64,000 bases of DNA from Cyanophyceae cyanobacterium (GTDB lineage Bacteria; Cyanobacteriota; Cyanobacteriia; Cyanobacteriales; JBHJGN01): positions 8,780 through 72,779 of the forward strand of contig JBHJGN010000049.1 in NCBI GenBank assembly GCA_050331735.1, in the 5' to 3' direction. Below, one piece after another: positions 1 through 64,000 of this stretch. The notes under the pieces were generated by a model, which did no database searches, was not told where the DNA came from, and was given only the letters and a program-made list of their open reading frames with translations. Every line of letters starts with the position of its first letter. Position 1 is the first letter of the stretch. A program made the position numbers and the translations under genes.

Positions 1-442
1 CTAGGAGGCTAGGAATCGATACCCCAAATGCCCCTGGATCGAAGGAGGCTGTTTGAGCACCACCAAAGGCAAAGTTGACGCTGTTAGCAGCCGTTAACCC
101 ATTGAAATCAAGATTAATTCCGGGAGGAACTAAGGTGATTGGACTATCGGGTAACTCTGTAACGGGGACAAGCTCAATGCCGAGATCCTGAGCGAGGAAA
201 TCTATCCAGACTAAACCGTTAGAAAAACGACCGTTTTGACCGTAGGGAGGAACCGGTGGTACGACCGGAATATCTAATCCTAAAGCTTCTGTAAATGGCT
301 GCACTGCCTGGGTAACGTTAAAAATGTTGCCTGTATCGGAAAGACTATCTCCAAAGACATACAGGCTATTCTGCGCTGAAGCTTTAACAGCTAGGGTAAA
401 AGGAAGGATGGTTAATCCCGTGGCGAGAAGCGATTTGAACAT
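1..442 (-). CDS. Secreted SGNH/GDSL hydrolase (N-terminal part; runs off the window start)
   Basis: Hand translation from ATG at 442: MFKSLLATGLTILPFTLAVKASAQNSLYVFGDSLSDTGN (signal peptide plus GDSL block I), then GRFSNG and VNFAFGGAQT motifs. Not in the ORF track because it is truncated. Confidence 0.85.
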   Translation of the reverse strand, partial: MFKSLLATGLTILPFTLAVKASAQNSLYVFGDSLSDTGNIFNVTQAVQPFTEALGLDIPVVPPVPPYGQNGRFSNGLVWIDFLAQDLGIELVPVTELPDSPITLVPPGINLDFNGLTAANSVNFAFGGAQTASFDPGAFGVSIPSLL

Positions 443-660
443 TGTTTTTCACTGACTAAGGCTGCCTGTCTTGATTTGTGGTTGATGAGTGTGCTTGAGT
501 TGCTCCGTCGAGTATTGTCGGCGCAATACTATAATTTAATCAGCCTACGGGATGAGGGGCACAAATACAATGCTCAGCCGGTCAAGGCGCTAGTTTTTGG
601 TTTCTTAAAATCCTTCTTAACTTCTTCTTCGCTTAATCAGGATTTTATCTTGCCCAAATT

Positions 661-1248
661 TTATTCAAGGCTAGAAACAATGTGCGGCTCCTGTATCTCA
701 GCGAGCTTTTCTCGATCCTGCCGCCGCTTCTTGGCATAAAGCTGAATCGATGCTGCCATCGCGACGACCAAAGCGACAATCAGCCAGGTTGTCAGATCTA
801 GGGGCAGGCTGTTTTTAAACACGGCTAGCAAAACAATGGCGACGAGCAGCACCGTTGGCGCTTCGTTGAGTGCTCTAAACTGCTGTCCGCTCCACCGACA
901 CTCATCTTTAGCAAGCTGCTTCATGAGTCGATGGCAGAAGTGGTGGTAGCCAATGAGAACGGCAACCAACGCTAGCTTAATGTGCAGCCAGCCTGATTTG
1001 AGGACTTCGGGTTCTGTGTAAATCAAGCCCGCCGCCATTGCGACCGTCAGCACCATTCCCGGCGTAGTAATAATACCGTAGAGGCGCTTCTCCATGAGCT
1101 GATATTGCTCTTTGAGAATTGTTTGAGCCGGTTCCGGCTTCTCTGACGCTTCTGCATGATAGACAAATAACCGCACTAAGTAGAACAACCCAGCAAACCA
1201 CACGACGATGCCGACTAAGTGAAATGCTTTAAACCAGTAATAAGCCAT
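661..1248 (-). CDS. hemJ: Protoporphyrinogen IX oxidase HemJ
   Basis: YYWFKAFHLVGIVVWFAGLFYLVRLFVYHAE, MEKRLY and FRALNEAPT motifs; multi-TM membrane protein. Confidence 0.93.
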   Translation of the reverse strand: MAYYWFKAFHLVGIVVWFAGLFYLVRLFVYHAEASEKPEPAQTILKEQYQLMEKRLYGIITTPGMVLTVAMAAGLIYTEPEVLKSGWLHIKLALVAVLIGYHHFCHRLMKQLAKDECRWSGQQFRALNEAPTVLLVAIVLLAVFKNSLPLDLTTWLIVALVVAMAASIQLYAKKRRQDREKLAEIQEPHIVSSLE

Positions 1249-1399
1249 TCGATTAATGATTTTGACGCTCCACCGCTAGTTTAGGACTTTCTTAACTGAA
1301 GAGCCTGAACCCTCAATATTATTTTAGAAAAGTATTGAGCGAAGCAGCCGTGAGGATGAGGCGTGGATCGCTTAGGAACGGCACTGTCTCGATCCTGTC

Positions 1400-2887
1400 T
1401 TAGGTTTGTTGACGCTTCAAGGCGTATCCAGCGCCAATTCCAAAGGCAATGAAGCCGACAACGGCAGTCGGCTCCGGCACAGATGTCCTCGTTAGTTGAA
1501 CGTTATCAACCAATAAGCCAGAATTGACCGCATCATCCTCAACATCCGTAACGCCAAGCCCAAGCTCATAAGTTCCTGACGCTGGGACGGTAAAAGAAAA
1601 AGTGCCATAGCCTGTTTCTGATTCAAAAGAAGATAGAGAACTCATAAATGGAGACGAGTAAGCGTCTGCTAGTTTTGAGAGGCTAGTAACGGAGACAAAG
1701 GCAAAATCGTTGAATACCTGTTCGGGCACCTGTTCATCGGTGAGAAAATTAAAGTCAAACGTCAGGATATCTCCCGCCTGGGCTGTAAACTCTTGCAAAA
1801 TGGCAGACCCTTCAATCGCCTCACCATTTCCTAATTCTCTCAAGCCGTTGGCTGCTAAACCGAGAAAAGCTTCTAATGATGAAGCCGGAACGGCATTTTG
1901 CCCCGTTGTCAATAAAGCCTGATACAGTCCTTCTGTCCCTTGGCTGTTGCTGAAGAGGAAGTTCTCAATGCTGGTTTGACCGAGGGTGTTCCAGCCAGTA
2001 AAATCGCCCGTTTCAAACCCGCTATTCACCAAGAATGAATTGGACGTGGGCAAAGGAGAAATAGTCTCTAGGGAAAGCCTATAAAAACCAGACTCGCTGT
2101 CATTGCCCACAAAGTTAGCGTCATCCAGACCAGTCACGGCAACATTAAGCGAGCCATCGTCAGGGATAATGCCACGGACGATTCCCGTCCCATTGTCGGT
2201 TGTGAGCAGGCTACCATCCTCCGCAAATACCCCTAATAACGCATCAAACCCGGCTGGACTAATTTCTGCAGTAAAACCCTGGCTCGCTTCGCCAGCGGCA
2301 AACTCGAAAAAGTCTACATCTCCCCCCGAGAAGGTATTCGTTCCCAGGGTAATAAACAGCTCATAGTCTCCTGTTTGCAAATGATTGCCGTCGAAGTCAA
2401 AGTCGTCGAAGCCAGTGACTCCTAAATTAATCGTGCCATCTGCATTGACAGACCCCCCCAAGGCTGAGGCAAAGCCCCCGAATGGACTATCGTCGTCATC
2501 CGCGTTAATGAGCGTGTTCGTTTCATCAAAAGAGCCAAGAATAGTATCTACACCACTCGCCGTATTGTCGATTAAGGCAAAAAAGGAAGTAGATGGGGCT
2601 AATCCAGATACGGAGAAAAAGTCCACCTCTTCAGATGTTAGGCGCTCTGAAAAATTAAAATCAGCGTCGATTTCTGGGCGAAGTTCTCCCCTGACACTCG
2701 TAATCTCGGACGGCAAAAAGTCGCGATCGCTAAAGGCATCGTTAGGTTCAGATTCGGTCACTTGAGCTTGCTCCAAGCAGCAGCCGGAGATTTCTCCGGC
2801 TGAACCTTGAGCTTGTGCTGAACCTGCTGTGAGTAAACCTAATAGAAGGGGGCCAACAACTAAGCTGGAGTTGTGCTTGAAAGTCAT
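1400..2887 (-). CDS. Secreted acidic PEP-CTERM protein with repeated DVDFF/ESEPND (pre-peptidase-C-like) segments
   Basis: Start moved to ATG 2887 (MTFKHNSSLVVGPLLLGLLTAGSAQAQ, signal peptide). C-terminal VPEPTAVVGFIAFGIGAGYALKRQQT is PEP + TM + basic tail. Confidence 0.8.
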   Translation of the reverse strand: MTFKHNSSLVVGPLLLGLLTAGSAQAQGSAGEISGCCLEQAQVTESEPNDAFSDRDFLPSEITSVRGELRPEIDADFNFSERLTSEEVDFFSVSGLAPSTSFFALIDNTASGVDTILGSFDETNTLINADDDDSPFGGFASALGGSVNADGTINLGVTGFDDFDFDGNHLQTGDYELFITLGTNTFSGGDVDFFEFAAGEASQGFTAEISPAGFDALLGVFAEDGSLLTTDNGTGIVRGIIPDDGSLNVAVTGLDDANFVGNDSESGFYRLSLETISPLPTSNSFLVNSGFETGDFTGWNTLGQTSIENFLFSNSQGTEGLYQALLTTGQNAVPASSLEAFLGLAANGLRELGNGEAIEGSAILQEFTAQAGDILTFDFNFLTDEQVPEQVFNDFAFVSVTSLSKLADAYSSPFMSSLSSFESETGYGTFSFTVPASGTYELGLGVTDVEDDAVNSGLLVDNVQLTRTSVPEPTAVVGFIAFGIGAGYALKRQQT

Positions 2888-3480
2888 CGGAGTTTCGCCT
2901 CTTTGATGAGAAATTGAAAAAATTATATATTTTGCGGCAAATTGCATCAATATGGCAATTTGGTGGCAATCATAGATTCTCTTAAGAAGCACGATTAAAT
3001 CAACATCTCTGTGCCTTAAAAGGTCATCACTATAGTCATAATGAACCGAAAAAGTTGCCGTAGCTTTAAAAGTCATTATCCAAGTCACAAGAATAGAAAA
3101 ACATGAGCTTACCTAAAACAAATCGAATTATTAAAGCGGCATAGTTGTTCAAAAAATGTAGTAAAAAACACAAAATTAATCTTTTAAAACTTTATGTCTT
3201 TATTTGGACGTGAATGACAAAATTTTTGAGTTAAACGGTGACAAATATGAGCTTAGAAGGACAGTGTAGGCAGCCGAAACTTACTGCCACATTGAGCTTG
3301 CACCAGGTGATTCTTTGACGGTTGAGCGCCTGCCCTCCTGCCAAACTGACTAGCCTCCTTCAACTGAACTAAGTCCACAAGCATATCATGAGCAATGTGG
3401 ATTCATTACGCCTCTTTCATTTGCACTCCTATCAGCAATAAGATGAGTAATAAATTAATGCTGGGGAAGAGAGTTATCTA

Positions 3481-4917
3481 ATGAGCTTTTTTGAGAAATT
3501 GACTAAGGCGATCGCCCGCAACCAAAGCCTACTCGTTGTTGGTCTCGACCCCAACCCAGAAATGCTGCCCCAGCGGTACGGTGCCAACGAAAACGACAGG
3601 CTCGCGTGTTTGCAAGACTGGCTCTACTCTGTCATTACCCAGACAGGCGATCGCGTGTGTGCCTACAAGCCCACGCTGGGGTTTTATCAAGCCCTGGGTA
3701 CACCGGGTTTAGAGCTGCTGTCGGCAGTGCTACAGCTCATCCCCGCAGCAGTTCCGGTGATTCTCGATGCCAAGCATGGCGACCTCAACACCAGTACCGC
3801 CTTTGCTCAAACCGCCTTTGAACAGTGGCAGGTCGATGCAATTACCCTCAGCCCCTACAGCGGGCAAGACTGTGTCGCGCCCTTCTTGGTGTACTCGACC
3901 AAGGGAGTATTTATTCTCTGCCGTACCTCCAACCCCGGTGCTGTTGCGCTTCAGGAATATCCCAGTCCCGATGCTCCTTTTTATCTCCAGGTGGTGGAAA
4001 CCGCGAAAACCTGGGGAACGCCCGAGCAGCTTTATTTAGAAGTCGGCACGACCAACGTTGAGATATTGACGAAAATTCGGGCGGCGGCGCCCGAACGAAC
4101 GCTCCTCCTGCGCAGTATCTGGAAAGAGGAGGGCCATTTCCCCCAAATTTTAGCAGCCGGACTCAATCGTAGCGGCGAGGGGTTGCTCGTGCCAGTTCCT
4201 CAAGATTGGCTCGGACAAGAGCAGCTAGCTGCTAACGTCGCTTCTCTGAACGCCACCGTTAATCGAATTAAAAACGAGGTCAAACAGCAAGACTCTAGCT
4301 GCGACCTCTGGATGCCGAATATCTGCTTGCTCAATCGCCATCCCCAACAAGATCTGATTTTACAGCTTTACGACATTGGCTGTATTCTCTTCGGCGAATA
4401 CGTTCAGGCTTCTGGAGCCACATTTTCGTACTACATTGACCTGCGCAAAATTATCTCGAAGCCGCAAATCTTTCATCAGGTACTCAAAGCGTACGCTAAA
4501 ATTCTCCAGGAGCTATCCTTCGACCGCATTGCCGGCATTCCCTACGGTTCTCTCCCCACGGCCACTGGACTGTCTTTAAACCTCAACCACCCGATGATTT
4601 TTCCCCGGAAAGAAGTAAAAGCTCATGGCACTCGCCGCCTGATTGAGGGCCACTTTGAACCGGGAGAAAAAGTTGTTGTTGTAGACGATATTCTCATCTC
4701 TGGCAGTAGCGCCATGGAAGGAGCAGCCAAGCTGCAATCGGCTGGACTAAAAGTGGAAGACATCGTTGTGTTTCTTGACCACGAGGGGGGCGTCATGGAC
4801 AGGCTGCGGGCCAATGGCTATCGCGGACATTCTGTTCTCTCTATATCAGAGGTAACAGATACGCTCCACGCCGCAGGACGCATCGATGATGAGCAGCTAC
4901 AGCGCCTTCAGAATTAA
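3481..4917 (+). CDS. pyrFE: Bifunctional OMP decarboxylase / orotate phosphoribosyltransferase
   Basis: N-terminal VGLDP, YKP and ILDAKHGD (DxKxxD) OMPDC motifs; C-terminal YYIDLR, RKEVKAHG and VVVVDDILISG PRPP-binding motif. Confidence 0.9.
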   Translation: MSFFEKLTKAIARNQSLLVVGLDPNPEMLPQRYGANENDRLACLQDWLYSVITQTGDRVCAYKPTLGFYQALGTPGLELLSAVLQLIPAAVPVILDAKHGDLNTSTAFAQTAFEQWQVDAITLSPYSGQDCVAPFLVYSTKGVFILCRTSNPGAVALQEYPSPDAPFYLQVVETAKTWGTPEQLYLEVGTTNVEILTKIRAAAPERTLLLRSIWKEEGHFPQILAAGLNRSGEGLLVPVPQDWLGQEQLAANVASLNATVNRIKNEVKQQDSSCDLWMPNICLLNRHPQQDLILQLYDIGCILFGEYVQASGATFSYYIDLRKIISKPQIFHQVLKAYAKILQELSFDRIAGIPYGSLPTATGLSLNLNHPMIFPRKEVKAHGTRRLIEGHFEPGEKVVVVDDILISGSSAMEGAAKLQSAGLKVEDIVVFLDHEGGVMDRLRANGYRGHSVLSISEVTDTLHAAGRIDDEQLQRLQN

Positions 4918-5025
4918 TAGCCTCACCAGGCTAGCAACCAGTTACCAAGATTTGTCAACAAGATTAAATGTTCAGCTCCAGCTCGAGCGTTCTACTGGTA
5001 CCTGCTCGCCGAGCGCTGAAAACTG

Positions 5026-5781
5026 TTAAATTCCCGCTCCATCAAAAAACTCTCTAAACTCTTTATCTTTAAGATGGCAACAGTCGCCCGTTGAGTCGGC
5101 ATCAGCACTGACAGTTGCTAAAGACTGCTCTCCTAGATGAGGCTGTGGCGATTGCTGTAGTTCCTGCATCTGCTCTTCTAGGGATTCGATGCGGTCAACT
5201 AAGGCACGGATTACCGTTGCTTCTGAATCCGGTAGGTTCCCATGTTCGAGAGGATTAACCCGGACACCAGAACGGTAAATAACGCGACCAGGAACGCCAA
5301 CCACGGTGCAGTCTGAAGGCACATCTCGCAGCACGACTGAGCCAGCACCAATGCGAACATTATTGCCAATGTAGAGATTCCCCAGCACTTTGGCCCCGCT
5401 GCCGACAACCACGTTTTCCCCAAGCGTCGGGTGTCTCTTCCCGCTTTCTTTACCGGTTCCGCCGAGGGTAACGCCTTGATAAATAAGAGCGTAGTCGCCA
5501 ATGATGGCCGTTTCTCCCACCACAACCCCCATACCGTGGTCGATAAAGACTCCCTTGCCAATTTGCGCTCCTGGATGAATTTCTACTCCCGTGAGGAAGC
5601 GGGCCAAATGGGAAATGAAGCGGGGAACGAAGGGCATGCCCAGTTTGTATAGCCAATGAGAGAGCCGATGAAACAGGAGGGCCTGCAAGCCGGGGTAGCA
5701 GAACAGAACTTCGAGCCAGTTACGAGCAGCCGGGTCGCGTTCGAAGATTATTTGGAAATCTGCGAGCAGTAAAGAGAGCAC
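5026..5781 (-). CDS. cysE: Serine O-acetyltransferase
   Basis: ERDPAARN, TGVEIHPGA, FIDHGMGVVVGET and GGTGKESGKRHPTLG hexapeptide-repeat motifs. Confidence 0.95.
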   Translation of the reverse strand: MLSLLLADFQIIFERDPAARNWLEVLFCYPGLQALLFHRLSHWLYKLGMPFVPRFISHLARFLTGVEIHPGAQIGKGVFIDHGMGVVVGETAIIGDYALIYQGVTLGGTGKESGKRHPTLGENVVVGSGAKVLGNLYIGNNVRIGAGSVVLRDVPSDCTVVGVPGRVIYRSGVRVNPLEHGNLPDSEATVIRALVDRIESLEEQMQELQQSPQPHLGEQSLATVSADADSTGDCCHLKDKEFREFFDGAGI

Positions 5782-5871
5782 GGGGAAATTCTTGAGTTTT
5801 TCTCATTCATCACTGTCTATCTTATCGTTCAATCGGCCTTCTGAAACTAGATCTAATGGGGGAAACCCAAA

Positions 5872-6327
5872 CTACTGCACGGATAGCCGGTAGGTCCAGT
5901 AGCGCCTGGGTTCCATAGAGCCGACCCAAATTTTGTAAGTTCCGGCTTGCCAGTTTGGCTCGGTAATGCGGGCATCTCCGCTGCTGCTAAATTCACAGCG
6001 AAAATTTTTGTTCGGCCCCTGAATGACGAGGGTGGTATCGTGACCGCCACTGTCTACCTGAAGACTAAGCCGGGGAAAATGGTTTTTCAGCGTCAAGATG
6101 TGGTCCGGGTCCGGATCTCCGTAGCCAATGCACGGACGCTCGTGGCGATCGCGGTTAGCTAGCGACGATAGCGAATAGGCTCCGCCTGTATGCCCACTGA
6201 CGACGGCGCTGGCTTGGTCAAATCCCAGAGCGAGGGTTAACTGCCCGAAGCGAGCGCTTTGGGCGAGCGCTGGAGCTCCCCTGGGAAAAGCGGCCACGAG
6301 CATCATCAGACAACCAATCCATCGCAT
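5872..6327 (-). CDS. Small secreted hypothetical protein (PPC-like beta domain)
   Basis: Likely start MRWIGCLMMLVAAF (ATG 6327) with signal peptide; CIGY..PDH, DTTLVIQGP and GTYKIWVGS motifs. Confidence 0.65.
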   Translation of the reverse strand: MRWIGCLMMLVAAFPRGAPALAQSARFGQLTLALGFDQASAVVSGHTGGAYSLSSLANRDRHERPCIGYGDPDPDHILTLKNHFPRLSLQVDSGGHDTTLVIQGPNKNFRCEFSSSGDARITEPNWQAGTYKIWVGSMEPRRYWTYRLSVQ

Positions 6328-6436
6328 TTGCCGGCCCTCCCGTTTGTTCAAGTTCTGCTTGGCGACGCTGCACTGAAGGCGTTGTCTACTAGTTTACAAA
6401 ACCACCTCTCCAACCGACTAGTCCTGTTTTGGCCAT

Positions 6437-6470
6437 AAAAATCCCCCTGCTTACCGGAGAAGCTGGGGGA
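6437..6470 (-). terminator. Rho-independent terminator downstream of the porin gene
   Basis: TCCCCC-TGCTT...AAGCT-GGGGGA imperfect stem next to an A-run (U-tract on the minus strand), 34 nt past the porin stop. Confidence 0.65.
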
Positions 6471-6503
6471 GAAAATTAAGCTGATGCCAAGACTATTTTC
6501 AGC

Positions 6504-8282
6504 TTAGAAATCGAAGGTGCCGCGAATTACGCCGACTAAGATAGGCGCGTTATCCGAGTTTTGATTCGGGTTAACGATGACGTAAGCACCCGGAGTAATC
6601 GTGATGTTGTCGTTGAGCGGGAAGCGGAACTGACCCTCAAAGAAAAGAGGCACCGAGTCAAAATCGCCTAACTCGTCAAAATCTTCGTTCCCCAGATCGT
6701 CACTAAGATCGACATCAGCATCATCAACATCCAGATTGTACGGCGGAATACCGGCAATCAAACCCAAAACAGTTCCCTCTCTAAAGAGATCTAGAAAAGC
6801 AACGTTCACGGCAGCGGTGAGGATATTAGCATCCTCGTAATCAATATCCTCAAAGTTATTTTCAACGCTATCGCTGGACTCGACGTTTGCAAAAGCAAAG
6901 CCAAACCAGCCAGCAAGGTTGATGCGCTCGCCAAGCTGGAAGCTAGCCTGAGCGCCAAGACGATGCGCTCTTGTTCCGGTACTGCCGAAGGGGGCATTCG
7001 CGAGGGCAGAACTGGTGGAACCAGCGAGGTTAACATCAGCACCAGGCTGATAGGTGTAGGCATAGGTAAGAGCCGCTGCTAGCCTGTCGTTCGGCTCAAA
7101 ATTGATCTGTGCGGCAGCCGCAAAGTCACCGTTGAAGAGACCTTCTTCTTCAACGGGCTCATTGCCACCATCAACCAAGTAAGCAATATCAAGACTGAGG
7201 GCCTCGCTGAAGGCGAAATTGACTCCTAAACCTTGGTCAGTACTGAGTCGATAAACAAGCGGGTTACGACGAGCGAAGCGGCTGAGAGCACCGTTTCCAC
7301 TACTTTCAAAGTAGGGGTTGACAACGGAAGCAACCAGGTCGTCTAAATCGATGTCTTCGACCCCAACTATTACTCTAAATCGGTCTCCAATAGGAGTTTC
7401 GTAGAACGATTCCTGGAGGTTAACGTCGTTGTCTGTGGCTTCTTCAAAGCCAAGGCGAGTGGCATCGGAGCCAGTCACTTCGTCGAATTCAGGATTGTTA
7501 CCAGCCTCTAGGCGAAGTCTTAAGCGATCTTCCCCGGTAAAGCTAGCCTCAAAGTTGAGGCGGACGCGATCGCTGAGAGTGGTAATGCTATCGATGTCGT
7601 CTAGGTCATCGGCGTCGTCCGGAACCAAACTGACTTCACCAAGCTCGTTAAACTCTAGGTCAATCGGCTGGTCTTCTCCGTCAATTGGAAACGGCGTGGC
7701 GATAGCGAAAATGGCTTCCCCGTCCAGTTTGGTTGTTGTCGAGAACTGGTTATCCTCTAAAAAAGCAACGCGACCTTCTAAATTGTCTACCCGCGCTCCA
7801 ATCGTTGCTAGTTCTGCTTCAAACTCCTGCGCTAGCCGCTGCAAACGCTCGAGATCCTCAGGGGCAAGCCCGGTGCCGCTAGAAGCGATCAACCGCTCAA
7901 TGGCGTTTAAACAAGAGTTCAAGCCAGCAGCAAACTCGTAGCGAGTGAGCGCTCGGTTGCCGCGATAGGTTTGATCTGGATAACCTTCAATACAGCCGTA
8001 GCGCTCCACTAAACTGCGTAGCGCTTCAAAGGCCCAGTCTCCAGGAGAAACGTCCCGTAACTGCTCGACGCTGGTTACCTGGTCGGAACTAGAGTCTTCG
8101 CTGTAGCGGTCAATCTGCTCAAGCAAGTCTTCTTCTGTTTCTGCTGCTTGAGCAATCAGCGTTTCAGCAGTCTCCACTTCCTTTGGCCCTACAGGAGCTG
8201 CCGCTACGCTGCTTGCCATTAGCAGAGAAGCGCTAATCATTGCAGGAGAAGCTTTGCATACTTGCCAGAATAGCTTTGTCAT
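6504..8282 (-). CDS. Cyanobacterial outer-membrane porin (SLH domain + OprB-type barrel; SomA/iron-uptake porin family)
   Basis: Signal peptide, QVTSVEQLRDVSPGDWAFEALRSLVERYGCIEGYP SLH motif, coiled coil, QFSTTTKL, terminal Phe (GTFDF). Confidence 0.92.
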   Translation of the reverse strand: MTKLFWQVCKASPAMISASLLMASSVAAAPVGPKEVETAETLIAQAAETEEDLLEQIDRYSEDSSSDQVTSVEQLRDVSPGDWAFEALRSLVERYGCIEGYPDQTYRGNRALTRYEFAAGLNSCLNAIERLIASSGTGLAPEDLERLQRLAQEFEAELATIGARVDNLEGRVAFLEDNQFSTTTKLDGEAIFAIATPFPIDGEDQPIDLEFNELGEVSLVPDDADDLDDIDSITTLSDRVRLNFEASFTGEDRLRLRLEAGNNPEFDEVTGSDATRLGFEEATDNDVNLQESFYETPIGDRFRVIVGVEDIDLDDLVASVVNPYFESSGNGALSRFARRNPLVYRLSTDQGLGVNFAFSEALSLDIAYLVDGGNEPVEEEGLFNGDFAAAAQINFEPNDRLAAALTYAYTYQPGADVNLAGSTSSALANAPFGSTGTRAHRLGAQASFQLGERINLAGWFGFAFANVESSDSVENNFEDIDYEDANILTAAVNVAFLDLFREGTVLGLIAGIPPYNLDVDDADVDLSDDLGNEDFDELGDFDSVPLFFEGQFRFPLNDNITITPGAYVIVNPNQNSDNAPILVGVIRGTFDF

Positions 8283-8792
8283 CTGTAATCACCTCACACC
8301 TAAAGTGAACTATTTTTTGACACGAAAGCCTATTAATGTAAGACCTGCTATAGTTACTGCCTGAAATTTTGTGCTTTTAGCTACTAAGGAGTTTTAATCC
8401 CTATGATATTGCAAAATATTAGATTCGACAATAAAGAATTGCAAAGTCGTTGAGCTACGCTCAGCGATTGATGCGGCAGCAAAACCTAGCCAGTCAGACA
8501 TCAACCCCAGCAAATAGGGCTAAATGAACAAGTTCAGGCCTCTAATCCTACTAGATTTTGTTGACTGGAGCTGCCCTTCGAGAAGAAAATCATGTTTCAA
8601 CGAGCGGAGCAGCCCATATTACTAATATAAGTTTACAAGTTTATTGGCTATTAATGGTGAGGTAAGTATTCGGTTAAGTTTTACCGACAGCAGAAACGAA
8701 CCGAGACACAAGCAGGAGAAAGCTTCAGAGGCAGCTAACGCTTGTAGGCGTTATGCACTGGCCCCTCAACCTTCTTGGAGGTACACAGAAAA

Positions 8793-9461
8793 CTAGCCCC
8801 GTTGGCCTGTTACTATATAAGAGACGCGCTGGCCAATATTAGTGGCGTGATCCGCCATTCTCTCTAGATGACGAATGACCAGTCCTAACAGGAGAATGGG
8901 CTCGACCACTCCTTCAATATCGCGCTGGTAAGCAAGCGTATGGTAGACCTGATCGTGAATATCATCTACCGTGTCGTCCAAATCTTTCACTGTTTTTCCT
9001 GCTGTCGCATCTAAATCGGCAAGAGCCACCAAACTGGTGGCCAACATGAGTTGAGCGTGCAAAGACATGGCTTCGATATCTGCCATGCACGGTTGAGGCG
9101 GATAAGCAAACAGTTTAACCGCTAATTCGATGAGATCTTCTGCATAGTCCCCAATGCGCTCTAAATCCCGCACGAGCTGCATAGAAGCACTCAGAATCCG
9201 CAGCTCCTGAGCCACCGGAGCCTGTAGGGTCATAATCGTGACGCAGTTGAGTTCGATCTGGCGGTAATACTGGTCGATTTCATCATCGAGAGCAGTAATT
9301 TTGTCCGCCACCTCAAGATTACGAGCAAACAAGCATTGATGACTCAAGCGAAACGCTTCTTCAACGAGCGCTCCCATGCGGAGGACGTCTTGCTCTAAGC
9401 GTCTGATACTTCGCCGGAGGCGATCGCGTTCGGACCTGTCATTGTGAAAATAGAGGATCAC
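8793..9461 (-). CDS. phoU: Phosphate signalling regulator PhoU (SphU)
   Basis: QAPVAQELR, DLERIGDYA and HLERMADHATNIG repeats. Confidence 0.93.
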   Translation of the reverse strand: MILYFHNDRSERDRLRRSIRRLEQDVLRMGALVEEAFRLSHQCLFARNLEVADKITALDDEIDQYYRQIELNCVTIMTLQAPVAQELRILSASMQLVRDLERIGDYAEDLIELAVKLFAYPPQPCMADIEAMSLHAQLMLATSLVALADLDATAGKTVKDLDDTVDDIHDQVYHTLAYQRDIEGVVEPILLLGLVIRHLERMADHATNIGQRVSYIVTGQRG

Positions 9462-9520
9462 TGATAAAAGGCTCAGTTCAAACTAATTTAACTACAGTAA
9501 TAACAAAAAAAATTGTTAAT

Positions 9521-10795
9521 TTACTGAGCTGGTAGTGTTACCTGTAGCCACCCTCCTCCTAACGGATGATTTTTAGCAGCAATCGAGCCGCCATGAGCTT
9601 GAACAATTTGCTGCACTATCGATAGTCCTAAGCCACTGCCATGATGGTCAGCTTCAGTTTCAAGACGTGCTCTAGATGGTTCTCCCCGGTAGAGGCGCTT
9701 GAAAATATGGGGCAGATCGGCTTCAATAAAGCCACCTCCAGAATCAATTATATCAATCTGGATCTGAGGACGAGCACCGTCCTCAGAACTAGCCACACTC
9801 GTCACAGAAACATCAATGTTTCCCCCAGTCGAGCTATGCTTAATCCCATTATCAAACAAATTGAGAAATACCTGAGAGAGACGAGATGCATCTGCCTGAA
9901 GCAGGATAGATTCGGGTCCAGAGTAGTTTAAGGAAACCGCTTTTTTTTGCGCTAGCGGTGCTAACGTTTGCCAGCAGGAAAAAAGCACTTCCCGCAGTTC
10001 AACTGGTTGACAATCAAGATGCCGAGCCGGATCTTCATTGAGTTGACTAATTTCCAACCAGCTTTGCACCAATTGAATCAGGCGAGCCGTTTCCTGCTGC
10101 ATTTGCTCCACCCAGCGTCGCTCTGAATTTTGGAGACGTTTTTCGAGAGCTTCGGCCACCAGCGCCATAGAGGTTAACGGGGTTCTCAACTCGTGGGCTA
10201 AATCGGAAAAAGCGCGATCGCGGGACTGAGATAGCTCCACTAACGGCTGTAAATTTTCCAGAAATACGCTGACATGACCTTGTGCCAACGGATAGCTAGA
10301 GGCTTTGAGGGTAAGTTGAGTCTTCTTATTTTTATCGTCTAAGCGGTGACTGGTGTTGTAATAGACCCATTCCCGAGTCTGAGGCTGTTGCCGTTTGCGG
10401 GTCTTTTCAATTAGCTGATCGAGTTCGTAGGAGCGCACTAACTCTAGCAGTAACCGCACCTGACCTTGCTGCCAGCGATCGATTTTGAGCAATTGACGCG
10501 AGTAAGCGTTACACCACAGCAGTTGGTTCTCTTCATCAACACGAAGATAGCCAATGGCAGCTTGGTCCAAAAGCCAGTACCAGGTTTGCAGTTCCTCCTC
10601 CCTCTGTTGGCAGTCAGCAACAAGACGCACAACCTCCCGACGGACCAAAGACACACTCGACATTGAAGGCACCAGCTCGGCATTAGTTAACGAGCACAGC
10701 ATCTGCCTCAACTGCTGTTTGAGCCGGTAACGATTCCAGCAGTCGATCCCTAGTCCTAGGAACACTCCAAAAACGAAGGCAAGAAGAGTAGTCAT
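9521..10795 (-). CDS. sphS: Phosphate sensor histidine kinase SphS (PhoR-like)
   Basis: H-box DLAHELRTPL, N-box NLFDNGIKHS, G-boxes; N-terminal TM and PAS-like region; lies between phoU and the OmpR-family regulator. Confidence 0.85.
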   Translation of the reverse strand: MTTLLAFVFGVFLGLGIDCWNRYRLKQQLRQMLCSLTNAELVPSMSSVSLVRREVVRLVADCQQREEELQTWYWLLDQAAIGYLRVDEENQLLWCNAYSRQLLKIDRWQQGQVRLLLELVRSYELDQLIEKTRKRQQPQTREWVYYNTSHRLDDKNKKTQLTLKASSYPLAQGHVSVFLENLQPLVELSQSRDRAFSDLAHELRTPLTSMALVAEALEKRLQNSERRWVEQMQQETARLIQLVQSWLEISQLNEDPARHLDCQPVELREVLFSCWQTLAPLAQKKAVSLNYSGPESILLQADASRLSQVFLNLFDNGIKHSSTGGNIDVSVTSVASSEDGARPQIQIDIIDSGGGFIEADLPHIFKRLYRGEPSRARLETEADHHGSGLGLSIVQQIVQAHGGSIAAKNHPLGGGWLQVTLPAQ

Positions 10796-10956
10796 TAGCT
10801 GCTAGTTTACTCCCATAAGGGGGTAGAGTATCGATTGCTGAAGTACCAAACAGGAGTGGCTAATGACTAAGCTGCATGTTTATAGCAGAGAACTAGGCTT
10901 GGCGAATCGCTTGTTTCGGCTCATCGCTAGCAGCTAGACGCTCTTTAGAGCAGGGA

Positions 10957-11709
10957 TTACCCAAAGCGATAGCCAAACCCGCGAACAGTAATCAGATATT
11001 CTGGCTGACTTGGATCTTGCTCAAGCTTTTCGCGGAGCCAGCGAATGTGAACGTCCACTGTTTTAGTATCTCCTAAAAAATCTGGTCCCCAAACTCGCTC
11101 AATGAGCTGCTCCCGCGACCAGACTCGCCGGGGATAGCTCATGAACAGTTCCAGCAACCGAAATTCTTTCGGAGACAGGCTGGCTTCGTTTCCCCGCACC
11201 GTGACGCGGCATTCTTGCGGATAGAGATGAATCTCCCGATATTGCTGAAGGGAAGCATGGGACGAAACGCTGTAGCTTTGGCGACGAATCAAAGCCCGAC
11301 AGCGAGCCACCAGTTCTCGCATACTAAAAGGCTTAGTGAGGTAGTCGTCTGCTCCCACTTCTAAGCCCAACACTCGATCTGTTTCACTGGCTTTGGCACT
11401 CAGAATCAAAATTGGAATCGTATTCCCCTCATAGCGTAATAAACGACAAATATCTAACCCATTAATTTGAGGCAGCATGAGATCGAGAATCACCAAGTCA
11501 AAGGGAAACTCAGTCTCGCTGGCCGGAGAATTTTGCAGAAATTTTAGTGCGGTCCGCCCATCGTTGGCCGTACTAACCTCATACCCTTCCTCCTCCAGTG
11601 CTAAAACGATCATGTCTCGAATTAAATCTTCATCCTCGACGACAAGAATGCGGCTTGCCTGTACTAACTTAGAACTAGGAGAACTTTGAGGAATGTCCAG
11701 GGATAGCAT
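10957..11709 (-). CDS. sphR: Phosphate regulon response regulator SphR (PhoB-like)
   Basis: REC domain (LVVEDE, ILDLMLP, DDYLTKPF) plus winged helix (KTVDVHIRWLREK, TVRGFGYRFG). Start moved to ATG 11709 (MLSLD). Confidence 0.88.
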   Translation of the reverse strand: MLSLDIPQSSPSSKLVQASRILVVEDEDLIRDMIVLALEEEGYEVSTANDGRTALKFLQNSPASETEFPFDLVILDLMLPQINGLDICRLLRYEGNTIPILILSAKASETDRVLGLEVGADDYLTKPFSMRELVARCRALIRRQSYSVSSHASLQQYREIHLYPQECRVTVRGNEASLSPKEFRLLELFMSYPRRVWSREQLIERVWGPDFLGDTKTVDVHIRWLREKLEQDPSQPEYLITVRGFGYRFG

Positions 11710-11883
11710 AAAAGTATTTAATTTATTTGCTCTATGCTCACATATACAACAAAACCTGTGGTTTTGATCTAAGCAATTGGGATTAACCAAGGCTTGACAG
11801 GCGACACAAGCCCCCGAATCGAATTCGGGGAGCGCGCCTTTACTTTTAGCATAGATCTATGTCGTTCCAAAAGTCTAATCAGC

Positions 11884-12630
11884 ATGTTACTGCATTTAAG
11901 CACCTGGCAAGAGGTCGAAACCTATTTACAAACATCTCAAGGCATGATTCTGCCGATCGGCTCAACCGAACAACACGGGCCAACAGGGTTAATCGGGACT
12001 GATGCTATCTGCGCAGAGGCGATCGCTGCCGGAGTGGGAGAAGCGACCGGGGCCCTCGTCGGTCCAACAATTAACGTGGGGATGGCGCTTCACCATACCG
12101 AGTTTCCCGGCACGATCAGCCTGCGTCCCAGTACGCTCATTGCCGTTATCCTAGACTATACAACTTGCCTGGTGCGGGCTGGTTTCACTCGCTTTTTCTT
12201 CATCAACGGACACGGCGGCAACATCGCGACCCTCAAAGCCGCCTTTGCTGAAACCTACTACCACTTGAGCCATCTTCCTCTTCCCCACGCCACTGCCGTT
12301 CAGTGTCGCCTCGGCAACTGGTTTATGTGTCGCTCCGTTTACCAGCTTGCCAAAGAACTATACGGGAATCAGGAAGGCTCTCACGCAACTCCCAGCGAAG
12401 TCGCTCTTACCCAATATGTTTATCCGGAGTCTATCAAGCAGGCTCCCCTAGCAGACGTCGCCTCTGGATATCCTATCTATGGCGCTGCCAACTTCCGCGA
12501 GCGCTACCCTGATGGACGCATGGGGTCCAACCCCGCCCTCGCCACGCCAGAACACGGCAAGCAACTTTACGACCGAGCCGTTGAAGAACTCAGCAAAACC
12601 TATCTAGAGTTTGTTAATAGTGAACAATAG
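11884..12630 (+). CDS. Creatininase-family amidohydrolase
   Basis: PIGSTEQHG, NGHGGN and GSHATPSE motifs; probable start MLLHLSTW at 11884. Confidence 0.88.
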   Translation: MLLHLSTWQEVETYLQTSQGMILPIGSTEQHGPTGLIGTDAICAEAIAAGVGEATGALVGPTINVGMALHHTEFPGTISLRPSTLIAVILDYTTCLVRAGFTRFFFINGHGGNIATLKAAFAETYYHLSHLPLPHATAVQCRLGNWFMCRSVYQLAKELYGNQEGSHATPSEVALTQYVYPESIKQAPLADVASGYPIYGAANFRERYPDGRMGSNPALATPEHGKQLYDRAVEELSKTYLEFVNSEQ

Positions 12631-12673
12631 GCCACGAACAATCAACGTTTGGTTTCTGTTGATTGTTCGTGGC
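12631..12673. terminator. Perfect 16-bp inverted repeat filling the gap between convergent genes (likely bidirectional terminator)
   Basis: GCCACGAACAATCAAC, 11-nt loop, GTTGATTGTTCGTGGC. Confidence 0.7.
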
Positions 12674-13267
12674 TCAAAAACTATAGCGTTCTTCTGCCCA
12701 GGGTTCTCCCCGGCGATGATAGCCGTTGCGTTCCCAAAATCCCATTTCTTCTCGATCGAGAAATTCGATGCCGTTGATCCACTTAGCGCTTTTCCAGGCG
12801 TAAAGATGAGGCACCACTAACCGCATCGGCCCCCCGTGTTCTGCCGGGAGGGGATCTCCGAAGAGCCTATGGGCAAAAAAGTTTTCTTCCCGCACAAAGT
12901 CCTCTAGAGCAAGGTTGGTCGTATAGCCACCGTAACAGTGCTCCATAATGTGAGTGGCTCTGGGATCGAGTTCGACTAGCTTCATCAAGTCGGTCACTTT
13001 GATGCCCGTCCACTTAACATCCAATTTAGACCAGCGCGTGACGCAGTGAAAATCTTCGGTAAACTCGTGCTGCGGCAGCTCCATAAAATCTGACCACGAC
13101 AGCGACTGGGGGGCTGCTAACCCCCAAACCCGAAACTCCCAATCATCCGAGTTGACGCGGGGGGTTTCTCCATAGGTCAGCACCGGAAACCCCTTGGTTA
13201 AGTACTGACCAGGAGGCACACGATCGCTCTGGGAGGAGTCTGGCTTTTGAAAAAACTTTCCTAACAT
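12674..13267 (-). CDS. Sulfite oxidase-like molybdopterin oxidoreductase
   Basis: RVPPGQ, DFHCVTRWS (Moco Cys), HGGPMRLVVPHLYAWKSAKW and GFWERNGYH motifs. Confidence 0.88.
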   Translation of the reverse strand: MLGKFFQKPDSSQSDRVPPGQYLTKGFPVLTYGETPRVNSDDWEFRVWGLAAPQSLSWSDFMELPQHEFTEDFHCVTRWSKLDVKWTGIKVTDLMKLVELDPRATHIMEHCYGGYTTNLALEDFVREENFFAHRLFGDPLPAEHGGPMRLVVPHLYAWKSAKWINGIEFLDREEMGFWERNGYHRRGEPWAEERYSF

Positions 13268-13340
13268 GCTCTTTAAAATTAAAAATGCAAAATTAAGCCT
13301 TAGTAATTTTCACAGGGCAAATCTTTAATGACTCCGTACT

Positions 13341-13369
13341 CAAACGGAGATTGGGTTTCTTGCCGTTTG
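13341..13369 (-). terminator. Hairpin just downstream of rpmF
   Basis: CAAACGG...CCGTTTG stem 3 nt after the rpmF stop. Confidence 0.5.
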
Positions 13370-13372
13370 GGC

Positions 13373-13546
13373 TTAATCTTCTTCCTCTTCCTCTGAAGAT
13401 GGATAGACAAAGCTATTCGAGCGTCCGGTTAACACTGATTTGCCCAGGGAAAGCGCTTTTTGAGCTTCGAGGGCGGCTTTTCTCTTCCAGTGGGCTTTGC
13501 GCTGATTTCTTTTGGTTTTGGAGGTCTTTTTCTTAGGAACAGCCAT
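13373..13546 (-). CDS. rpmF: 50S ribosomal protein L32 (57 aa; absent from the ORF track)
   Basis: Hand translation: [57 protein letters not shown]. Confidence 0.95.
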
Positions 13547-13652
13547 ACTTGGTTACCTTTTACTAATTAGCCTTACCATTTTAGAAGATGAATGCAGGAT
13601 GAGCATTAAAAACTGAATCACCCCCGAAGGTCCGGCTCATCCTGGATATTTT

Positions 13653-15398
13653 CTAGGAGGCAACGGTGGCGGTAGAACGCCGCCGGCGATAGGTTCTGGT
13701 GTCTTGTTCTGGCGGGGCGATTGTCTGTAGGGAGAAAATGACCAGCGGATAGCTTTGCAGTTCTCGACGGGCCAGACGCTGGAGACTGCTTTCGATTTCT
13801 TGACGCAGGTTCTCCCAGTCAACATCGACTGAGCCATCATTATGAGAATCGAGGCGATCGCTCAACGCTTTTTCAATGGTGCGATTAACGAGATCCTGCA
13901 AAAATGATTTTTTCACCGTTGTGACCACACCTTTCCAGATGATTTCTGGCGGAGTTACTAAGTTACCGTCGCTGTCAACAGTGACGGCTACAGCGATCAC
14001 GCCGTCCTCGGCTAGCTGCTGTCGTTCTTGGAGCGTATTTCTGTGAACGACTCCAGCGCGGTCTACGAGCTCAATCCCGGCAGGAACCTGCCCAATGATG
14101 CCAATGCCATCCTCGGCTACTTCAACAACATCACCATTATGGATAATCACGGTGTTTTCTGGAGCAATTCCCATACTGTGAGCCATCTGCGCGTGCTGCG
14201 TCAGCATCCGATGTTCTCCATGAACGGGAATGAAATACCGAGGGCGCGTCAAAGCGAGCATCAGCTTTTGGTCTTCTTGGGAACCGTGGCCTGAGACGTG
14301 AATGCCTTCGTGACGACCATAAACGACCGTGGCTCCCTGCATCATCAAACGATCGATAGTATTAACGACGGCAATGGTATTGCCAGGGATGGGATTGGCG
14401 GAAAAGACCACGGTATCGCCAGAGCGGATTTTAACGTGTCGATGTTCGCCCCAAGAAATTCGGGTGAGGGCAGAAAGAGGTTCTCCTTGAGAACCAGTCG
14501 TCAGGATCAAGATCTGCTCATCGCTGAGGCGGCCAATTTGCCTGATCGGCTCAAACAGACTATCGGGACATTTGATGTAGCCTAAGTTACGGGCATGAGC
14601 AATAATATTGAGCATAGAACGCCCAACGACAGCGACCTTGCGATTGTGCTTCTGGGCCAGTTCTAAAATCATATTGACCCGATGGACAGAGGAGGCAAAC
14701 GTCGTTACCAGCAGCCGCCCCGGTGCCTGAGCGATCGCGCGATCTAGATTCGGAAAAACAGAGCGTTCTGATGGAGTGTAACCCGGTACTTCAGCGTTGG
14801 TAGAATCGCTTAAAAGACACAAAACGCCCTGTTCGCCGTACTTGGCTAGCTTTTGTAAATCAAAGTATTCTCCATCGACGGGGGTGTGATCGACCTTGAA
14901 ATCTCCGCTGTGGATAACGATGCCCAGAGGAGTCCGAATCGCTACGGTAAAGCTATCGGAAATCGAATGGGTGTTCCGCAAAAATTCCACGGAAAACGAC
15001 TGGCCAATCCGGACAGTTTCGCGCGGAAGAACGCTTTTTAGGTGAGTCCGGTCTTTCACTCCGGCCTCTTCTAGTTTGTCCCGCAGCAACGCCATGGCGA
15101 GACGAGGACCGTAAATAATCGGGACGTCGAACTGTTTTAAATGGTAGGGAATGCCGCCGATATGATCTTCATGACCGTGGGTGACGATCATCCCTCGAAT
15201 TTTGTGGCGATTTTCCCGGAGGTAAGTTGTATCGGGAAGAACGACGTTGACGCCGTGCATGTCATCGCTGGGAAAAGCAATGCCAGCGTCGAGCAGCAGA
15301 ATTTCGTCGTTGTATTCAAATACACAGGTGTTCTTGCCAATCTCGTGCAGACCACCCAAAGGAATAATTTTAAGTGTATTGGCTTCGTCTTGTTTCAT
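13653..15398 (-). CDS. rnj: Ribonuclease J
   Basis: PLGGLHEIGKN, THGHEDHIGG, DSTNA, HVSGH and PVHGE MBL/beta-CASP motifs; AAGGAGG RBS upstream. Confidence 0.95.
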   Translation of the reverse strand: MKQDEANTLKIIPLGGLHEIGKNTCVFEYNDEILLLDAGIAFPSDDMHGVNVVLPDTTYLRENRHKIRGMIVTHGHEDHIGGIPYHLKQFDVPIIYGPRLAMALLRDKLEEAGVKDRTHLKSVLPRETVRIGQSFSVEFLRNTHSISDSFTVAIRTPLGIVIHSGDFKVDHTPVDGEYFDLQKLAKYGEQGVLCLLSDSTNAEVPGYTPSERSVFPNLDRAIAQAPGRLLVTTFASSVHRVNMILELAQKHNRKVAVVGRSMLNIIAHARNLGYIKCPDSLFEPIRQIGRLSDEQILILTTGSQGEPLSALTRISWGEHRHVKIRSGDTVVFSANPIPGNTIAVVNTIDRLMMQGATVVYGRHEGIHVSGHGSQEDQKLMLALTRPRYFIPVHGEHRMLTQHAQMAHSMGIAPENTVIIHNGDVVEVAEDGIGIIGQVPAGIELVDRAGVVHRNTLQERQQLAEDGVIAVAVTVDSDGNLVTPPEIIWKGVVTTVKKSFLQDLVNRTIEKALSDRLDSHNDGSVDVDWENLRQEIESSLQRLARRELQSYPLVIFSLQTIAPPEQDTRTYRRRRSTATVAS

Positions 15399-15810
15399 TT
15401 GCCTCCTTCGTATTTATCTCATTGGTCGGTGTTGCTTAAAACGGTGTTTAGATACTGCAAATTTTATAAAGGTTAAAATAAAAAGCTCACGCTCGAAGCA
15501 GCGGGATTGCCTCTGAAAGCCAGCTTATTTTCGATAGTTTTAATAAAAGCTCAGCTCAAGACTTTTAGAAATTCACAGAATCGGTCTCGAATTGCTGCGA
15601 CTCTGTTATGTTAATAGATTAAAATATTAATATACTTATATTAACAGTTTAAATTTAAAAATTCGCAACTCTTCTGCATCAATGAGGCCGGTAGAAGAAG
15701 TTGTGATTCCGCCGAGGCAAGCTGACTCAAGGCGGCTTCGCTGAGGAGAGCCACAGGCTACGGCGAGCAAAACTTCTAGAGCAGCCACGATTTTAGTTCT
15801 TGTTGTGAGT

Positions 15811-16854
15811 TTAAACAGACGCGCTGGGCATCAGGGAGCGCAGCAGATTTTCTTGCAGCAGGAGTTCAGCAATTTGTACAGCGTTCAGCGCCGCTCCTTT
15901 GCGAATTTGATCGCCACAGAGCCAGAGTTCTAAACCGCAGGAATGAGAAAGATCCTGGCGAATTCTTCCAACGAGCACCTCATCTCGCCCCGTTGCCTCT
16001 ATTGGCATCGGAAAATAATTGGCCTGCCAATCCTCGACCAATCTTACTCCCGGAGCAGATGACAAAGTTTTTCTCGCCTCTTCGACAGCAAAGGGCTGCT
16101 CAAATTCGAGATTGATGGCTTCTGAATGAGCCCGGAGAATCGGCACCCGTACGCAGGTAGCGCTTAAGCGCAAGTTTTGATCGCCAAATATTTTTCGCGT
16201 CTCGTTGATCATTTTCATCTCCTCCTCGCAGTACCCTAGCTCATTCAGAGGAGAATTGTGCGGAAAGAGATTGAACGCCAAAGGATAAGGAAAAACTTCA
16301 GGCTGAGGGGATTGCTGGTTTAGCACAGCCTGCGCTTGAGCTTTAACTTCTGCCATCGCTCGATTCCCAGCGCCGCTGGCCGATTGATAGGTTGCCGCGA
16401 CTATCCGCTGAATCGGCTGCACCTGATGCAGGGGCCAGACTGCCATGCCCATGAGAATCGTTGTACAGTTAGGGTTGGCAATAATGCCCCGATGCTGAGC
16501 CGCTGCTTGGGGATTGATCTCTGGGACGACTAACGGCACTTCGCTGACCATCCGAAAAGCGCTAGAGTTATCGACTATCACGGCTCCAGCTTCAACAATT
16601 TTGGCTGCCCAAGTTTTGGAGGCCGTGCTGCCAGCCGAAGCAAGCACTAAATCAATTCCTTGAAACGAATCTTCGCTGACTGATTCTACCGGGACTGTTT
16701 CTCCTTGAAAGGGAAGAGTTGTGCCGGCAGAACGAGGCGAAGCCAGCAACTTGAGGCGCTGAATCGGAAACCGACGCTCTTCTAAAATTTTAATTAACTC
16801 CAGACCAACGGCTCCCGTTGCCCCTAGAATGGCAAGATTAACTTGGCTCGTCAC
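15811..16854 (-). CDS. asd: Aspartate-semialdehyde dehydrogenase
   Basis: GATGAVG, DNSSAFRM, ANPNCTT, TYQSASGAG and DQIRKGAALNAVQIAE motifs. Confidence 0.96.
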   Translation of the reverse strand: MTSQVNLAILGATGAVGLELIKILEERRFPIQRLKLLASPRSAGTTLPFQGETVPVESVSEDSFQGIDLVLASAGSTASKTWAAKIVEAGAVIVDNSSAFRMVSEVPLVVPEINPQAAAQHRGIIANPNCTTILMGMAVWPLHQVQPIQRIVAATYQSASGAGNRAMAEVKAQAQAVLNQQSPQPEVFPYPLAFNLFPHNSPLNELGYCEEEMKMINETRKIFGDQNLRLSATCVRVPILRAHSEAINLEFEQPFAVEEARKTLSSAPGVRLVEDWQANYFPMPIEATGRDEVLVGRIRQDLSHSCGLELWLCGDQIRKGAALNAVQIAELLLQENLLRSLMPSASV

Positions 16855-17221
16855 TGTTTTTCCTCTTAAACGTTATTCATCGTAGACGCGATCGCACTCA
16901 ACATCTGCTGGTCTATATGAAATTATTCTAGTTTACGCTATCAGCTTCACAAGCTCGCGACCATCAGAGCATAGCATCAATTTTAAACAACGCCTCAAGA
17001 AAGAGATGGCCTTATTCACCGATGAATGATGATTCCTCCCCATACAGCTCAGCAGTCCGCCAAAATTCCCGCTGCTCATCTCGCATAAAACTCAGGAAGT
17101 TGTTGCAAACAGTTCAGGGACATCTGCCACAATAGAATATTGCTAGGAGCAGTTTGAATTTCTCTTGGAATGGAAACTGACTCTTATCAGAATAGAAATA
17201 AAGTCAAGAGTAAAGTGTCAC

Positions 17222-18667
17222 ATGAAAGTTACTCAGGAGAAGCTTCCTGCCAGCCGTATCGGCTTAGAAATAGAAATTTCTGCAGAAACGTCGCAACAGA
17301 CCTACGAAAAAGTGGTTCAAAACCTGGCTCGTTCTGCTAATATTCCTGGGTTTCGCAAAGGCAAAGTACCGCGCCCAATTTTAATTCAGCGACTGGGAGC
17401 CCAGCGCATCAAGGCAGCCGCTCTTGAAGAAATGATTCAAAACTCTCTCAAAGAAGCCGTTGAGAGCGAATCGATTGAATCTTTGGGGAACTATCAGCTT
17501 CGCTCTCAGTTTGAAGAATTGATTGAGCAGTATCAGCCTGGAAAACCGTTCACGTTTTCAGCGTCTGTAGACGTGCCGCCGGAAGTACAGCTAGGAGACT
17601 ACCAAAATCTGTCGGTGATAGCAGAGGAAACGACCTACGAGAATACCAAGGTTGATGAATTTTTAGAGCAGCAGCGTACTCAACAGGCAACACTCGTCCC
17701 GGTCGAAGACCGTCCGGCGCAAATGCTGGATGTGGCGGTGGTAGACTACACGGCCCGCTCGCTTACCGAGTCAGGAGAACCTGGAGACGTCATTCCAGAT
17801 GTGCAAGCCACTGATTTCCAGGTTGAGCTAGAAGCAGGAAAATTTGTTGAAGGCTTGGTCGCGGGAATCGTTGGCATGAATTTGGAGGAAACGAAAGCAA
17901 TTACCGTGACCTTTCCCACAGATTATCCGAGAGAAGACTTAGCCGGAAAGCCAGTTCTGTTTACGGTAACGCTTAAAGAACTTAAGGAAAAAGAGCTGCC
18001 AGAGTTGGACGACGACTTTGCTGAGGAAGTGAGCGAGTTTGAAACTATGGCGGAGTTTCGAGAGTCCTTGGAGACTCAGTTTCAAGAGAAAGCCGAGCGC
18101 GAGACGAAAAGCAGTATACACCAGGCGATTATCGCCAAGCTACTGGAGCAAAGCACCATTGATTTACCCGAATCGATGGTGGAAAAAGAAGTTGATAATC
18201 TGCTGACCCAAACCGCCATGCAAATGCAGAACTACGGTATGGACATCAAGCAACTATTTACGGCAGAAATGATTCCGCAGATGCGTCAGCGATCGCGTCC
18301 AGAGGCCATTGAGCGCATTAAGCAATCGTTGATTCTCGCAGAAATAGCCAAGCAAGAATCGCTCGAGGTTGAGCCAGAAGCGATTGAGGCAAGAGTCACA
18401 GAAATCAGTGAACAGATGCGAGAGCGAGAATTTGATTTAGAGCGGTTGCGCGAGGCTGTAGCTGAAGAATTGTTAACTGAAAAAACCCTGGACTGGCTTC
18501 AGGAGCAAGCCACCATCGAACTCGTGAGCGCCGGGAGTTTGGCAGAGCCAGAGGAAGAATTATCAACAGATCCCGCTACTGAAGAGGAAGCCGTCGTGGA
18601 CACATCGGCAGAAGCCGTCCGAGACGAAGAGGAAGCCGTCGTGGACAAACCGGCTGAGCCGCAATAA
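17222..18667 (+). CDS. tig: Trigger factor
   Basis: IPGFRKGKVP signature; start MKVTQEK at 17222; upstream of clpP-clpX. Confidence 0.95.
   Translation: MKVTQEKLPASRIGLEIEISAETSQQTYEKVVQNLARSANIPGFRKGKVPRPILIQRLGAQRIKAAALEEMIQNSLKEAVESESIESLGNYQLRSQFEELIEQYQPGKPFTFSASVDVPPEVQLGDYQNLSVIAEETTYENTKVDEFLEQQRTQQATLVPVEDRPAQMLDVAVVDYTARSLTESGEPGDVIPDVQATDFQVELEAGKFVEGLVAGIVGMNLEETKAITVTFPTDYPREDLAGKPVLFTVTLKELKEKELPELDDDFAEEVSEFETMAEFRESLETQFQEKAERETKSSIHQAIIAKLLEQSTIDLPESMVEKEVDNLLTQTAMQMQNYGMDIKQLFTAEMIPQMRQRSRPEAIERIKQSLILAEIAKQESLEVEPEAIEARVTEISEQMREREFDLERLREAVAEELLTEKTLDWLQEQATIELVSAGSLAEPEEELSTDPATEEEAVVDTSAEAVRDEEEAVVDKPAEPQ
18581..18647 (+). repeat. 22-bp direct repeat (45-nt period) in the tig acidic tail
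   Basis: GAAGAGGAAGCCGTCGTGGACA at 18581-18602 and 18626-18647, giving EEEAVVD twice. Confidence 0.85.
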
Positions 18668-18855
18668 AGTAGACAGTCCTTTTCTTGGCTAGCAAGGTTG
18701 TTATTCCGTTCGCTGGCTCCCAATCCCTCAAGAGATAGGGCATAATGTTCACTAGAAGAGCATTTTTTCGATGTTGTTTAGGCTCAAACGGTTTTAAGTT
18801 AATCTCCATTTAATCTACGCAGCAGCCTCGTACAGTTTTTTAAGGGATAAATTTC

Positions 18856-19545
18856 ATGGTTCAATCTAGATCGCCCCAGTATCCAATCGTTAGCTACCAG
18901 CGTCCGCAAATCTACTCGATGAGCCAAAATGTTGTGCCAATGGTGGTAGAACAGTCCGGCATGGGCGAGCGGGCGTTTGATATTTACTCGCGACTGCTGC
19001 GAGAGCGGATCGTGTTTCTGGGCACTCCTGTTGACGATACGGTTGCCGACTCAATCGTGGCTCAATTACTGTTCCTAGAGGCCGAAGATCCAGAGAAGGA
19101 TATTCAGCTTTACATCAACTCTCCTGGAGGCTCCGTTTATGCGGGGATGGCTATATACGATACCATGCAGCAAATTCGCCCGGACGTGGTGACGATCTGC
19201 TTTGGATTAGCGGCTAGCATGGGAGCTTTTCTTCTCTCTGGAGGAACTCAAGGCAAACGGATGGCGCTACCGAGCGCCCGCATTATGATTCACCAGCCTC
19301 TAGGGGGTGCGCAGGGACAAGCCGTTGAAATTGAGATTCAGGCCAAAGAGATTCTCTATATCAAGAAAAAACTTAACGAGTTGCTAGCCGAACACACCGG
19401 ACAACCCTATGAGACAATTGCAAACGATACCGAACGAGATTTCTTCATGTCTTCTCAGGAGGCTAAAGAATACGGCTTGATCGATCAAGTCATTTCTCGA
19501 CCGGAACTGTCTAACCCTGAAGTTCCCGTAACGTCCCTATCTTAA
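18856..19545 (+). CDS. clpP: ATP-dependent Clp protease proteolytic subunit
   Basis: [30 protein letters not shown] (catalytic Ser) and IMIHQP (His). Confidence 0.96.
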
Positions 19546-19555
19546 GAGGATTAGC

Positions 19556-20866
19556 ATGTCCAAATACGACTCCCATCTAAAATGTTCATTCTGCGGTAAG
19601 TCCCAGGAGCAGGTCCGTAAGTTGATTGCTGGTCCGGGAGTCTACATCTGTGATGAATGCGTTGAGCTTTGTAATGAAATTCTAGACGAGGAGTTGATCG
19701 ATGCTTCTCCCTCGGTTTCTTCAGTATCGCGGACAGAAGAACAGGGTCAGAAACGCCGTCATGGTCGCGGAATTTCCTTCAGTCAAATTCCTAAACCGAG
19801 AGAGATTAAAAAGTACCTCGACGAATACGTGATTGGTCAGGAGGATGCTAAGAAGGTGCTCTCGGTAGCGGTGTACAATCACTACAAGCGGCTGAGCTGT
19901 AACCAAGGGACCGCAGACGATGCTGTCGAACTGCAGAAGTCGAATATTCTACTCATCGGCCCAACTGGCTGTGGAAAAACCCTCCTGGCTCAAACCCTGG
20001 CCAAAATTCTCGATGTTCCCTTTGCCGTTGCCGACGCGACCACCCTTACAGAAGCCGGATACGTCGGAGAAGATGTTGAAAATATCTTGCTACGGCTGCT
20101 TCAGGTGGCAGATTTTGATGTCGAGGAAGCACAGCGAGGGATTATTTACATCGACGAAATTGACAAAATTGCTCGCAAGAGCGAAAACCCATCGATTACC
20201 CGCGATGTTTCTGGAGAAGGAGTGCAGCAGGCCCTCCTGAAGATGCTAGAGGGAACCGTCGCCAACGTTCCGCCTCAGGGAGGACGCAAGCATCCCTACC
20301 AAGACTGCATTCAAATTGACACTAGCAACATCTTGTTTGTCTGTGGCGGGGCTTTTGTCGGCTTAGATAAAGTGTTAGAGCAAAGAGCTGGCAAGAAATC
20401 GATGGGCTTTGTGCGTCCTGGAGAAGGAGCGAAGTGGTCAGCCGAAAAGCTGAACAATCTCCAGCCGGATGACTTGGTAAAATTTGGGATGATTCCCGAA
20501 TTTGTTGGTCGGATTCCGGTCATGGCGGCCCTATCGTCCCTCGACGAAGAAGCGCTGATGGCTATTCTGACCAAGCCCCGCAACGCTCTGGTGAAGCAGT
20601 ATCAGAAACTGCTCAAGATGGATAACGTCCAGCTAGAATTTAAAGCCGATGCCGTCCGGGCGATCGCACAAGAAGCCTATCGCCGCAGAACAGGAGCTAG
20701 AGCGCTCAGAGGGATTGTTGAAGAACTGATGCTGGAAGTGATGTACGAGTTGCCGTCCCGCAAAGATGTCCGTCGCTGCCTGATTACGAAAGAAATGGTC
20801 GAGAAACGTTCGACTGCTGAACTACTGCTTCATCCCTCTTCCTTGCCTAAGCAAGAATCAGCCTAG
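19556..20866 (+). CDS. clpX: ATP-dependent Clp protease ATP-binding subunit ClpX
   Basis: CSFCGK...CDEC zinc finger, Walker [17 protein letters not shown] and [13 protein letters not shown]. Confidence 0.97.
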
Positions 20867-20960
20867 AAGGGAGCGGTTGCCGCTTGATAGTGCTGAGTGT
20901 GAGAAGAGAGTGCTGAGTTATCCGTGACCCGGTTAATCACTTACTGGTCACTGCTTACGA

Positions 20961-21836
20961 ATGAAGATGTCTAAGTTAACTGTACGCGGTGTCGATCATT
21001 ACTACGAGTGGATTCGACAGCCAGAACGCGAGAATCAGAAGCCAGTCATGGTGTTTATTCATGGCTGGGGAGGGTCGGCACGATACTGGGAGAGTACCGC
21101 GCAAGCCCTGTGCGCTCAATTTGACTGTCTGCTGTACGATCTCAGAGGATTTGGTCGCTCTTTATTATCGGACAAAACATCGGCGAGCTACGAACTGGAA
21201 ACCTATGCGGAGGACTTGGCGGCTCTACTGACGGCTCTTAACTTAGAGACGGTGTACATTAATGCCCATTCAATGGGAGCTTCCATCGCGACTCTATTTC
21301 TCAATCTCTATCCTCATCATGTTCACCGAGCCATTTTAACCTGTAGCGGAATTTTTGAGTACGACGAAAAAGCGTTTGCTGCCTTCTACAAGTTTGGCGG
21401 TTACGTGGTGAAATTTCGCTATCGGTGGTTTCTCAATCTCCCTTTTATGGACCGGATGTTTATGGCGCGGTTTCTGCATCGACCCATCAGAGGCCAAGAA
21501 CGACGAGCGTTTTTAGAGGATTTTCTGGTCGCTGACTACGAAGCGGCTCTCAACACGATTTTCACCTCAGTAAGCAAGCAAGCCGTCGAAGTGATGCCCA
21601 AGGAATTTGCGAAAATTCAGGTGCCGACTCTATTAGTGGCCGGAGAAAAAGATATTATTATTCCTGCCAAGATGGGGCGACAGGCCGCAGCGCTCAGTGA
21701 GAATATTGAGTACGTCGAGATAGCTAAAACGGCTCACTTTCCGATGCTAGAGGATGCTTCGACTTATCTAAGCATCGTGCGCGAGTTTTTGGGGGTGAGC
21801 GAGGAGCCGCATGACCGACAATCTGAGTCAGAGTAG
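20961..21836 (+). CDS. Alpha/beta-fold hydrolase
   Basis: FIHGWGG, YDLRGFGRS, nucleophile elbow AHSMG, GEKD and AHFPMLE. Confidence 0.88.
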   Translation: MKMSKLTVRGVDHYYEWIRQPERENQKPVMVFIHGWGGSARYWESTAQALCAQFDCLLYDLRGFGRSLLSDKTSASYELETYAEDLAALLTALNLETVYINAHSMGASIATLFLNLYPHHVHRAILTCSGIFEYDEKAFAAFYKFGGYVVKFRYRWFLNLPFMDRMFMARFLHRPIRGQERRAFLEDFLVADYEAALNTIFTSVSKQAVEVMPKEFAKIQVPTLLVAGEKDIIIPAKMGRQAAALSENIEYVEIAKTAHFPMLEDASTYLSIVREFLGVSEEPHDRQSESE

Positions 21837-21924
21837 TTATAGTGATGAAGGAACTTGTTTCACTTCAGTCAGCGTTGAGGAGAAACAACCGCCAACCAGC
21901 GACTAGCCAGCAGACACGAAGACA

Positions 21925-23319
21925 ATGCCGCCAAGCGCCACTGCCCGAAACTATGAACGTAAAGAGCTAGACGTTAATTTAGCTCTGGTTTTAGCGATCG
22001 CCTCAGGAATGACGGTCGGGATTTACGTCCTGCTCGTGCCCGCGAGAGAGTCCTATCTGGGAATACTGCTCTACGAACGGGGATTCACTCAGTACGTTGT
22101 TGTTTTCCTCGCCTGCTTGGTCATTGTTCTCAGTGCGCTAAAGTATTATAAACTTTCCAAAGAAGCTCGTATTCTGCGGCAAAGCTGGTTTCCCGATACC
22201 GTTTCCTTTAGTGAACCCAGTTCCCCACAGCTCCTCAACTTACAGAAGAATTTGGCCCTCAGCAAAAGCGTTATCGCCATTCGCTGTAGCCGCATTATCG
22301 CTGCCTATCGCCATTCCGGTAGTCGCCAAACGGCAGCCGATTTGGCCCTAGACGACTCCTCCTTTTACCTGAGCGCTTCCGAATCGTCCTATACCCTGCC
22401 GCGCGTTCTAGTCGGGATGATTCCGATCCTCGGCTTCATTGGTACCGTCATCGGTATTACCCAGGCGGTGACAGGATTTTCTAGCTTTTTAGAAGAAGCG
22501 GGCGAAATCGAACAAATCAGAGCCGGAATTAGCACCGTTACCAGTGGATTGGCCACCGCTTTTGATACTACTCTGCTGGCTCTACTCCTGAGCGTTCTGG
22601 TCACGATTCCGCTTGCCATCGTCGAACGGCTTGAATCTCGCTTACTGCTGTCTATTGATATCTATATCAATGACCAAATTCTGCCGAGACTCAAAGTCAA
22701 ATCCGACGAAGATACCGCAACCGCAGCTACTGTCCATCAAGCGGTGAGCGAGGCGGTTCAAGAACATTTCCCAGCGCCAGAAGCGCTGATTGAACCAGCC
22801 CGCGAGTATGCTCAACAAGCCGCCAGGGAATTAGCCGCCAGCTTTGTCGCGGAAATTGGTAAAGTCCAGGAAGTCAGCGCCACTTTATTAGAGCAAATGA
22901 GTCAGGCCAATCAGCAGTCCTGGCAGGATCGCCAAGAATTTATGGGAGCGTTGGCTACGCAGCAGCAAACGACAAAAGATTTGGTGCTGGATGTTCAAAG
23001 CATCATGAATGAAGTGAAAGCGAGCTATGCTTCTATTTCTATTGAACTCACCGGTCAATCGGAACAGATTGGCGCTCAGCTCGAGAAAGCCGCCAACGCT
23101 CTCGAAACGCGCATTGCGGCTTTAGAGGCCAGTACGGCAAGAGTCGGAGAATTTGCCCAGCTTCAGCAGAATCTTGAGCAAAGTCTGCGCTCCTTAGAGC
23201 AGGCGGCACAGCTCGAACACGTTCTGGTGGAGGTCAGGAGCAGCTTAGCCCAGCTCAAGCCGGTGTTAGAACAGCTCAGCAAGCCTCGCCGAATCATGCT
23301 GATGGAAGACGAGAGGTAA
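21925..23319 (+). CDS. MotA/TolQ/ExbB-family proton-channel protein with long helical C-terminal tail
   Basis: IPILGFIGTVIGI and GLATAFDTTLLAL TM motifs; roughly 200-aa A/Q/E/L-rich C-terminus. Confidence 0.8.
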   Translation: MPPSATARNYERKELDVNLALVLAIASGMTVGIYVLLVPARESYLGILLYERGFTQYVVVFLACLVIVLSALKYYKLSKEARILRQSWFPDTVSFSEPSSPQLLNLQKNLALSKSVIAIRCSRIIAAYRHSGSRQTAADLALDDSSFYLSASESSYTLPRVLVGMIPILGFIGTVIGITQAVTGFSSFLEEAGEIEQIRAGISTVTSGLATAFDTTLLALLLSVLVTIPLAIVERLESRLLLSIDIYINDQILPRLKVKSDEDTATAATVHQAVSEAVQEHFPAPEALIEPAREYAQQAARELAASFVAEIGKVQEVSATLLEQMSQANQQSWQDRQEFMGALATQQQTTKDLVLDVQSIMNEVKASYASISIELTGQSEQIGAQLEKAANALETRIAALEASTARVGEFAQLQQNLEQSLRSLEQAAQLEHVLVEVRSSLAQLKPVLEQLSKPRRIMLMEDER

Positions 23320-23323
23320 ACCA

Positions 23324-23779
23324 ATGCGGAGGCAACGGATATCTCGACCGGCCACTCGAATAGACCTATTTCCGTTTCTGTCAATTCTGGCCTGTACGAT
23401 TGGCACCCTCATTCTGCTCATTATTGTGATTACCACTCAAACCTTTGGCAGCTCTCGCGAAGTTACCATCGTTGCTGAGAGCGAGTCAGGGGTTAACCAA
23501 ACAAAATCTCCGCGGTATATTGAGTGCCGCGAGGATGGCGTGGTGCTTCATCCGAGTCTAGAGTTTGTGCCCCAGGAACAGATCGACCAGCCTAACTCAG
23601 CCCTGACCGAGTTAATTGTTGAAGTCAGCAACAACCGCGACTCTGAGTACCTAATTGTTGCTGTTCGTCCTGACGGCATTGAGGTGTTTCAAGAAGTAAG
23701 AGAGCTGATCGAGCAACAAGGCATTGACATTGGCTACGAACCCATCGACCAAAACTGGAAGCTCAAAATTCAGGAATAG
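23324..23779 (+). CDS. ExbD/TolR-like single-TM partner 1 (Ser at the expected Asp position)
   Basis: Basic N-terminus, IDLFPFLSILACTIGTL TM, C-terminal YLIVAVRPDG...G.DIGYEP; starts 4 nt after the MotA-like gene. Confidence 0.6.
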   Translation: MRRQRISRPATRIDLFPFLSILACTIGTLILLIIVITTQTFGSSREVTIVAESESGVNQTKSPRYIECREDGVVLHPSLEFVPQEQIDQPNSALTELIVEVSNNRDSEYLIVAVRPDGIEVFQEVRELIEQQGIDIGYEPIDQNWKLKIQE

Positions 23780-23796
23780 AGCCGCAGGAGAGACCC

Positions 23797-24501
23797 GTGA
23801 GAAGAAGACGACAGCGACAAACAATTTATCCCAGCCAGAACCTAGACTCGTTTTTAGATATTCTCACCAATACAGTTGGGGTACTAATGTTTATCGGTCT
23901 GTTCGTCGCCCTGGTTTCTGCGGAAGCTGGCAATATTATTCAAACGCCGCTCGTGACGAATAGCGCTAAATTTCCGCATTTTTTTGAGGTGAGAGATGAC
24001 CAGGTTGTCTATGTCGATCATCAAACAATCGATCAACAGGTCGATCGATTGCTAGCCTCTTTGCCTGCCTGTCGCCGGCCTGAAGATACTTTCTCAGATG
24101 CAGATTCGTATTTCTACGAATACTATATTCAGCAAATGCAGCAGTATAATAACTGCCTGCAAAACAAGATAGAACAGCTAGAAACGATTCGGTTTGAAAC
24201 CGCTCACTACCGGGTCAAGTTTGTCAATCTCGATTCATTACTGTACGAGCCAATAGAGTCAGCCCCAGGAGAAACTCCCGAAGAGCTGTCTCAAAAGGGT
24301 TCAGAGTTTAGCACGATTTTGAAGCAGCTAGATCCGATCAATGATTATCTAGCGTTTGTGGTGAGGCCCGATAGTTTTGATGCGTTTAGAAAAGCGAGAG
24401 CCCAGGCTAGACGAGCTGGGTTTGAAGTTGGCTGGGAGCCGTATCAAGAGGAAACTCCGATTGTCTTTGGCTCTGGTGGTCGCTCGATTGGAGTCCAGTA
24501 A
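23797..24501 (+). CDS. ExbD/TolR-like single-TM partner 2
   Basis: GTG start with AGGAG RBS; RRRR N-terminus, NLDSFLDILTNTVGVL TM containing Asp, C-terminal YLAFVVRPDS...GFEVGWEP. Confidence 0.62.
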   Translation: MRRRRQRQTIYPSQNLDSFLDILTNTVGVLMFIGLFVALVSAEAGNIIQTPLVTNSAKFPHFFEVRDDQVVYVDHQTIDQQVDRLLASLPACRRPEDTFSDADSYFYEYYIQQMQQYNNCLQNKIEQLETIRFETAHYRVKFVNLDSLLYEPIESAPGETPEELSQKGSEFSTILKQLDPINDYLAFVVRPDSFDAFRKARAQARRAGFEVGWEPYQEETPIVFGSGGRSIGVQ

Positions 24502-24587
24502 AGCAGTAACCAGCAACCAGTGGATTAGAGCAACTAATTGGGTCACTGGTAATGAAGCACAGTCGCTGGACACTCAGCACTACTAGC

Positions 24588-25367
24588 TTATTCCTCAATG
24601 CTGACTCGCTGTGTCACAATCGTCATGCCGTCTGCTCGGACTAAAACCGCTGACAGCCAGCGATCGCCAGGTTCGTCCGGGGCGTTGACAAGCTTAAAAA
24701 TGCCTCCGGCAGGCAGAATATCTAACTCTAGAGTGCTGGGGTCGAAGTAGCGATCGCTCGCCGTTAGTTCCTCGGTAGCGGCTCCGAGGAGGACATCGTT
24801 CCCCAACGGTTTGTCCACAATGACATCAAAATTAAACTGCTCTCCCGACTGCACTTGCTCGGGGAGGTTGACCCAGACCTGCGGCGGGTTGTCCCCAGAA
24901 GATAGCTGCGTCTGCTCTGCCAAAGTTTCCTGCCGGACGAGCTTGAGGTCTCTAAAGTACTGGCGCGAGCGAATCGTCGAATCGAGCCGGGTGCTTCTCC
25001 CGTTGCTATTGCCCGTGCCGCGAATCACCGTCACGGTGTCTGCCACCAACTCATTTCCTTCCCGTTCCCAGGACTGAAGCTCGGTGGTATAGGTCAAGTC
25101 AGGGTAACGCTCCCAAAGCTGGGTAAGGGCTTGAAATAGAGCAGAGCTGCTCATGCCTTCGGCGGTGGTAAAATTCGGACTGTAGAACCCGCCAATCGCC
25201 TCGACATCCTGGCTATTGGCGGCAGCTTCGAGTTGAGCGATGGTCTGCTGCAGTTCTTCAGGAGCCGTCTGGGGAGGCTCAGCGACAGCAACGCTACACG
25301 ATAACGAGGCTCCTAAGCCCAAGCAAAACAGCTTGAGCTTAGAAAATTTGGAAGTGGCATTACGCAT
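24588..25367 (-). CDS. Secreted NTF2/SnoaL-like domain protein
   Basis: Signal peptide; AAANSQDVEAIGGFYSPNF helix-strand pattern typical of NTF2-like folds; second beta domain. Confidence 0.6.
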   Translation of the reverse strand: MRNATSKFSKLKLFCLGLGASLSCSVAVAEPPQTAPEELQQTIAQLEAAANSQDVEAIGGFYSPNFTTAEGMSSSALFQALTQLWERYPDLTYTTELQSWEREGNELVADTVTVIRGTGNSNGRSTRLDSTIRSRQYFRDLKLVRQETLAEQTQLSSGDNPPQVWVNLPEQVQSGEQFNFDVIVDKPLGNDVLLGAATEELTASDRYFDPSTLELDILPAGGIFKLVNAPDEPGDRWLSAVLVRADGMTIVTQRVSIEE

Positions 25368-25461
25368 TAGTGGTAGTTTGAATAACTGCTAGTCTATTGT
25401 TGACATAAGAAGGCTAGTATCTACCTATTCTAAACCCAGACCCAATCATTCTTAGTGCATA

Positions 25462-26532
25462 ATGCGACTACTCATTGCCGCGAGCGGAACTGGCGGTCAC
25501 CTATTTCCGGCCCTGGCCCTGGCTCAACAACTAGACGATTCGATCGAATGGCTTGGCGTTCCTGACCGTTTGGAACAAACTCTCGTTCCGGAGTGCTACC
25601 CGCTGCATACTGTCCCCGTTGAAGGGTTGCAGACGCGGCTAAGCTTCGGTGCTTTGCCAGTCTTCTGGCGGTTTTTGACCTCAATTTTTAAAGTCCGTCA
25701 GCTTCTCAAAGACCGAAAAATTGATGCGGTATTGACGACAGGAGGGTACATCGCCGGTCCGGCTATTCTGGCGGCTCGCCTAGAGCGGATTCCGGTCGTG
25801 CTGCACGAATCTAACTTCATTCCTGGCAAAATGACGCGCCTGTTTGGTTCTCTCTGTAGTGCGATCGCTCTCGGCTTTGCCGGAACCGCTCAGTATCTGA
25901 AAAATTCCCACACCGTTTGGGTGGGAACTCCGGTGCGCTCTCAGTTTTTAAGTCAGTCTTCTCTAGAGCTACCCGTGCCTACAGAGGTGCCTTTGATTGT
26001 CGTCGTTGGCGGTTCCCAAGGAGCGCTTGCCGTCAATCAGTTGGTGCGGCAGTGTGCCCCGGCGTGGTTTGCAGCCGGAGCATGGGTCGTCCATTTAACC
26101 GGAGAGAATGACCCCGAGGCCAAGAGTCTGCAACATCGGCAGTATTTATCGATGCCTTTTTATCACCAGATGGCCGGTCTGCTCCAGAGAGCCGATTTAG
26201 CCATTAGTCGGGCGGGTGCGGGAACCTTAACCGAATTGGCGGTGACGCAAACGCCTGCTATTCTAATTCCCTATCCATTTGCCGCAGAAGACCATCAGGC
26301 TTATAATGCTCAGGTTTTTGCCGACGCCGGAGCGGCGCTGATGTATCGCCAGGAGCAACTGACCCCAGAACTGCTAACCAGAAAGGTGTTAGAGCTGCTG
26401 CCAGCGCAGGACACCCCAGGAGATGCTCCTCATCAGCTACAGACAATGGCTCAAAAAGCTGCTTCGCTTGCTGTAACAGATAGTGCTCAACAGTTAGCGA
26501 CGCTAGTGCGTCAAACTGTTGAGCAGGGCTGA
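25462..26532 (+). CDS. murG: Lipid II GlcNAc transferase MurG
   Basis: ASGTGGHLFP, TGGYIAGP, HESN, GGSQGA, SRAGAGT and PYPFAAEDHQ motifs. Confidence 0.96.
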   Translation: MRLLIAASGTGGHLFPALALAQQLDDSIEWLGVPDRLEQTLVPECYPLHTVPVEGLQTRLSFGALPVFWRFLTSIFKVRQLLKDRKIDAVLTTGGYIAGPAILAARLERIPVVLHESNFIPGKMTRLFGSLCSAIALGFAGTAQYLKNSHTVWVGTPVRSQFLSQSSLELPVPTEVPLIVVVGGSQGALAVNQLVRQCAPAWFAAGAWVVHLTGENDPEAKSLQHRQYLSMPFYHQMAGLLQRADLAISRAGAGTLTELAVTQTPAILIPYPFAAEDHQAYNAQVFADAGAALMYRQEQLTPELLTRKVLELLPAQDTPGDAPHQLQTMAQKAASLAVTDSAQQLATLVRQTVEQG

Positions 26533-26567
26533 AGGAAAGAGAAATGTTGAAAAAGGGCTAGGTCTGA

Positions 26568-28583
26568 TTATTCATAGGCTTTGACAGAGGCTGACAGTTT
26601 CTGTCGCTGTCGCTTGAGCATGGTACTGATGCCAAAACCAGCGAGCATCAGCAGACTAACAACCGCCGAAGGTTCGGGAACAGTAGTGGGTTGAGGGTCA
26701 GAAGGATAAGGGTTGTCCACTAAGTTTGTCAACCCAGAACCATCGGCTTCTACCCCAATTTCAGCGATAAAATCCTGGAAATAGCTGTCTAGAAAGTCTG
26801 CCATTTCCTCATCAGCGGGGGAGCGATCGCTCGGACTATCTGGCACGACCTCTAAGTTATTTAAGGTTGTCCCTGAACCGCTAAACTCTTGTAATTCCCC
26901 GGATGCAGCGTCTAGTTTCGTTAACCAAGTATCAAAAGACCCGACGTTCGTTGCTCCTAAAGATCCCCCGGTGATTCCGGTCGCGTATAGGTTGCCAGCG
27001 TTGTCTGCCGTAATGCCGTAGGCTTGCTCCAGTTCAGCCGTGCCAAACTGCTGGATCCAAGCCTGATTGCCATCGGTATCAAAGAGAGTCGCCCAAGCAT
27101 CGAAAGAGCCAGCATTGTCTCCCTCTAAGCTACTGTTGGTATAGCCGGTGAGGAAAATATTGTCGTCGGCATCGATGAACAGGTCAAAGGGTTCGTCGTC
27201 GCCGGAAGTGCCAAACTGTTGAATCCACTGCTGGTTTCCCAACTCGTCATACTTAATCAGCCAGACATCATAGGAGCCAGCATTATCGCCCCCTAAGTTG
27301 CCCAAAGTCCAGCCGGTCGCATAGACGTTCCCTTCGCTGTCGGTATCCACTCCCCAGGCCCACTCGTAATCCGTCGTACCGAACTGCTGAATCCAGTTTA
27401 AGTTGCCATCGTTATCTAGCTGAGACACCCAGGTATCGTAGAGTCCGGCGTTTTCTCCTTCTAGGTCGCCATAGGTCCAGCCAGTGGCATAAACATTACC
27501 ATCGCTACCAACCGTCACTCCATAGGATTCGTCGTAGTCTTCGACCCCAGGCACATCAGGAGTTCCAAAGAGGGTCAGCCACTGGCGGTTGCCGTTGGTG
27601 TCATATTTGGCGACGATAACATCGTCGGTGGCAATATCTGCCGACGCTTCAACCCTTGTTCCCGAGACGTAGGCATTGCCCTCCTGGTCAACGTCAATGC
27701 TAAAGGTTTGCTCAATGACTTCTTCCCCAAACTGCTCTAGCCACTGCTGATTGCCATCGCCGTCGAATTTACCGATCCAGGCATCGTAGACTTCGGCTTG
27801 CCGGGGGCTGGCCAACTCGCCTTGGGTAATTCCGGTGAGAAAGAAGTTGCCTTGGTCGTCGGTGGCAATGTCGTAAGCGGTGTCGAAGCGGGAACTCCCA
27901 AACTGTTTCGCCCAAAGCTGATTGCCTTGGTTATCGTATTTAGCAACCAGCACATCCCGCAGCCCAGAGTTTTCTTCGACTGCACCATTTGTCCCTCCTG
28001 CTATATAAATATTGCCTTCGGGATCGGTTGCCGTACCGAGACTGAGATCGTAATCTGTTGACCCTAATTGCTGCGCCTGATTCAAGACTGGTCCGGGGGG
28101 GGGAGACTCTCCTTCATATTGAAAGGAGTTACTCTCCAGGTCGAGATTAGACCCTCCGAGAATAAAGCCGACCACATCAGGGACATCCTGTTGCAGATAT
28201 ACGGCTGAACCGACTCCAACCTCTAAAAGTTGGTAATTATTTGAAGTTCCATGAAGCTCAACGGTATCCTCTCCGGCATTAAAGTCGGCAATAAAACCAA
28301 AGTTGTTTAAACCAAAGCTGTCTGGATTCCCGTTCGCGTAATAGGGTTGGGTCCAGTCACCAAGGACAAACGTATCATTCCAGGTTCGGAAAGCCGGGTC
28401 TTCAAAAGCAAGGTCGCCGAGGAAAATATCTACCTGGAGCTCGTTGGGATTAGCAGGCATAGATTGCTCGCCGAGAAAGGTGTCGTTACCAGTTCGACCG
28501 TAGATAATTTGACTAGGCACAAAGCCTGCGGCCACGTCGCTACCTGGATTGTAGGTTTGGACGGTAAATAGTTCTTCTTCCAT
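26568..28583 (-). CDS. CylK/BrtB-like alkylating enzyme (Ca-binding beta-roll + SBBP beta-propeller) with C-terminal PEP-CTERM anchor
   Basis: N-domain IIYGRTGND, VDIFLGD, WNDTFVLGDWTQPYY, DFNAGEDTVELHG; about seven W..QFG(S/T)...D..GN.Y..G.T.G.L...NAG.YD.W repeats; VPEP-TM-basic tail. AAGGAG RBS; in-frame stop upstream of the ATG. CylK likeness is from recalled sequence. Confidence 0.75.
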   Translation of the reverse strand: MEEELFTVQTYNPGSDVAAGFVPSQIIYGRTGNDTFLGEQSMPANPNELQVDIFLGDLAFEDPAFRTWNDTFVLGDWTQPYYANGNPDSFGLNNFGFIADFNAGEDTVELHGTSNNYQLLEVGVGSAVYLQQDVPDVVGFILGGSNLDLESNSFQYEGESPPPGPVLNQAQQLGSTDYDLSLGTATDPEGNIYIAGGTNGAVEENSGLRDVLVAKYDNQGNQLWAKQFGSSRFDTAYDIATDDQGNFFLTGITQGELASPRQAEVYDAWIGKFDGDGNQQWLEQFGEEVIEQTFSIDVDQEGNAYVSGTRVEASADIATDDVIVAKYDTNGNRQWLTLFGTPDVPGVEDYDESYGVTVGSDGNVYATGWTYGDLEGENAGLYDTWVSQLDNDGNLNWIQQFGTTDYEWAWGVDTDSEGNVYATGWTLGNLGGDNAGSYDVWLIKYDELGNQQWIQQFGTSGDDEPFDLFIDADDNIFLTGYTNSSLEGDNAGSFDAWATLFDTDGNQAWIQQFGTAELEQAYGITADNAGNLYATGITGGSLGATNVGSFDTWLTKLDAASGELQEFSGSGTTLNNLEVVPDSPSDRSPADEEMADFLDSYFQDFIAEIGVEADGSGLTNLVDNPYPSDPQPTTVPEPSAVVSLLMLAGFGISTMLKRQRQKLSASVKAYE

Positions 28584-29430
28584 CTTTCGCTCCTTCGTTT
28601 AAATCTGATTAAGAAAAGTCGGTATTTTGGCCAAAAAAATGGGATGAGGCGCTTTTGTGTGGTTTGCTCTTTTAAGCAAAGCCTTAATAATGTTTCAAAT
28701 AACCACAGCAAACTTATCCTGCTTCTCCCCTGAAGCAAATACGCATGGATGCGTTGGTAGCAATCGAAGCTACGGGTGTTGCTGAAGTCGGTTCGTGCCT
28801 CGTTAAGAGTCAGCGCGCTTCTATATATAGTGCTATCTTGAAGTCTTCTTCGCCGTTGGTATCTTCGCGTACAGTCACCAGGGCGGCGATCGCTTTTACT
28901 AGTAGAATCAAACTAAGCAGCGAGCAGCTTAACTGCTAGTTCCGTTAAGCTCAAGCGCTTGAGAATTAGCGGCTCCGGTATCAGGCGAAACTGGTTTCTA
29001 CTATTGCTTACTATCCGCTTATTTAAGCAAGACTAAACTAGCGCCGAATTGCCTAAAAAGACTGGCTCCTTTAGCGTTTTATCAGCACGTCAGCACTAGT
29101 GATGGTGTTTCTAACGACTTGAAGCCAACCTTTAGCTGTTGCCGGACAAAAAAGGTGAAAGAAAGCAGATTAAGCATGATGTTTTTCTCCTGTAATATTG
29201 CATTCGCAGGGTGTTTTTGAAATCCTCAACGAATGGAAATGCAATCTACAGTATTCATAACTTCTATCTCGCTCAGCGCACAAGTCGCTTTTGTCAGGTA
29301 GTTGTTTTTGTTTAGCTTGTTTATACTACTCTATTTATGCGACTTGCCTCTTCAGAGCTTCGCGATAAACTAACAATTACACTGAATTTTTTTTCACGCT
29401 GACTGTCGATTACACTCAAATTTTTCTTAG

Positions 29431-30306
29431 ATGAATAATTACTCTCAACATTCTCGTTTGAGCTGCGTTCTCGATCCTGCCCTCGGTTTGTCCCGCTTTG
29501 GGGTTTATCTGGTGGAAAACCTGGGAGAAACGATGGAATTATGGGTGGGACGAGAATTTTGGAACGTGATTGGCAATCCTAATTTTTACCAACAACGACC
29601 AGAGTTAGTGCTTCCCAAAAAAGCTTTTTCTCAAACTACCCATGAAGAATGTGCTGCTATAGAAGAAACGTTATGGTCTCTTCAGCAGTGGGAAAAACTC
29701 AAAAAGAAAACTGATCTGGCAAGGCTTAATTTGCACTGGATTGGAGATAGTCTACAAGAATCGTATTTGCCTAAAAATATTGCTCTAGAAATATTTTGGC
29801 GCTGGGAATTTTTAGCGCGATCGCTCGATGCTGAACTGAGCCACCATACTGATGAAGTCATGTCTCTTGCTTTTCGAGATACGGCAGCACTTGCTGCCAG
29901 TTTGGGGCCTGCATTCGTGTTAACCTACCAATCCCCGGAGAACGTGGCTCATAACACGCCCCCGGATATTTGCGTTGCTCTAGAAAACTGGGGCATTCCT
30001 TGCCATGCTCTTACCCAGGAGCAAACGATGATTGAAGAGCGAAATTATTTTCGCCAAATTCTGATTCGGAGTGGTTTGACTAAACTTTTTTGGACAAATC
30101 TGCACTTTATCGTTTTACATTTTGTTGCCCCTGCTGTATCTGCCTATTCCGGCTTCAGAGAGGATGAGCCAATTCAAGTATCTACTAATATTTCTACTAG
30201 CAAACCTGAGCGAACACTTATATCCCCAGACGAACTTCTCAAGAATCTAGAGTCAAAAAAATATTCTTGGCAGAACATTGAAGCATTTTGGTATCCGTTA
30301 TCGTGA
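29431..30306 (+). CDS. Hypothetical protein (possible degenerate PIN-like fold)
   Basis: 291-aa open frame in an AT-richer segment; CVLDP near the N-terminus and RDTAALAASL..AFVLT later. Confidence 0.6.
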   Translation: MNNYSQHSRLSCVLDPALGLSRFGVYLVENLGETMELWVGREFWNVIGNPNFYQQRPELVLPKKAFSQTTHEECAAIEETLWSLQQWEKLKKKTDLARLNLHWIGDSLQESYLPKNIALEIFWRWEFLARSLDAELSHHTDEVMSLAFRDTAALAASLGPAFVLTYQSPENVAHNTPPDICVALENWGIPCHALTQEQTMIEERNYFRQILIRSGLTKLFWTNLHFIVLHFVAPAVSAYSGFREDEPIQVSTNISTSKPERTLISPDELLKNLESKKYSWQNIEAFWYPLS

Positions 30307-30618
30307 AGAGTCGCGTTCTTAGCGCATCGATTTAGCTATGTAAATGTAGCGATTAGGTTGTGTTTAATGGAAATAAACAGCTACTAAAGCCTAGTTATTA
30401 ATAATAGCAAATGATAAACTAGTTTCACAAATGCAATTGCTTTAAATTAATTGTTTTACAATTTTTCTTACCTCTTCAGTTTTTCAAAACAAAGCCATAC
30501 TTTTCTCAGGTATTTATCTTACTAAAATAGAAATGACAATGCTATTTTTTAGGTAAAATATGTTTAAACTCCGTGCAAAGTTTTTTAGAAATTATGCTTG
30601 TCTACTTTGTTTAATGCC

Positions 30619-31104
30619 ATGAATGATTCATCCAGTCGAGACACTGCTTGTTTAAAATCGGCGGCTCAACTTTCAAGATCGAGAATTGTTGACGGTTTCC
30701 AGGTTGAAGACTCCCGATTTTTAATTGTCTCCTGCCAGGATATTCCAGAACAACATCAACATATTAGAACTATCGTTTTTGATGATTCTGCTTGTTGTGC
30801 GGTGGTCGATCGTCTTGAAATTGGCAAAAAACATTATTTAGTTGTAGAGGCACAAATAGACTTCGTCCATAATTACTCTAATCTTTCTGAGCTTTTGACA
30901 GACAGAGAGTTGCAGATTGTTGCCTTTGTTGCTCTAGGATGGTCTAACAAGCAGATCGCTAAACGGCTAGAGATTAGCGAGTGGACTGTTTCTACTCACT
31001 TACGGCGGACTTTCATTAAGCTTAATGTAGATAGTCGTGCTGCAATGGTGTATCGCTGTGCTCCTCTTATTCAGGGAATATTGCAAGAACAAGCAGTGTA
31101 TTAA
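30619..31104 (+). CDS. LuxR-family HTH transcriptional regulator (no receiver domain)
   Basis: LTDRELQIVAFVALGWSNKQIAKRLEISEWTVSTHLRRTFIKLNVDSRAAMV; start at ATG 30619 or TTG 30598. Confidence 0.85.
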   Translation: MNDSSSRDTACLKSAAQLSRSRIVDGFQVEDSRFLIVSCQDIPEQHQHIRTIVFDDSACCAVVDRLEIGKKHYLVVEAQIDFVHNYSNLSELLTDRELQIVAFVALGWSNKQIAKRLEISEWTVSTHLRRTFIKLNVDSRAAMVYRCAPLIQGILQEQAVY

Positions 31105-31133
31105 AGAATACTCGCAATTCTTTAATACACTGC
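31093..31133. terminator. Perfect 17-bp inverted repeat at the luxR stop, between convergent units
   Basis: GCAGTGTATTAAAGAAT-actcgca-ATTCTTTAATACACTGC. Confidence 0.7.
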
Positions 31134-31358
31134 CTATTAGAAATCAATAAGGTTTTCAAAAACAATGTTTGTTTGAACTAGTTTATCAACACTTTTTAAG
31201 GCAAACAATATAAAAACAGATCCGATAAGAGAACAAGCTTCAAGCTTCAAAGAAGCTAAACCAAATAAGAGTGACACCAAGAAATTCATTCAAACGCGCC
31301 CAGACAACACAATTTGCTTATTGCTTAATACAGCAACGTTTACATCAGCAAATTTTGT

Positions 31359-32153
31359 TTATTCAGGATATATTGAAGTTAAATTTGTGCTATTTGGTCT
31401 GGCAGTTACTAATAGTTGAGGCATAGAAACGCCACCTCTGAAAATAAAGTCCCGCAAAATCCACCATCCTCTCCAAGTAGCAAACACGCGCAGCGCCGGT
31501 TTGGCTGACGGATAGAGTTGTCTCCAACGGAGAAGGTCAGCGCGAGACAAAAACCAATCATCGCAGCGGTAGAGGTCAACCGAGAATCTTGCTTTCTTAA
31601 GCAGCGCAAACACATCCCCCTGACTAAAGGCGTGGAGGTGATAGGGATCGATATGTCGGGTTTCACCAAGAGGTGCAGAAAGCAACAGATCTCCCTCTGG
31701 AACTAAAAGGTGGTGAATACGCTCGAGGAACTTGTTAGGATGGGGAACGTGTTCTATCGTCTCAAAAGAAACAACAACATCGAACGGCTCTGACCAATTA
31801 AACTGCTCTGCATCGGCGCAAACAAATTCTAGGTTGTCCTCCTGATAGTTCTGCCTAGCATACTGCACCGTCTCTGGACACACATCAACTCCCACTACGG
31901 TCTGTGCACCAGCAAGGCATAATATCTGGCTGCCGTACCCCGTACCGCAGGCAATATCAAGAACTCGTTTTCCTTTCACATAGCGTGCCGCCGTTTTATA
32001 GCGCTCAAAGTGAATATTAAAAATTTTTTGACTAGCCGGATCGTTCTGGGTCTTTTTGGGAATAAAGCGTTCCCAGGTCACGGTGAGAGCCTGGTTGGAG
32101 AGCACTACTGAGTTATACTGGTCTGCTTGTTCTTGGGGGATTTTGTCTTGCAT
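31359..32153 (-). CDS. Class I SAM-dependent methyltransferase (glycan-cluster type)
   Basis: HFERY, VLDIACGTGYG (motif I), FDVVVSFETIEH and YHLH; last co-oriented gene of the BGC operon. Confidence 0.85.
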   Translation of the reverse strand: MQDKIPQEQADQYNSVVLSNQALTVTWERFIPKKTQNDPASQKIFNIHFERYKTAARYVKGKRVLDIACGTGYGSQILCLAGAQTVVGVDVCPETVQYARQNYQEDNLEFVCADAEQFNWSEPFDVVVSFETIEHVPHPNKFLERIHHLLVPEGDLLLSAPLGETRHIDPYHLHAFSQGDVFALLKKARFSVDLYRCDDWFLSRADLLRWRQLYPSAKPALRVFATWRGWWILRDFIFRGGVSMPQLLVTARPNSTNLTSIYPE

Positions 32154-32290
32154 AAAAACCTCTGAAAAATTGCAGGAGTTGATGGCTTGATCAGGAGAAG
32201 ACTGACATGAGTTAGTTGAATCAGCGTTGCTGAATCGGGAATGATTGAAGAGGATAGTCGTTAATGATTAACCATCAATTTCATAACGGT

Positions 32291-33508
32291 TTAATTAAGG
32301 TTGACACGACGATTAGCAGCCAGGCCGTTTAATAAATGCTGATAGTAGTGATGAAGCTTTTGACAGCCTTGCTCGACCGAAAACTGCTTGGCATCTTGCA
32401 ATGCTCGCTGAGTAATGTCTGTAGTGTTGCTGGCTAAAACCCTTTCTAAGCAGTTCGCTAACTCTTCGACGTTATCAGGGGGAGCAAGATAGCCGTTGAC
32501 GCTATCAATTAGATAGTCCGATACGGCACCGCTATTGACCGTGACGACCGGAATGCCGGATGCCATGGCCTCTACTATCGTGAGTCCAAAGGTTTCATAG
32601 GGAGAAGGACTACAGAAAACATCACCGGACGCTAAAACATTCGCCTTCGTTTCTCCGAGCAGAAAACCGGTAAAGTGAATATTAGAAATAGGTGCGGCTA
32701 GGCGTTTTAAGTGTTTAACCACCTCATCAGGACCATCTCCGACAATGAGCAAAGCACAGTTAGGGTGAGATTGTTTGAGGAGGGCAAAGGCTTCGATGAG
32801 CAAATCGACTCGTTTTTCAAAGCCAAGACGACCTAAAAAAAGCAAGACTTGGCGATCCTCACTTCCTAGCCACGGTTCCAAGTGTTTCCGATGCCGACGC
32901 TCTGGAGAATAGGTAGAAATATCAGTTCCGAAGAAAGGAATGACTTCAGTGTTCTGGATGCCCATTGCTTGGCAGCTTTGAGCCGCCGCCTGACTCGGAC
33001 ATACGGTGACATCGAGCTGATGATAGAGATAGCTGGGAAGTCGCAAGCGACTGAACAAACTGCGCAACCACTGCCAGCCAGGATAGGTCTCGGAAAAATT
33101 GTAGACATCCGTATGGTACTCGGCGATGTAGGGAATGTGCTGCGAGTTCGCATAGCGCTGTCCCGGTAAATGCCACGCACTCAACAAAAAAAACCGCTCT
33201 ACGTCTGTTGTTATAATCAAATCCGGCTGATAATCCGCCAGCTTTCGGCTAATCTGGCGAGCGGCGGCTATGGTTGGGACATAGGTAAGTTTGTAGGGCA
33301 GCCAGGGTTTTGAACGGTAGCGTTCAACGGTCAGCTCTGAATCGGCTTCAGGGGATGCCGCTTGCCCATCTGGGGCAAACACCACGACCCGATATCCGTG
33401 CTGGGCCAACCACTGCACTCGCGCCCAGTTAAATAGAGCAGAACCACTCACTTCTGGAGGAAAAGCAGTGACAAGGAAAACAAGAGTATAAACGCGATCG
33501 AGGCTCAT
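32291..33508 (-). CDS. GT4 (GT-B) glycosyltransferase, HglT-like
   Basis: FPPEVSG, RVQWLAQHG, YHTD, FLGRLGFEKR and ETFGLTIVE (EX7E). Start moved to ATG 33508, 34 nt after the PKS stop. Confidence 0.85.
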   Translation of the reverse strand: MSLDRVYTLVFLVTAFPPEVSGSALFNWARVQWLAQHGYRVVVFAPDGQAASPEADSELTVERYRSKPWLPYKLTYVPTIAAARQISRKLADYQPDLIITTDVERFFLLSAWHLPGQRYANSQHIPYIAEYHTDVYNFSETYPGWQWLRSLFSRLRLPSYLYHQLDVTVCPSQAAAQSCQAMGIQNTEVIPFFGTDISTYSPERRHRKHLEPWLGSEDRQVLLFLGRLGFEKRVDLLIEAFALLKQSHPNCALLIVGDGPDEVVKHLKRLAAPISNIHFTGFLLGETKANVLASGDVFCSPSPYETFGLTIVEAMASGIPVVTVNSGAVSDYLIDSVNGYLAPPDNVEELANCLERVLASNTTDITQRALQDAKQFSVEQGCQKLHHYYQHLLNGLAANRRVNLN

Positions 33509-33542
33509 GGCTTGTATAAAAGAAACGTTAACTGATTCAGCT

Positions 33543-36500
33543 TCATATCCTCCTAGCCGCGACTGGAGCCGAAATAAACCCACTGCGGACTAAGTACGAA
33601 AAATAAGTGTCAAGCAAGCGAAAATCGAGAGGAGGGCAATCAATATTAGAGTCAGCTAGAGCAGCCAGCGTTGCTTGACAGCCGATTTTGGGTCTTTTAT
33701 CTTGCTGATTCAGCTCAATATAGGTGAGGTCATCAAGCCAGCGATGCACAAAAAACGGCAGCAGCGGATAGAGGGGATTGTCTCGACTATCGTTGAGCTT
33801 GGCTTGCCAGTTGGAATACGCTTCGCGATCTATGGCATAGCCAAAGAAGCGCATAAACTCGCTCAATTGGCTCCAGTGGAGCGGTGACGGGTTTTGCAGG
33901 TGAAATGCCTGACCAAAAGACTGCTTCTGCTTTGACAAATAGACGATCGCCTGAGCGACGTAATCTACTGGCGACAGATCTAAGAGCACGTCGAGATCTG
34001 CCATACTGCCCATCTGAATACAGCCTTTGATCATGCGGCATAAAAAGCCACTAGTATTCCAAACGCCCGTGCGACTGTGCCCAGAAATCAACGGAGGGCG
34101 GTAGATACACATCGGCAGTCCGCGCTCACCGGCCTTTGTTACCAGCCTTTCCGACACCCACTTACTCTGAGAGTAGCCGAGGTAAATGCCCTCGCTTGGC
34201 ACTACCAAGTCGGCTTCCGTGACCGCTTTGCCATAAAAAGCCGATGACTCAAACACCGCTACGCTGGAAACATGATGAACTGGTTTTATCCTGTCGGTAG
34301 TAGCTAATTTCAGGACTTCTTGAGTTCCGAGAACATTGATCGATTTCAGTCTGGAGTAGGGATAGACATAGCTCAAAAACGCTCCATTGTGGTAGATCGT
34401 CTCGATATGAGCGGCTAAGTGTTGCCACTGGTCGTTAGCCAGACCCAGTTGCGGCTGAGCGAGATCGCCCACCACCGGAACGATTCTCGCCCTGAAATCT
34501 TGCTGCCAGAGAGCGTAGGTGGCCAAATTTTGTTGCAGCCTTAGATAACCGGACTCGGCATCGGCAGTACGCACTAAACAGTAGATGTCGGCTTGAGTTT
34601 GCTGAAGGAGTTCGTAGAGTAAAAAGGCTCCTAAAAAACCGGTGGCTCCGGTTAATAAAACTGCCGTCGGTTCAGTAATCAGCTCAACGGGGTCCGTCCC
34701 CGGAGCAATGGTCCGCTCTAGAGTCGCTTCAGCGTCCAAATCCACCTCATTGACAACCGCCGTCGGTTTTCCCGGTGTTAGCTGCTCGGTTAAGAGGGTC
34801 AAGAGGTTAGCAACGCTCGGCTCCTCGATGAACGCTCGAATCGGTAGCTCCGCCTGGAGCTGAGTTTGCACTGCGTTTCTGAGATCCACCGCCATAAGCG
34901 AGTCGAAGCCCAAATCTTGAAGAGACTGATGGATATCGATCTCAGCGGGGGCTACCTCCAGCAGCTTCGCCACCTGACCTTGAATGTAGGTGGTTAACAG
35001 GTGAGAGCGATCGCCCTCGTCAGCCTCCTGCCACTGGGATAAAATCGACCGCTGGTTTGATGCCGCTGCCTGGGTCGGACTCACTAGTTCAGCTAACAGG
35101 GGTAGCTGAGTCCCAGCGCCAAACTGCTGCTGAAACGCCGACCACTCGAACGGCAGCACCGCCACCTGCGGCTCCAGTCCCAGCACTTTAGCCAGCGCCT
35201 GCAAACCTTGCTCTGGAGCAATCGTGCTGCCCTGGGTTACTTCCCCATAGCGGCTACTGAGCTTCGCTGCCATCCCGCCATCGCTCCACGGTCCCCAGTT
35301 AATGCTTAACCCCGGTAGTCCGAGGAAACAGCGATAGTGGGCTAGCGCATCCAAAAAGGCATTGGCGGCAGCGTAATTGCCTTGACCGGGCGAACCTAGC
35401 ACCGAGGCGGCGGAGGAAAACATCACAAAGAAATCGAGCGGCAGGTGTTGAGTCAACTGATGCAGATTCCAGGCTCCTTCAACCTTCGGTGCTAGCACTC
35501 GACTAAACTGCTGCCAGTCCTGGTGCAGCAGAATTCCATCATCAAGCACTCCCGCCGCATGAATCACCCCACGCAGAGGCGGCAGGGAGGTTTGCATCTC
35601 GTCAAAGAGGGCGTTCATGTCCGAGCGATCGCTAACATCCGCCTGAACCACGCGCACCTCGGCTCCTCTAAGCTGGTTGAGAACCTCCTGAACCGACGGA
35701 GAAGCCCCCCGACGACTGGTGAGTACCAGATGCTGCACTCCCCGCTCTACCAGCCAGCGAGCCACCCTCAAACCTAAAGCCCCTAAGCCCCCCGTGATTA
35801 AATAAGTTCCGTCTGAGCGAAACGGCACGGGGGGCGAATCGCTCAGTTGACGGCGCACCAAACGAGCGACATAAAGCTGTCCTTCCCGACACGCAATCTG
35901 TTCCCCCAGCAAGTCCATCGCTGCCAACAGCATTTCCCCCTCATCAGCGGACGGTTCGGGAGCTAAATCGATCGTGCCTCCCCAGAGTTCAGGGTGTTCT
36001 AGGGCAATAACTTTTCCCAGTCCCCCCAGCGGCGCTGGCGAGAGTTCTGGCTGAGTCCCCACTGGGACCGCTCTCGTCACCAACCATAGCTGAGCAGCAG
36101 TGAAGCGACCGTGTTTGACCAATGCCTGCACTAAATAAAGGACGCACCCGCAGCCCCAGGTTTTTGGCTGCTCCCCAGACCAAATCGGTAAATTTTCCAG
36201 ATATTCCTGGCCAGTCCACAGGTAAACAATGCTGAGCGGTTCTTGACTAACTGCCGATAGCTCTTGAAACAACCGCTCAAAATCTTCTCGCCGAGACGGA
36301 TTGAGATAATAAATACCGTTCTGGTGCTGATAGGTTTTTCCCGGATAAACCAGAAAACACCGTTGTCCCTGCTGAGCAATGGCTGGTCCGGTTCCGGCAT
36401 CATCAGCGAAAATGAGCCAGTTGCTCCCGTCTCGTTCTGAAGCTACTGGACGCGGCTGAGGCTGCCACTCTATCTGATAAAACCAGTCTTGAAGCGATGC

Positions 36501-39290
36501 CGTTTGCTGTTGCTCGCTCAGCAAATTTAGCAGCTTAGGCAACACTTTCGCCTCATCCGCTGATAGTTGGCCGGTCGCGAGCAGTTGCTGTTCGATTGAG
36601 CGGCGTTCGTCTGTGGGGAGCGCTAGCGAGGAAGCCTGACGATGACCATTCGCCTCTTTAAACCAGTAGCGCTGTCGCTGAAAGGGATACGTTGGCAGCA
36701 CGACGCGACAACGGTGATAGTCTCGATCGAAGCCCATCCAGTCTACCGCGACTCCCCCCACATAGAGCTGCGCTAAACTTTGCAGAAGCGTTTGCCAAGG
36801 CGAACGCCTCGGCTCTAAACTAGCCAACCACCTCAATGGGGTGTAAGTGTTGCCGTCATTTTCGACCGCTAAACGTCCCATTCCCGTCAAAATTGGCTTG
36901 GGACCGCATTCTAAACCGATATCAGCTTGGGCTTGCAGCACCTTGATGCCGTCCGCAAATCTCACCGGCTGGCGCAGGTGACGACACCAGTATTGCGGAG
37001 TGGCAATTTCTGCGGTGGCCAAGGCTCCAGTCACGTTGGAGATCAGCTTAACGGTCGGAGGGAAGTAGGTGACTTCCGAGGCCACCGCCTCGAAATCCGC
37101 CAGCATCGGCTCCATCAACGGAGAATGAAAGGCATGGGAAACCGTCAGGGGTTTCGTCTTGATTCCCTGGGCGGTGAGGGTTGCTCTGACGGCCTCAACG
37201 GACTTGCTCCGGCCAGAAATAACCACGCTACGGGGTCCATTGAGCGCCGCGAGGGCAACTTGAGGGTAGGGAGCGATCGCTGCGGCCACCTGCTCGGCCC
37301 CGGCCATCACCGCTACCATCGCTCCATTAGCAGGAAGCGCCTGCATCAGCCGACCCCGAGCAGCAATCAGCTTCAAGCCATCTTCAAGGCTGAATACTCC
37401 GGCAAGACAGGCCGCGACGTATTCCCCAACGCTGTGACCCATGACTATGGCGGGTTTGATGCCCCAAGCCATCCACATCTGCGCGAGGGCGTATTCCAGG
37501 GCAAAGAGAGCGGGTTGCGTGTAGGCGGTCTCGTCGAGCAGGGCGGAGGGTTGTTGAGGATACAGCAGCTCCAGTAAAGCATAGTCTAAGTAAGGGGCGA
37601 GGATAGTAGCACAGCGGTCGAGGGCGGCGCGGAAGGTGGGTTGAGTTTCGTAGAGCTGCTGACCCATACCGACGTATTGAGACCCCTGTCCGGTGAATAA
37701 AAAGGCAATTTTGGGACGCTTTTTGCTGGTGAGATGACCGCTAGCTAGCTCCGCTCCCGTTGCAAACGCTTCGAGAGCCGTGCGTAGCTGGGCCGCATCT
37801 GTGGCGGGGACCGCTAAGCGATGGTTAAAGTGCGCTCGCCCGGTATTGGCCGTAAAGCACACATCGGCGATCGCCTCCTCCTGAGCGACAACGGCATAGC
37901 GCTGCGCTAATTCTTTCAGAGCGTCTGCACTCTTAGCAGAAAGGGTCAGCAGATGCAGCGGACGATCACAGTGACCTGCCTTCCGCCGATCAACCTTATT
38001 CGCGCTGGCGGGAACTTCCGGTGCCGCGGCTAACACGGCATGGCAATTTGTGCCTCCAAAGCCAAAGGCGCTGATGCCTGCTATCCGCTCGGGAGTATTC
38101 CAACGTTGATTCTCGGTGGGAATGCGAAAGGAAGCTTCTAGGGTAATGTACGGATTGAGCTGCTGAAGGTGGAGATGAGGCGGAATCTCTCGATGCTGAA
38201 GCGCCAGCACCACCTTAATCAGGCTCGCCAGCCCTGCTGCTGCTTCCAGATGCCCAATATTGGTCTTCACCGAGCCAATCCAGCAGGGCTGATCCGCTTG
38301 GCGACCTTCCCGCAGGGCAGCCTGAATGAATTCCGCTTCGATCGGATCTCCTAAAGCGGTTCCGGTGCCGTGAGCTTCCACGTAGCTAATCTGCGCGGGA
38401 GCCACGCCCGCGCTGTCTAAAGCTTGACGAATCACTCGCTGCTGCGAAGGACCGTTGGGAGCCGTCAACCCATTGCTCAACCCATCCTGATTGACTGCTG
38501 AGCCGCGAATCACGGCCCGAACGGTGTCTCCATCTCTGAGGGCATCCGAGAGACGCTTGAGGGCGATCGCCCCGCCGCCTTCTCCCCGCACATAGCCATC
38601 GGCCCGCGCGTCAAAGGTCTTACAGCGACCGTCACTTGCCATCATGCGGGCTTGAGAATAATTAATCGTTGGCTCCGGCGACAGCATCAGGCTCACTCCC
38701 CCCACTAAGCAGAGCTCCGACTCTCCCTGACGCAGACTTTGACAAGCGACGTGTACCGCCACCAACGACGAGGAGCAGGCCGTTTCTACCACCATGCTGG
38801 GTCCGCGCAGATTCAGCAGATAGGACAGCCGATTCGCTGCGATGCACAGAGTATTCCCGGTGCCATCGTAGGCACTAATTTGGTTCAAATCCTGCGCCAG
38901 CAAGCGACCGTAATCGTAATTCCCAATGGCAATAAATACTCCTGTTTGACTGCCAGACAGCGTTTGAGGCGCAATTCCCGCATCTTCTAAACACTCCCAG
39001 GCCACCTCTAGCATCAGGCGCTGCTGCGGGTCGAGGCGCTCTGCTTCGCGGGGAGAAATATTAAAAAAACCAGGGTCGAACTGATCTACCTGCTCCAGAA
39101 ATCCGCCCCAGCGCGTATTCATCTTTCCAGGAGTGGCTGGTTCCGAAGCATAGAAAGCATCGACATCCCAGCGATTTCCTGGCACTTCCGTAATGGCATC
39201 GCCACCGCTCTGCAAAAGTTCCCAGAAAGCTTTGGGGTTGCTCGCTCCCGGAAAGCGACAGCCCATTCCAATAATTGCTATAGGTTCCAC
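33543..39290 (-). CDS. Type I PKS, single module KS-AT-KR-ACP with terminal thioester reductase (R) domain
   Basis: KS: TACSSS, EAHGTGT, NIGHLE. AT: GHSVG and HAFH (malonyl). KR: TGGLGALG, HAAGVLDD (B-type), YAAAN. ACP: GFDSL. R: TGATGFLG and YSQSK. No DH or ER motifs. GTG start with AGGAG RBS. Confidence 0.93.
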   Translation of the reverse strand: MEPIAIIGMGCRFPGASNPKAFWELLQSGGDAITEVPGNRWDVDAFYASEPATPGKMNTRWGGFLEQVDQFDPGFFNISPREAERLDPQQRLMLEVAWECLEDAGIAPQTLSGSQTGVFIAIGNYDYGRLLAQDLNQISAYDGTGNTLCIAANRLSYLLNLRGPSMVVETACSSSLVAVHVACQSLRQGESELCLVGGVSLMLSPEPTINYSQARMMASDGRCKTFDARADGYVRGEGGGAIALKRLSDALRDGDTVRAVIRGSAVNQDGLSNGLTAPNGPSQQRVIRQALDSAGVAPAQISYVEAHGTGTALGDPIEAEFIQAALREGRQADQPCWIGSVKTNIGHLEAAAGLASLIKVVLALQHREIPPHLHLQQLNPYITLEASFRIPTENQRWNTPERIAGISAFGFGGTNCHAVLAAAPEVPASANKVDRRKAGHCDRPLHLLTLSAKSADALKELAQRYAVVAQEEAIADVCFTANTGRAHFNHRLAVPATDAAQLRTALEAFATGAELASGHLTSKKRPKIAFLFTGQGSQYVGMGQQLYETQPTFRAALDRCATILAPYLDYALLELLYPQQPSALLDETAYTQPALFALEYALAQMWMAWGIKPAIVMGHSVGEYVAACLAGVFSLEDGLKLIAARGRLMQALPANGAMVAVMAGAEQVAAAIAPYPQVALAALNGPRSVVISGRSKSVEAVRATLTAQGIKTKPLTVSHAFHSPLMEPMLADFEAVASEVTYFPPTVKLISNVTGALATAEIATPQYWCRHLRQPVRFADGIKVLQAQADIGLECGPKPILTGMGRLAVENDGNTYTPLRWLASLEPRRSPWQTLLQSLAQLYVGGVAVDWMGFDRDYHRCRVVLPTYPFQRQRYWFKEANGHRQASSLALPTDERRSIEQQLLATGQLSADEAKVLPKLLNLLSEQQQTASLQDWFYQIEWQPQPRPVASERDGSNWLIFADDAGTGPAIAQQGQRCFLVYPGKTYQHQNGIYYLNPSRREDFERLFQELSAVSQEPLSIVYLWTGQEYLENLPIWSGEQPKTWGCGCVLYLVQALVKHGRFTAAQLWLVTRAVPVGTQPELSPAPLGGLGKVIALEHPELWGGTIDLAPEPSADEGEMLLAAMDLLGEQIACREGQLYVARLVRRQLSDSPPVPFRSDGTYLITGGLGALGLRVARWLVERGVQHLVLTSRRGASPSVQEVLNQLRGAEVRVVQADVSDRSDMNALFDEMQTSLPPLRGVIHAAGVLDDGILLHQDWQQFSRVLAPKVEGAWNLHQLTQHLPLDFFVMFSSAASVLGSPGQGNYAAANAFLDALAHYRCFLGLPGLSINWGPWSDGGMAAKLSSRYGEVTQGSTIAPEQGLQALAKVLGLEPQVAVLPFEWSAFQQQFGAGTQLPLLAELVSPTQAAASNQRSILSQWQEADEGDRSHLLTTYIQGQVAKLLEVAPAEIDIHQSLQDLGFDSLMAVDLRNAVQTQLQAELPIRAFIEEPSVANLLTLLTEQLTPGKPTAVVNEVDLDAEATLERTIAPGTDPVELITEPTAVLLTGATGFLGAFLLYELLQQTQADIYCLVRTADAESGYLRLQQNLATYALWQQDFRARIVPVVGDLAQPQLGLANDQWQHLAAHIETIYHNGAFLSYVYPYSRLKSINVLGTQEVLKLATTDRIKPVHHVSSVAVFESSAFYGKAVTEADLVVPSEGIYLGYSQSKWVSERLVTKAGERGLPMCIYRPPLISGHSRTGVWNTSGFLCRMIKGCIQMGSMADLDVLLDLSPVDYVAQAIVYLSKQKQSFGQAFHLQNPSPLHWSQLSEFMRFFGYAIDREAYSNWQAKLNDSRDNPLYPLLPFFVHRWLDDLTYIELNQQDKRPKIGCQATLAALADSNIDCPPLDFRLLDTYFSYLVRSGFISAPVAARRI

Positions 39291-39466
39291 AATCGCTCCT
39301 CGATCGTCCAGTTCTGCTGCTTTACACCCATCTTGACTGTGTGCTTGTCAACAATTATTTGCTCACCGTGAAATCTGGGTGGCGGTTCTTAACCATGAAC
39401 AATCAACAAAAAGCAAGGCTGTCAGTTAATTTCTTAGGCCATCGAGAACCGCTACTCTCCAACTCG

Positions 39467-40816
39467 CTACTGATGCATAGAGCGAGAAAACTGCTTAAAC
39501 GCCTTAACGTTGTTTTGCAGAGCTTGCTCAATCGAGCCTCCAGCAGCCATCAGGCGCATCTCTCGATTGACAGCCCACAGGTAGTCAACCCCGTCGAAGA
39601 AGCGGCGCAGATCGCTCAGCAGACGCTGATGATACTTAAGATTGATGTGAAATCCTTCGTGTTCTTGACACAAACATCTTTCTAGCCAGTACAGTGAATC
39701 TTGGGCAGAGAGATTAAAGAGCGGAGACTGAAGTAGCTGATAAAACGAGAGCATAAAGGGAGCATCATGTTTGCAGATAGCCGGCAGTCCACCCGAAAGA
39801 CCATTGAGACTCACCTTTTGCACCCGATAGATAGTGAGGTTAGCAACGAATTTTTCGTAGGCCGTCGGTTTAGAGAAGTCTTTATAGAGCTCTTTCCCAA
39901 TCAGTTGAGAGGTGGTGGTGTGGAAAGATTCATCTAAAAGATGATAGTAGGATACCGCTGTTGGCACCGGAATAAACTCGCCAGCCTTCTCCAATTTTCG
40001 GTAGTACTGAACGTAGCGGTATTCATAATTTTTGAGCAGCAGGTTAGCGATATAGCGCGTGACGTAGAACAGGCAGGCTAAGAAGGGGGAACTGCCGCAG
40101 TTTAACGTGAACAACTGCTGTACTGAGCGGGGGGCTAATTGTCCGAGCAACCCCGTTGTTTGGGCTGGCAGCTTTTCCCCTTTAAGGTCCAGTTCTCGCA
40201 GGTACTGAGAATAACAATGGCCGGGTCTTAGCATTTGAGTCGTGAAGAAGCGAAAGGTAGATTCCTGGAGCGACTCGAATGGCTGCTGAGGCGCTATTCC
40301 TCTAGCAATCTGCTCGGTTCGTCTACCGTGACTAGCGGTTTTTAAGTCAGATCTTCCGAGTAGGGCTCGTTTTGTTTTCGATCCAATTCTTTGAAAGGCA
40401 TGAATATGGGAGTATTCTTGCTCGGTTTCTAGCTGGAGCTCCTGGCAGAGGGTATCGTACCCGCCCAAGCTGGCGAAAACACCCGCCGTTACCTGATTGT
40501 AAAGCACTGCATTGGCTTCGGTTGCCGCCGTTTGGCTGTATTGCCTCATCCAGTAGAGATGGTTGAGTGCTCGTTGTTGTGAGGGGGAGGCTTCTACGTA
40601 TAGCGGAGTGCCATAGAGGGTAGAAAGTTCCGGAGGACTCCAGTAATCATTAGCGTTATGAGCGTAGCTAAAGCTTTTCTCCAGCTCCTCTATTCTTTCG
40701 GTGTAGTCGGAATCAACGTTGCGCTGATAGGTAATTTCCGTTAGTTTGACGTGTTTTTTGACTCCCTGAGAGGAAGATGACAATTGGTTTTGAGGAGAGA
40801 CAAGAGTATTGAGCAT
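39467..40816 (-). CDS. CylC-family dimetal-carboxylate halogenase (AurF-like fold)
   Basis: SxLYGTPLY, ALNHLYW, ATEANAVLYN, ETEQEYSH (ExxExxH) and YYHLLDESFH (HxxDExxH); sits directly after FAAL and ACP as in cyl/col-type clusters. Confidence 0.82.
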   Translation of the reverse strand: MLNTLVSPQNQLSSSSQGVKKHVKLTEITYQRNVDSDYTERIEELEKSFSYAHNANDYWSPPELSTLYGTPLYVEASPSQQRALNHLYWMRQYSQTAATEANAVLYNQVTAGVFASLGGYDTLCQELQLETEQEYSHIHAFQRIGSKTKRALLGRSDLKTASHGRRTEQIARGIAPQQPFESLQESTFRFFTTQMLRPGHCYSQYLRELDLKGEKLPAQTTGLLGQLAPRSVQQLFTLNCGSSPFLACLFYVTRYIANLLLKNYEYRYVQYYRKLEKAGEFIPVPTAVSYYHLLDESFHTTTSQLIGKELYKDFSKPTAYEKFVANLTIYRVQKVSLNGLSGGLPAICKHDAPFMLSFYQLLQSPLFNLSAQDSLYWLERCLCQEHEGFHINLKYHQRLLSDLRRFFDGVDYLWAVNREMRLMAAGGSIEQALQNNVKAFKQFSRSMHQ

Positions 40817-40861
40817 TAATTTTTCCTGACAGATAAAGAATCTGGTGACGATGGTGGTAGT

Positions 40862-41164
40862 TTATGATTGGTCTTGGCAGTCTTGAGCAATGCGCTCAGC
40901 TAACGCCTCAATGGTGGGGTAGTTATATAGCAGAGTCGGATTGAGTTTCCGCTCGAGCCAGTCTTCCAAATCTCCAGAGAGTTCAACAGCCTCCGCAGAA
41001 TCAAGACCGTATTGCTCAAACGGAAGCGTTACATCAACCTGTTCTGGCTCTTCTTCTAGCAGTTCGGCTAAATAGTTCACGATCCAGGTTTGAATGTCTT
41101 CGGGTGAAGGAGATTTCTGGGTGGGGACTGAAACCGTTGATGGGGCGTTATTCGGTTGATTCAT
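40862..41164 (-). CDS. Stand-alone acyl carrier protein
   Basis: FEQYGLDSAEAV phosphopantetheine site and PTLLYNYPTIEALA. Confidence 0.92.
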   Translation of the reverse strand: MNQPNNAPSTVSVPTQKSPSPEDIQTWIVNYLAELLEEEPEQVDVTLPFEQYGLDSAEAVELSGDLEDWLERKLNPTLLYNYPTIEALAERIAQDCQDQS

Positions 41165-41205
41165 CAGGTTTTTTTAGTAGCAGTGCAGGTTGGGATTGAA
41201 GTTGC

Positions 41206-43032
41206 TTAGTGCTTCGATCCGGGGCTGGGGGAGAGTTGCCGGAATACCGCCTCGACCTCAGCTTGCAAATGCAAAAACTCGGCTTTATTCTGAGGATTTT
41301 CGCTCCAGTCCTCAACAACATTCAGAGTGCCGTTGAGAAATCCAGAGAGACAGGCGTACCGCTGAATTTTGCCGCTGGTTGTCCTTGGAATACTGCCAGT
41401 TTTCACGAGGACGGTGGCGTAAACCTTCAGATCGTGCTGCACGTTGACAGCTCGACGAATACTATCAACGACGTCTTTCACGTTGAGCTTGCGGAGGTAG
41501 CTGCGCTTCACTTCCTGCACAATGACCAACCGTTCTGTCCCTTTAATGGCTGCGGCAACCGCTGCCCCACAGTTGGGTCGTAGGGCGGGATGACTGTTCT
41601 CAACCGTTAGCTCAATATCTTGGGGATAGTGGTTTTGCCCGCGAATAATGATGACATCCTTAATTCTGCCAGTGATGAATAGCTCGTCATTTCGTAAAAA
41701 TCCGAGGTCTCCAGTCCGCAGAAACGGTCCTGCTCCCGTGGCTAGATGAGCCTGAAAATCCCGCTGGGTTGCGTCGGGGCGTTGCCAATAGCCCTGGGCC
41801 ACGCTCGGTCCCGCGACCCAGATTTCTCCCACTTGGTTTGCCGGACTCGGCATCAACGTGTCGGGGTCAACGATCAGGAGGTTTTGGTCCGTTAAGCTCC
41901 GACCGCAGCCAACGAGGGCTTGGCTCTCTGGGGCAGTGCTTAGTACTACTTGGTCTTGCTCGAGGGCCGCTCTCTCTACCGAGCAAATGACGGGCGGCGC
42001 CGTTTTTTCTCCGCCAGAGACGATCAAAGTCGCCTCTGCCATGCCATAGCAGGGATAAAAAGCTTCTTTGCGGAAGCCGCAGGGCGCAAACGTAGTCGCA
42101 AAGTTTTCTAGGGTTTGAGCGCGAACGGGTTCAGCCCCAACAAACGCTACCTCCCAACTGCTCAGGTCCAGACTTGCGCGCTGCTGAGCAGTAATTTTAC
42201 GCACACAGTAATCGTAAGCAAAATTAGGAGCACCGCTGATCGTTGCTTGAAGGCGAGAGATAGCCTGAAGCCACCGGAGCGGTTTTTGCAGAAAATCTAC
42301 GGACGACATCAGGGTGACGGGAAATCCGGCGTAGAGGGGCTGCAGTAATCCGCCGATCAAGCCCATATCGTGGTAAGGCGGCAGCCAGATTACTCCCTGA
42401 GTCGAGGGTGAATGAGCAAAGTACTGTTCGATGAGGTTGAGGTTGTGCATGAGGTTGCGGTGACTCACCATCACCCCCTTTGGCGTTCCCGTTGAACCCG
42501 AGGTGTATTGCAAAAACGCAATCTCGGATTTGCGGGGTTTTGCTTCCCAAGTTCCTGCCTCGTGGGGGGTGAGGTGAGCTGTCGTCAGCCAACGCAGTTT
42601 CGCTAACTCTGAATTTTCGGGAAACCACCGCTCTATACTGGTAAATAATGAGGGTGTGGTGAGAGCAACAACCGCCTGAGCATCGCCGAGAATGGCCTCC
42701 AGCCTAGCTAAGTTTTGATTGCGGCGAGGCGGATAAGCCGGAGTAGCGATCGCTCCGGCATACAAACACCCAAAGAAAGCCGCAATAAACTCTAACCCAG
42801 ACGGATACAGCAGCAAGACTGGTTTTCCGGTCGCGCCGGCTTCGAGAAGAGCGGCGGCGATCGCTCGAGCCTGTTCGTCTAATTCTCCATAGGTCAGTTT
42901 CCCAACCTCTTCTCCCTGCTGCAAAAATACATAAGTTTTTTGGTCGGGCTGACTCTGCGCTCGAGCGCGCAGTACGTCTACTAAACTCCCGACGGGCTTG
43001 CCTGGGCGCGAATAGTCGCAATAAGCCGTCAT
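41206..43032 (-). CDS. Fatty acyl-AMP ligase (FAAL)
   Basis: LQYTSGSTGTPKG, WLPPYHDMGLIG, PCYGMAEATL, FAAL insertion before LVGCG, RTGDLG and RTTSGKIQR. Confidence 0.93.
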   Translation of the reverse strand: MTAYCDYSRPGKPVGSLVDVLRARAQSQPDQKTYVFLQQGEEVGKLTYGELDEQARAIAAALLEAGATGKPVLLLYPSGLEFIAAFFGCLYAGAIATPAYPPRRNQNLARLEAILGDAQAVVALTTPSLFTSIERWFPENSELAKLRWLTTAHLTPHEAGTWEAKPRKSEIAFLQYTSGSTGTPKGVMVSHRNLMHNLNLIEQYFAHSPSTQGVIWLPPYHDMGLIGGLLQPLYAGFPVTLMSSVDFLQKPLRWLQAISRLQATISGAPNFAYDYCVRKITAQQRASLDLSSWEVAFVGAEPVRAQTLENFATTFAPCGFRKEAFYPCYGMAEATLIVSGGEKTAPPVICSVERAALEQDQVVLSTAPESQALVGCGRSLTDQNLLIVDPDTLMPSPANQVGEIWVAGPSVAQGYWQRPDATQRDFQAHLATGAGPFLRTGDLGFLRNDELFITGRIKDVIIIRGQNHYPQDIELTVENSHPALRPNCGAAVAAAIKGTERLVIVQEVKRSYLRKLNVKDVVDSIRRAVNVQHDLKVYATVLVKTGSIPRTTSGKIQRYACLSGFLNGTLNVVEDWSENPQNKAEFLHLQAEVEAVFRQLSPSPGSKH

Positions 43033-43060
43033 ATTTTACTCCTAAAAATTTTGCAGAAGC

Positions 43061-43088
43061 CTCTCAGCAAGCGCAAGCTTGCTGAGGG
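43061..43088 (-). promoter_or_regulatory. Stable hairpin in the 5' leader of the BGC operon
   Basis: CTCAGCAAGC, 4-nt loop, GCTTGCTGAG: perfect 10-bp stem about 30 nt upstream of the FAAL ATG. Confidence 0.5.
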
Positions 43089-43964
43089 CCACTGACAGCG
43101 GACTTAGTTCCTGCTACGGTTGCGTGGCCGAGCTAAGCGCTCCCCTTCTGCTTGACCTAGCCCAGCGAGCTTCCGGGTTTTCTCTGACGAAAGTACCCTA
43201 GAACCAGTTACTACTACCACCCTAGTGATTTTGCCGCTGCCGGCCCATAAATCGCCAGCACAACGTTTCGCTGCCTGAGTCGTGTTCCAGTGGGAAAAAC
43301 AGCAAGGCTCAGGGTTAGCCAGAGAAAGGCAGCTACGTTGGCTCTAACCAATTAGAATTTTCAGATGAACCGCCGACTGCTTTTGCGTTTGTAGCTCTTC
43401 ATCAGCAGTGGGCTCCTGAGGATTGGCGATATAATCGTGACCAATCACTCATAAACAAGTTACTTATTAGCAACCGAAAATATGGCATAATGGCATCATC
43501 TCCGTTTGTATGTGCTTCAAGGGTGCTACATTCGGGGACATATGCCTAGGTTCAGTGGTACCAGCACTGAGCTTAGGCGCATCCACGATATTGTATTTCT
43601 GACGCAGAGCGGGTGTCTGTACGTTATACGACTAAACAACTTCTTGGTAGTGTATTAGCTTTAGTTCTAAACTCTAACCCGAGCTAAAGCAATTGAGTTC
43701 CAAGATAATATTGTTGCCATTCTAAAGACTAGTCTACCGAGCTCAGCTAAGGCAATTTGTATCTCCGTAAACACTTTACCAAAACTTTAAACAAGCGGAA
43801 AAGAAAAGCTGAGTAGCGGTTCAGGCCACCGGAAAAGGCTTGGATGAAAAACGGTGGGTTTAAATTAAAAATAGAGCAAAATTGGCTTTCAGGAGTCTTT
43901 CTCTAGGTAGAACTTATCCAAATGACGCCAGCAACTCGCCGAGAACAAAGGCGTGTCACTGTCG

Positions 43965-45023
43965 CTAAGAATCAGTAAACACCTTTAAAGACTGGGGATT
44001 AACCACTAACCGGACGGATATTCCTTCTGGTAGACGGATGTTTGCGGTCGTCCGAGCATACAGATGTTTGCCAGACGGAATTTCTAGGCAGTAGCGGTAC
44101 TCTCTTCCTAAAAACTGCCGCTCTACAATTCGGACAGGCGAGGAATCGTCGGGGATGAGAACGATATCTTCTTGACGAAGCATCAGCTCACTATCTTTGC
44201 TGCCATTGAGGTGACTGGCTGTTGGCAGGAGCCACTCTCCGAGCTCAGTTTGCCAGCGCTCACCGGAGCGGGTAGCGGTCAGAAAATTAGCTCCGGTGAC
44301 AAATTCAGCGACAAATCGAGAAGTAGGATGGGCATACAGCTCTTCTGGCGTACCAATTTGCTCAATTCTTCCCTGGCGCATCACGGCAACGCGATCGGAA
44401 ATAGCGAGAGCTTCTTCGCGATCGTGAGTGACAAAAATAGCCGAAGTATGAGCCGCTTTGAGAATGCGGCGCACTTCCTGGCGGAGTCGCTGACGCACCT
44501 GAACGTCCAAATTACTGAGTGGTTCATCCAGCAGCATCATGGCTGGCTGAGGCGCTAAAGCTCTGGCGAGGGCGACTCGCTGTTGCTGACCCCCCGATAG
44601 CTGATGAGGATATCGCTTTTCTAGCTCAGACAAACCAACCAAAGCAAGCACTTCAGCCACCCGCTTCTGCTTCTGCTGAGCGCTGCCCCGCAGTCCAAAC
44701 GCGATATTGCGAGCGACAGTTAAGTGGGGAAAGAGAGCATAATCTTGAAACACCATGCCAGTATGACGTTTTTCTGGAGGAACCCACCTGTGAGCGCTAG
44801 AGACGATCTGTCCGGCTAACTGAACGGTTCCGGCAGAGGGATGCTCAAATCCGGCTAGAATTCTGAGTAAGGTCGTCTTGCCACAGCCTGATGGTCCGAG
44901 CAGCCCCAGCAATTCTCCCTGATTGAGGGTCAAGCTAACGTTGTCCAGCGCAGGAGCCGCAGGAGCCGCGAATTTTTTAGTAATGTTCTCCAAATAAAGA
45001 AGTGCTGGTTGTGTCATGCCCAT
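43965..45023 (-). CDS. futC: Fe3+-type ABC transporter ATP-binding subunit (FutC/FbpC-like)
   Basis: GPSGCGKT, VFQDYALFPH, LSGGQQQR, LLDEP and C-terminal TOBE-like domain. Substrate assignment is by family resemblance only. Confidence 0.7.
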   Translation of the reverse strand: MGMTQPALLYLENITKKFAAPAAPALDNVSLTLNQGELLGLLGPSGCGKTTLLRILAGFEHPSAGTVQLAGQIVSSAHRWVPPEKRHTGMVFQDYALFPHLTVARNIAFGLRGSAQQKQKRVAEVLALVGLSELEKRYPHQLSGGQQQRVALARALAPQPAMMLLDEPLSNLDVQVRQRLRQEVRRILKAAHTSAIFVTHDREEALAISDRVAVMRQGRIEQIGTPEELYAHPTSRFVAEFVTGANFLTATRSGERWQTELGEWLLPTASHLNGSKDSELMLRQEDIVLIPDDSSPVRIVERQFLGREYRYCLEIPSGKHLYARTTANIRLPEGISVRLVVNPQSLKVFTDS

Positions 45024-45416
45024 ACCGTATTCAAAACCACCGGCTCAAACCTCACCGGCTAACTAGCTATTAAGCTCGAACAACCTTTACTGACCAATAG
45101 AGGTAGCCTGTGGCTATCGAGACTGCCTAATACTATCCTTAGCAGATTTTGGTAGCTGCTTTAAGCAAGTTCAAGATCAGGAACACTCAGCAGAAATTAA
45201 GCCGGTTGATTTAAGGTTCAATAGAATAGCAACTCGCTGTTCGCTAATCTGCTTGAGGACGCTGTGGCAGTGATTGCACGACCGGAGAAAATAGTATCCG
45301 CTATTGTCTGAGAAGCCGTTAGCCACAGCTTGAACGGAGAGCTTTAGCCCGAATAGCTTACAGCTCGTTGCTTTTTGAGCTTAGCTCCCGCTCAGGATTC
45401 TCGTGGAGCTCCCCAT

Positions 45417-45460
45417 TTTTGGTAAATTTGACTATAATATTATGGTAAGAATAACTATAA
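45417..45460. promoter_or_regulatory. Two tandem NrtR-type operators upstream of nadA
   Basis: TTTTGGT-AAATTTG-ACTATAA (45417-45437) and TTATGGT-AAGAATA-ACTATAA (45440-45460): 21-bp GT-N7-AC pseudo-palindromes ending 30 nt before nadA. Confidence 0.75.
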
Positions 45461-45490
45461 TTAGCTCACAGTAACGCTTTATCTCTGCCA

Positions 45491-46450
45491 GTGTTTACAA
45501 CCGTCCTTCCTCAATCTGAATCACTAATGCCTCGCGATCTCTCGAGCGCGATTGACGCTCTTAAGCAAGAGCTAAAGGCAGTCGTCTTGGCTCACTACTA
45601 CCAAGATCCCGACATTCAAGATATTGCTGATTACATTGGTGATTCCCTCGGTCTTTCTCAGCAAGCAGCGGCAACAGACGCGGATGTTATTGTCTTTGCG
45701 GGAGTACACTTCATGGCAGAAACCGCTAAAATTCTTAACCCTCATAAACTGGTGCTGCTGCCGGATTTAGAGGCAGGCTGCTCCTTGGCCGATAGCTGTC
45801 CTCCTGATGAGTTTGCGGCGTTCAAGGCGGCTCATCCGGGACATCTGGTAGTGTCTTACATCAACTGCTCCGCCCAAATCAAGGCGATGAGCGATATTAT
45901 CTGTACCAGCTCTAACGCTGTTAAGATTGTCAACCAAATTCCTCCAGACCAGCCGATTATTTTTGCCCCTGACAGGAATTTGGGCCGCTACGTCATGCAG
46001 CAAACCGGGCGAGATTTAGTGTTGTGGTCCGGTAGCTGTATTGTTCACGAAACGTTTTCAGAGAAGAAAATAGTTTTACTAAAGATGGAGTATCCTGAGG
46101 CAGAAGTCGTCGCTCACCCCGAATGCGAACCGGCTGTCCTGCGTCACGCTAGCTACATTGGCTCTACCACGGCCTTGCTCAGATACTGCCAGCAAAGCCC
46201 CAGCGAATCATTTATTGTGGCGACCGAGCCAGGAATTATCCACCAAATGCAGAAAGAAGCCCCCCGAAAACGTTTTATTCCCGCTCCACCAACCAATAGC
46301 TGCAATTGCAACGAGTGTCCCTATATGCGGCTTAATACCCTCGAAAAGCTCTACCTGGCTATGAAAAATCGCTCGCCGGAAATCCAAATGGAGGAAGAGG
46401 TGCGAGTTGCCGCTCTGCGTCCTATTCAGAGAATGCTCGAGCTATCTTAA
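45491..46450 (+). CDS. nadA: Quinolinate synthase A
   Basis: [40 protein letters not shown] and CPYM motifs. Confidence 0.96.
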
Positions 46451-46600
46451 CTCAGCGATCAGTTGTCGGTTTAGCTAATCGCTTGCTTACTGGTCACTGT
46501 TACATCAATTCAGAGTGGGGAATGTCCCCTTTAGGAAAGCTGGGAAGAGCAAAGCTCGCAATTGGGCTGTTGACAACAGAGGCACAAACCGATTGTTGCT

Positions 46601-46628
46601 CTTTGCCCTTTCCCCGTCACGGAGCGAC
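46601..46628 (-). repeat. Small dispersed repeat, partial copy (GTCGC-TCC-GYGAC hairpin + purine heptamers)
   Basis: Minus strand reads GTCGCTCCGTGACGGGGAAAGGGCAAAG immediately after the pgl stop. Confidence 0.6.
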
Positions 46629-47348
46629 TTATTTCATCCCCTCCCCTGCGGCGGCGTCTAACAGCCACCACAGTTCTCCTTGAGGCTGCACCAAGCGCGC
46701 GGGGTAGGCGCGCTCGTCTGCGGCAGCAGCAAAAATTTGCTGGAGCGCTGAGCGTTTGTTGGCTCCCGACACGATAAAAATGACGCAACGAGCCTGATTC
46801 AGCAGGGGAACCGTAAACGTAATCCGGGGTTGACCCTCTTTGTGGCCCACCGTCACCAGGCGATCGCGGACGGCCAAAGCTTCAGTATGAGGGAATAGCG
46901 AGGCGGTATGGCCATCGTCACCAAGACCGAGCAAAATCATGTCGAAGGCTGGCACCTCGCCTTCAGAGGTCTTAAAAGTCTGGCGCAGTTCCCTCTCGTA
47001 CTGTTCCGCGTCTGCTTCCGGCGACGCTGCCCCCGTTGGCACCGGGTGAACGTTGGCGCTGGGAATAGAAACTCGATTGAGCCAAGCCTGACGCGCCATC
47101 TTTTGGTTGCTGTCGGCATGCTCGGCGCTGACGTAGCGTTCGTCTCCCCAAAATACCTGCACTTTTTCCCAGGGTAACGACTGCTCTGCTAGAGCTTCAT
47201 AGAGGGGTTTGGGAGTACTCCCTCCTGCAAGAGCGATGGTGCATTCTCCCCGTTCTTGGATAGCTGCCTGGACTTTTTCAATGACAACCGCCAGCGATCG
47301 CTCAATCAGAGCATTTTTGTCTGGGAGAACCTCAACTTGTTGATTCAT
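46629..47348 (-). CDS. pgl: 6-phosphogluconolactonase
   Basis: ALAGGSTP, FWGDERYV, LGLGDDGHTASLFP and RITFT motifs. Confidence 0.95.
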   Translation of the reverse strand: MNQQVEVLPDKNALIERSLAVVIEKVQAAIQERGECTIALAGGSTPKPLYEALAEQSLPWEKVQVFWGDERYVSAEHADSNQKMARQAWLNRVSIPSANVHPVPTGAASPEADAEQYERELRQTFKTSEGEVPAFDMILLGLGDDGHTASLFPHTEALAVRDRLVTVGHKEGQPRITFTVPLLNQARCVIFIVSGANKRSALQQIFAAAADERAYPARLVQPQGELWWLLDAAAGEGMK

Positions 47349-47648
47349 CTTCTATTCGACTCTTTTGTATTCCTACTGATAGCATGGACGAAAAATCTTA
47401 ATTAATTATGGTGCTGTCGATGAAAAACTGATCAAAACTTAGCGTTTAAGCAGGCATTGACCCAGGAAGCCATCTAAGTCCCTGTAGTTCTTGAATCAGT
47501 CAATATATTGCTCCTCTTCCTGGCTGTAGTGCATGGGCGACGATGCCGTTTTTCTCAATTATTTTGCCCTCAGAGATTAAAATGTGATCTCGCCAGGGAA
47601 AACTAAACTAACAAAAAAGCTTATTCTTTTACTCAGTGACAGATAGCT

Positions 47649-48446
47649 ATGAACACCCCCTCTCCTGTTTCCTCCTATACATCGTTATGCCTAAAGCTAG
47701 TCGGAGCGATTTTGATTCTTTCTTCACTCATTGACTACCTTGCTTTAGCAATTCCCTTTAATGCTTTAGACTCTGATTGGCAAATCAACTTTACCACTCA
47801 AATTGTCGATCGAGGAATTGTTCCGCTGGTGGGCATTATTTTTCTCCTCATCGGCTACTGGATCGACAGCAGCGTTAACACCGGAGGCAAATCTCTTGAC
47901 CTTAGAGTACCCGTTTTTGTGCTCGCTAGTTTTTTGGGTCTGTTATTTCTTCTGTTAGTGCCTTTGCATCTCAATAATCTTCGCGTCGCCAGCAGTAATG
48001 TGATTGAACAAATCGAGCAAGGAGCTGGCGAAGCGGAAACGCGAATTCAAAGTCAGTTTAATCAGCTTAATGCTCTATCTCAAGACCCGCAACGTCTGCA
48101 ACAGCTCAACCAACAGCTAGCACAAATTGATCAGGCTCTCAGCAGCGGTCAATTTCAGGGACAGCCGCTGCAAGCCGAGCAGCGCCAGCAGCTTCAGCAA
48201 ACCAGAACTCAGCTCCAAAATCTCCGCGAGCTATCTCAAAATCCAGAAGCGCTTGAAGCCAGACTGACTGAACTTCAGGTTCAGCTCCAAGACCAAAAGC
48301 TCGAACGGGAAAATCGCGCTAGAACAGAAGCACTTAAGCAAGGTTTGCGGATTGGCTTAAGTAGCTTGATGCTGGCTATCGGTTACATTGCCGTAGGGTG
48401 GCTCGGGTTACGCGGTCTCAGTCGCTCCAAACCCGCTCGTCGCTGA
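47649..48446 (+). CDS. HpsJ-family membrane protein
   Basis: Three N-terminal TMs with WQ..FTTQIVDRGIVPLVG, Q-rich coiled coil and C-terminal TM. Confidence 0.7.
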   Translation: MNTPSPVSSYTSLCLKLVGAILILSSLIDYLALAIPFNALDSDWQINFTTQIVDRGIVPLVGIIFLLIGYWIDSSVNTGGKSLDLRVPVFVLASFLGLLFLLLVPLHLNNLRVASSNVIEQIEQGAGEAETRIQSQFNQLNALSQDPQRLQQLNQQLAQIDQALSSGQFQGQPLQAEQRQQLQQTRTQLQNLRELSQNPEALEARLTELQVQLQDQKLERENRARTEALKQGLRIGLSSLMLAIGYIAVGWLGLRGLSRSKPARR

Positions 48447-48493
48447 ACCCTGGTCAGTTTAGGGCCGGATGAGGAAGGGGGAACGGAGAAAAT

Positions 48494-48570
48494 GTCGCTC
48501 CGCGACGGGAAAACAGAGAGCTCAGGCCTGAGCTTGGTAATTCCTTCTTTTCTCCCGCGCCTCCGGCGCT
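48494..48570 (+). repeat. Small dispersed repeat with two terminal micro-hairpins
   Basis: GTCGCTCCGCGACGGGA ... TTTTCTCCCGCGCCTCCGGCGCT; both ends shared with 55996-56054. Confidence 0.65.
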
Positions 48571-48687
48571 TTTCCTTACCTGCACCCGCGGTGCATCCCC
48601 AACCGAGAGTAAAATGTAAAGTAGAATGCCAAAGCCCAACAAATCTACCCAGTTCTGAGCTAAATTAGAGATATGGGGATCTTTGTC

Positions 48688-48717
48688 TTGTCAAGATTTG
48701 CAATGATTCTTTACAAT
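48688..48717 (+). promoter_or_regulatory. Sigma70-type promoter for the putative 6S RNA
   Basis: TTGTCA-N18-TACAAT, ending about 7 nt before the structured RNA. Confidence 0.6.
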
Positions 48718-48723
48718 AAGCAC

Positions 48724-48895
48724 AACGAGTGGTTAACGGCAGAATTTAACTTGCTAAACGCAGTCCCCCGAACTTGTTCCGGGAGCCAAACTGGCCGCGC
48801 CGAACTTTCCTACCGATTCTCGGCAGGAATCTGGCGGGCGTGAACGTTTTGGTTCAGCTACAGACAGCAGCTAGTTTTGCCGTCAGCAACGCGAC
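48724..48895 (+). ncRNA. ssrS: Probable 6S RNA (ssrS/ssaA); ends approximate
   Basis: Closing stem GTTAACGGCAGAA / TTTTGCCGTCAGC, apical hairpin TTCCTACCGA-ttc-TCGGCAGGAA. CGAACTTGTTCCG, AAACTGG and TGGCGG..ACGTTTT segments match my recollection of cyanobacterial 6S RNAs. Promoter directly upstream; no ORF here. Confidence 0.72.
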
Positions 48896-48962
48896 AATCG
48901 TTTTGCTGTCGTTAGGCCAATCCCAAAAACAGTAGCAAGACGATACTCATCAACCATAACGT

Positions 48963-49724
48963 ATGGAGAAACTGTCTTCTGTGCTCCAACGCCTCAAGCA
49001 AGATTTCAAAAACGACCTGATAGCGGGACTGTTAGTCGTAATTCCTTTAGCGACGACCATCTGGTTGTCGTTCACCATCGCTAACTGGGTCATTAGCTTT
49101 TTAACTCGGATTCCAAAGCAGCTCAATCCGTTTGAAGGTCTACATCCCATTCTGACGAACCTGCTGAACATTGGAGTCGGGCTCACGGTTCCTTTGCTGT
49201 TTATTTTGCTAATTGGTTTAATGGCCCGAAATATCGTCGGTCAGTGGCTGTTAGACTTCGGCGAGAAATTTTTGCAGGCGATTCCTTTAGCGGGTTCGGT
49301 TTACAAAACGCTAAAGCAAATTTTAGAGACCCTACTCAAGGACTCGAAAAGTAAGTTTCGTCGCGTGGTGATGGTGGAGTATCCGCGCCGGGGAATCTGG
49401 ACCCTTGGTTTTGTCACTGGAACGCTCAGCGGTCAGCTTCAGTCCCATCTATCCAAGCCGATGTTGAGTATTTTTATTCCCACGACTCCCAACCCAACTT
49501 CAGGATGGTATGCCATTATACCGGAAGATGATGTAATTACGCTTTCTATTTCCATTGAGGATGCCTTTAAGGTGTTGATCTCTGGAGGCATCGTCAGCCC
49601 CCTTGCCACTCCTTCAGTTCCCATTTCTCTTCCCAGAGGATACAAAGACAAGCAGCTCCAAAAGCTTCCTTTGGATGCGGCCTCGGAGGAGCGGCAGAGA
49701 GTGCCTCTAGAAGAAGACGCTTAG
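48963..49724 (+). CDS. DUF502 membrane protein
   Basis: [32 protein letters not shown] and [11 protein letters not shown] motifs. Confidence 0.88.
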
Positions 49725-49822
49725 TCAACTCAGAAGCGAATATCAATCTCCCCTCATTGGCGCTCGGGAGATTTTTAGTCATGGGCGGGCGTACGCCTAG
49801 ACTAAATCATGATGGACATACT

Positions 49823-50449
49823 ATGCTAACTCGAAAACAACCCAGACGGATTTCTCGCGAACTGACCCTGCTGAGCTTGAGTCAAATTCGCGCTTCCGAA
49901 CGGCTCGAACACCAAGAATTGAATAAATTAGTTTTAGCGGCTATTCGTACTCTCAGCAACGAAGTCCAAGAAACTCTAGAGACTGCCGCCGAGGAAGCAA
50001 AACGCGGCAGCGATCGCTTAGCGAGTAGCGAATGGGCCAGCAACGTCAACAGCGCCAGAGTCATGATTGATGAAGCCCTGGAGCTGACTCAAACAGCGAT
50101 CAATCGCCTTGGAGCCGCCGTTGAGCTACCGGAACTGATTCAGCTTGCCAACCAGCAGGAAGTCCGGCAGTACGCTGTTGAGTTAATTGGTCTGGTGAAG
50201 CGCCGACGGGAGGAAATTGATCGGCAAATTGAAGCGGCGCTCGTCGATTGGCAGTTTAGCCGTCTCCCCAAAATCGATCAGGATATTCTCCGCATCGCCG
50301 TTGCCGAAATTCTCTTCCTTGGCGTTAAAGACAAAATTGCGATCAATGAAGCGGTTGAGCTTGCCAAACGTTATTCCGATGAAGACGGTTATCGTTTTCT
50401 TAACGGAGTCTTGAGAAGAGTGATGAACCGATTAAACAGTCACCCATGA
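49823..50449 (+). CDS. nusB: Transcription antitermination factor NusB
   Basis: [30 protein letters not shown] and FLNGVL; start MLTRKQ at 49823. Confidence 0.92.
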
Positions 50450-50565
50450 ACAGCGATCGGTTACCGGTCCTTGCCTTTACTCGTGTACTGCTAGCGGGTC
50501 ACTGGTAACTGTCAAGTTTGTCTCGCTATAATGAAGGGCACTGCCCCTCACGCCGATTGTCATTA

Positions 50566-52068
50566 ATGTTTAACTGGTTTCGCCGTCAGTTTGATCGTTC
50601 TCAGCCAGAACCAGAGCAACCTGCTGAAGTAGAGCCATCGCCGCCGGAGCCTGAAGAAGACAAGCCCGATGATCCCTACCTGGAATGGGCTAAAACCGCG
50701 TTTCAAACGATTCAGCAGCGAAAAGCCGCTGAACCAGAACAGATACAGCCCGAGTCGGCAGAAAGCGTTATCGAAGCAGCGCCAGCACCAACCGCATCGG
50801 CAGACCCTGGGGGGACTGAAGCAGAGCCCGAACGTGCCGCCCCTGCTGAAGTTGAGGCAGCAGAACCGCTGGAAAACGCTGCGGTTGAAGCTCAACTAGA
50901 CAACGGTGCTGCTGACGTCGACAAGGGTGAAGCTCCGAGCGCGCCTCCAGCGGAAACAGTTCCCGCCTGGATGCAGAAGTCGAATCGGTTAGCAACGCTC
51001 AAAGAAACAGCGATTGAAACGTCCAGTCCGGAGGAGTCCGCACCAGCCGCTGAGGACGCCGTCACTTTCGACGAAGAATTTGTTTGGTCAGCTCAGGTGT
51101 TGGCCGCCCAGGGTAGAAGCCCAGCAGACGTTTCCTCTGAAGAGATTAGCTGGCTAAAAAAACTGCGTCAGGGGCTCGGAAAAACGAGACGGAGCCTCGT
51201 TAATCAGCTCAAAGCGATCGTCGGCCAGGGACCGCTCAATCAAGACGCGGTAATGGAAATTGAGGCGCTGCTGCTGCAGGCCGATGTGGGCATCGAGGCG
51301 ACAGACTACATCATCGAAACGTTACAAAACCGACTTCGCCAAGAAGCTCTACCACCAGAAGCCGCGATCGCTTACCTCAAAGCAATCCTGCGCGATCTGT
51401 TGGACAAACCCCTACGGGATTTAGAGCCGACCCTGGTGCCGCAAAAAGACACCCTCAATATTTGGCTGCTTACTGGGGTTAACGGAGCTGGCAAGACAAC
51501 CACCATTGGCAAACTTGCTCACCTGGCTCAGAAATCTGGCTATAGCTGCCTGATTGCGGCGGCGGATACCTTTCGGGCGGCGGCGGTTGAGCAGGTGAAG
51601 GTATGGGGCGAACGAAGCCAGACTCCGGTGATCGCGAATCCGGGGAAAAATACCGATCCCGCCGCCGTTGTTTACGATGGAGTGGCGGCAGCTCAGTCTC
51701 GCAATGTAGAACTTTTGCTAGTAGACACCGCAGGACGGTTGCAAAACAAGAAAAACCTCATGGAGGAGCTCGCTAAGATTCGCCGCATCGTTGACAAAAA
51801 AGCTCCCAATGCCACCGTTGAGTCTCTGCTGGTATTAGACGCTACACTAGGGCAAAATGGTCTTCGGCAGGCACAGGTGTTCTCAGAATCCGCTAAGCTG
51901 AGCGGCGTTGTGCTGACGAAGCTAGACGGAACGGCTAAAGGAGGAGTGGCCCTTGCGGTATCGCAACAGCTCAACCTGCCAATTCGCTTTATCGGTGCTG
52001 GGGAGGGGATTGATGATTTACGTCCTTTTTCCAGCTATGAATTTGTGGAAGCGCTCTTGAGTAGTTGA
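50566..52068 (+). CDS. ftsY: Signal recognition particle receptor FtsY
   Basis: Acidic N-region, GVNGAGKTT, DTFRAAA, DTAGR and TKLDGTAKGG; start MFNWFRR at 50566. Confidence 0.95.
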   Translation: MFNWFRRQFDRSQPEPEQPAEVEPSPPEPEEDKPDDPYLEWAKTAFQTIQQRKAAEPEQIQPESAESVIEAAPAPTASADPGGTEAEPERAAPAEVEAAEPLENAAVEAQLDNGAADVDKGEAPSAPPAETVPAWMQKSNRLATLKETAIETSSPEESAPAAEDAVTFDEEFVWSAQVLAAQGRSPADVSSEEISWLKKLRQGLGKTRRSLVNQLKAIVGQGPLNQDAVMEIEALLLQADVGIEATDYIIETLQNRLRQEALPPEAAIAYLKAILRDLLDKPLRDLEPTLVPQKDTLNIWLLTGVNGAGKTTTIGKLAHLAQKSGYSCLIAAADTFRAAAVEQVKVWGERSQTPVIANPGKNTDPAAVVYDGVAAAQSRNVELLLVDTAGRLQNKKNLMEELAKIRRIVDKKAPNATVESLLVLDATLGQNGLRQAQVFSESAKLSGVVLTKLDGTAKGGVALAVSQQLNLPIRFIGAGEGIDDLRPFSSYEFVEALLSS

Positions 52069-52544
52069 AGCAGACAAAAGTTATTTGTCAACGGTCATTG
52101 GTCACAAGTTGCTTTCCTTCTACTCCGGATCGATAACAAAGCACGTTAGAAGATTTCACCAGATTGAGCATTGGCAGAAACCACAATAAGCGCTATCATG
52201 AACCAACTCTCAGTTCAATTTGGTGTTAAGCTTGAGCAGCAACGGACGAGTTGTTGAGTACTAACCCGCTGACTCTATTACTGGCACGGCCACTGCTAGC
52301 TGCGCCCCCCTTTCGGTTTAGAGTCTCTGGAATTTTAGCGCTTTACCACCGTCATTTGCATCACAAAGTGTATTTTTCCTAACATCAAATGCGTTAAACT
52401 CCTGAAAATATCGGCTTGATATCGATGGAATCTCCACTAACCTTGACACCACTCATAACTGGGTGCCAGGGATGAGAAGCCTGACTCGGCTGTAGCCCTA
52501 CCGGTAACGAGTCTGTCCGTTTGATGTCTCCACCGCTTGAGATT

Positions 52545-53960
52545 ATGACCGCTGTGCCCACTCGACAGTCATCCGTTGATGTAGAAGCTACCATTGCTCA
52601 GGCTAATACTAAGGCAACGCCGGTGTTAGCTCTTAAAGAACTGGTCGCTACTCTCCATCGAGAGCAAAACAAAATCCAGAATTTGTTGAGTTCTTTGGGC
52701 TTCGCCCTGCGTAGCTTCAACAATCTCAATCAGTTTTTGGAATTGACTCCTCTGATGGCCGCACGAGTGACGGATGCTGAAGGAGGAGCGTTAATTTTAT
52801 CTCAGGCGGAGGGAGGATTTCGATTAGAACAGCTCTACGGCCAACCAAGCCAAACCACTCAAAAGCTGCGGAGCACCATTGAGCAGGCCATTCGTTCTGA
52901 ACAATCTGGTGCCGGTTCCTTCTATGACTCTCTTGATGCCAAGCTAAAGCAAGATCTGAAGGGGCTTCGTCTTTTCGGAACCTCCATCCTCGTCAAAAAT
53001 GTCGAACGGGGACGGCTCTACATTCTGAGCAATAAACCAGATTATGCATGGACCCCAACGCGACAAAAACTCGCTCAGCTTGTTGCCGATCAAACGGCAG
53101 TCGCGATCGCTAATCATGAATTGACCGTAGAACTCCGCTCGAAAGAGCGTCAAGAGCGAGAGCTAGAAATCGCCTCGGAAATCCAGCTGCGTTTGTTGCC
53201 CAGAAACTGCCCCCAAATCAGGGGAGTAGACCTGGCAGCCCGCTGTAAAACTGCCAATCGAGTCGGCGGCGATTACTACGATTTTATTCCGACAAACTAC
53301 GACCAGCTTCGGCAGAATTCAACGGAAAACGACCTCCAGACAGCGAGCGTTCCCTGGAGCATCGTCATCGGCGATGTTATGGGAAAAGGCGTACCCGCTG
53401 GCTTGATTATGACCATGACGCGAGGAATGCTGCGGGCAGAAGTGTTGAATCGCCATTCCCCCGAGCAGGTGTTGCAGCACCTCAACCGAGTCATGTATGC
53501 CGATCTGGAAAATTCACATCGGTTTGTGACCTTGTTTTATTCGGAGTACGATCCGCAAACGGGAATGCTGGCTTTTAGTAACGCCGCCCACCATCCTCCC
53601 CTGCTGTGGAGTGCTAAAGACCATTCTACCAAGCAGCTAGATACCTGGGGGATGTGGATTGGTCTCGACGCTAATTCTGAATACCACTCCGCTACAGAAC
53701 AGCTCCACCCGGGAGACAAAATTATTTACTACACAGACGGATTTACTGACGCGATTAACCAGCATGGGGAGCGCTTCGACGAAGAGAACTTACTGCAGGC
53801 TTTTGAGTGGGCTTGCCAACATACCAACACAGCTCAGGAAATGCTCGACTATCTGTTTGAGGAAATCGAAACCTTTGTGGGCTCGGGAAGCCACAGTGAC
53901 GATATGACCCTGATCGTGATGCAGATTGAAGAAGTGCCGGAAGGACAGGGCAAAGGGTAA
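52545..53960 (+). CDS. GAF-like + PP2C/SpoIIE (RsbU-like) phosphatase
   Basis: VGGDYYDF, IGDVMGKG, YTDGFTD and DDMTL motifs; start MTAVP at 52545. Confidence 0.88.
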   Translation: MTAVPTRQSSVDVEATIAQANTKATPVLALKELVATLHREQNKIQNLLSSLGFALRSFNNLNQFLELTPLMAARVTDAEGGALILSQAEGGFRLEQLYGQPSQTTQKLRSTIEQAIRSEQSGAGSFYDSLDAKLKQDLKGLRLFGTSILVKNVERGRLYILSNKPDYAWTPTRQKLAQLVADQTAVAIANHELTVELRSKERQERELEIASEIQLRLLPRNCPQIRGVDLAARCKTANRVGGDYYDFIPTNYDQLRQNSTENDLQTASVPWSIVIGDVMGKGVPAGLIMTMTRGMLRAEVLNRHSPEQVLQHLNRVMYADLENSHRFVTLFYSEYDPQTGMLAFSNAAHHPPLLWSAKDHSTKQLDTWGMWIGLDANSEYHSATEQLHPGDKIIYYTDGFTDAINQHGERFDEENLLQAFEWACQHTNTAQEMLDYLFEEIETFVGSGSHSDDMTLIVMQIEEVPEGQGKG

Positions 53961-54018
53961 GGGGGACCAGGGAAAAACCGCCTCGCCATTGAGCTAATAG
54001 CTAAGAGCTAACAGCCAG
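53947..54018 (+). repeat. STRR-type heptamer tracts
   Basis: AGGGCAA AGGGTAA GGGGGAC and GAGCTAA TAGCTAA GAGCTAA CAGCCAG around the PP2C stop. Similar degenerate heptamers near 24505, 39390 and 58110. Confidence 0.55.
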
Positions 54019-54119
54019 AGCGCGGTTATTTTGTTATAGTCAGGGTGATTTGGCTAAACTAACTGGCAAAGATCGTTTTTTGACGACCGCCTATTCGAGC
54101 AACACCTGATTGACGAACC

Positions 54120-55508
54120 GTGACCGAGAAAAAAACCTGGAGCGATCGCTTTGAAGGAGCCCTCCACCCATTCATTGCCCACTTTAACGCCAGCATTGGC
54201 TTTGACATGGCGCTGATTGAGTACGATCTGACTGGATCGGTGGCTCACGCTAAAATGCTTGTCCATACCGGCATCATCTCTAAAGACGAGGGGGGGGTAA
54301 TTGTCTCTGGCCTAGAGCAAATCCGCCGCGAATATCGAGAGGGAAACTTCACTCCCAGCATCGATGACGAAGACGTTCATTTTGCTGTGGAGCGACGCTT
54401 GACGGAAATTATCGGCACGGTTGGTAAAAAACTGCACACGGCGCGATCGCGCAACGACCAGGTGGGCACTGATATTCGCCTGTATCTCAAAGACCAAATT
54501 ACCCAAATTCGCGCTCAGCTTGGGGAATTTCAGAGCGTACTGCTGAATCTGGCTCAGGCCCACGTCGAAACGCTGATTCCGGGATATACCCACCTCCAGC
54601 GAGCGCAGCCGCTCAGTTTAGCACATCATCTCCTCGCGTATTTCCAGATGGCGCAGCGGGACTGGGAACGATTGGGAGACGTCTATCGGCGCACCGATCT
54701 TTCTCCCTTGGGCAGCGGGGCGCTGGCGGGAACCACCTTTCCGATTGACCGGCACTATGCCGCCTCAGCACTAGGATTTGCCGGGGTGTATGCGAACAGC
54801 TTGGATGGAGTGAGCGATCGCGACTTTGCCATTGAGTTCTTAGGAGCCGCGAGTCTGGTGATGGTGCATCTCAGCCGCCTGAGTGAAGAAGTCATTTTGT
54901 GGGCGTCTCAAGAGTTTGGCTTTGTTAGTCTCACCGATAGCTGTGCCACTGGCTCGAGTATCATGCCGCAGAAGAAAAATCCGGATGTTCCTGAATTGAT
55001 CCGAGGCAAATCCGGACGCGTCTTTGGCCATCTCCAGGGAATGCTGGTGCTGATGAAGGGGCTGCCGCTGGCCTACAACAAGGATCTGCAAGAAGACAAA
55101 GAGGCCCTCTTTGATGGAGTGACTGCTGTCAAAGCCTGTTTAGCAGCGATGACTATTCTGCTCCGCGAGGGCATTGAATTTCGCCGCGAACGTCTAGCAG
55201 CGGCTGTTGCGGAAGATTACTCAAATGCTACCGACGTGGCTGACTACTTGGCAGCGCGGGGAGTTCCGTTTCGAGAAGCCTATAATTTAGTAGGGAAGGT
55301 GGTTAAAACTAGCCTTGCTGCTGGTAAATTACTCACAGAACTCACCCTAGAAGAATGGAGGCAGCTTCATCCGGCTTTTGAAGCGGATATTTATCAGGCG
55401 ATCGCTCCCCAACAGGTTGTTTCTGCTCGCAACAGCTATGGCGGCACTGGCTTTGAGCAAGTTCGACAAGCCCTTGAACAAGCCAAAGCTCAACTAAGTT
55501 CCCGTTAG
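54120..55508 (+). CDS. argH: Argininosuccinate lyase
   Basis: [37 protein letters not shown] and [10 protein letters not shown] motifs. Confidence 0.97.
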
Positions 55509-55539
55509 CTACTCAAGATTCATCTACCCCTGCTTCTGT

Positions 55540-55995
55540 ATGCGCCGTGCTTGGCAGTATGTTAAAACCGTTCTTGGCATTATCTTTCGCCATCCAGTCA
55601 CCGGGACTACCATTATCCCCCTACTGGCCGATGGTCGCATTGTCTTGGTCCGCCGTCAAGATACGGGAAAGTGGGGGTTACCGGGAGGGATGGTTGACTG
55701 GGGAGAAGATATTGTCACTACTGTTTACCGCGAATTAACCGAAGAAACTGGGCTAGAAGTCACAAAAATTCGCCGTCTTGTCGGGGTTTATTCTGCCCCT
55801 GACCGCGACCCCAGAATTCACTCGATTTCTGTTGTCATTGAAGCAGAAGTGCAGGGAACAATTAACGTCAAGGATACTCTTGAAATTTCTGAAGCCCAAG
55901 CCTTTTTGCCCAACGAACTTCCCCTGGGAGAATTGAGTCACGATCACGACCGCCACCTGCAAGACTACTTCGACGGCTCGACAACGATTGCCTGA
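55540..55995 (+). CDS. NUDIX hydrolase
   Basis: Nudix box GGMVDWGEDIVTTVYRELTEETGL; RDPR.H motif. Confidence 0.9.
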   Translation: MRRAWQYVKTVLGIIFRHPVTGTTIIPLLADGRIVLVRRQDTGKWGLPGGMVDWGEDIVTTVYRELTEETGLEVTKIRRLVGVYSAPDRDPRIHSISVVIEAEVQGTINVKDTLEISEAQAFLPNELPLGELSHDHDRHLQDYFDGSTTIA

Positions 55996-56054
55996 GTCGC
56001 TCCGCGACGGGGAGGAAAATTGTCCTTTGCCCTTTTCCCCGCGCCTGCGGCGCT
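55996..56054 (+). repeat. Small dispersed repeat with two terminal micro-hairpins, filling a convergent intergenic gap
   Basis: GTCGCTCCGCGACGGGGA ... CTTTGCCCTTTTCCCCGCGCCTGCGGCGCT. Confidence 0.65.
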
Positions 56055-57333
56055 ACGGCGCTTCTAAAAAGGTACGAACCGTACCGTTAGGGTCGAGCAT
56101 AACGCGAATTTGCGGGTTTTCTATTCCCGACAAAGGACTAACAAACTCTTCGCCCATCAGCGGCATTCCTGTGCGATCTAAATACACTTTTGAGGCCTGT
56201 CCAAGCGGGGTAATTTGCTTAATAGAGCCATCGCGGTTGAGGACTAAACGATATTCCAAAATCTGGCTCAGATTCTCTGGAGGAGACCACTCTGCTTGAA
56301 AATAATTTCTCACCTCAGCGACTTGCTCAATCTCGTCTAACAAAGCGTTAGGAGCAACATCTCCTGCTGGTGCATCAGGCAGGGCTGCTGACTGAGCTGG
56401 TGATTCTAGGACGGGTTGGGGCTTTAGGGGCGGTAACTCTGGTAGTTTTGGAGGGGAGCTACTCGCAGCGGGTGGAGTGTCTGACTGGGAGGAAGTACTT
56501 GGGGGCGTTGTCTGCGGTGTAACAGACCGCGTTGGCGGCGATGAGGGAGCAGGAACAACGGCAGTGTTCGGTGGAGTAGGTAAGGGCTGGGATGGCGGCG
56601 GAGAAACGGAGGCTGGTGGCGGCAGCGGTTCTGAGTTGGCGAGAGGAGGGACTAGCGTCGGCGATGGTAAGACCGTCTCCGGTGGCGGTGGGGGGAGAGG
56701 CGGAACGACCTCAACGGGGTCCGGCTGGCGTGGTTGCGTTTCGATGTCTTGCAGCACGACTGGCTCCTCCGCTTCAGAGGAGACGAGCATTCTGATACCG
56801 ACAGGAATACCAAGCGCGACAACAATAGCCGTGGCAACTCCTGCCCACACGTACTTTCGGCGAATTTTGGCGCTCTCAAGCTGCGGTAAAGTTAAGATAT
56901 CTTGGCTATACGCTTCTAGGGCATTAGCCAGATCGAACAACTGGAGGGTGCTCAGGGGAATGGTGGTTCCCGGCTCGTACACAAGTTCGTGAGCCAGCAG
57001 GCTATTCGCGTGGAGACGAGGAGGAGAGGCAGTCGGGGACTCCTCGGATACCCCAGGCGGGGAATCAAAGAGCGCGAGCTGTGGTAGCTGCAGAACGAGC
57101 TCTTGCACATAACGACCGACAACGGCGCTGAGCCGCTCTAAGCATTCGCGATCGCCGCGAACGAGGAGCTGTTGCTCCTCTGGCAGCCTGGGGTCATCAA
57201 ACCTTAACTCAAATTGCAGGTCGGACAACGAAGTGGCCCGCAGAGCCCAGGTTTTCTGCGTCAAGAGGTTCAGAGTGCAGGTTGGAGGAGTATAGCGGCG
57301 AATGACTGAATAATTCATAGAGTGCTGAGTCAC
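56053..57333 (-). CDS. DUF4335-type protein: N-domain, TM, Pro-rich linker, small C-domain
   Basis: RRYTPPTCTL and LSTLQLFDLANALE motifs; paired with the DUF3038-type gene. Confidence 0.72.
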   Translation of the reverse strand: MTQHSMNYSVIRRYTPPTCTLNLLTQKTWALRATSLSDLQFELRFDDPRLPEEQQLLVRGDRECLERLSAVVGRYVQELVLQLPQLALFDSPPGVSEESPTASPPRLHANSLLAHELVYEPGTTIPLSTLQLFDLANALEAYSQDILTLPQLESAKIRRKYVWAGVATAIVVALGIPVGIRMLVSSEAEEPVVLQDIETQPRQPDPVEVVPPLPPPPPETVLPSPTLVPPLANSEPLPPPASVSPPPSQPLPTPPNTAVVPAPSSPPTRSVTPQTTPPSTSSQSDTPPAASSSPPKLPELPPLKPQPVLESPAQSAALPDAPAGDVAPNALLDEIEQVAEVRNYFQAEWSPPENLSQILEYRLVLNRDGSIKQITPLGQASKVYLDRTGMPLMGEEFVSPLSGIENPQIRVMLDPNGTVRTFLEAP

Positions 57334-57336
57334 CGA

Positions 57337-57915
57337 TTATAAGTCGTTAGTCGCGGCGGAACGGGCTAGCAGAGTTTGCCAAAGGTGGCGATGTCCGCTC
57401 GCAGAGCTATAGAAGAGTAGTTCGATGAGGAGTTTGAGCGCTAGCTGGTCGGAGGCTTCCCTCGCGAGGGAAGCTGCGACCTGCTTGTGGTAAGTTGTCT
57501 CAAAGGTATGGAGATAGTCTGCCAGCAGCGTGAACGTCTGTGGCTTTCGATTGTGCTCGACGCTCTGTTCTAGCAAACTAACGGCACGACGAATCAACTC
57601 TTGATGATCTTTGGCTAAATAAGCAGCGATCGCCACTAAAGCGCGCATTTCTTCAACGCTCAGCTTTCGTTCTGCCCCGTGCCGCCAAGGGTTGTATTGC
57701 CGCAGCCGCCATAGTCTAGTGCGGTCGGCAACGATCGCTTCTAAAGTGAGAGCGTGAGCTGCCTGCACCATGGCATCAGAACTGATTCCTGCCAAAGCTT
57801 CCAACGACAGAAAAATGAGGTCTAAATGATCTTTCATGCGCTCTAGCTGCTCAGTCTCCAGCGGTTGGTCTAGAGGCAATTGCCACAGCGGAAATGCTGG
57901 TGTAGTCTGACCCAT
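57337..57915 (-). CDS. DUF3038-type protein
   Basis: LDLIFLSLEAL, LWRLRQYNPWR and LLFYSSASGHRHLW motifs. Confidence 0.75.
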   Translation of the reverse strand: MGQTTPAFPLWQLPLDQPLETEQLERMKDHLDLIFLSLEALAGISSDAMVQAAHALTLEAIVADRTRLWRLRQYNPWRHGAERKLSVEEMRALVAIAAYLAKDHQELIRRAVSLLEQSVEHNRKPQTFTLLADYLHTFETTYHKQVAASLAREASDQLALKLLIELLFYSSASGHRHLWQTLLARSAATNDL

Positions 57916-58152
57916 CGTTACCCATTAACTCCTTGCCCAGAACATCGCGCTCAAAAACGGTTGACGAATAGTTCTATATTCGCGCAAAGATGGCACAACC
58001 GTCATTGAGCAACTTGGTAACGGATAGCTTTTGGGGCAGCTAATCGCCGTTAGCTGTTAGCTGATTGATGAGTGGCAGCCAACATCGAGACCAGAACTAA
58101 CAAATTTCCGGGAGCTAAAAGCTTGCCTGAAGCTAAGAGCTCATCGCTTAGC

Positions 58153-61100
58153 TCAATCAAGGCAAGACCTCAGCCGTTGGGCTAGCACTTGAACATGAGG
58201 GGGAGTGAACATCGTCAGATGATCGCCGGGGACAATATGAAGCTCAACGGGGTCAGAAGCAAACCGACTCCAGCCCCAGGTCGGTTCTTCAGGAGTGGAG
58301 GCTCCACCAGCAGCGTTTTCGGTCGCCAGAAGCACAATTCGCGTGGGGATAATCTCCGGCGGTAGCTCATAGCTTGCTTGACAGTTCGCTCGGTAAACCT
58401 GTATCAAACCGCGAACCTGGGTCGTTCCAGCTTCAGGAGGCAGCAGGTTGATCCGCTGTAGTTGCTTGGCAAAGGTCTTTAACTGCTCCTCTGGCTGAAG
58501 AGGGAGAGTTTCCGCGGTAAGTCCGAGGCTCTTGCCCGCTAAGCGTTCAACCACCTCAGCAATTTGGGCCAGCCAGGTGGCATCATCCCAGTCCAGCCCA
58601 ATCGGCTGACGGGGTGCGGTTGGTGCTGGAGCATCAAAAATGACTAATTTGGCCACCGGATGTCCCTGCCTTTGTAACTGCTGAGCCATCTCAAAGGCCA
58701 CATGAGCGCCGAAAGAGTGGCCCCCCAACAGATAGGGCCCCTGGGGCTGGACTGACTGAATTGCTTGGGTGTAGGTGGCGGCAATCTCTTTAATATCGGT
58801 ATGGGGGTCGGTCTGTCCATCGAGTCCGAGGGCTTGCAGTCCGTAGAATGGCTGGTCTAGACCCAAAGAACGCGCTAAATCGGCAAGGTAAAGGACGTTT
58901 CCTCCAGCCCCCGGTATGCAGAAGAAAGGACGCTGAGAACCGCTCTCTTGAATCGGAACCAGAGGAGACCAGAATGAGGAAACAGACTGGCACAGACGAC
59001 GAGCTAACTGTTCAATCGTTGGGTTCTGAAAGAGGGTAGCTAGGGGGAGCTTTTTGGCAAAGTGCTGCTCGACTCGCGCCATCAGACGAATGGCTAACAA
59101 AGAATGTCCGCCCACATCAAAGAAACTGTCGTAGAGACCTACTTCTCGTCCTAAAACCTCTCTCCAGATGGTCGCTAGTGCCTCTTCAGTAGAAGTGCGG
59201 GGAATTCCCCCACTGCTGATTGTGGTCGGAGGAGCCGGCAGAGCATGTTTATCGACCTTTCCGTTGGGCGTTAAGGGCAGCGTCTCTAATAGCACGAAGG
59301 CAGAGGGAATCATATAGTCTGGCAACTTCTGGCGCAGGAACTCGCGCAACTGAGGCGTTAACTGAGACCATCGACGCTGTAGCGGATTGTTCGCGTAGGT
59401 CCGCCAGGGTTTGACGGGGTGCTCTAGCTTGAGCGGTAAAATTGGCTTCTTGGGCAGGGTGTTTTGAAAGAGGACGTCGTAAAAGCCCGTCCCGCGATCA
59501 CTGAACTCGCTAATATAGACCGTCCCAGGAACCTTCATACTCCACCAGTCTTCTGGGTCGATGCCGTCCTCTAACTCCCGGGCGGCCTGGAGTTCGCTCT
59601 TCGTCGCTCCCTTTTTCAGTAGCTTGACTAGTTTCAGCATCCCCGACAAACGAGCATTAGGAACGTTCCGAATGCCGAGCGGTCCTTCGCTCAGGAGTGG
59701 GCCAACCGTACATAACGAGAGCTGATCTTGCTGCCAGTCTAGCCATTGAGGCTCCACAGGGTCTGGGGTGGCTTCTAGGTAGAGCCACACATCGTAGCGA
59801 AACCGCGTCAGTTCGTTGTGATCGCGTCCCCGTTTTGGCTGAATATGAACGCGAGTGATTCTGGAAAAATGCTGCTGGAGAGCCACAAAGAAAGCGGGAG
59901 CGATCGCTAATTCTTCCTCCTGAGCTACCCGTTGCTGAACGCGCTGCCATAATTCCTCGCCAGAGAGCTCTGGCGCTTGCTCGACCGCCACCGAGGCGTG
60001 GTAGGCCTCTAGAAGCGGCAAGCTACGGACATCTCCCACAAAGATTATCCCTTCCGACTGCGCTGCCCGGACGCTGCTCTCTAAAACCCGCAGGAGATAG
60101 TCGATGCTGGGAAAATACTGCACGACCGAGTTCAAAATGACAGTATCAAAAGCGGCTTCCTTGATGCCCTCAAAATCATCTGCCACTCTTTGTAAGAGGG
60201 TGACGTGCTTCAATTGCGAGCGCGTTTCTTTAAGCTGCTGTACGTGTTGAATAGCTGTGGCTGAGTAGTCTGTTGCCCAGTATTGAGTACAGTAGGGAGC
60301 AATCCGAGAGAGCAGTAGACCCGTCCCACACCCAATCTCTAACACTCGCTGCGGCTGCTGAGCTAAAATTCGTTCTACGGTTCTATTGACCCAGGTGCGC
60401 ATTTCCGCTTCAGGAAGCGGTGCGTTGGTATAGCTACTGGTCCAGCCAATAATGTTGAAGGTGGGATCGGACGAGTGAGCTTGGCTATAGGTTTGTTCGT
60501 ACAGAGCTTGCCAATGAGAGAGATGTTCGCTTTGCCATTGGTCGGAGGAACTAAAGTGGGGCACTACATAGGCAACCAGTTGCTGATGCCCGAGCTCTTC
60601 GTCAATCGTCACTGCCACCTCTTGGACAGCAGCGTACTCCAGCAGAACCTTTTCGATTTCTCCGAGTTCGATGCGAAAGCCGCGCAGTTTGACCTGCTGA
60701 TCGAGCCGACCGAGATATTCAATGTTGCCATCCGGGAGGTAGCGAGCGAGATCGCCAGTCCGATAGAGGGTCAGGGGGAAAGGGGAAAGGGAAAGGGGGT
60801 TGGGGGTTTCGCTGTTGTCTATTGCTGTCCGGTTCCCGGTTGCCAACAAAGAGGGGGAAATAAACTTTTCAGCCGTTAACTCGGGGCGGTTGAGATAGCC
60901 CCGGGCTAAACCAGCACCACCGAGGTAGAGTTCTCCGGGGACGCCAATGGGGACGGGCTGAAGATGTTTATCTAAAATATGAACCTGAACGTTGGCGATG
61001 GGGCGACCGATAGAGGGCAATCGCCGCTCTTGGGGAGGAGAAACACGCCCAGACGTAGACACGACGGTATTTTCGGTGGGACCGTAGTTATTGATGACCG

Positions 61101-64000
61101 GGAAGGGAAGGGTCGGCGATGGGGACTGGTGCAGGCGATCGCCTCCGGTGAGCATGACGCGCAGAGCACCGTTTTCAGGCCATGCTAGCCCCAGTAATTC
61201 TTCTGCTAGAGGCGTAGGCAGAAACGTGATCGTAATTTTGTTGGAGACGAGCCAGCGCTGTAGCTTCAGCGGCGAACTGAAAAGGTCATCTTCTCCGAGG
61301 TAAAGCTGCGCTCCGCTGCACAGGGCGGACCAAATTTCCCACGCTGAAGCATCAAAGGCAGTGCGGGCTAGCTGAGTCGTGCGGTCTGATGAAGTGACGG
61401 CAAAGGCGCGTTGATGCCAGCAAACTAAATTACTCAGCCCTTGGTGAGTCACTAAAACTCCCTTGGGATTGCCAGTCGATCCTGAAGTATAGATGACGTA
61501 GGCTAAGTTTTCAGGAGTGATTGGGGGGTAAAGAGGGACTGTATTTATTTCTTCTCCACATCCTTCTTCCTGGCTATCCAAGCAAATTATTCTGGCCTGA
61601 TGCTGAGGAAGCTGAGGGATTAGGTGCTGTTGCGTGAGCAGGACAGACACCTGCGCGTCTTGGAGGAGGGAGGATAACCGCGCGGGAGGATCGGTCGGAT
61701 CTAGCGGCACATAAGCTCCCCCGGCTTTGAGAATGCCCAGCAGTCCGACGATCATGAAGAGCGATCGCTCAATACAAATACCCACTAACACTTCAGGTCC
61801 AACTCCGAGCCTTTGTAAGGAGGAAGCCAGTTGATTTGCCTGCTGATCTAACTCTCGGTAGCTCAGGTGTTGGTCGGTATAAACGACCGCTACCGCATCA
61901 GGAGTTCGCTCTACCTGAGCCTCAAACAATTCATGAATGCATTTTTGGGGATACTCAACCTCGGTATCATTCCAGGCGAGGAGCTGGTGTTGCTCAGCTT
62001 CTGTTAATAGAGGCAGCGAGAAAACCTGCTGGTCGGGGTGAGCAACAATCCCTTCTAGCAGCGTCTGGAAGTTTTGGGCGAGGCGAGAGATAGTTGAGGC
62101 ATCGAACAGGTCGGTGTTGTAGATCAAATAGCCCTTGAGTCCCTCGGGGAATTCCCACAGGTGGCACTCTAAATCAAACCGGACTGAGCGGGAATCGAAC
62201 TCCAATGGTTTTAGGGTAAGACCAGGGAGATGCCAAGACCCAACAGGTGCGTTCTGAAGAGCAAAAACCACCTGAACGAGAGGAGTGCGGTCTAGATCTC
62301 GTTCTGGCTGAATCTCTTCCACTAACCGCTCAAAGGGCAAATCTTGGTGAGCGTAAGCCTCCAAAGCGCAGGAGCGCACTTGATTCAGTAGCTCCAGAAA
62401 ACGCGGGTTATTCTGAAGATTGATTCGCAGAGCTAAAGTATTGACAAAAAAGCCAATTAGGGGTTCAAGCTCACGGCGGTTGCGGTTCGCAATGGGAGAG
62501 CCGATCGCCAGATCGTCCTGACTGCTGTAGCGAGCGAGTAAAATCGCGAAGGCGGCGAGCAGAGTCATGAACAACGTGGCTCCTGACTGCTGGCTCAGGG
62601 ATTTCAGCGCCTCGGTTAGCTCCCGGTCAAGCTGCAAAGGCCAGGTGCTGCCCTGGAAACTTTGCCGAGGGGGACGCGGACGGTCGGTAGGCAGCTCTAA
62701 AAGTAAGGGCGCTCCGGCTAGCTGTTGCGTCCAGTAGTGAAGCTGTTGGTCTAAAACTGCCCCCGTGAGCCATTGCCGCTGCCAGGCGGCAAAGTCGGCG
62801 TACTGAATGGGCAGCGGCGGTAAGGGAGAGGGTTTCCCCTGGCAGAAGGCTTCGTACAGAGCCGATAATTCGCGGACGAATAGGCCGATGGACCAGCCAT
62901 CGGAAATAATATGGTGAATGTTAACGAGCAGTACCCATGAGTTTTCGCCTAGCTGCAAGAGCACAACCCGCAGTAACGGACCTTGGGCCAACTCGAAGGG
63001 GTGCTGAGCTTCAGAGGTGGCTCGCTGCTCCACTTCCCGCATCGGTTCTGGAAAAGACCGCAAATCTACCACCGACAGCGAAAAGCTCTGGCTCGGGGCG
63101 ATCGCCTGGACCGGGACGCCATCAACGATTCTAAAGGTGGTACGCAGAACTTCGTGACGCTGGACAATTTCGGCGACCGCCTGCTCGAGAGCCAGAAGCT
63201 GGAGGTTGCCGCTGAGATGAATCGCGGCGGGCATGCTGTAGGCAGTGCTCTGAGCTTCGAGTTGAGCGAGAAACCACAGTCGCTGTTGGGCAAAGGAGAG
63301 GGGCAGCTCTGCGGCACGAGAAACTGGCTCAATCGGCGGGATTTCTACTCCTGGACCCACTCGCAGCGCTTCAATTGCCAAGCTAAGCTGCTCGATGGTC
63401 GGGGCGGCAAAGAGGTCACGAAGAGGCAGTTCCACCGAGAAAGTTTGGCGGACTCTGGAGATGAGTTGAGTAGCCAGCAGGGAATGTCCTCCCATCGCAA
63501 AAAAGTTGTCGTGAACGCCTACCGATGCGGTTCCCAACACTTCTGCCCAAATGGCTGCCAGAATTTCTTCCGTTGGGGTCCGGGGAGCGACAGGTTCTCC
63601 CTCCAAGGCTTTTGAATCGGGGGCTGGTAAAGCACGGCGGTCGATCTTACCGTTGGGAGTCAAGGGCAGTGCTTCTAAGAGAACAAAGGCAGAGGGAATC
63701 ATATACTCTGGCAGTTTCTCTTGCAGGTCAGTCCGTACCGTCTCGAGCGTTAAAGACTGTGACTGCGGAACCAGATAAGCCACTAGGCGCTTATGACCAA
63801 AAGGATCTTCATGGGCGACCACAACGGCTTCTCGCACTTCACCATGCTGGTTCAGCACCGCTTCAATTTCGCCCGGTTCAATGCGGAAGCCGCGAAGCTT
63901 GAGCTGCTGGTCGAGGCGACCGAGATATTCGATGTTGCCATCCGGGAGATAGCGAGCGCGGTCTCCAGTCCGATACAGGGGAACGGGGAACGGGGAACGG
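58153..64000 (-). CDS. Non-ribosomal peptide synthetase, 3' part: (A)-T-C-A[N-MT]-T-TE; begins outside the window
   Basis: Frame stays open past 63858 (LYRTGDRARYLPDGNIEYLGRLDQQLKLRGFRIEPGEIE). T domains GGHSL twice; C HHIISDGWS; A YTSGSTG, YGPTE; MT LEIGCGTG and NSVVQYFP; TE GHSFG. Confidence 0.95.
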   Translation of the reverse strand, partial: RSPFPVPLYRTGDRARYLPDGNIEYLGRLDQQLKLRGFRIEPGEIEAVLNQHGEVREAVVVAHEDPFGHKRLVAYLVPQSQSLTLETVRTDLQEKLPEYMIPSAFVLLEALPLTPNGKIDRRALPAPDSKALEGEPVAPRTPTEEILAAIWAEVLGTASVGVHDNFFAMGGHSLLATQLISRVRQTFSVELPLRDLFAAPTIEQLSLAIEALRVGPGVEIPPIEPVSRAAELPLSFAQQRLWFLAQLEAQSTAYSMPAAIHLSGNLQLLALEQAVAEIVQRHEVLRTTFRIVDGVPVQAIAPSQSFSLSVVDLRSFPEPMREVEQRATSEAQHPFELAQGPLLRVVLLQLGENSWVLLVNIHHIISDGWSIGLFVRELSALYEAFCQGKPSPLPPLPIQYADFAAWQRQWLTGAVLDQQLHYWTQQLAGAPLLLELPTDRPRPPRQSFQGSTWPLQLDRELTEALKSLSQQSGATLFMTLLAAFAILLARYSSQDDLAIGSPIANRNRRELEPLIGFFVNTLALRINLQNNPRFLELLNQVRSCALEAYAHQDLPFERLVEEIQPERDLDRTPLVQVVFALQNAPVGSWHLPGLTLKPLEFDSRSVRFDLECHLWEFPEGLKGYLIYNTDLFDASTISRLAQNFQTLLEGIVAHPDQQVFSLPLLTEAEQHQLLAWNDTEVEYPQKCIHELFEAQVERTPDAVAVVYTDQHLSYRELDQQANQLASSLQRLGVGPEVLVGICIERSLFMIVGLLGILKAGGAYVPLDPTDPPARLSSLLQDAQVSVLLTQQHLIPQLPQHQARIICLDSQEEGCGEEINTVPLYPPITPENLAYVIYTSGSTGNPKGVLVTHQGLSNLVCWHQRAFAVTSSDRTTQLARTAFDASAWEIWSALCSGAQLYLGEDDLFSSPLKLQRWLVSNKITITFLPTPLAEELLGLAWPENGALRVMLTGGDRLHQSPSPTLPFPVINNYGPTENTVVSTSGRVSPPQERRLPSIGRPIANVQVHILDKHLQPVPIGVPGELYLGGAGLARGYLNRPELTAEKFISPSLLATGNRTAIDNSETPNPLSLSPFPLTLYRTGDLARYLPDGNIEYLGRLDQQVKLRGFRIELGEIEKVLLEYAAVQEVAVTIDEELGHQQLVAYVVPHFSSSDQWQSEHLSHWQALYEQTYSQAHSSDPTFNIIGWTSSYTNAPLPEAEMRTWVNRTVERILAQQPQRVLEIGCGTGLLLSRIAPYCTQYWATDYSATAIQHVQQLKETRSQLKHVTLLQRVADDFEGIKEAAFDTVILNSVVQYFPSIDYLLRVLESSVRAAQSEGIIFVGDVRSLPLLEAYHASVAVEQAPELSGEELWQRVQQRVAQEEELAIAPAFFVALQQHFSRITRVHIQPKRGRDHNELTRFRYDVWLYLEATPDPVEPQWLDWQQDQLSLCTVGPLLSEGPLGIRNVPNARLSGMLKLVKLLKKGATKSELQAARELEDGIDPEDWWSMKVPGTVYISEFSDRGTGFYDVLFQNTLPKKPILPLKLEHPVKPWRTYANNPLQRRWSQLTPQLREFLRQKLPDYMIPSAFVLLETLPLTPNGKVDKHALPAPPTTISSGGIPRTSTEEALATIWREVLGREVGLYDSFFDVGGHSLLAIRLMARVEQHFAKKLPLATLFQNPTIEQLARRLCQSVSSFWSPLVPIQESGSQRPFFCIPGAGGNVLYLADLARSLGLDQPFYGLQALGLDGQTDPHTDIKEIAATYTQAIQSVQPQGPYLLGGHSFGAHVAFEMAQQLQRQGHPVAKLVIFDAPAPTAPRQPIGLDWDDATWLAQIAEVVERLAGKSLGLTAETLPLQPEEQLKTFAKQLQRINLLPPEAGTTQVRGLIQVYRANCQASYELPPEIIPTRIVLLATENAAGGASTPEEPTWGWSRFASDPVELHIVPGDHLTMFTPPHVQVLAQRLRSCLD
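63978..64000 (+). repeat. (GGGGAAC)n heptamer tandem repeat inside the NRPS coding sequence
   Basis: Three full units plus a partial unit at the window edge, immediately before the LYRTGD codons on the coding strand. Confidence 0.8.

Follow-up and report, generated by a model that had tools for sequence, protein, structure and literature searches.

A compact cyanobacterial gene cluster for the probable synthesis of a chlorinated glycolipid and its linkage through the chlorine-bearing carbon

Results

Gene content of the locus

The window, i.e., the whole 64,000-nucleotide stretch of cyanobacterial DNA that was analysed, carries at positions 26568-43032 a cluster in which the genes for a FAAL (fatty acyl-AMP ligase), an acyl carrier protein (ACP), a CylC-type halogenase, a polyketide synthase (PKS), a GT4 glycosyltransferase and a SAM methyltransferase (MT) all lie on the minus strand. 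This set occupies about 12 kb, to which the gene of a CylK homolog is added. The features are the following:

43033..43964, no strand: intergenic region of 932 bp upstream of the FAAL gene, defined by the gene coordinates
41206..43032, minus strand: FAAL, 608 aa, the first gene of the operon (Pfam AMP-binding 245 bits, and AMP-dom_DIP2-like)
40862..41164, minus strand: stand-alone ACP, 100 aa, with the serine motif GLDSA (PP-binding 58.6 bits)
39467..40816, minus strand: CylC-type dimetal (diiron) carboxylate halogenase, 449 aa, with the motifs ExxQExxH and HxxDExxH
33543..39290, minus strand: single-module type I PKS, KS-AT-KR-ACP-R by Pfam domains, 1915 aa
32291..33583, minus strand: GT4 glycosyltransferase, 430 aa as listed (Glycos_transf_1 134 bits, Glyco_transf_4 61 bits)
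31359..32153, minus strand: class I SAM-dependent methyltransferase, 264 aa (Methyltransf_11 76 bits)
29431..31104, plus strand: low-GC insert of two genes outside the conserved cluster (GerE 60.6 bits for one of them)
26568..28583, minus strand: CylK-family alkyl-halide-utilising enzyme, 671 aa, with R30/E352/Y382, recognised by PDB CylK chains
26571..26681, minus strand: PEP-CTERM-like C-terminal tail of the latter (V635-PEPS, a hydrophobic helix, KRQRQK and nine more residues)

All nine open reading frames claimed in the original prediction are present with strong domain calls, and the Pfam search bore out its gene and domain assignments. Every domain was found with its catalytic motifs intact, as judged by Pfam and by motif reading. 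The only sequencing run listed with this DNA is a DNA run.

The top NCBIfam matches of the FAAL are fatty-acid--AMP ligase models, all under their curated cut-offs; it is 62-65% identical to the FAALs of related clusters, and the ACP is 57-65% identical to their ACPs. In the halogenase the two motifs read E130-x-x-Q-E-x-x-H137 and H292-x-x-D-E-x-x-H299, both being family signatures according to PMC12101540 and the preprint 10.64898/2026.01.20.700248. The protein scores 25.2 bits with Pfam AurF (under the 29.6 gathering cut-off), has no match among PDB sequences, and is 46-65% identical to CylC homologs that adjoin CylK homologs elsewhere. CylC-type enzymes work on ACP-bound fatty acyl chains (PMC12101540).

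The PKS scores 337 bits for KS, 206 for AT, 249 for KR, 51 for PP-binding and 234 for NAD_binding_4, which represents the R domain. Its motifs are intact in KS (ETACSSS, HGTGT, NIGH), AT (GHSVG, HAFH), KR (LDD, YAAAN), ACP (GFDSL) and R (GATGFLG, YSQSK), and full-length homologs with 55-60% identity were found at G001, G003 and L037. The R domain would yield an aldehyde or an alcohol, the sequence being compatible with either. Homologs of the GT4 enzyme (51-69% identical) follow the PKS at eight loci (L011, L021, L022, L032, L037, L038, L044, L049); because they align only from about residue 23, the true start is probably M26 at 33508. MT homologs (46-60% identical) are encoded directly upstream of a CylK homolog at seven loci (L011, L033, L035, L037, L038, L040, L049).

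A consensus promoter scan of the region upstream of the FAAL gene did no better than shuffles, so we infer, rather than locate, the presumed operon promoter there. At the other end of the operon, the insert separates the MT and CylK genes by 2775 bp, with its own genes on the opposite strand and a GC content of 0.43 (the 291-aa ORF) and 0.40 (the LuxR-type gene) vs. 0.495 for the genome. The CylK gene thus needs a promoter of its own, and its co-regulation with the operon is an assumption. The insert had been described as a two-gene regulator-like pair. A LuxR/GerE-type HTH protein of 168 aa (30598-31104, plus strand) is indeed recognisable, but the orphan ORF of 291 aa (29431-30306, plus strand) belongs to no family in Pfam or NCBIfam, the atlas giving a weak lead, and the pair is not kept with the cluster, as homologs of either gene were found in no related locus. 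Of the flanking genes named before, murG (25462-26532) was confirmed, but the position beside it is not conserved in relatives and has no evident meaning. The "futC-like" gene (43965-45023) does encode an ABC ATPase with TOBE_2, but many importer ATPase models match it, the ferric one included, all under their cut-offs.

The CylK homolog and its tail

The protein previously called a beta-propeller protein does have the propeller, but is more than an SBBP propeller: the PDB CylK chains identify it as a full two-domain CylK homolog, with an N-terminal Ca-binding-type domain followed by the beta-propeller. The matches extend over both domains (E 8.8e-139 to 8.5e-136) and cover chain residues 92-659 of the solved CylK, and in 7ron numbering the counterparts of Arg105 and Tyr473 are retained, as is that of Asp440, which in this protein is Glu. 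The catalytic Arg and Tyr are invariant in 23 of 23 CylK homologs and in alignment A1. Regardless of gene context, most homologs have Glu as the acidic base, and this residue is uninformative as to which nucleophile is used. In the AF2 model the propeller (166-570) is confident, while the N-terminal domain, from which Arg30 comes, and the tail helix (640-670) are of low confidence.

The protein resembles CylK itself (PDB 7RON/7FH6; Braffman et al., eLife 2022, as described in PMC8916777) in its two domains, its Arg105/Tyr473 equivalents and a CylC partner nearby. However, the reaction of CylK is C-C bond formation with a resorcinol that the type III PKS CylI provides, whereas the genome of the window has no type III PKS above the cut-off. 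CylK combines Asp440 with Glu374, and the window protein Glu352 with a Gln at the presumed Glu374 position; CylK has no C-terminal tail, and compared with its solved chain the window protein begins some 67 residues further on.

The predicted PEP-CTERM tail scores 20.9 bits with NCBIfam TIGR02595 (cut-off 16), but 13.7 with Pfam PF07589, under the cut-off of 20.7. P636-E637-P638 is invariant across 18 tail-bearing homologs (48-58% identity). The original prediction had the enzyme surface-anchored and the coupling taking place outside the cell. Despite the tail score and two exosortase genes in the genome, this part is not supported: the CylK homolog has no N-terminal signal peptide, a stop sitting five codons upstream of its start. 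Of the 25 PEP-CTERM-like ORFs in the genome, read by eye, it is the only one without a signal-type start, and none of 19 PEP-tailed CylK-family proteins has a signal peptide. Probably, the enzyme is held at a membrane by its C-terminal PEP-CTERM-like helix, on one face or the other.

Recurrence of the cluster

Three named genomes likewise carry the gene set next to a CylK homolog. A Coleofasciculus MAG (L023+L011) has the order FAAL-ACP-CylC-PKS-GT4-MT-CylK, all co-oriented, and CylK starts 73 bp past the point where the MT match ends. Two further MAGs, one of Coleofasciculaceae and one of Waterburya, have the FAAL, ACP, CylC, PKS and GT4 homologs beside a divergent CylK homolog, without the window-type MT. 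A full-length CylK homolog is encoded at 23 metagenome loci, and at 11 of these at least one of GT4, MT, PKS-R or CylC was found. The same holds for 7 of the 10 loci whose flank is 9 kb or longer, among which L049 and L050 are near-duplicates, and for all four complete PEP-tailed ones. That the propeller gene accompanies the operon in other genomes, as the original prediction required, was found repeatedly.

In the CylK tree, the four proteins from compact clusters belong to a single clade (99/98), distinct from both the ngl-like clade and the short Fischerella/Nostoc clade. The CylK gene is transcribed divergently or separately also in G001, G002, L044 and L054. DevBCA-like exporter genes are present in five related loci, and RTX proteins also adjoin related clusters. 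The window cluster has no adjoining DevBCA set; compared with the cluster-linked sets, the six sets of the genome reach identities of at most 52% for HlyD and 56% for FtsX.

Discussion

Proposed pathway

The cluster is, with a probability of about 0.6 and judging from the sequence, a compact biosynthetic set that makes a glycolipid of the chlorinated alkyl-diol type, the CylK-family enzyme subsequently using up its alkyl chloride. We infer all the steps from homology. The FAAL would adenylate a free fatty acid and load it onto the stand-alone ACP, and the CylC-type diiron halogenase would chlorinate an unactivated carbon of the ACP-bound chain. The single PKS module may then add one malonate (AT with the HAFH motif), its KR would turn the beta-keto group into a beta-hydroxyl, and the terminal R domain would free the chain reductively, the product being either a 3-hydroxy aldehyde or else a 1,3-diol. 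The GT4 enzyme is predicted to add a sugar, and the MT to O-methylate a hydroxyl of the sugar or the lipid. Finally, the CylK homolog would bind the C-Cl group via Arg30 and Tyr382, with Glu352 as the base, and a nucleophile would displace the chloride. The likeliest nucleophile is a hydroxyl on another glycolipid molecule, as with NglO (see below), which would give ether-linked dimers or oligomers. Should the MT cap the 3-OH, the favoured nucleophile hydroxyl would be blocked.

Alternative readings

The same monomer might instead be handled as by BrtB, with free fatty-acid carboxylates displacing the chloride to give glycolipid fatty-acid esters rather than ether oligomers. BrtB, the CylK-family enzyme of the bartoloside pathway, uses the alkyl chloride of a glycosylated lipid for C-O bond formation; it is a proven O-alkylating member with a carboxylate nucleophile and a Glu base at the Asp440 position (as reported in PMC8916777), where the window protein likewise has Glu. 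Set against the window by description, its substrate is a dialkylresorcinol glycoside from DarAB-type enzymes. Fatty-acid esters of nostochloroside A do exist in N. punctiforme, but they are ascribed to an acyltransferase and not to NglO (as reported in PMC10849952), and the Glu base, common to most homologs, does not discriminate. Moreover, BrtB has Arg at the Glu374 position (as reported in PMC8916777), whereas the window protein has Gln at the presumed equivalent (EVIEQ) and no homolog has Arg, in a column aligned without the CylK sequence. We consider this alternative unlikely. It is rather unlikely, too, that the CylK homolog acts outside the cytoplasmic membrane, grafting or cross-linking an exported chlorinated glycolipid into the envelope or sheath (either onto itself to form a polyether layer, or onto an acceptor such as a polysaccharide or a protein), with the tail serving exosortase-dependent sorting. 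The tail with its TIGR02595 score and invariant P-E-P, the two exosortases, and the exporter genes and RTX proteins beside related clusters speak for it, as do the C-terminal modules of sister CylK-family enzymes, which are RTX, Big_9 or cadherin-type and thereby of kinds characteristic of secreted proteins, and the Ca2+-binding sites that CylK requires (PMC8916777, in its account of the enzyme). Nevertheless, a signal peptide is missing from all 19 PEP-tailed proteins, while the other 24 PEP-CTERM-like ORFs of the genome all have one (by eye), an export route is not identifiable, the DevBCA sets are neither adjoining nor close to the cluster-linked ones, and CylK and a truncated NglO were active as soluble enzymes in vitro (as reported in PMC8916777 and PMC10849952).

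It is hardly probable that the insert has uncoupled the CylK homolog from the operon and that the end product is a stable chlorinated glycolipid, the halogenation not being cryptic. Besides the low-GC insert with its opposite-strand genes, this would fit the chlorinated end products that are common, without CylK-type processing, among FAAL-ACP-CylC-PKS clusters (PMC8406957). Yet the CylK ORF is intact, its three catalytic residues and tail are all conserved, and separate or divergent transcription occurs in the relatives mentioned above. Highly improbable is a cyclophane- or bartoloside-type pathway in which the enzyme would alkylate a resorcinol that genes at another place in the genome produce. 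Among solved proteins the nearest relative is CylK, which forms C-C bonds, but of 53 candidate CylKs only 10 are clustered with a homolog of CylI (as reported in PMC8916777). There is no type III PKS in the cluster or in any compact-cluster relative examined, and Chal_sti_synt_C finds nothing above its cut-off in the 99.98%-complete genome (best 21.4 bits vs. 27). A monoalkylresorcinol nucleophile is therefore unlikely, and the earlier claim that a resorcinol-forming enzyme is absent is supported, as is the CylC/CylK logic of that prediction.

Relation to known pathways

The cluster had been put forward as a candidate new pathway, but the concept has a 2024 precedent with genetic and biochemical support. 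The nostochlorosides of Nostoc punctiforme ATCC 29133 (ngl cluster, formerly pks3) are chlorinated, methylated glycolipids, and the CylK homolog NglO, which like BrtB has Glu at the Asp440-equivalent position, joins molecules of a chlorinated methyl-gulose glycolipid into oligomers by ether formation (Glasser et al., Nat Chem 2024, as described in PMC10849952). The predicted use of a hydroxyl nucleophile to give oligomeric glycolipids has thus been shown experimentally for that system. In both pathways, that of the window as proposed above, a FAAL, an ACP and a CylC-type halogenase come first, followed by a PKS module with KR; glycosylation and methylation lead to a chlorinated, methylated glycolipid without a resorcinol; and a CylK homolog that retains the Arg, Tyr and Glu then uses up the alkyl chloride. 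The window cluster is a simpler relative of the nostochloroside pathway and not a wholly new pathway type.

Its architecture is nevertheless distinct and compact, with a single module, reductive release, no NglG-like terminator and no sugar-tailoring genes, and the cluster is a good mining target. According to the account in PMC10849952, ngl spans about 36 kb, has three PKSs without an R or TE domain and a sugar epimerase, is proposed to terminate via the docking/aldolase-like protein NglG, and yields an odd C21 vicinal-diol lipid. In the window cluster, by contrast, the R domain is fused to the only module, and genes of the NglG-like, SDR, GLF or MFS kinds are absent. At the G265 cluster, called ngl-like from its gene content only, the first PKS module is KS-AT-KR-ACP, and identities to the window are 62% (FAAL), 51% (ACP), 52% (CylC) and 57% (PKS, over KS-AT-KR-ACP). 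The window GT4 and Methyltransf_11 enzymes have no detectable similarity to this region (tblastn, E<1e-8), which has a GT28/MGDG-synthase-like glycosyltransferase and a Methyltransf_23 enzyme instead, so that sugar identity and methylation site are not transferable. The two CylKs are 39% identical and belong to different clades, and the window enzyme has its PEP-CTERM-like tail where NglO ends in an RTX domain.

Clusters of the FAAL-ACP-CylC-type I PKS kind were a named category already in 2021 ("Type I PKS"; Eusebio et al., BMC Genomics 2021, PMC8406957), with the FAAL and ACP upstream and the PKS downstream relative to the CylC homolog, as in the window; chlorosphaerolactylate, columbamide, microginin and puwainaphycin-like clusters belong to this class. 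Their products are lactylates, amides or lipopeptides, and the main text of that paper, in which the word "glycosyltransferase" is absent, does not describe them with a glycosyltransferase or a CylK homolog.

Heterocyst glycolipids, which are exported by DevBCA (as described in PMC6161253), offer a further comparison. They undergo neither halogenation nor a CylK step, and DevBCA-like genes accompany related clusters but not that of the window. The likeness lies only in the working, in that a long-chain PKS-made alcohol gets glycosylated. Heterocyst glycolipids have a 1,3-diol head, and the KR and reductive release of the window PKS are predicted to give a similar one.

Results

All the genes named in the original prediction are present in the window, and they are listed below together with the evidence for each assignment.

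Genes of the compact cluster in the window (position, strand, product, evidence)
41206–43032, minus: FAAL; domain match far above chance
40862–41164, minus: ACP; domain match far above chance
39467–40816, minus: dimetal-carboxylate enzyme of the CylC type; Pfam AurF, 25.2 bits, below the gathering score
33543–39290, minus: PKS of 1915 aa, one module with a fused R domain; domain match far above chance
32291–33583, minus: GT4 glycosyltransferase; domain match far above chance
31359–32153, minus: class I methyltransferase (Methyltransf_11); domain match far above chance
26568–28583: CylK homolog of 671 aa; sequence match to solved CylK structures

The six biosynthetic genes form a single minus-strand run with short gaps, in which the genes for FAAL and ACP immediately precede the CylC-type gene on its upstream side (gaps of 41 and 45 bp). 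The predicted CylC-type nature of the dimetal enzyme was confirmed by the presence of both signature motifs, ExxQExxH (E130-T-E-Q-E-Y-S-H137) and HxxDExxH (H292-L-L-D-E-S-F-H299); our residue check covered these two motifs, and a further two conserved residues lie outside both. The QExxH and HxxDExxH motifs were described in the 2025 work on NocO/CylC biochemistry (PMC12101540), and a 2026 preprint uses ExxQExxH plus HxxDExxH as the annotation rule for the family, the first motif setting these halogenases apart from AurF (10.64898/2026.01.20.700248); its Gln stands in place of the AurF Asp. A PDB sequence search with the halogenase returned no match up to E = 1.

In the PKS, the KS domain bears the Cys-His-His set, the AT domain the GHSVG motif and the malonyl-specific HAFH motif, and the KR domain the LDD motif that marks B-type ketoreductases; the serine of the ACP is present, and the R domain has a glycine-rich motif and YxxxK. 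Unlike the cylindrocyclophane and bartoloside clusters, which include a resorcinol-forming enzyme, the genome of the window holds no type III PKS (CylI-type) over the Pfam cut-off (best PF02797 match 21.4 bits vs. 27), and a monoalkylresorcinol is therefore an unlikely nucleophile. Scans of 26000–44500 for consensus promoters and terminators were uninformative (15 and 21 sites vs. 14.6 and 21.6 in shuffled sequences). There was no RNA run among the sequencing runs listed for the stretch, the sole carrier listed being a DNA run from which the assembly may derive.

Judged from its sequence, the propeller protein is a true CylK homolog, in which an N-terminal Ca2+-binding domain is fused to a C-terminal beta-propeller. 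A phmmer search against the PDB gave E-values of 8.8e-139 to 8.5e-136, with four stretches spanning residues 92–659 of the CylK chain and thereby both domains, and we regard the predicted CylK fold as settled by this match. When the segment 283–417 was re-searched alone and counted along chain 7ron_A, Tyr473, Asp440 and Arg105 of CylK (7ron numbering) were found to correspond to Y382, E352 and R30, respectively. The three CylK residues have been shown by mutagenesis to serve halide binding and nucleophile activation (PMC8916777), and the position of Asp440 is likewise Glu in the bartoloside enzyme BrtB (PMC8916777) and in NglO (PMC10849952), the CylK homolog of the nostochloroside (ngl) cluster of Nostoc punctiforme ATCC 29133. 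In an alignment of 23 homologs, Arg and Tyr are invariant (23/23) and the third residue is usually Glu; R30, E352 and Y382 are all invariant in alignment A1, made of the 18 PEP-tailed homologs. We rejected a prediction of the nucleophile from the residue at the Asp440 position: Glu is common across all contexts in the 23-homolog alignment, so this residue cannot separate nucleophiles. An AF2 model based on 18 homologs (mean pLDDT 66) is confident for the propeller (166–570), with low confidence in the N-terminal domain and tail, and predicts a helix at 640–670. The CylC homolog lies 10.9 kb from the CylK gene in the same block, and a CylC-type gene adjoins the CylK homolog in 10 of the 18 genome loci compared.

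Between the methyltransferase and CylK genes lie 2775 bp with two plus-strand genes, encoding a LuxR/GerE-type protein and a 291-aa orphan, with a GC content of 0.40–0.43 vs. 0.495 for the genome. Neither gene was found in any of the related genome and metagenome loci compared, and we read the stretch as an insertion, whether or not it also regulates the cluster. Of the regulator-like pair proposed here originally, one member stands as a LuxR/GerE-type protein, but its 291-aa partner could be placed in no family of Pfam or NCBIfam and occurs just once in the genome of the window. For this orphan, the ESM Atlas gave a 0.91 feature match (162 shared features) to clusters of the "LIC12162 family"; this identity, an ESM Atlas lead only with structure matches at TM < 0.4, was not adopted.

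A scan with one genome per species returned 18 loci, three of which have the gene set of the window. In a Coleofasciculus MAG, all the genes are co-oriented and the CylK gene starts 73 bp past the end of the methyltransferase match; the identities are 65% for FAAL, 57% for ACP, 63% for CylC, 57–60% for the full-length PKS, 64% for GT4, 60% for the methyltransferase and 47% for CylK. A Coleofasciculaceae MAG and a Waterburya MAG have the biosynthetic genes on one strand, without the window-type methyltransferase, and an adjoining divergent CylK gene (56–60%). In metagenomes, 23 loci with a full-length CylK homolog were found, and at least one of GT4, MT, PKS-R and CylC (at least 40% identity) was detected within the available DNA of 11 of them, in 7 of the 10 whose flank on one side reaches 9 kb or more (L049 and L050 being near-duplicates), and in all four complete PEP-tailed metagenome loci. 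Thus, the propeller gene recurs elsewhere with the operon (3/18 genome loci) or with at least one of its genes (11/23 metagenome loci), which speaks against the lack of co-occurrence that had been named in advance as a possible refutation.

In a maximum-likelihood tree of the 23 CylK homologs, the four compact-cluster proteins form one clade (99/98), distinct from both the ngl-like pair (100/99) and the short CylC-adjoining Fischerella/Nostoc proteins (100/100). Neither L014, where the match is partial and lies within a 2243-aa ORF, nor L020 (Bacteroidetes, 26%) entered the alignment and tree, and the CylK-like proteins of genomes G167 and G373 (46–47% identity) were not among the loci compared. 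Altogether, CylK homologs number 602 at E ≤ 1e-60; their sources include many filamentous and pleurocapsalean cyanobacteria as well as metagenomes.

The cluster also has variants. A stand-alone KS follows GT4, at the place of the window's methyltransferase, in genome G001 (after a Methyltransf_23 gene and with a KASIII gene) and in loci L044 (with a FabA-like gene) and L032 (alone). In locus L056, a protein resembling NglG, the proposed terminator of the ngl pathway, is combined with window-type GT4 and methyltransferase; this locus links the compact and ngl-like architectures. The hybrid (L056 1–11875) comprises a TubC_N docking protein, an SDR, GT4, the methyltransferase and three Methyltransf_23 genes, and its CylK homolog has an RTX tail. 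We also noticed tandem arrays of CylK paralogs (three copies each in L013 and L039, two each in L045, L048 and L051) and large RTX-repeat proteins downstream of CylK, directly after it in L011 (12118–14271, 717 aa) and about 2 kb away in L049 (13870–17655, 1261 aa).

The closest characterized system is ngl, which Glasser et al. (Nat Chem 2024) chose deliberately as a cluster with CylC and CylK homologs and no resorcinol synthase (PMC10849952). Its products, the nostochlorosides, are chlorinated 6-O-methyl-gulose glycolipids; deletion of nglO led to the accumulation of monomers, and purified truncated NglO converted the monomer to oligomers of up to eight units, with a hydroxyl displacing chloride (PMC10849952). 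Clusters of the FAAL-ACP-CylC-type I PKS kind were a named category already in 2021 (PMC8406957), and the 2022 CylK paper reports a resorcinol synthase beside only 10 of 53 candidate CylKs (PMC8916777).

In a survey of 400 other cyanobacterial genomes, there were five CylK matches including the N-terminal-domain residues, in four genomes. One of the four, genome G265, whose cluster is ngl-like by gene content, served as a stand-in for ngl. Its gene order is FAAL, ACP, CylC, PKS (KS-AT-KR-ACP), a second PKS, a TubC_N docking protein, an SDR, a GT28/MGDG-synthase-like glycosyltransferase, UDP-galactopyranose mutase, a Methyltransf_23 methyltransferase, an MFS transporter and CylK. The identities between the window and this cluster, ngl-like as judged by gene content, are 62% for FAAL, 51% for ACP, 52% for CylC and 57% for the PKS, but only 39% for CylK, and the window's GT4 and methyltransferase have no match in the G265 region at E < 1e-8.

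The window thus shares with the ngl type the FAAL-ACP-CylC set, the first KS-AT-KR-ACP module, the CylK homolog and the lack of a type III PKS, but differs in its back end, where a fused R domain (textbook reductive release) is joined by GT4 and Methyltransf_11 and sugar-tailoring genes are absent. As published, ngl has three PKSs without a thioester reductase or TE domain, vs. one PKS with a fused R in the window. NglG, which combines a TubC-type docking domain with a putative aldolase domain, is the proposed terminator; the product is a C21 vicinal diol, the cluster encodes a sugar epimerase, and NglO carries RTX repeats as a domain at its C terminus (PMC10849952). In the window cluster, Pfam revealed no TubC_N protein, and there is no epimerase or mutase gene; the flanking genes were scanned against NCBIfam, which named no epimerase or mutase among them. 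The window's CylK homolog has no HemolysinCabind match and bears a PEP-CTERM-like tail instead.

This tail consists of VPEPS, a hydrophobic stretch and KRQRQK. The evidence on the proposed surface anchoring of the enzyme is mixed: with the last 60 residues scanned alone, the tail exceeded the TIGR02595 cut-off (20.9 vs. 16 bits), and the genome has two exosortase matches over the PF09721 cut-off (185.8 and 150.5 bits), but the tail stayed below the Pfam PEP-CTERM cut-off (13.7 vs. 20.7) and inspection by eye revealed no signal peptide, since the protein, whose first residues are MEEELFTVQTYNPGSD, opens straight into the conserved domain, and a stop lies five codons upstream. It is, by eye, the sole one of the genome's 25 PEP-CTERM-like ORFs without a signal-like start; a script flagged eight of the 25, seven of which plainly have one by eye. 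A regular expression detected the PEP tail in 19 of the best 120 of the 602 homologs; judged by eye, all 19 lack a signal peptide, their first residues already belonging to the conserved N-terminal domain. Leptolyngbya sp. FACHB-261 and Oscillatoria sp. FACHB-1407 are named among the carriers of PEP-tailed homologs. At least 13 changes of the PEP label are required on a FastTree built from the core region, the classes being regex-based and fragments possibly inflating this count.

In sister CylK proteins, the C-terminal end is formed either by RTX repeats, scoring 188 bits in L004, or by Big_9 or cadherin-like domains. Moreover, five related loci bear DevBCA-like HlyD and FtsX/MacB genes beside the CylK homolog, accompanied by an ABC ATPase gene in L004, L011 and L054; L037 is a close relative of L011, the Coleofasciculus locus, with only HlyD within its available DNA.

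DevBCA-like genes beside CylK homologs in related loci (locus, position)
L004, 5533–8993
L011, 14555–18012
L037, 14568–15776
L054, 123–3289
L012, 13415–15880

Heterocyst glycolipids are exported by DevBCA (PMC6161253). Among themselves, the cluster-linked HlyD proteins are 71–72% identical, and they are at most 52% identical to those of the six paralogous sets of the window's genome, none of which is at the cluster. Taken together, the tail, the exosortases, the sister modules and the exporters hint at an extracytoplasmic role for the enzyme. A tail anchor facing the cytoplasm would account for the data equally well. P-E-P is invariant across 18 tailed homologs that are 48–58% identical to the window protein, which favours selection on the motif itself over selection for a membrane anchor alone.

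Two further genes were noted in the window: a 562-aa PEP-CTERM protein with a signal-like start (1400–3088, minus) and an HpsJ-like B protein over the cut-off (47649–48446, plus; 292 bits), NCBIfam tying related HpsJ-like models to cyanoexosortases.

Discussion

In this work, we conclude that the cluster is an uncharacterized, compact and widespread variant of the nostochloroside-type pathway. The chemistry originally proposed was largely right, but its claim to novelty was not: the oligomerization by NglO, in essence the same inference, had already been published (PMC10849952). The location assigned to the enzyme in that proposal stays putative. Among the papers that our search on CylC with FAAL or thioester reductase and glycolipids matched, none appears to describe the compact architecture. 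The odd feature of the cluster is a conserved PEP-CTERM-like tail on an enzyme without a signal peptide, and our literature search found no paper joining CylK with PEP-CTERM.

Most probably, a fatty acid would be loaded on the ACP and then chlorinated, after which one malonate would extend the chain and the beta-keto group would be reduced to a beta-hydroxyl. The R domain is predicted to release the product reductively as an aldehyde or 1,3-diol, which would then be glycosylated and methylated. As homology suggests, the CylK homolog would finally act by alkyl-chloride substitution, an oxygen nucleophile displacing the chloride. A hydroxyl of another molecule would most likely serve as this nucleophile, and dimers or oligomers with ether links would form, in the manner of NglO.

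No enzymes other than those of the CylK type are known to use secondary alkyl chlorides as electrophiles for C-C, ester and ether bonds, and only three of that type are known to have been characterized. The compact cluster provides a fourth, recurrent context for them. With a single PKS module and about 12 kb plus one gene, it is much less complex than ngl, such that heterologous expression and reconstitution should be far easier, and its monomer is predictable from the genes apart from chain length, chlorine position, sugar identity and methylation site. Given that PEP-CTERM-like, RTX and other modules replace one another at the C terminus and that relatives have exporters, the question arises whether cryptic halogenation serves to make polymeric envelope lipids outside the cell.

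A joint reading, which we consider unlikely (a probability of about 0.15), goes further: the CylK enzymes with PEP tails would act as polymerases in the envelope that stitch an exported chlorinated 1,3-diol glycolipid, by chloride displacement, into a covalently ether-linked envelope or sheath layer of non-heterocystous, mat-forming cyanobacteria, the cluster-linked DevBCA-like pump serving for export in the relatives and the enzyme being sorted by a PEP-CTERM/exosortase route without a classical signal peptide. If true, this lipid layer would parallel the glycolipid layer of heterocysts in cross-linked form, and the sorting route would itself be new.

Several other loci were noticed. A second CylC homolog in the window's genome (contig C11, L072 6273–7544, 46–50% identical) lies within a set (825–8392) of KASIII, sulfotransferase, P450, sulfotransferase, an unknown gene, CylC and fatty-acid-hydroxylase. 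This set is similar to the single "P450/sulfotransferase" class in the 2021 survey, and it may encode a pathway of the chlorosulfolipid kind. On contig C39 of the same genome (90647–90973, L002), an 874-aa ORF has weak similarity to the CylK N-terminal domain only (E 1.8e-6, 36%), about 10 kb from a DevBC-like pair (100895–103283). In the window itself, a separate biosynthetic locus near the end encodes a 1901-aa NRPS of the condensation-adenylation type by NCBIfam (58153–63858, minus). Finally, three co-oriented ORFs of 464, 151 and 234 aa without an NCBIfam family occupy 21925–24501 (plus), followed by a 259-aa ORF (24588–25367, minus) with a signal-like start; this ORF matched no family in Pfam or NCBIfam, and L014 has a homolog of 46% identity.
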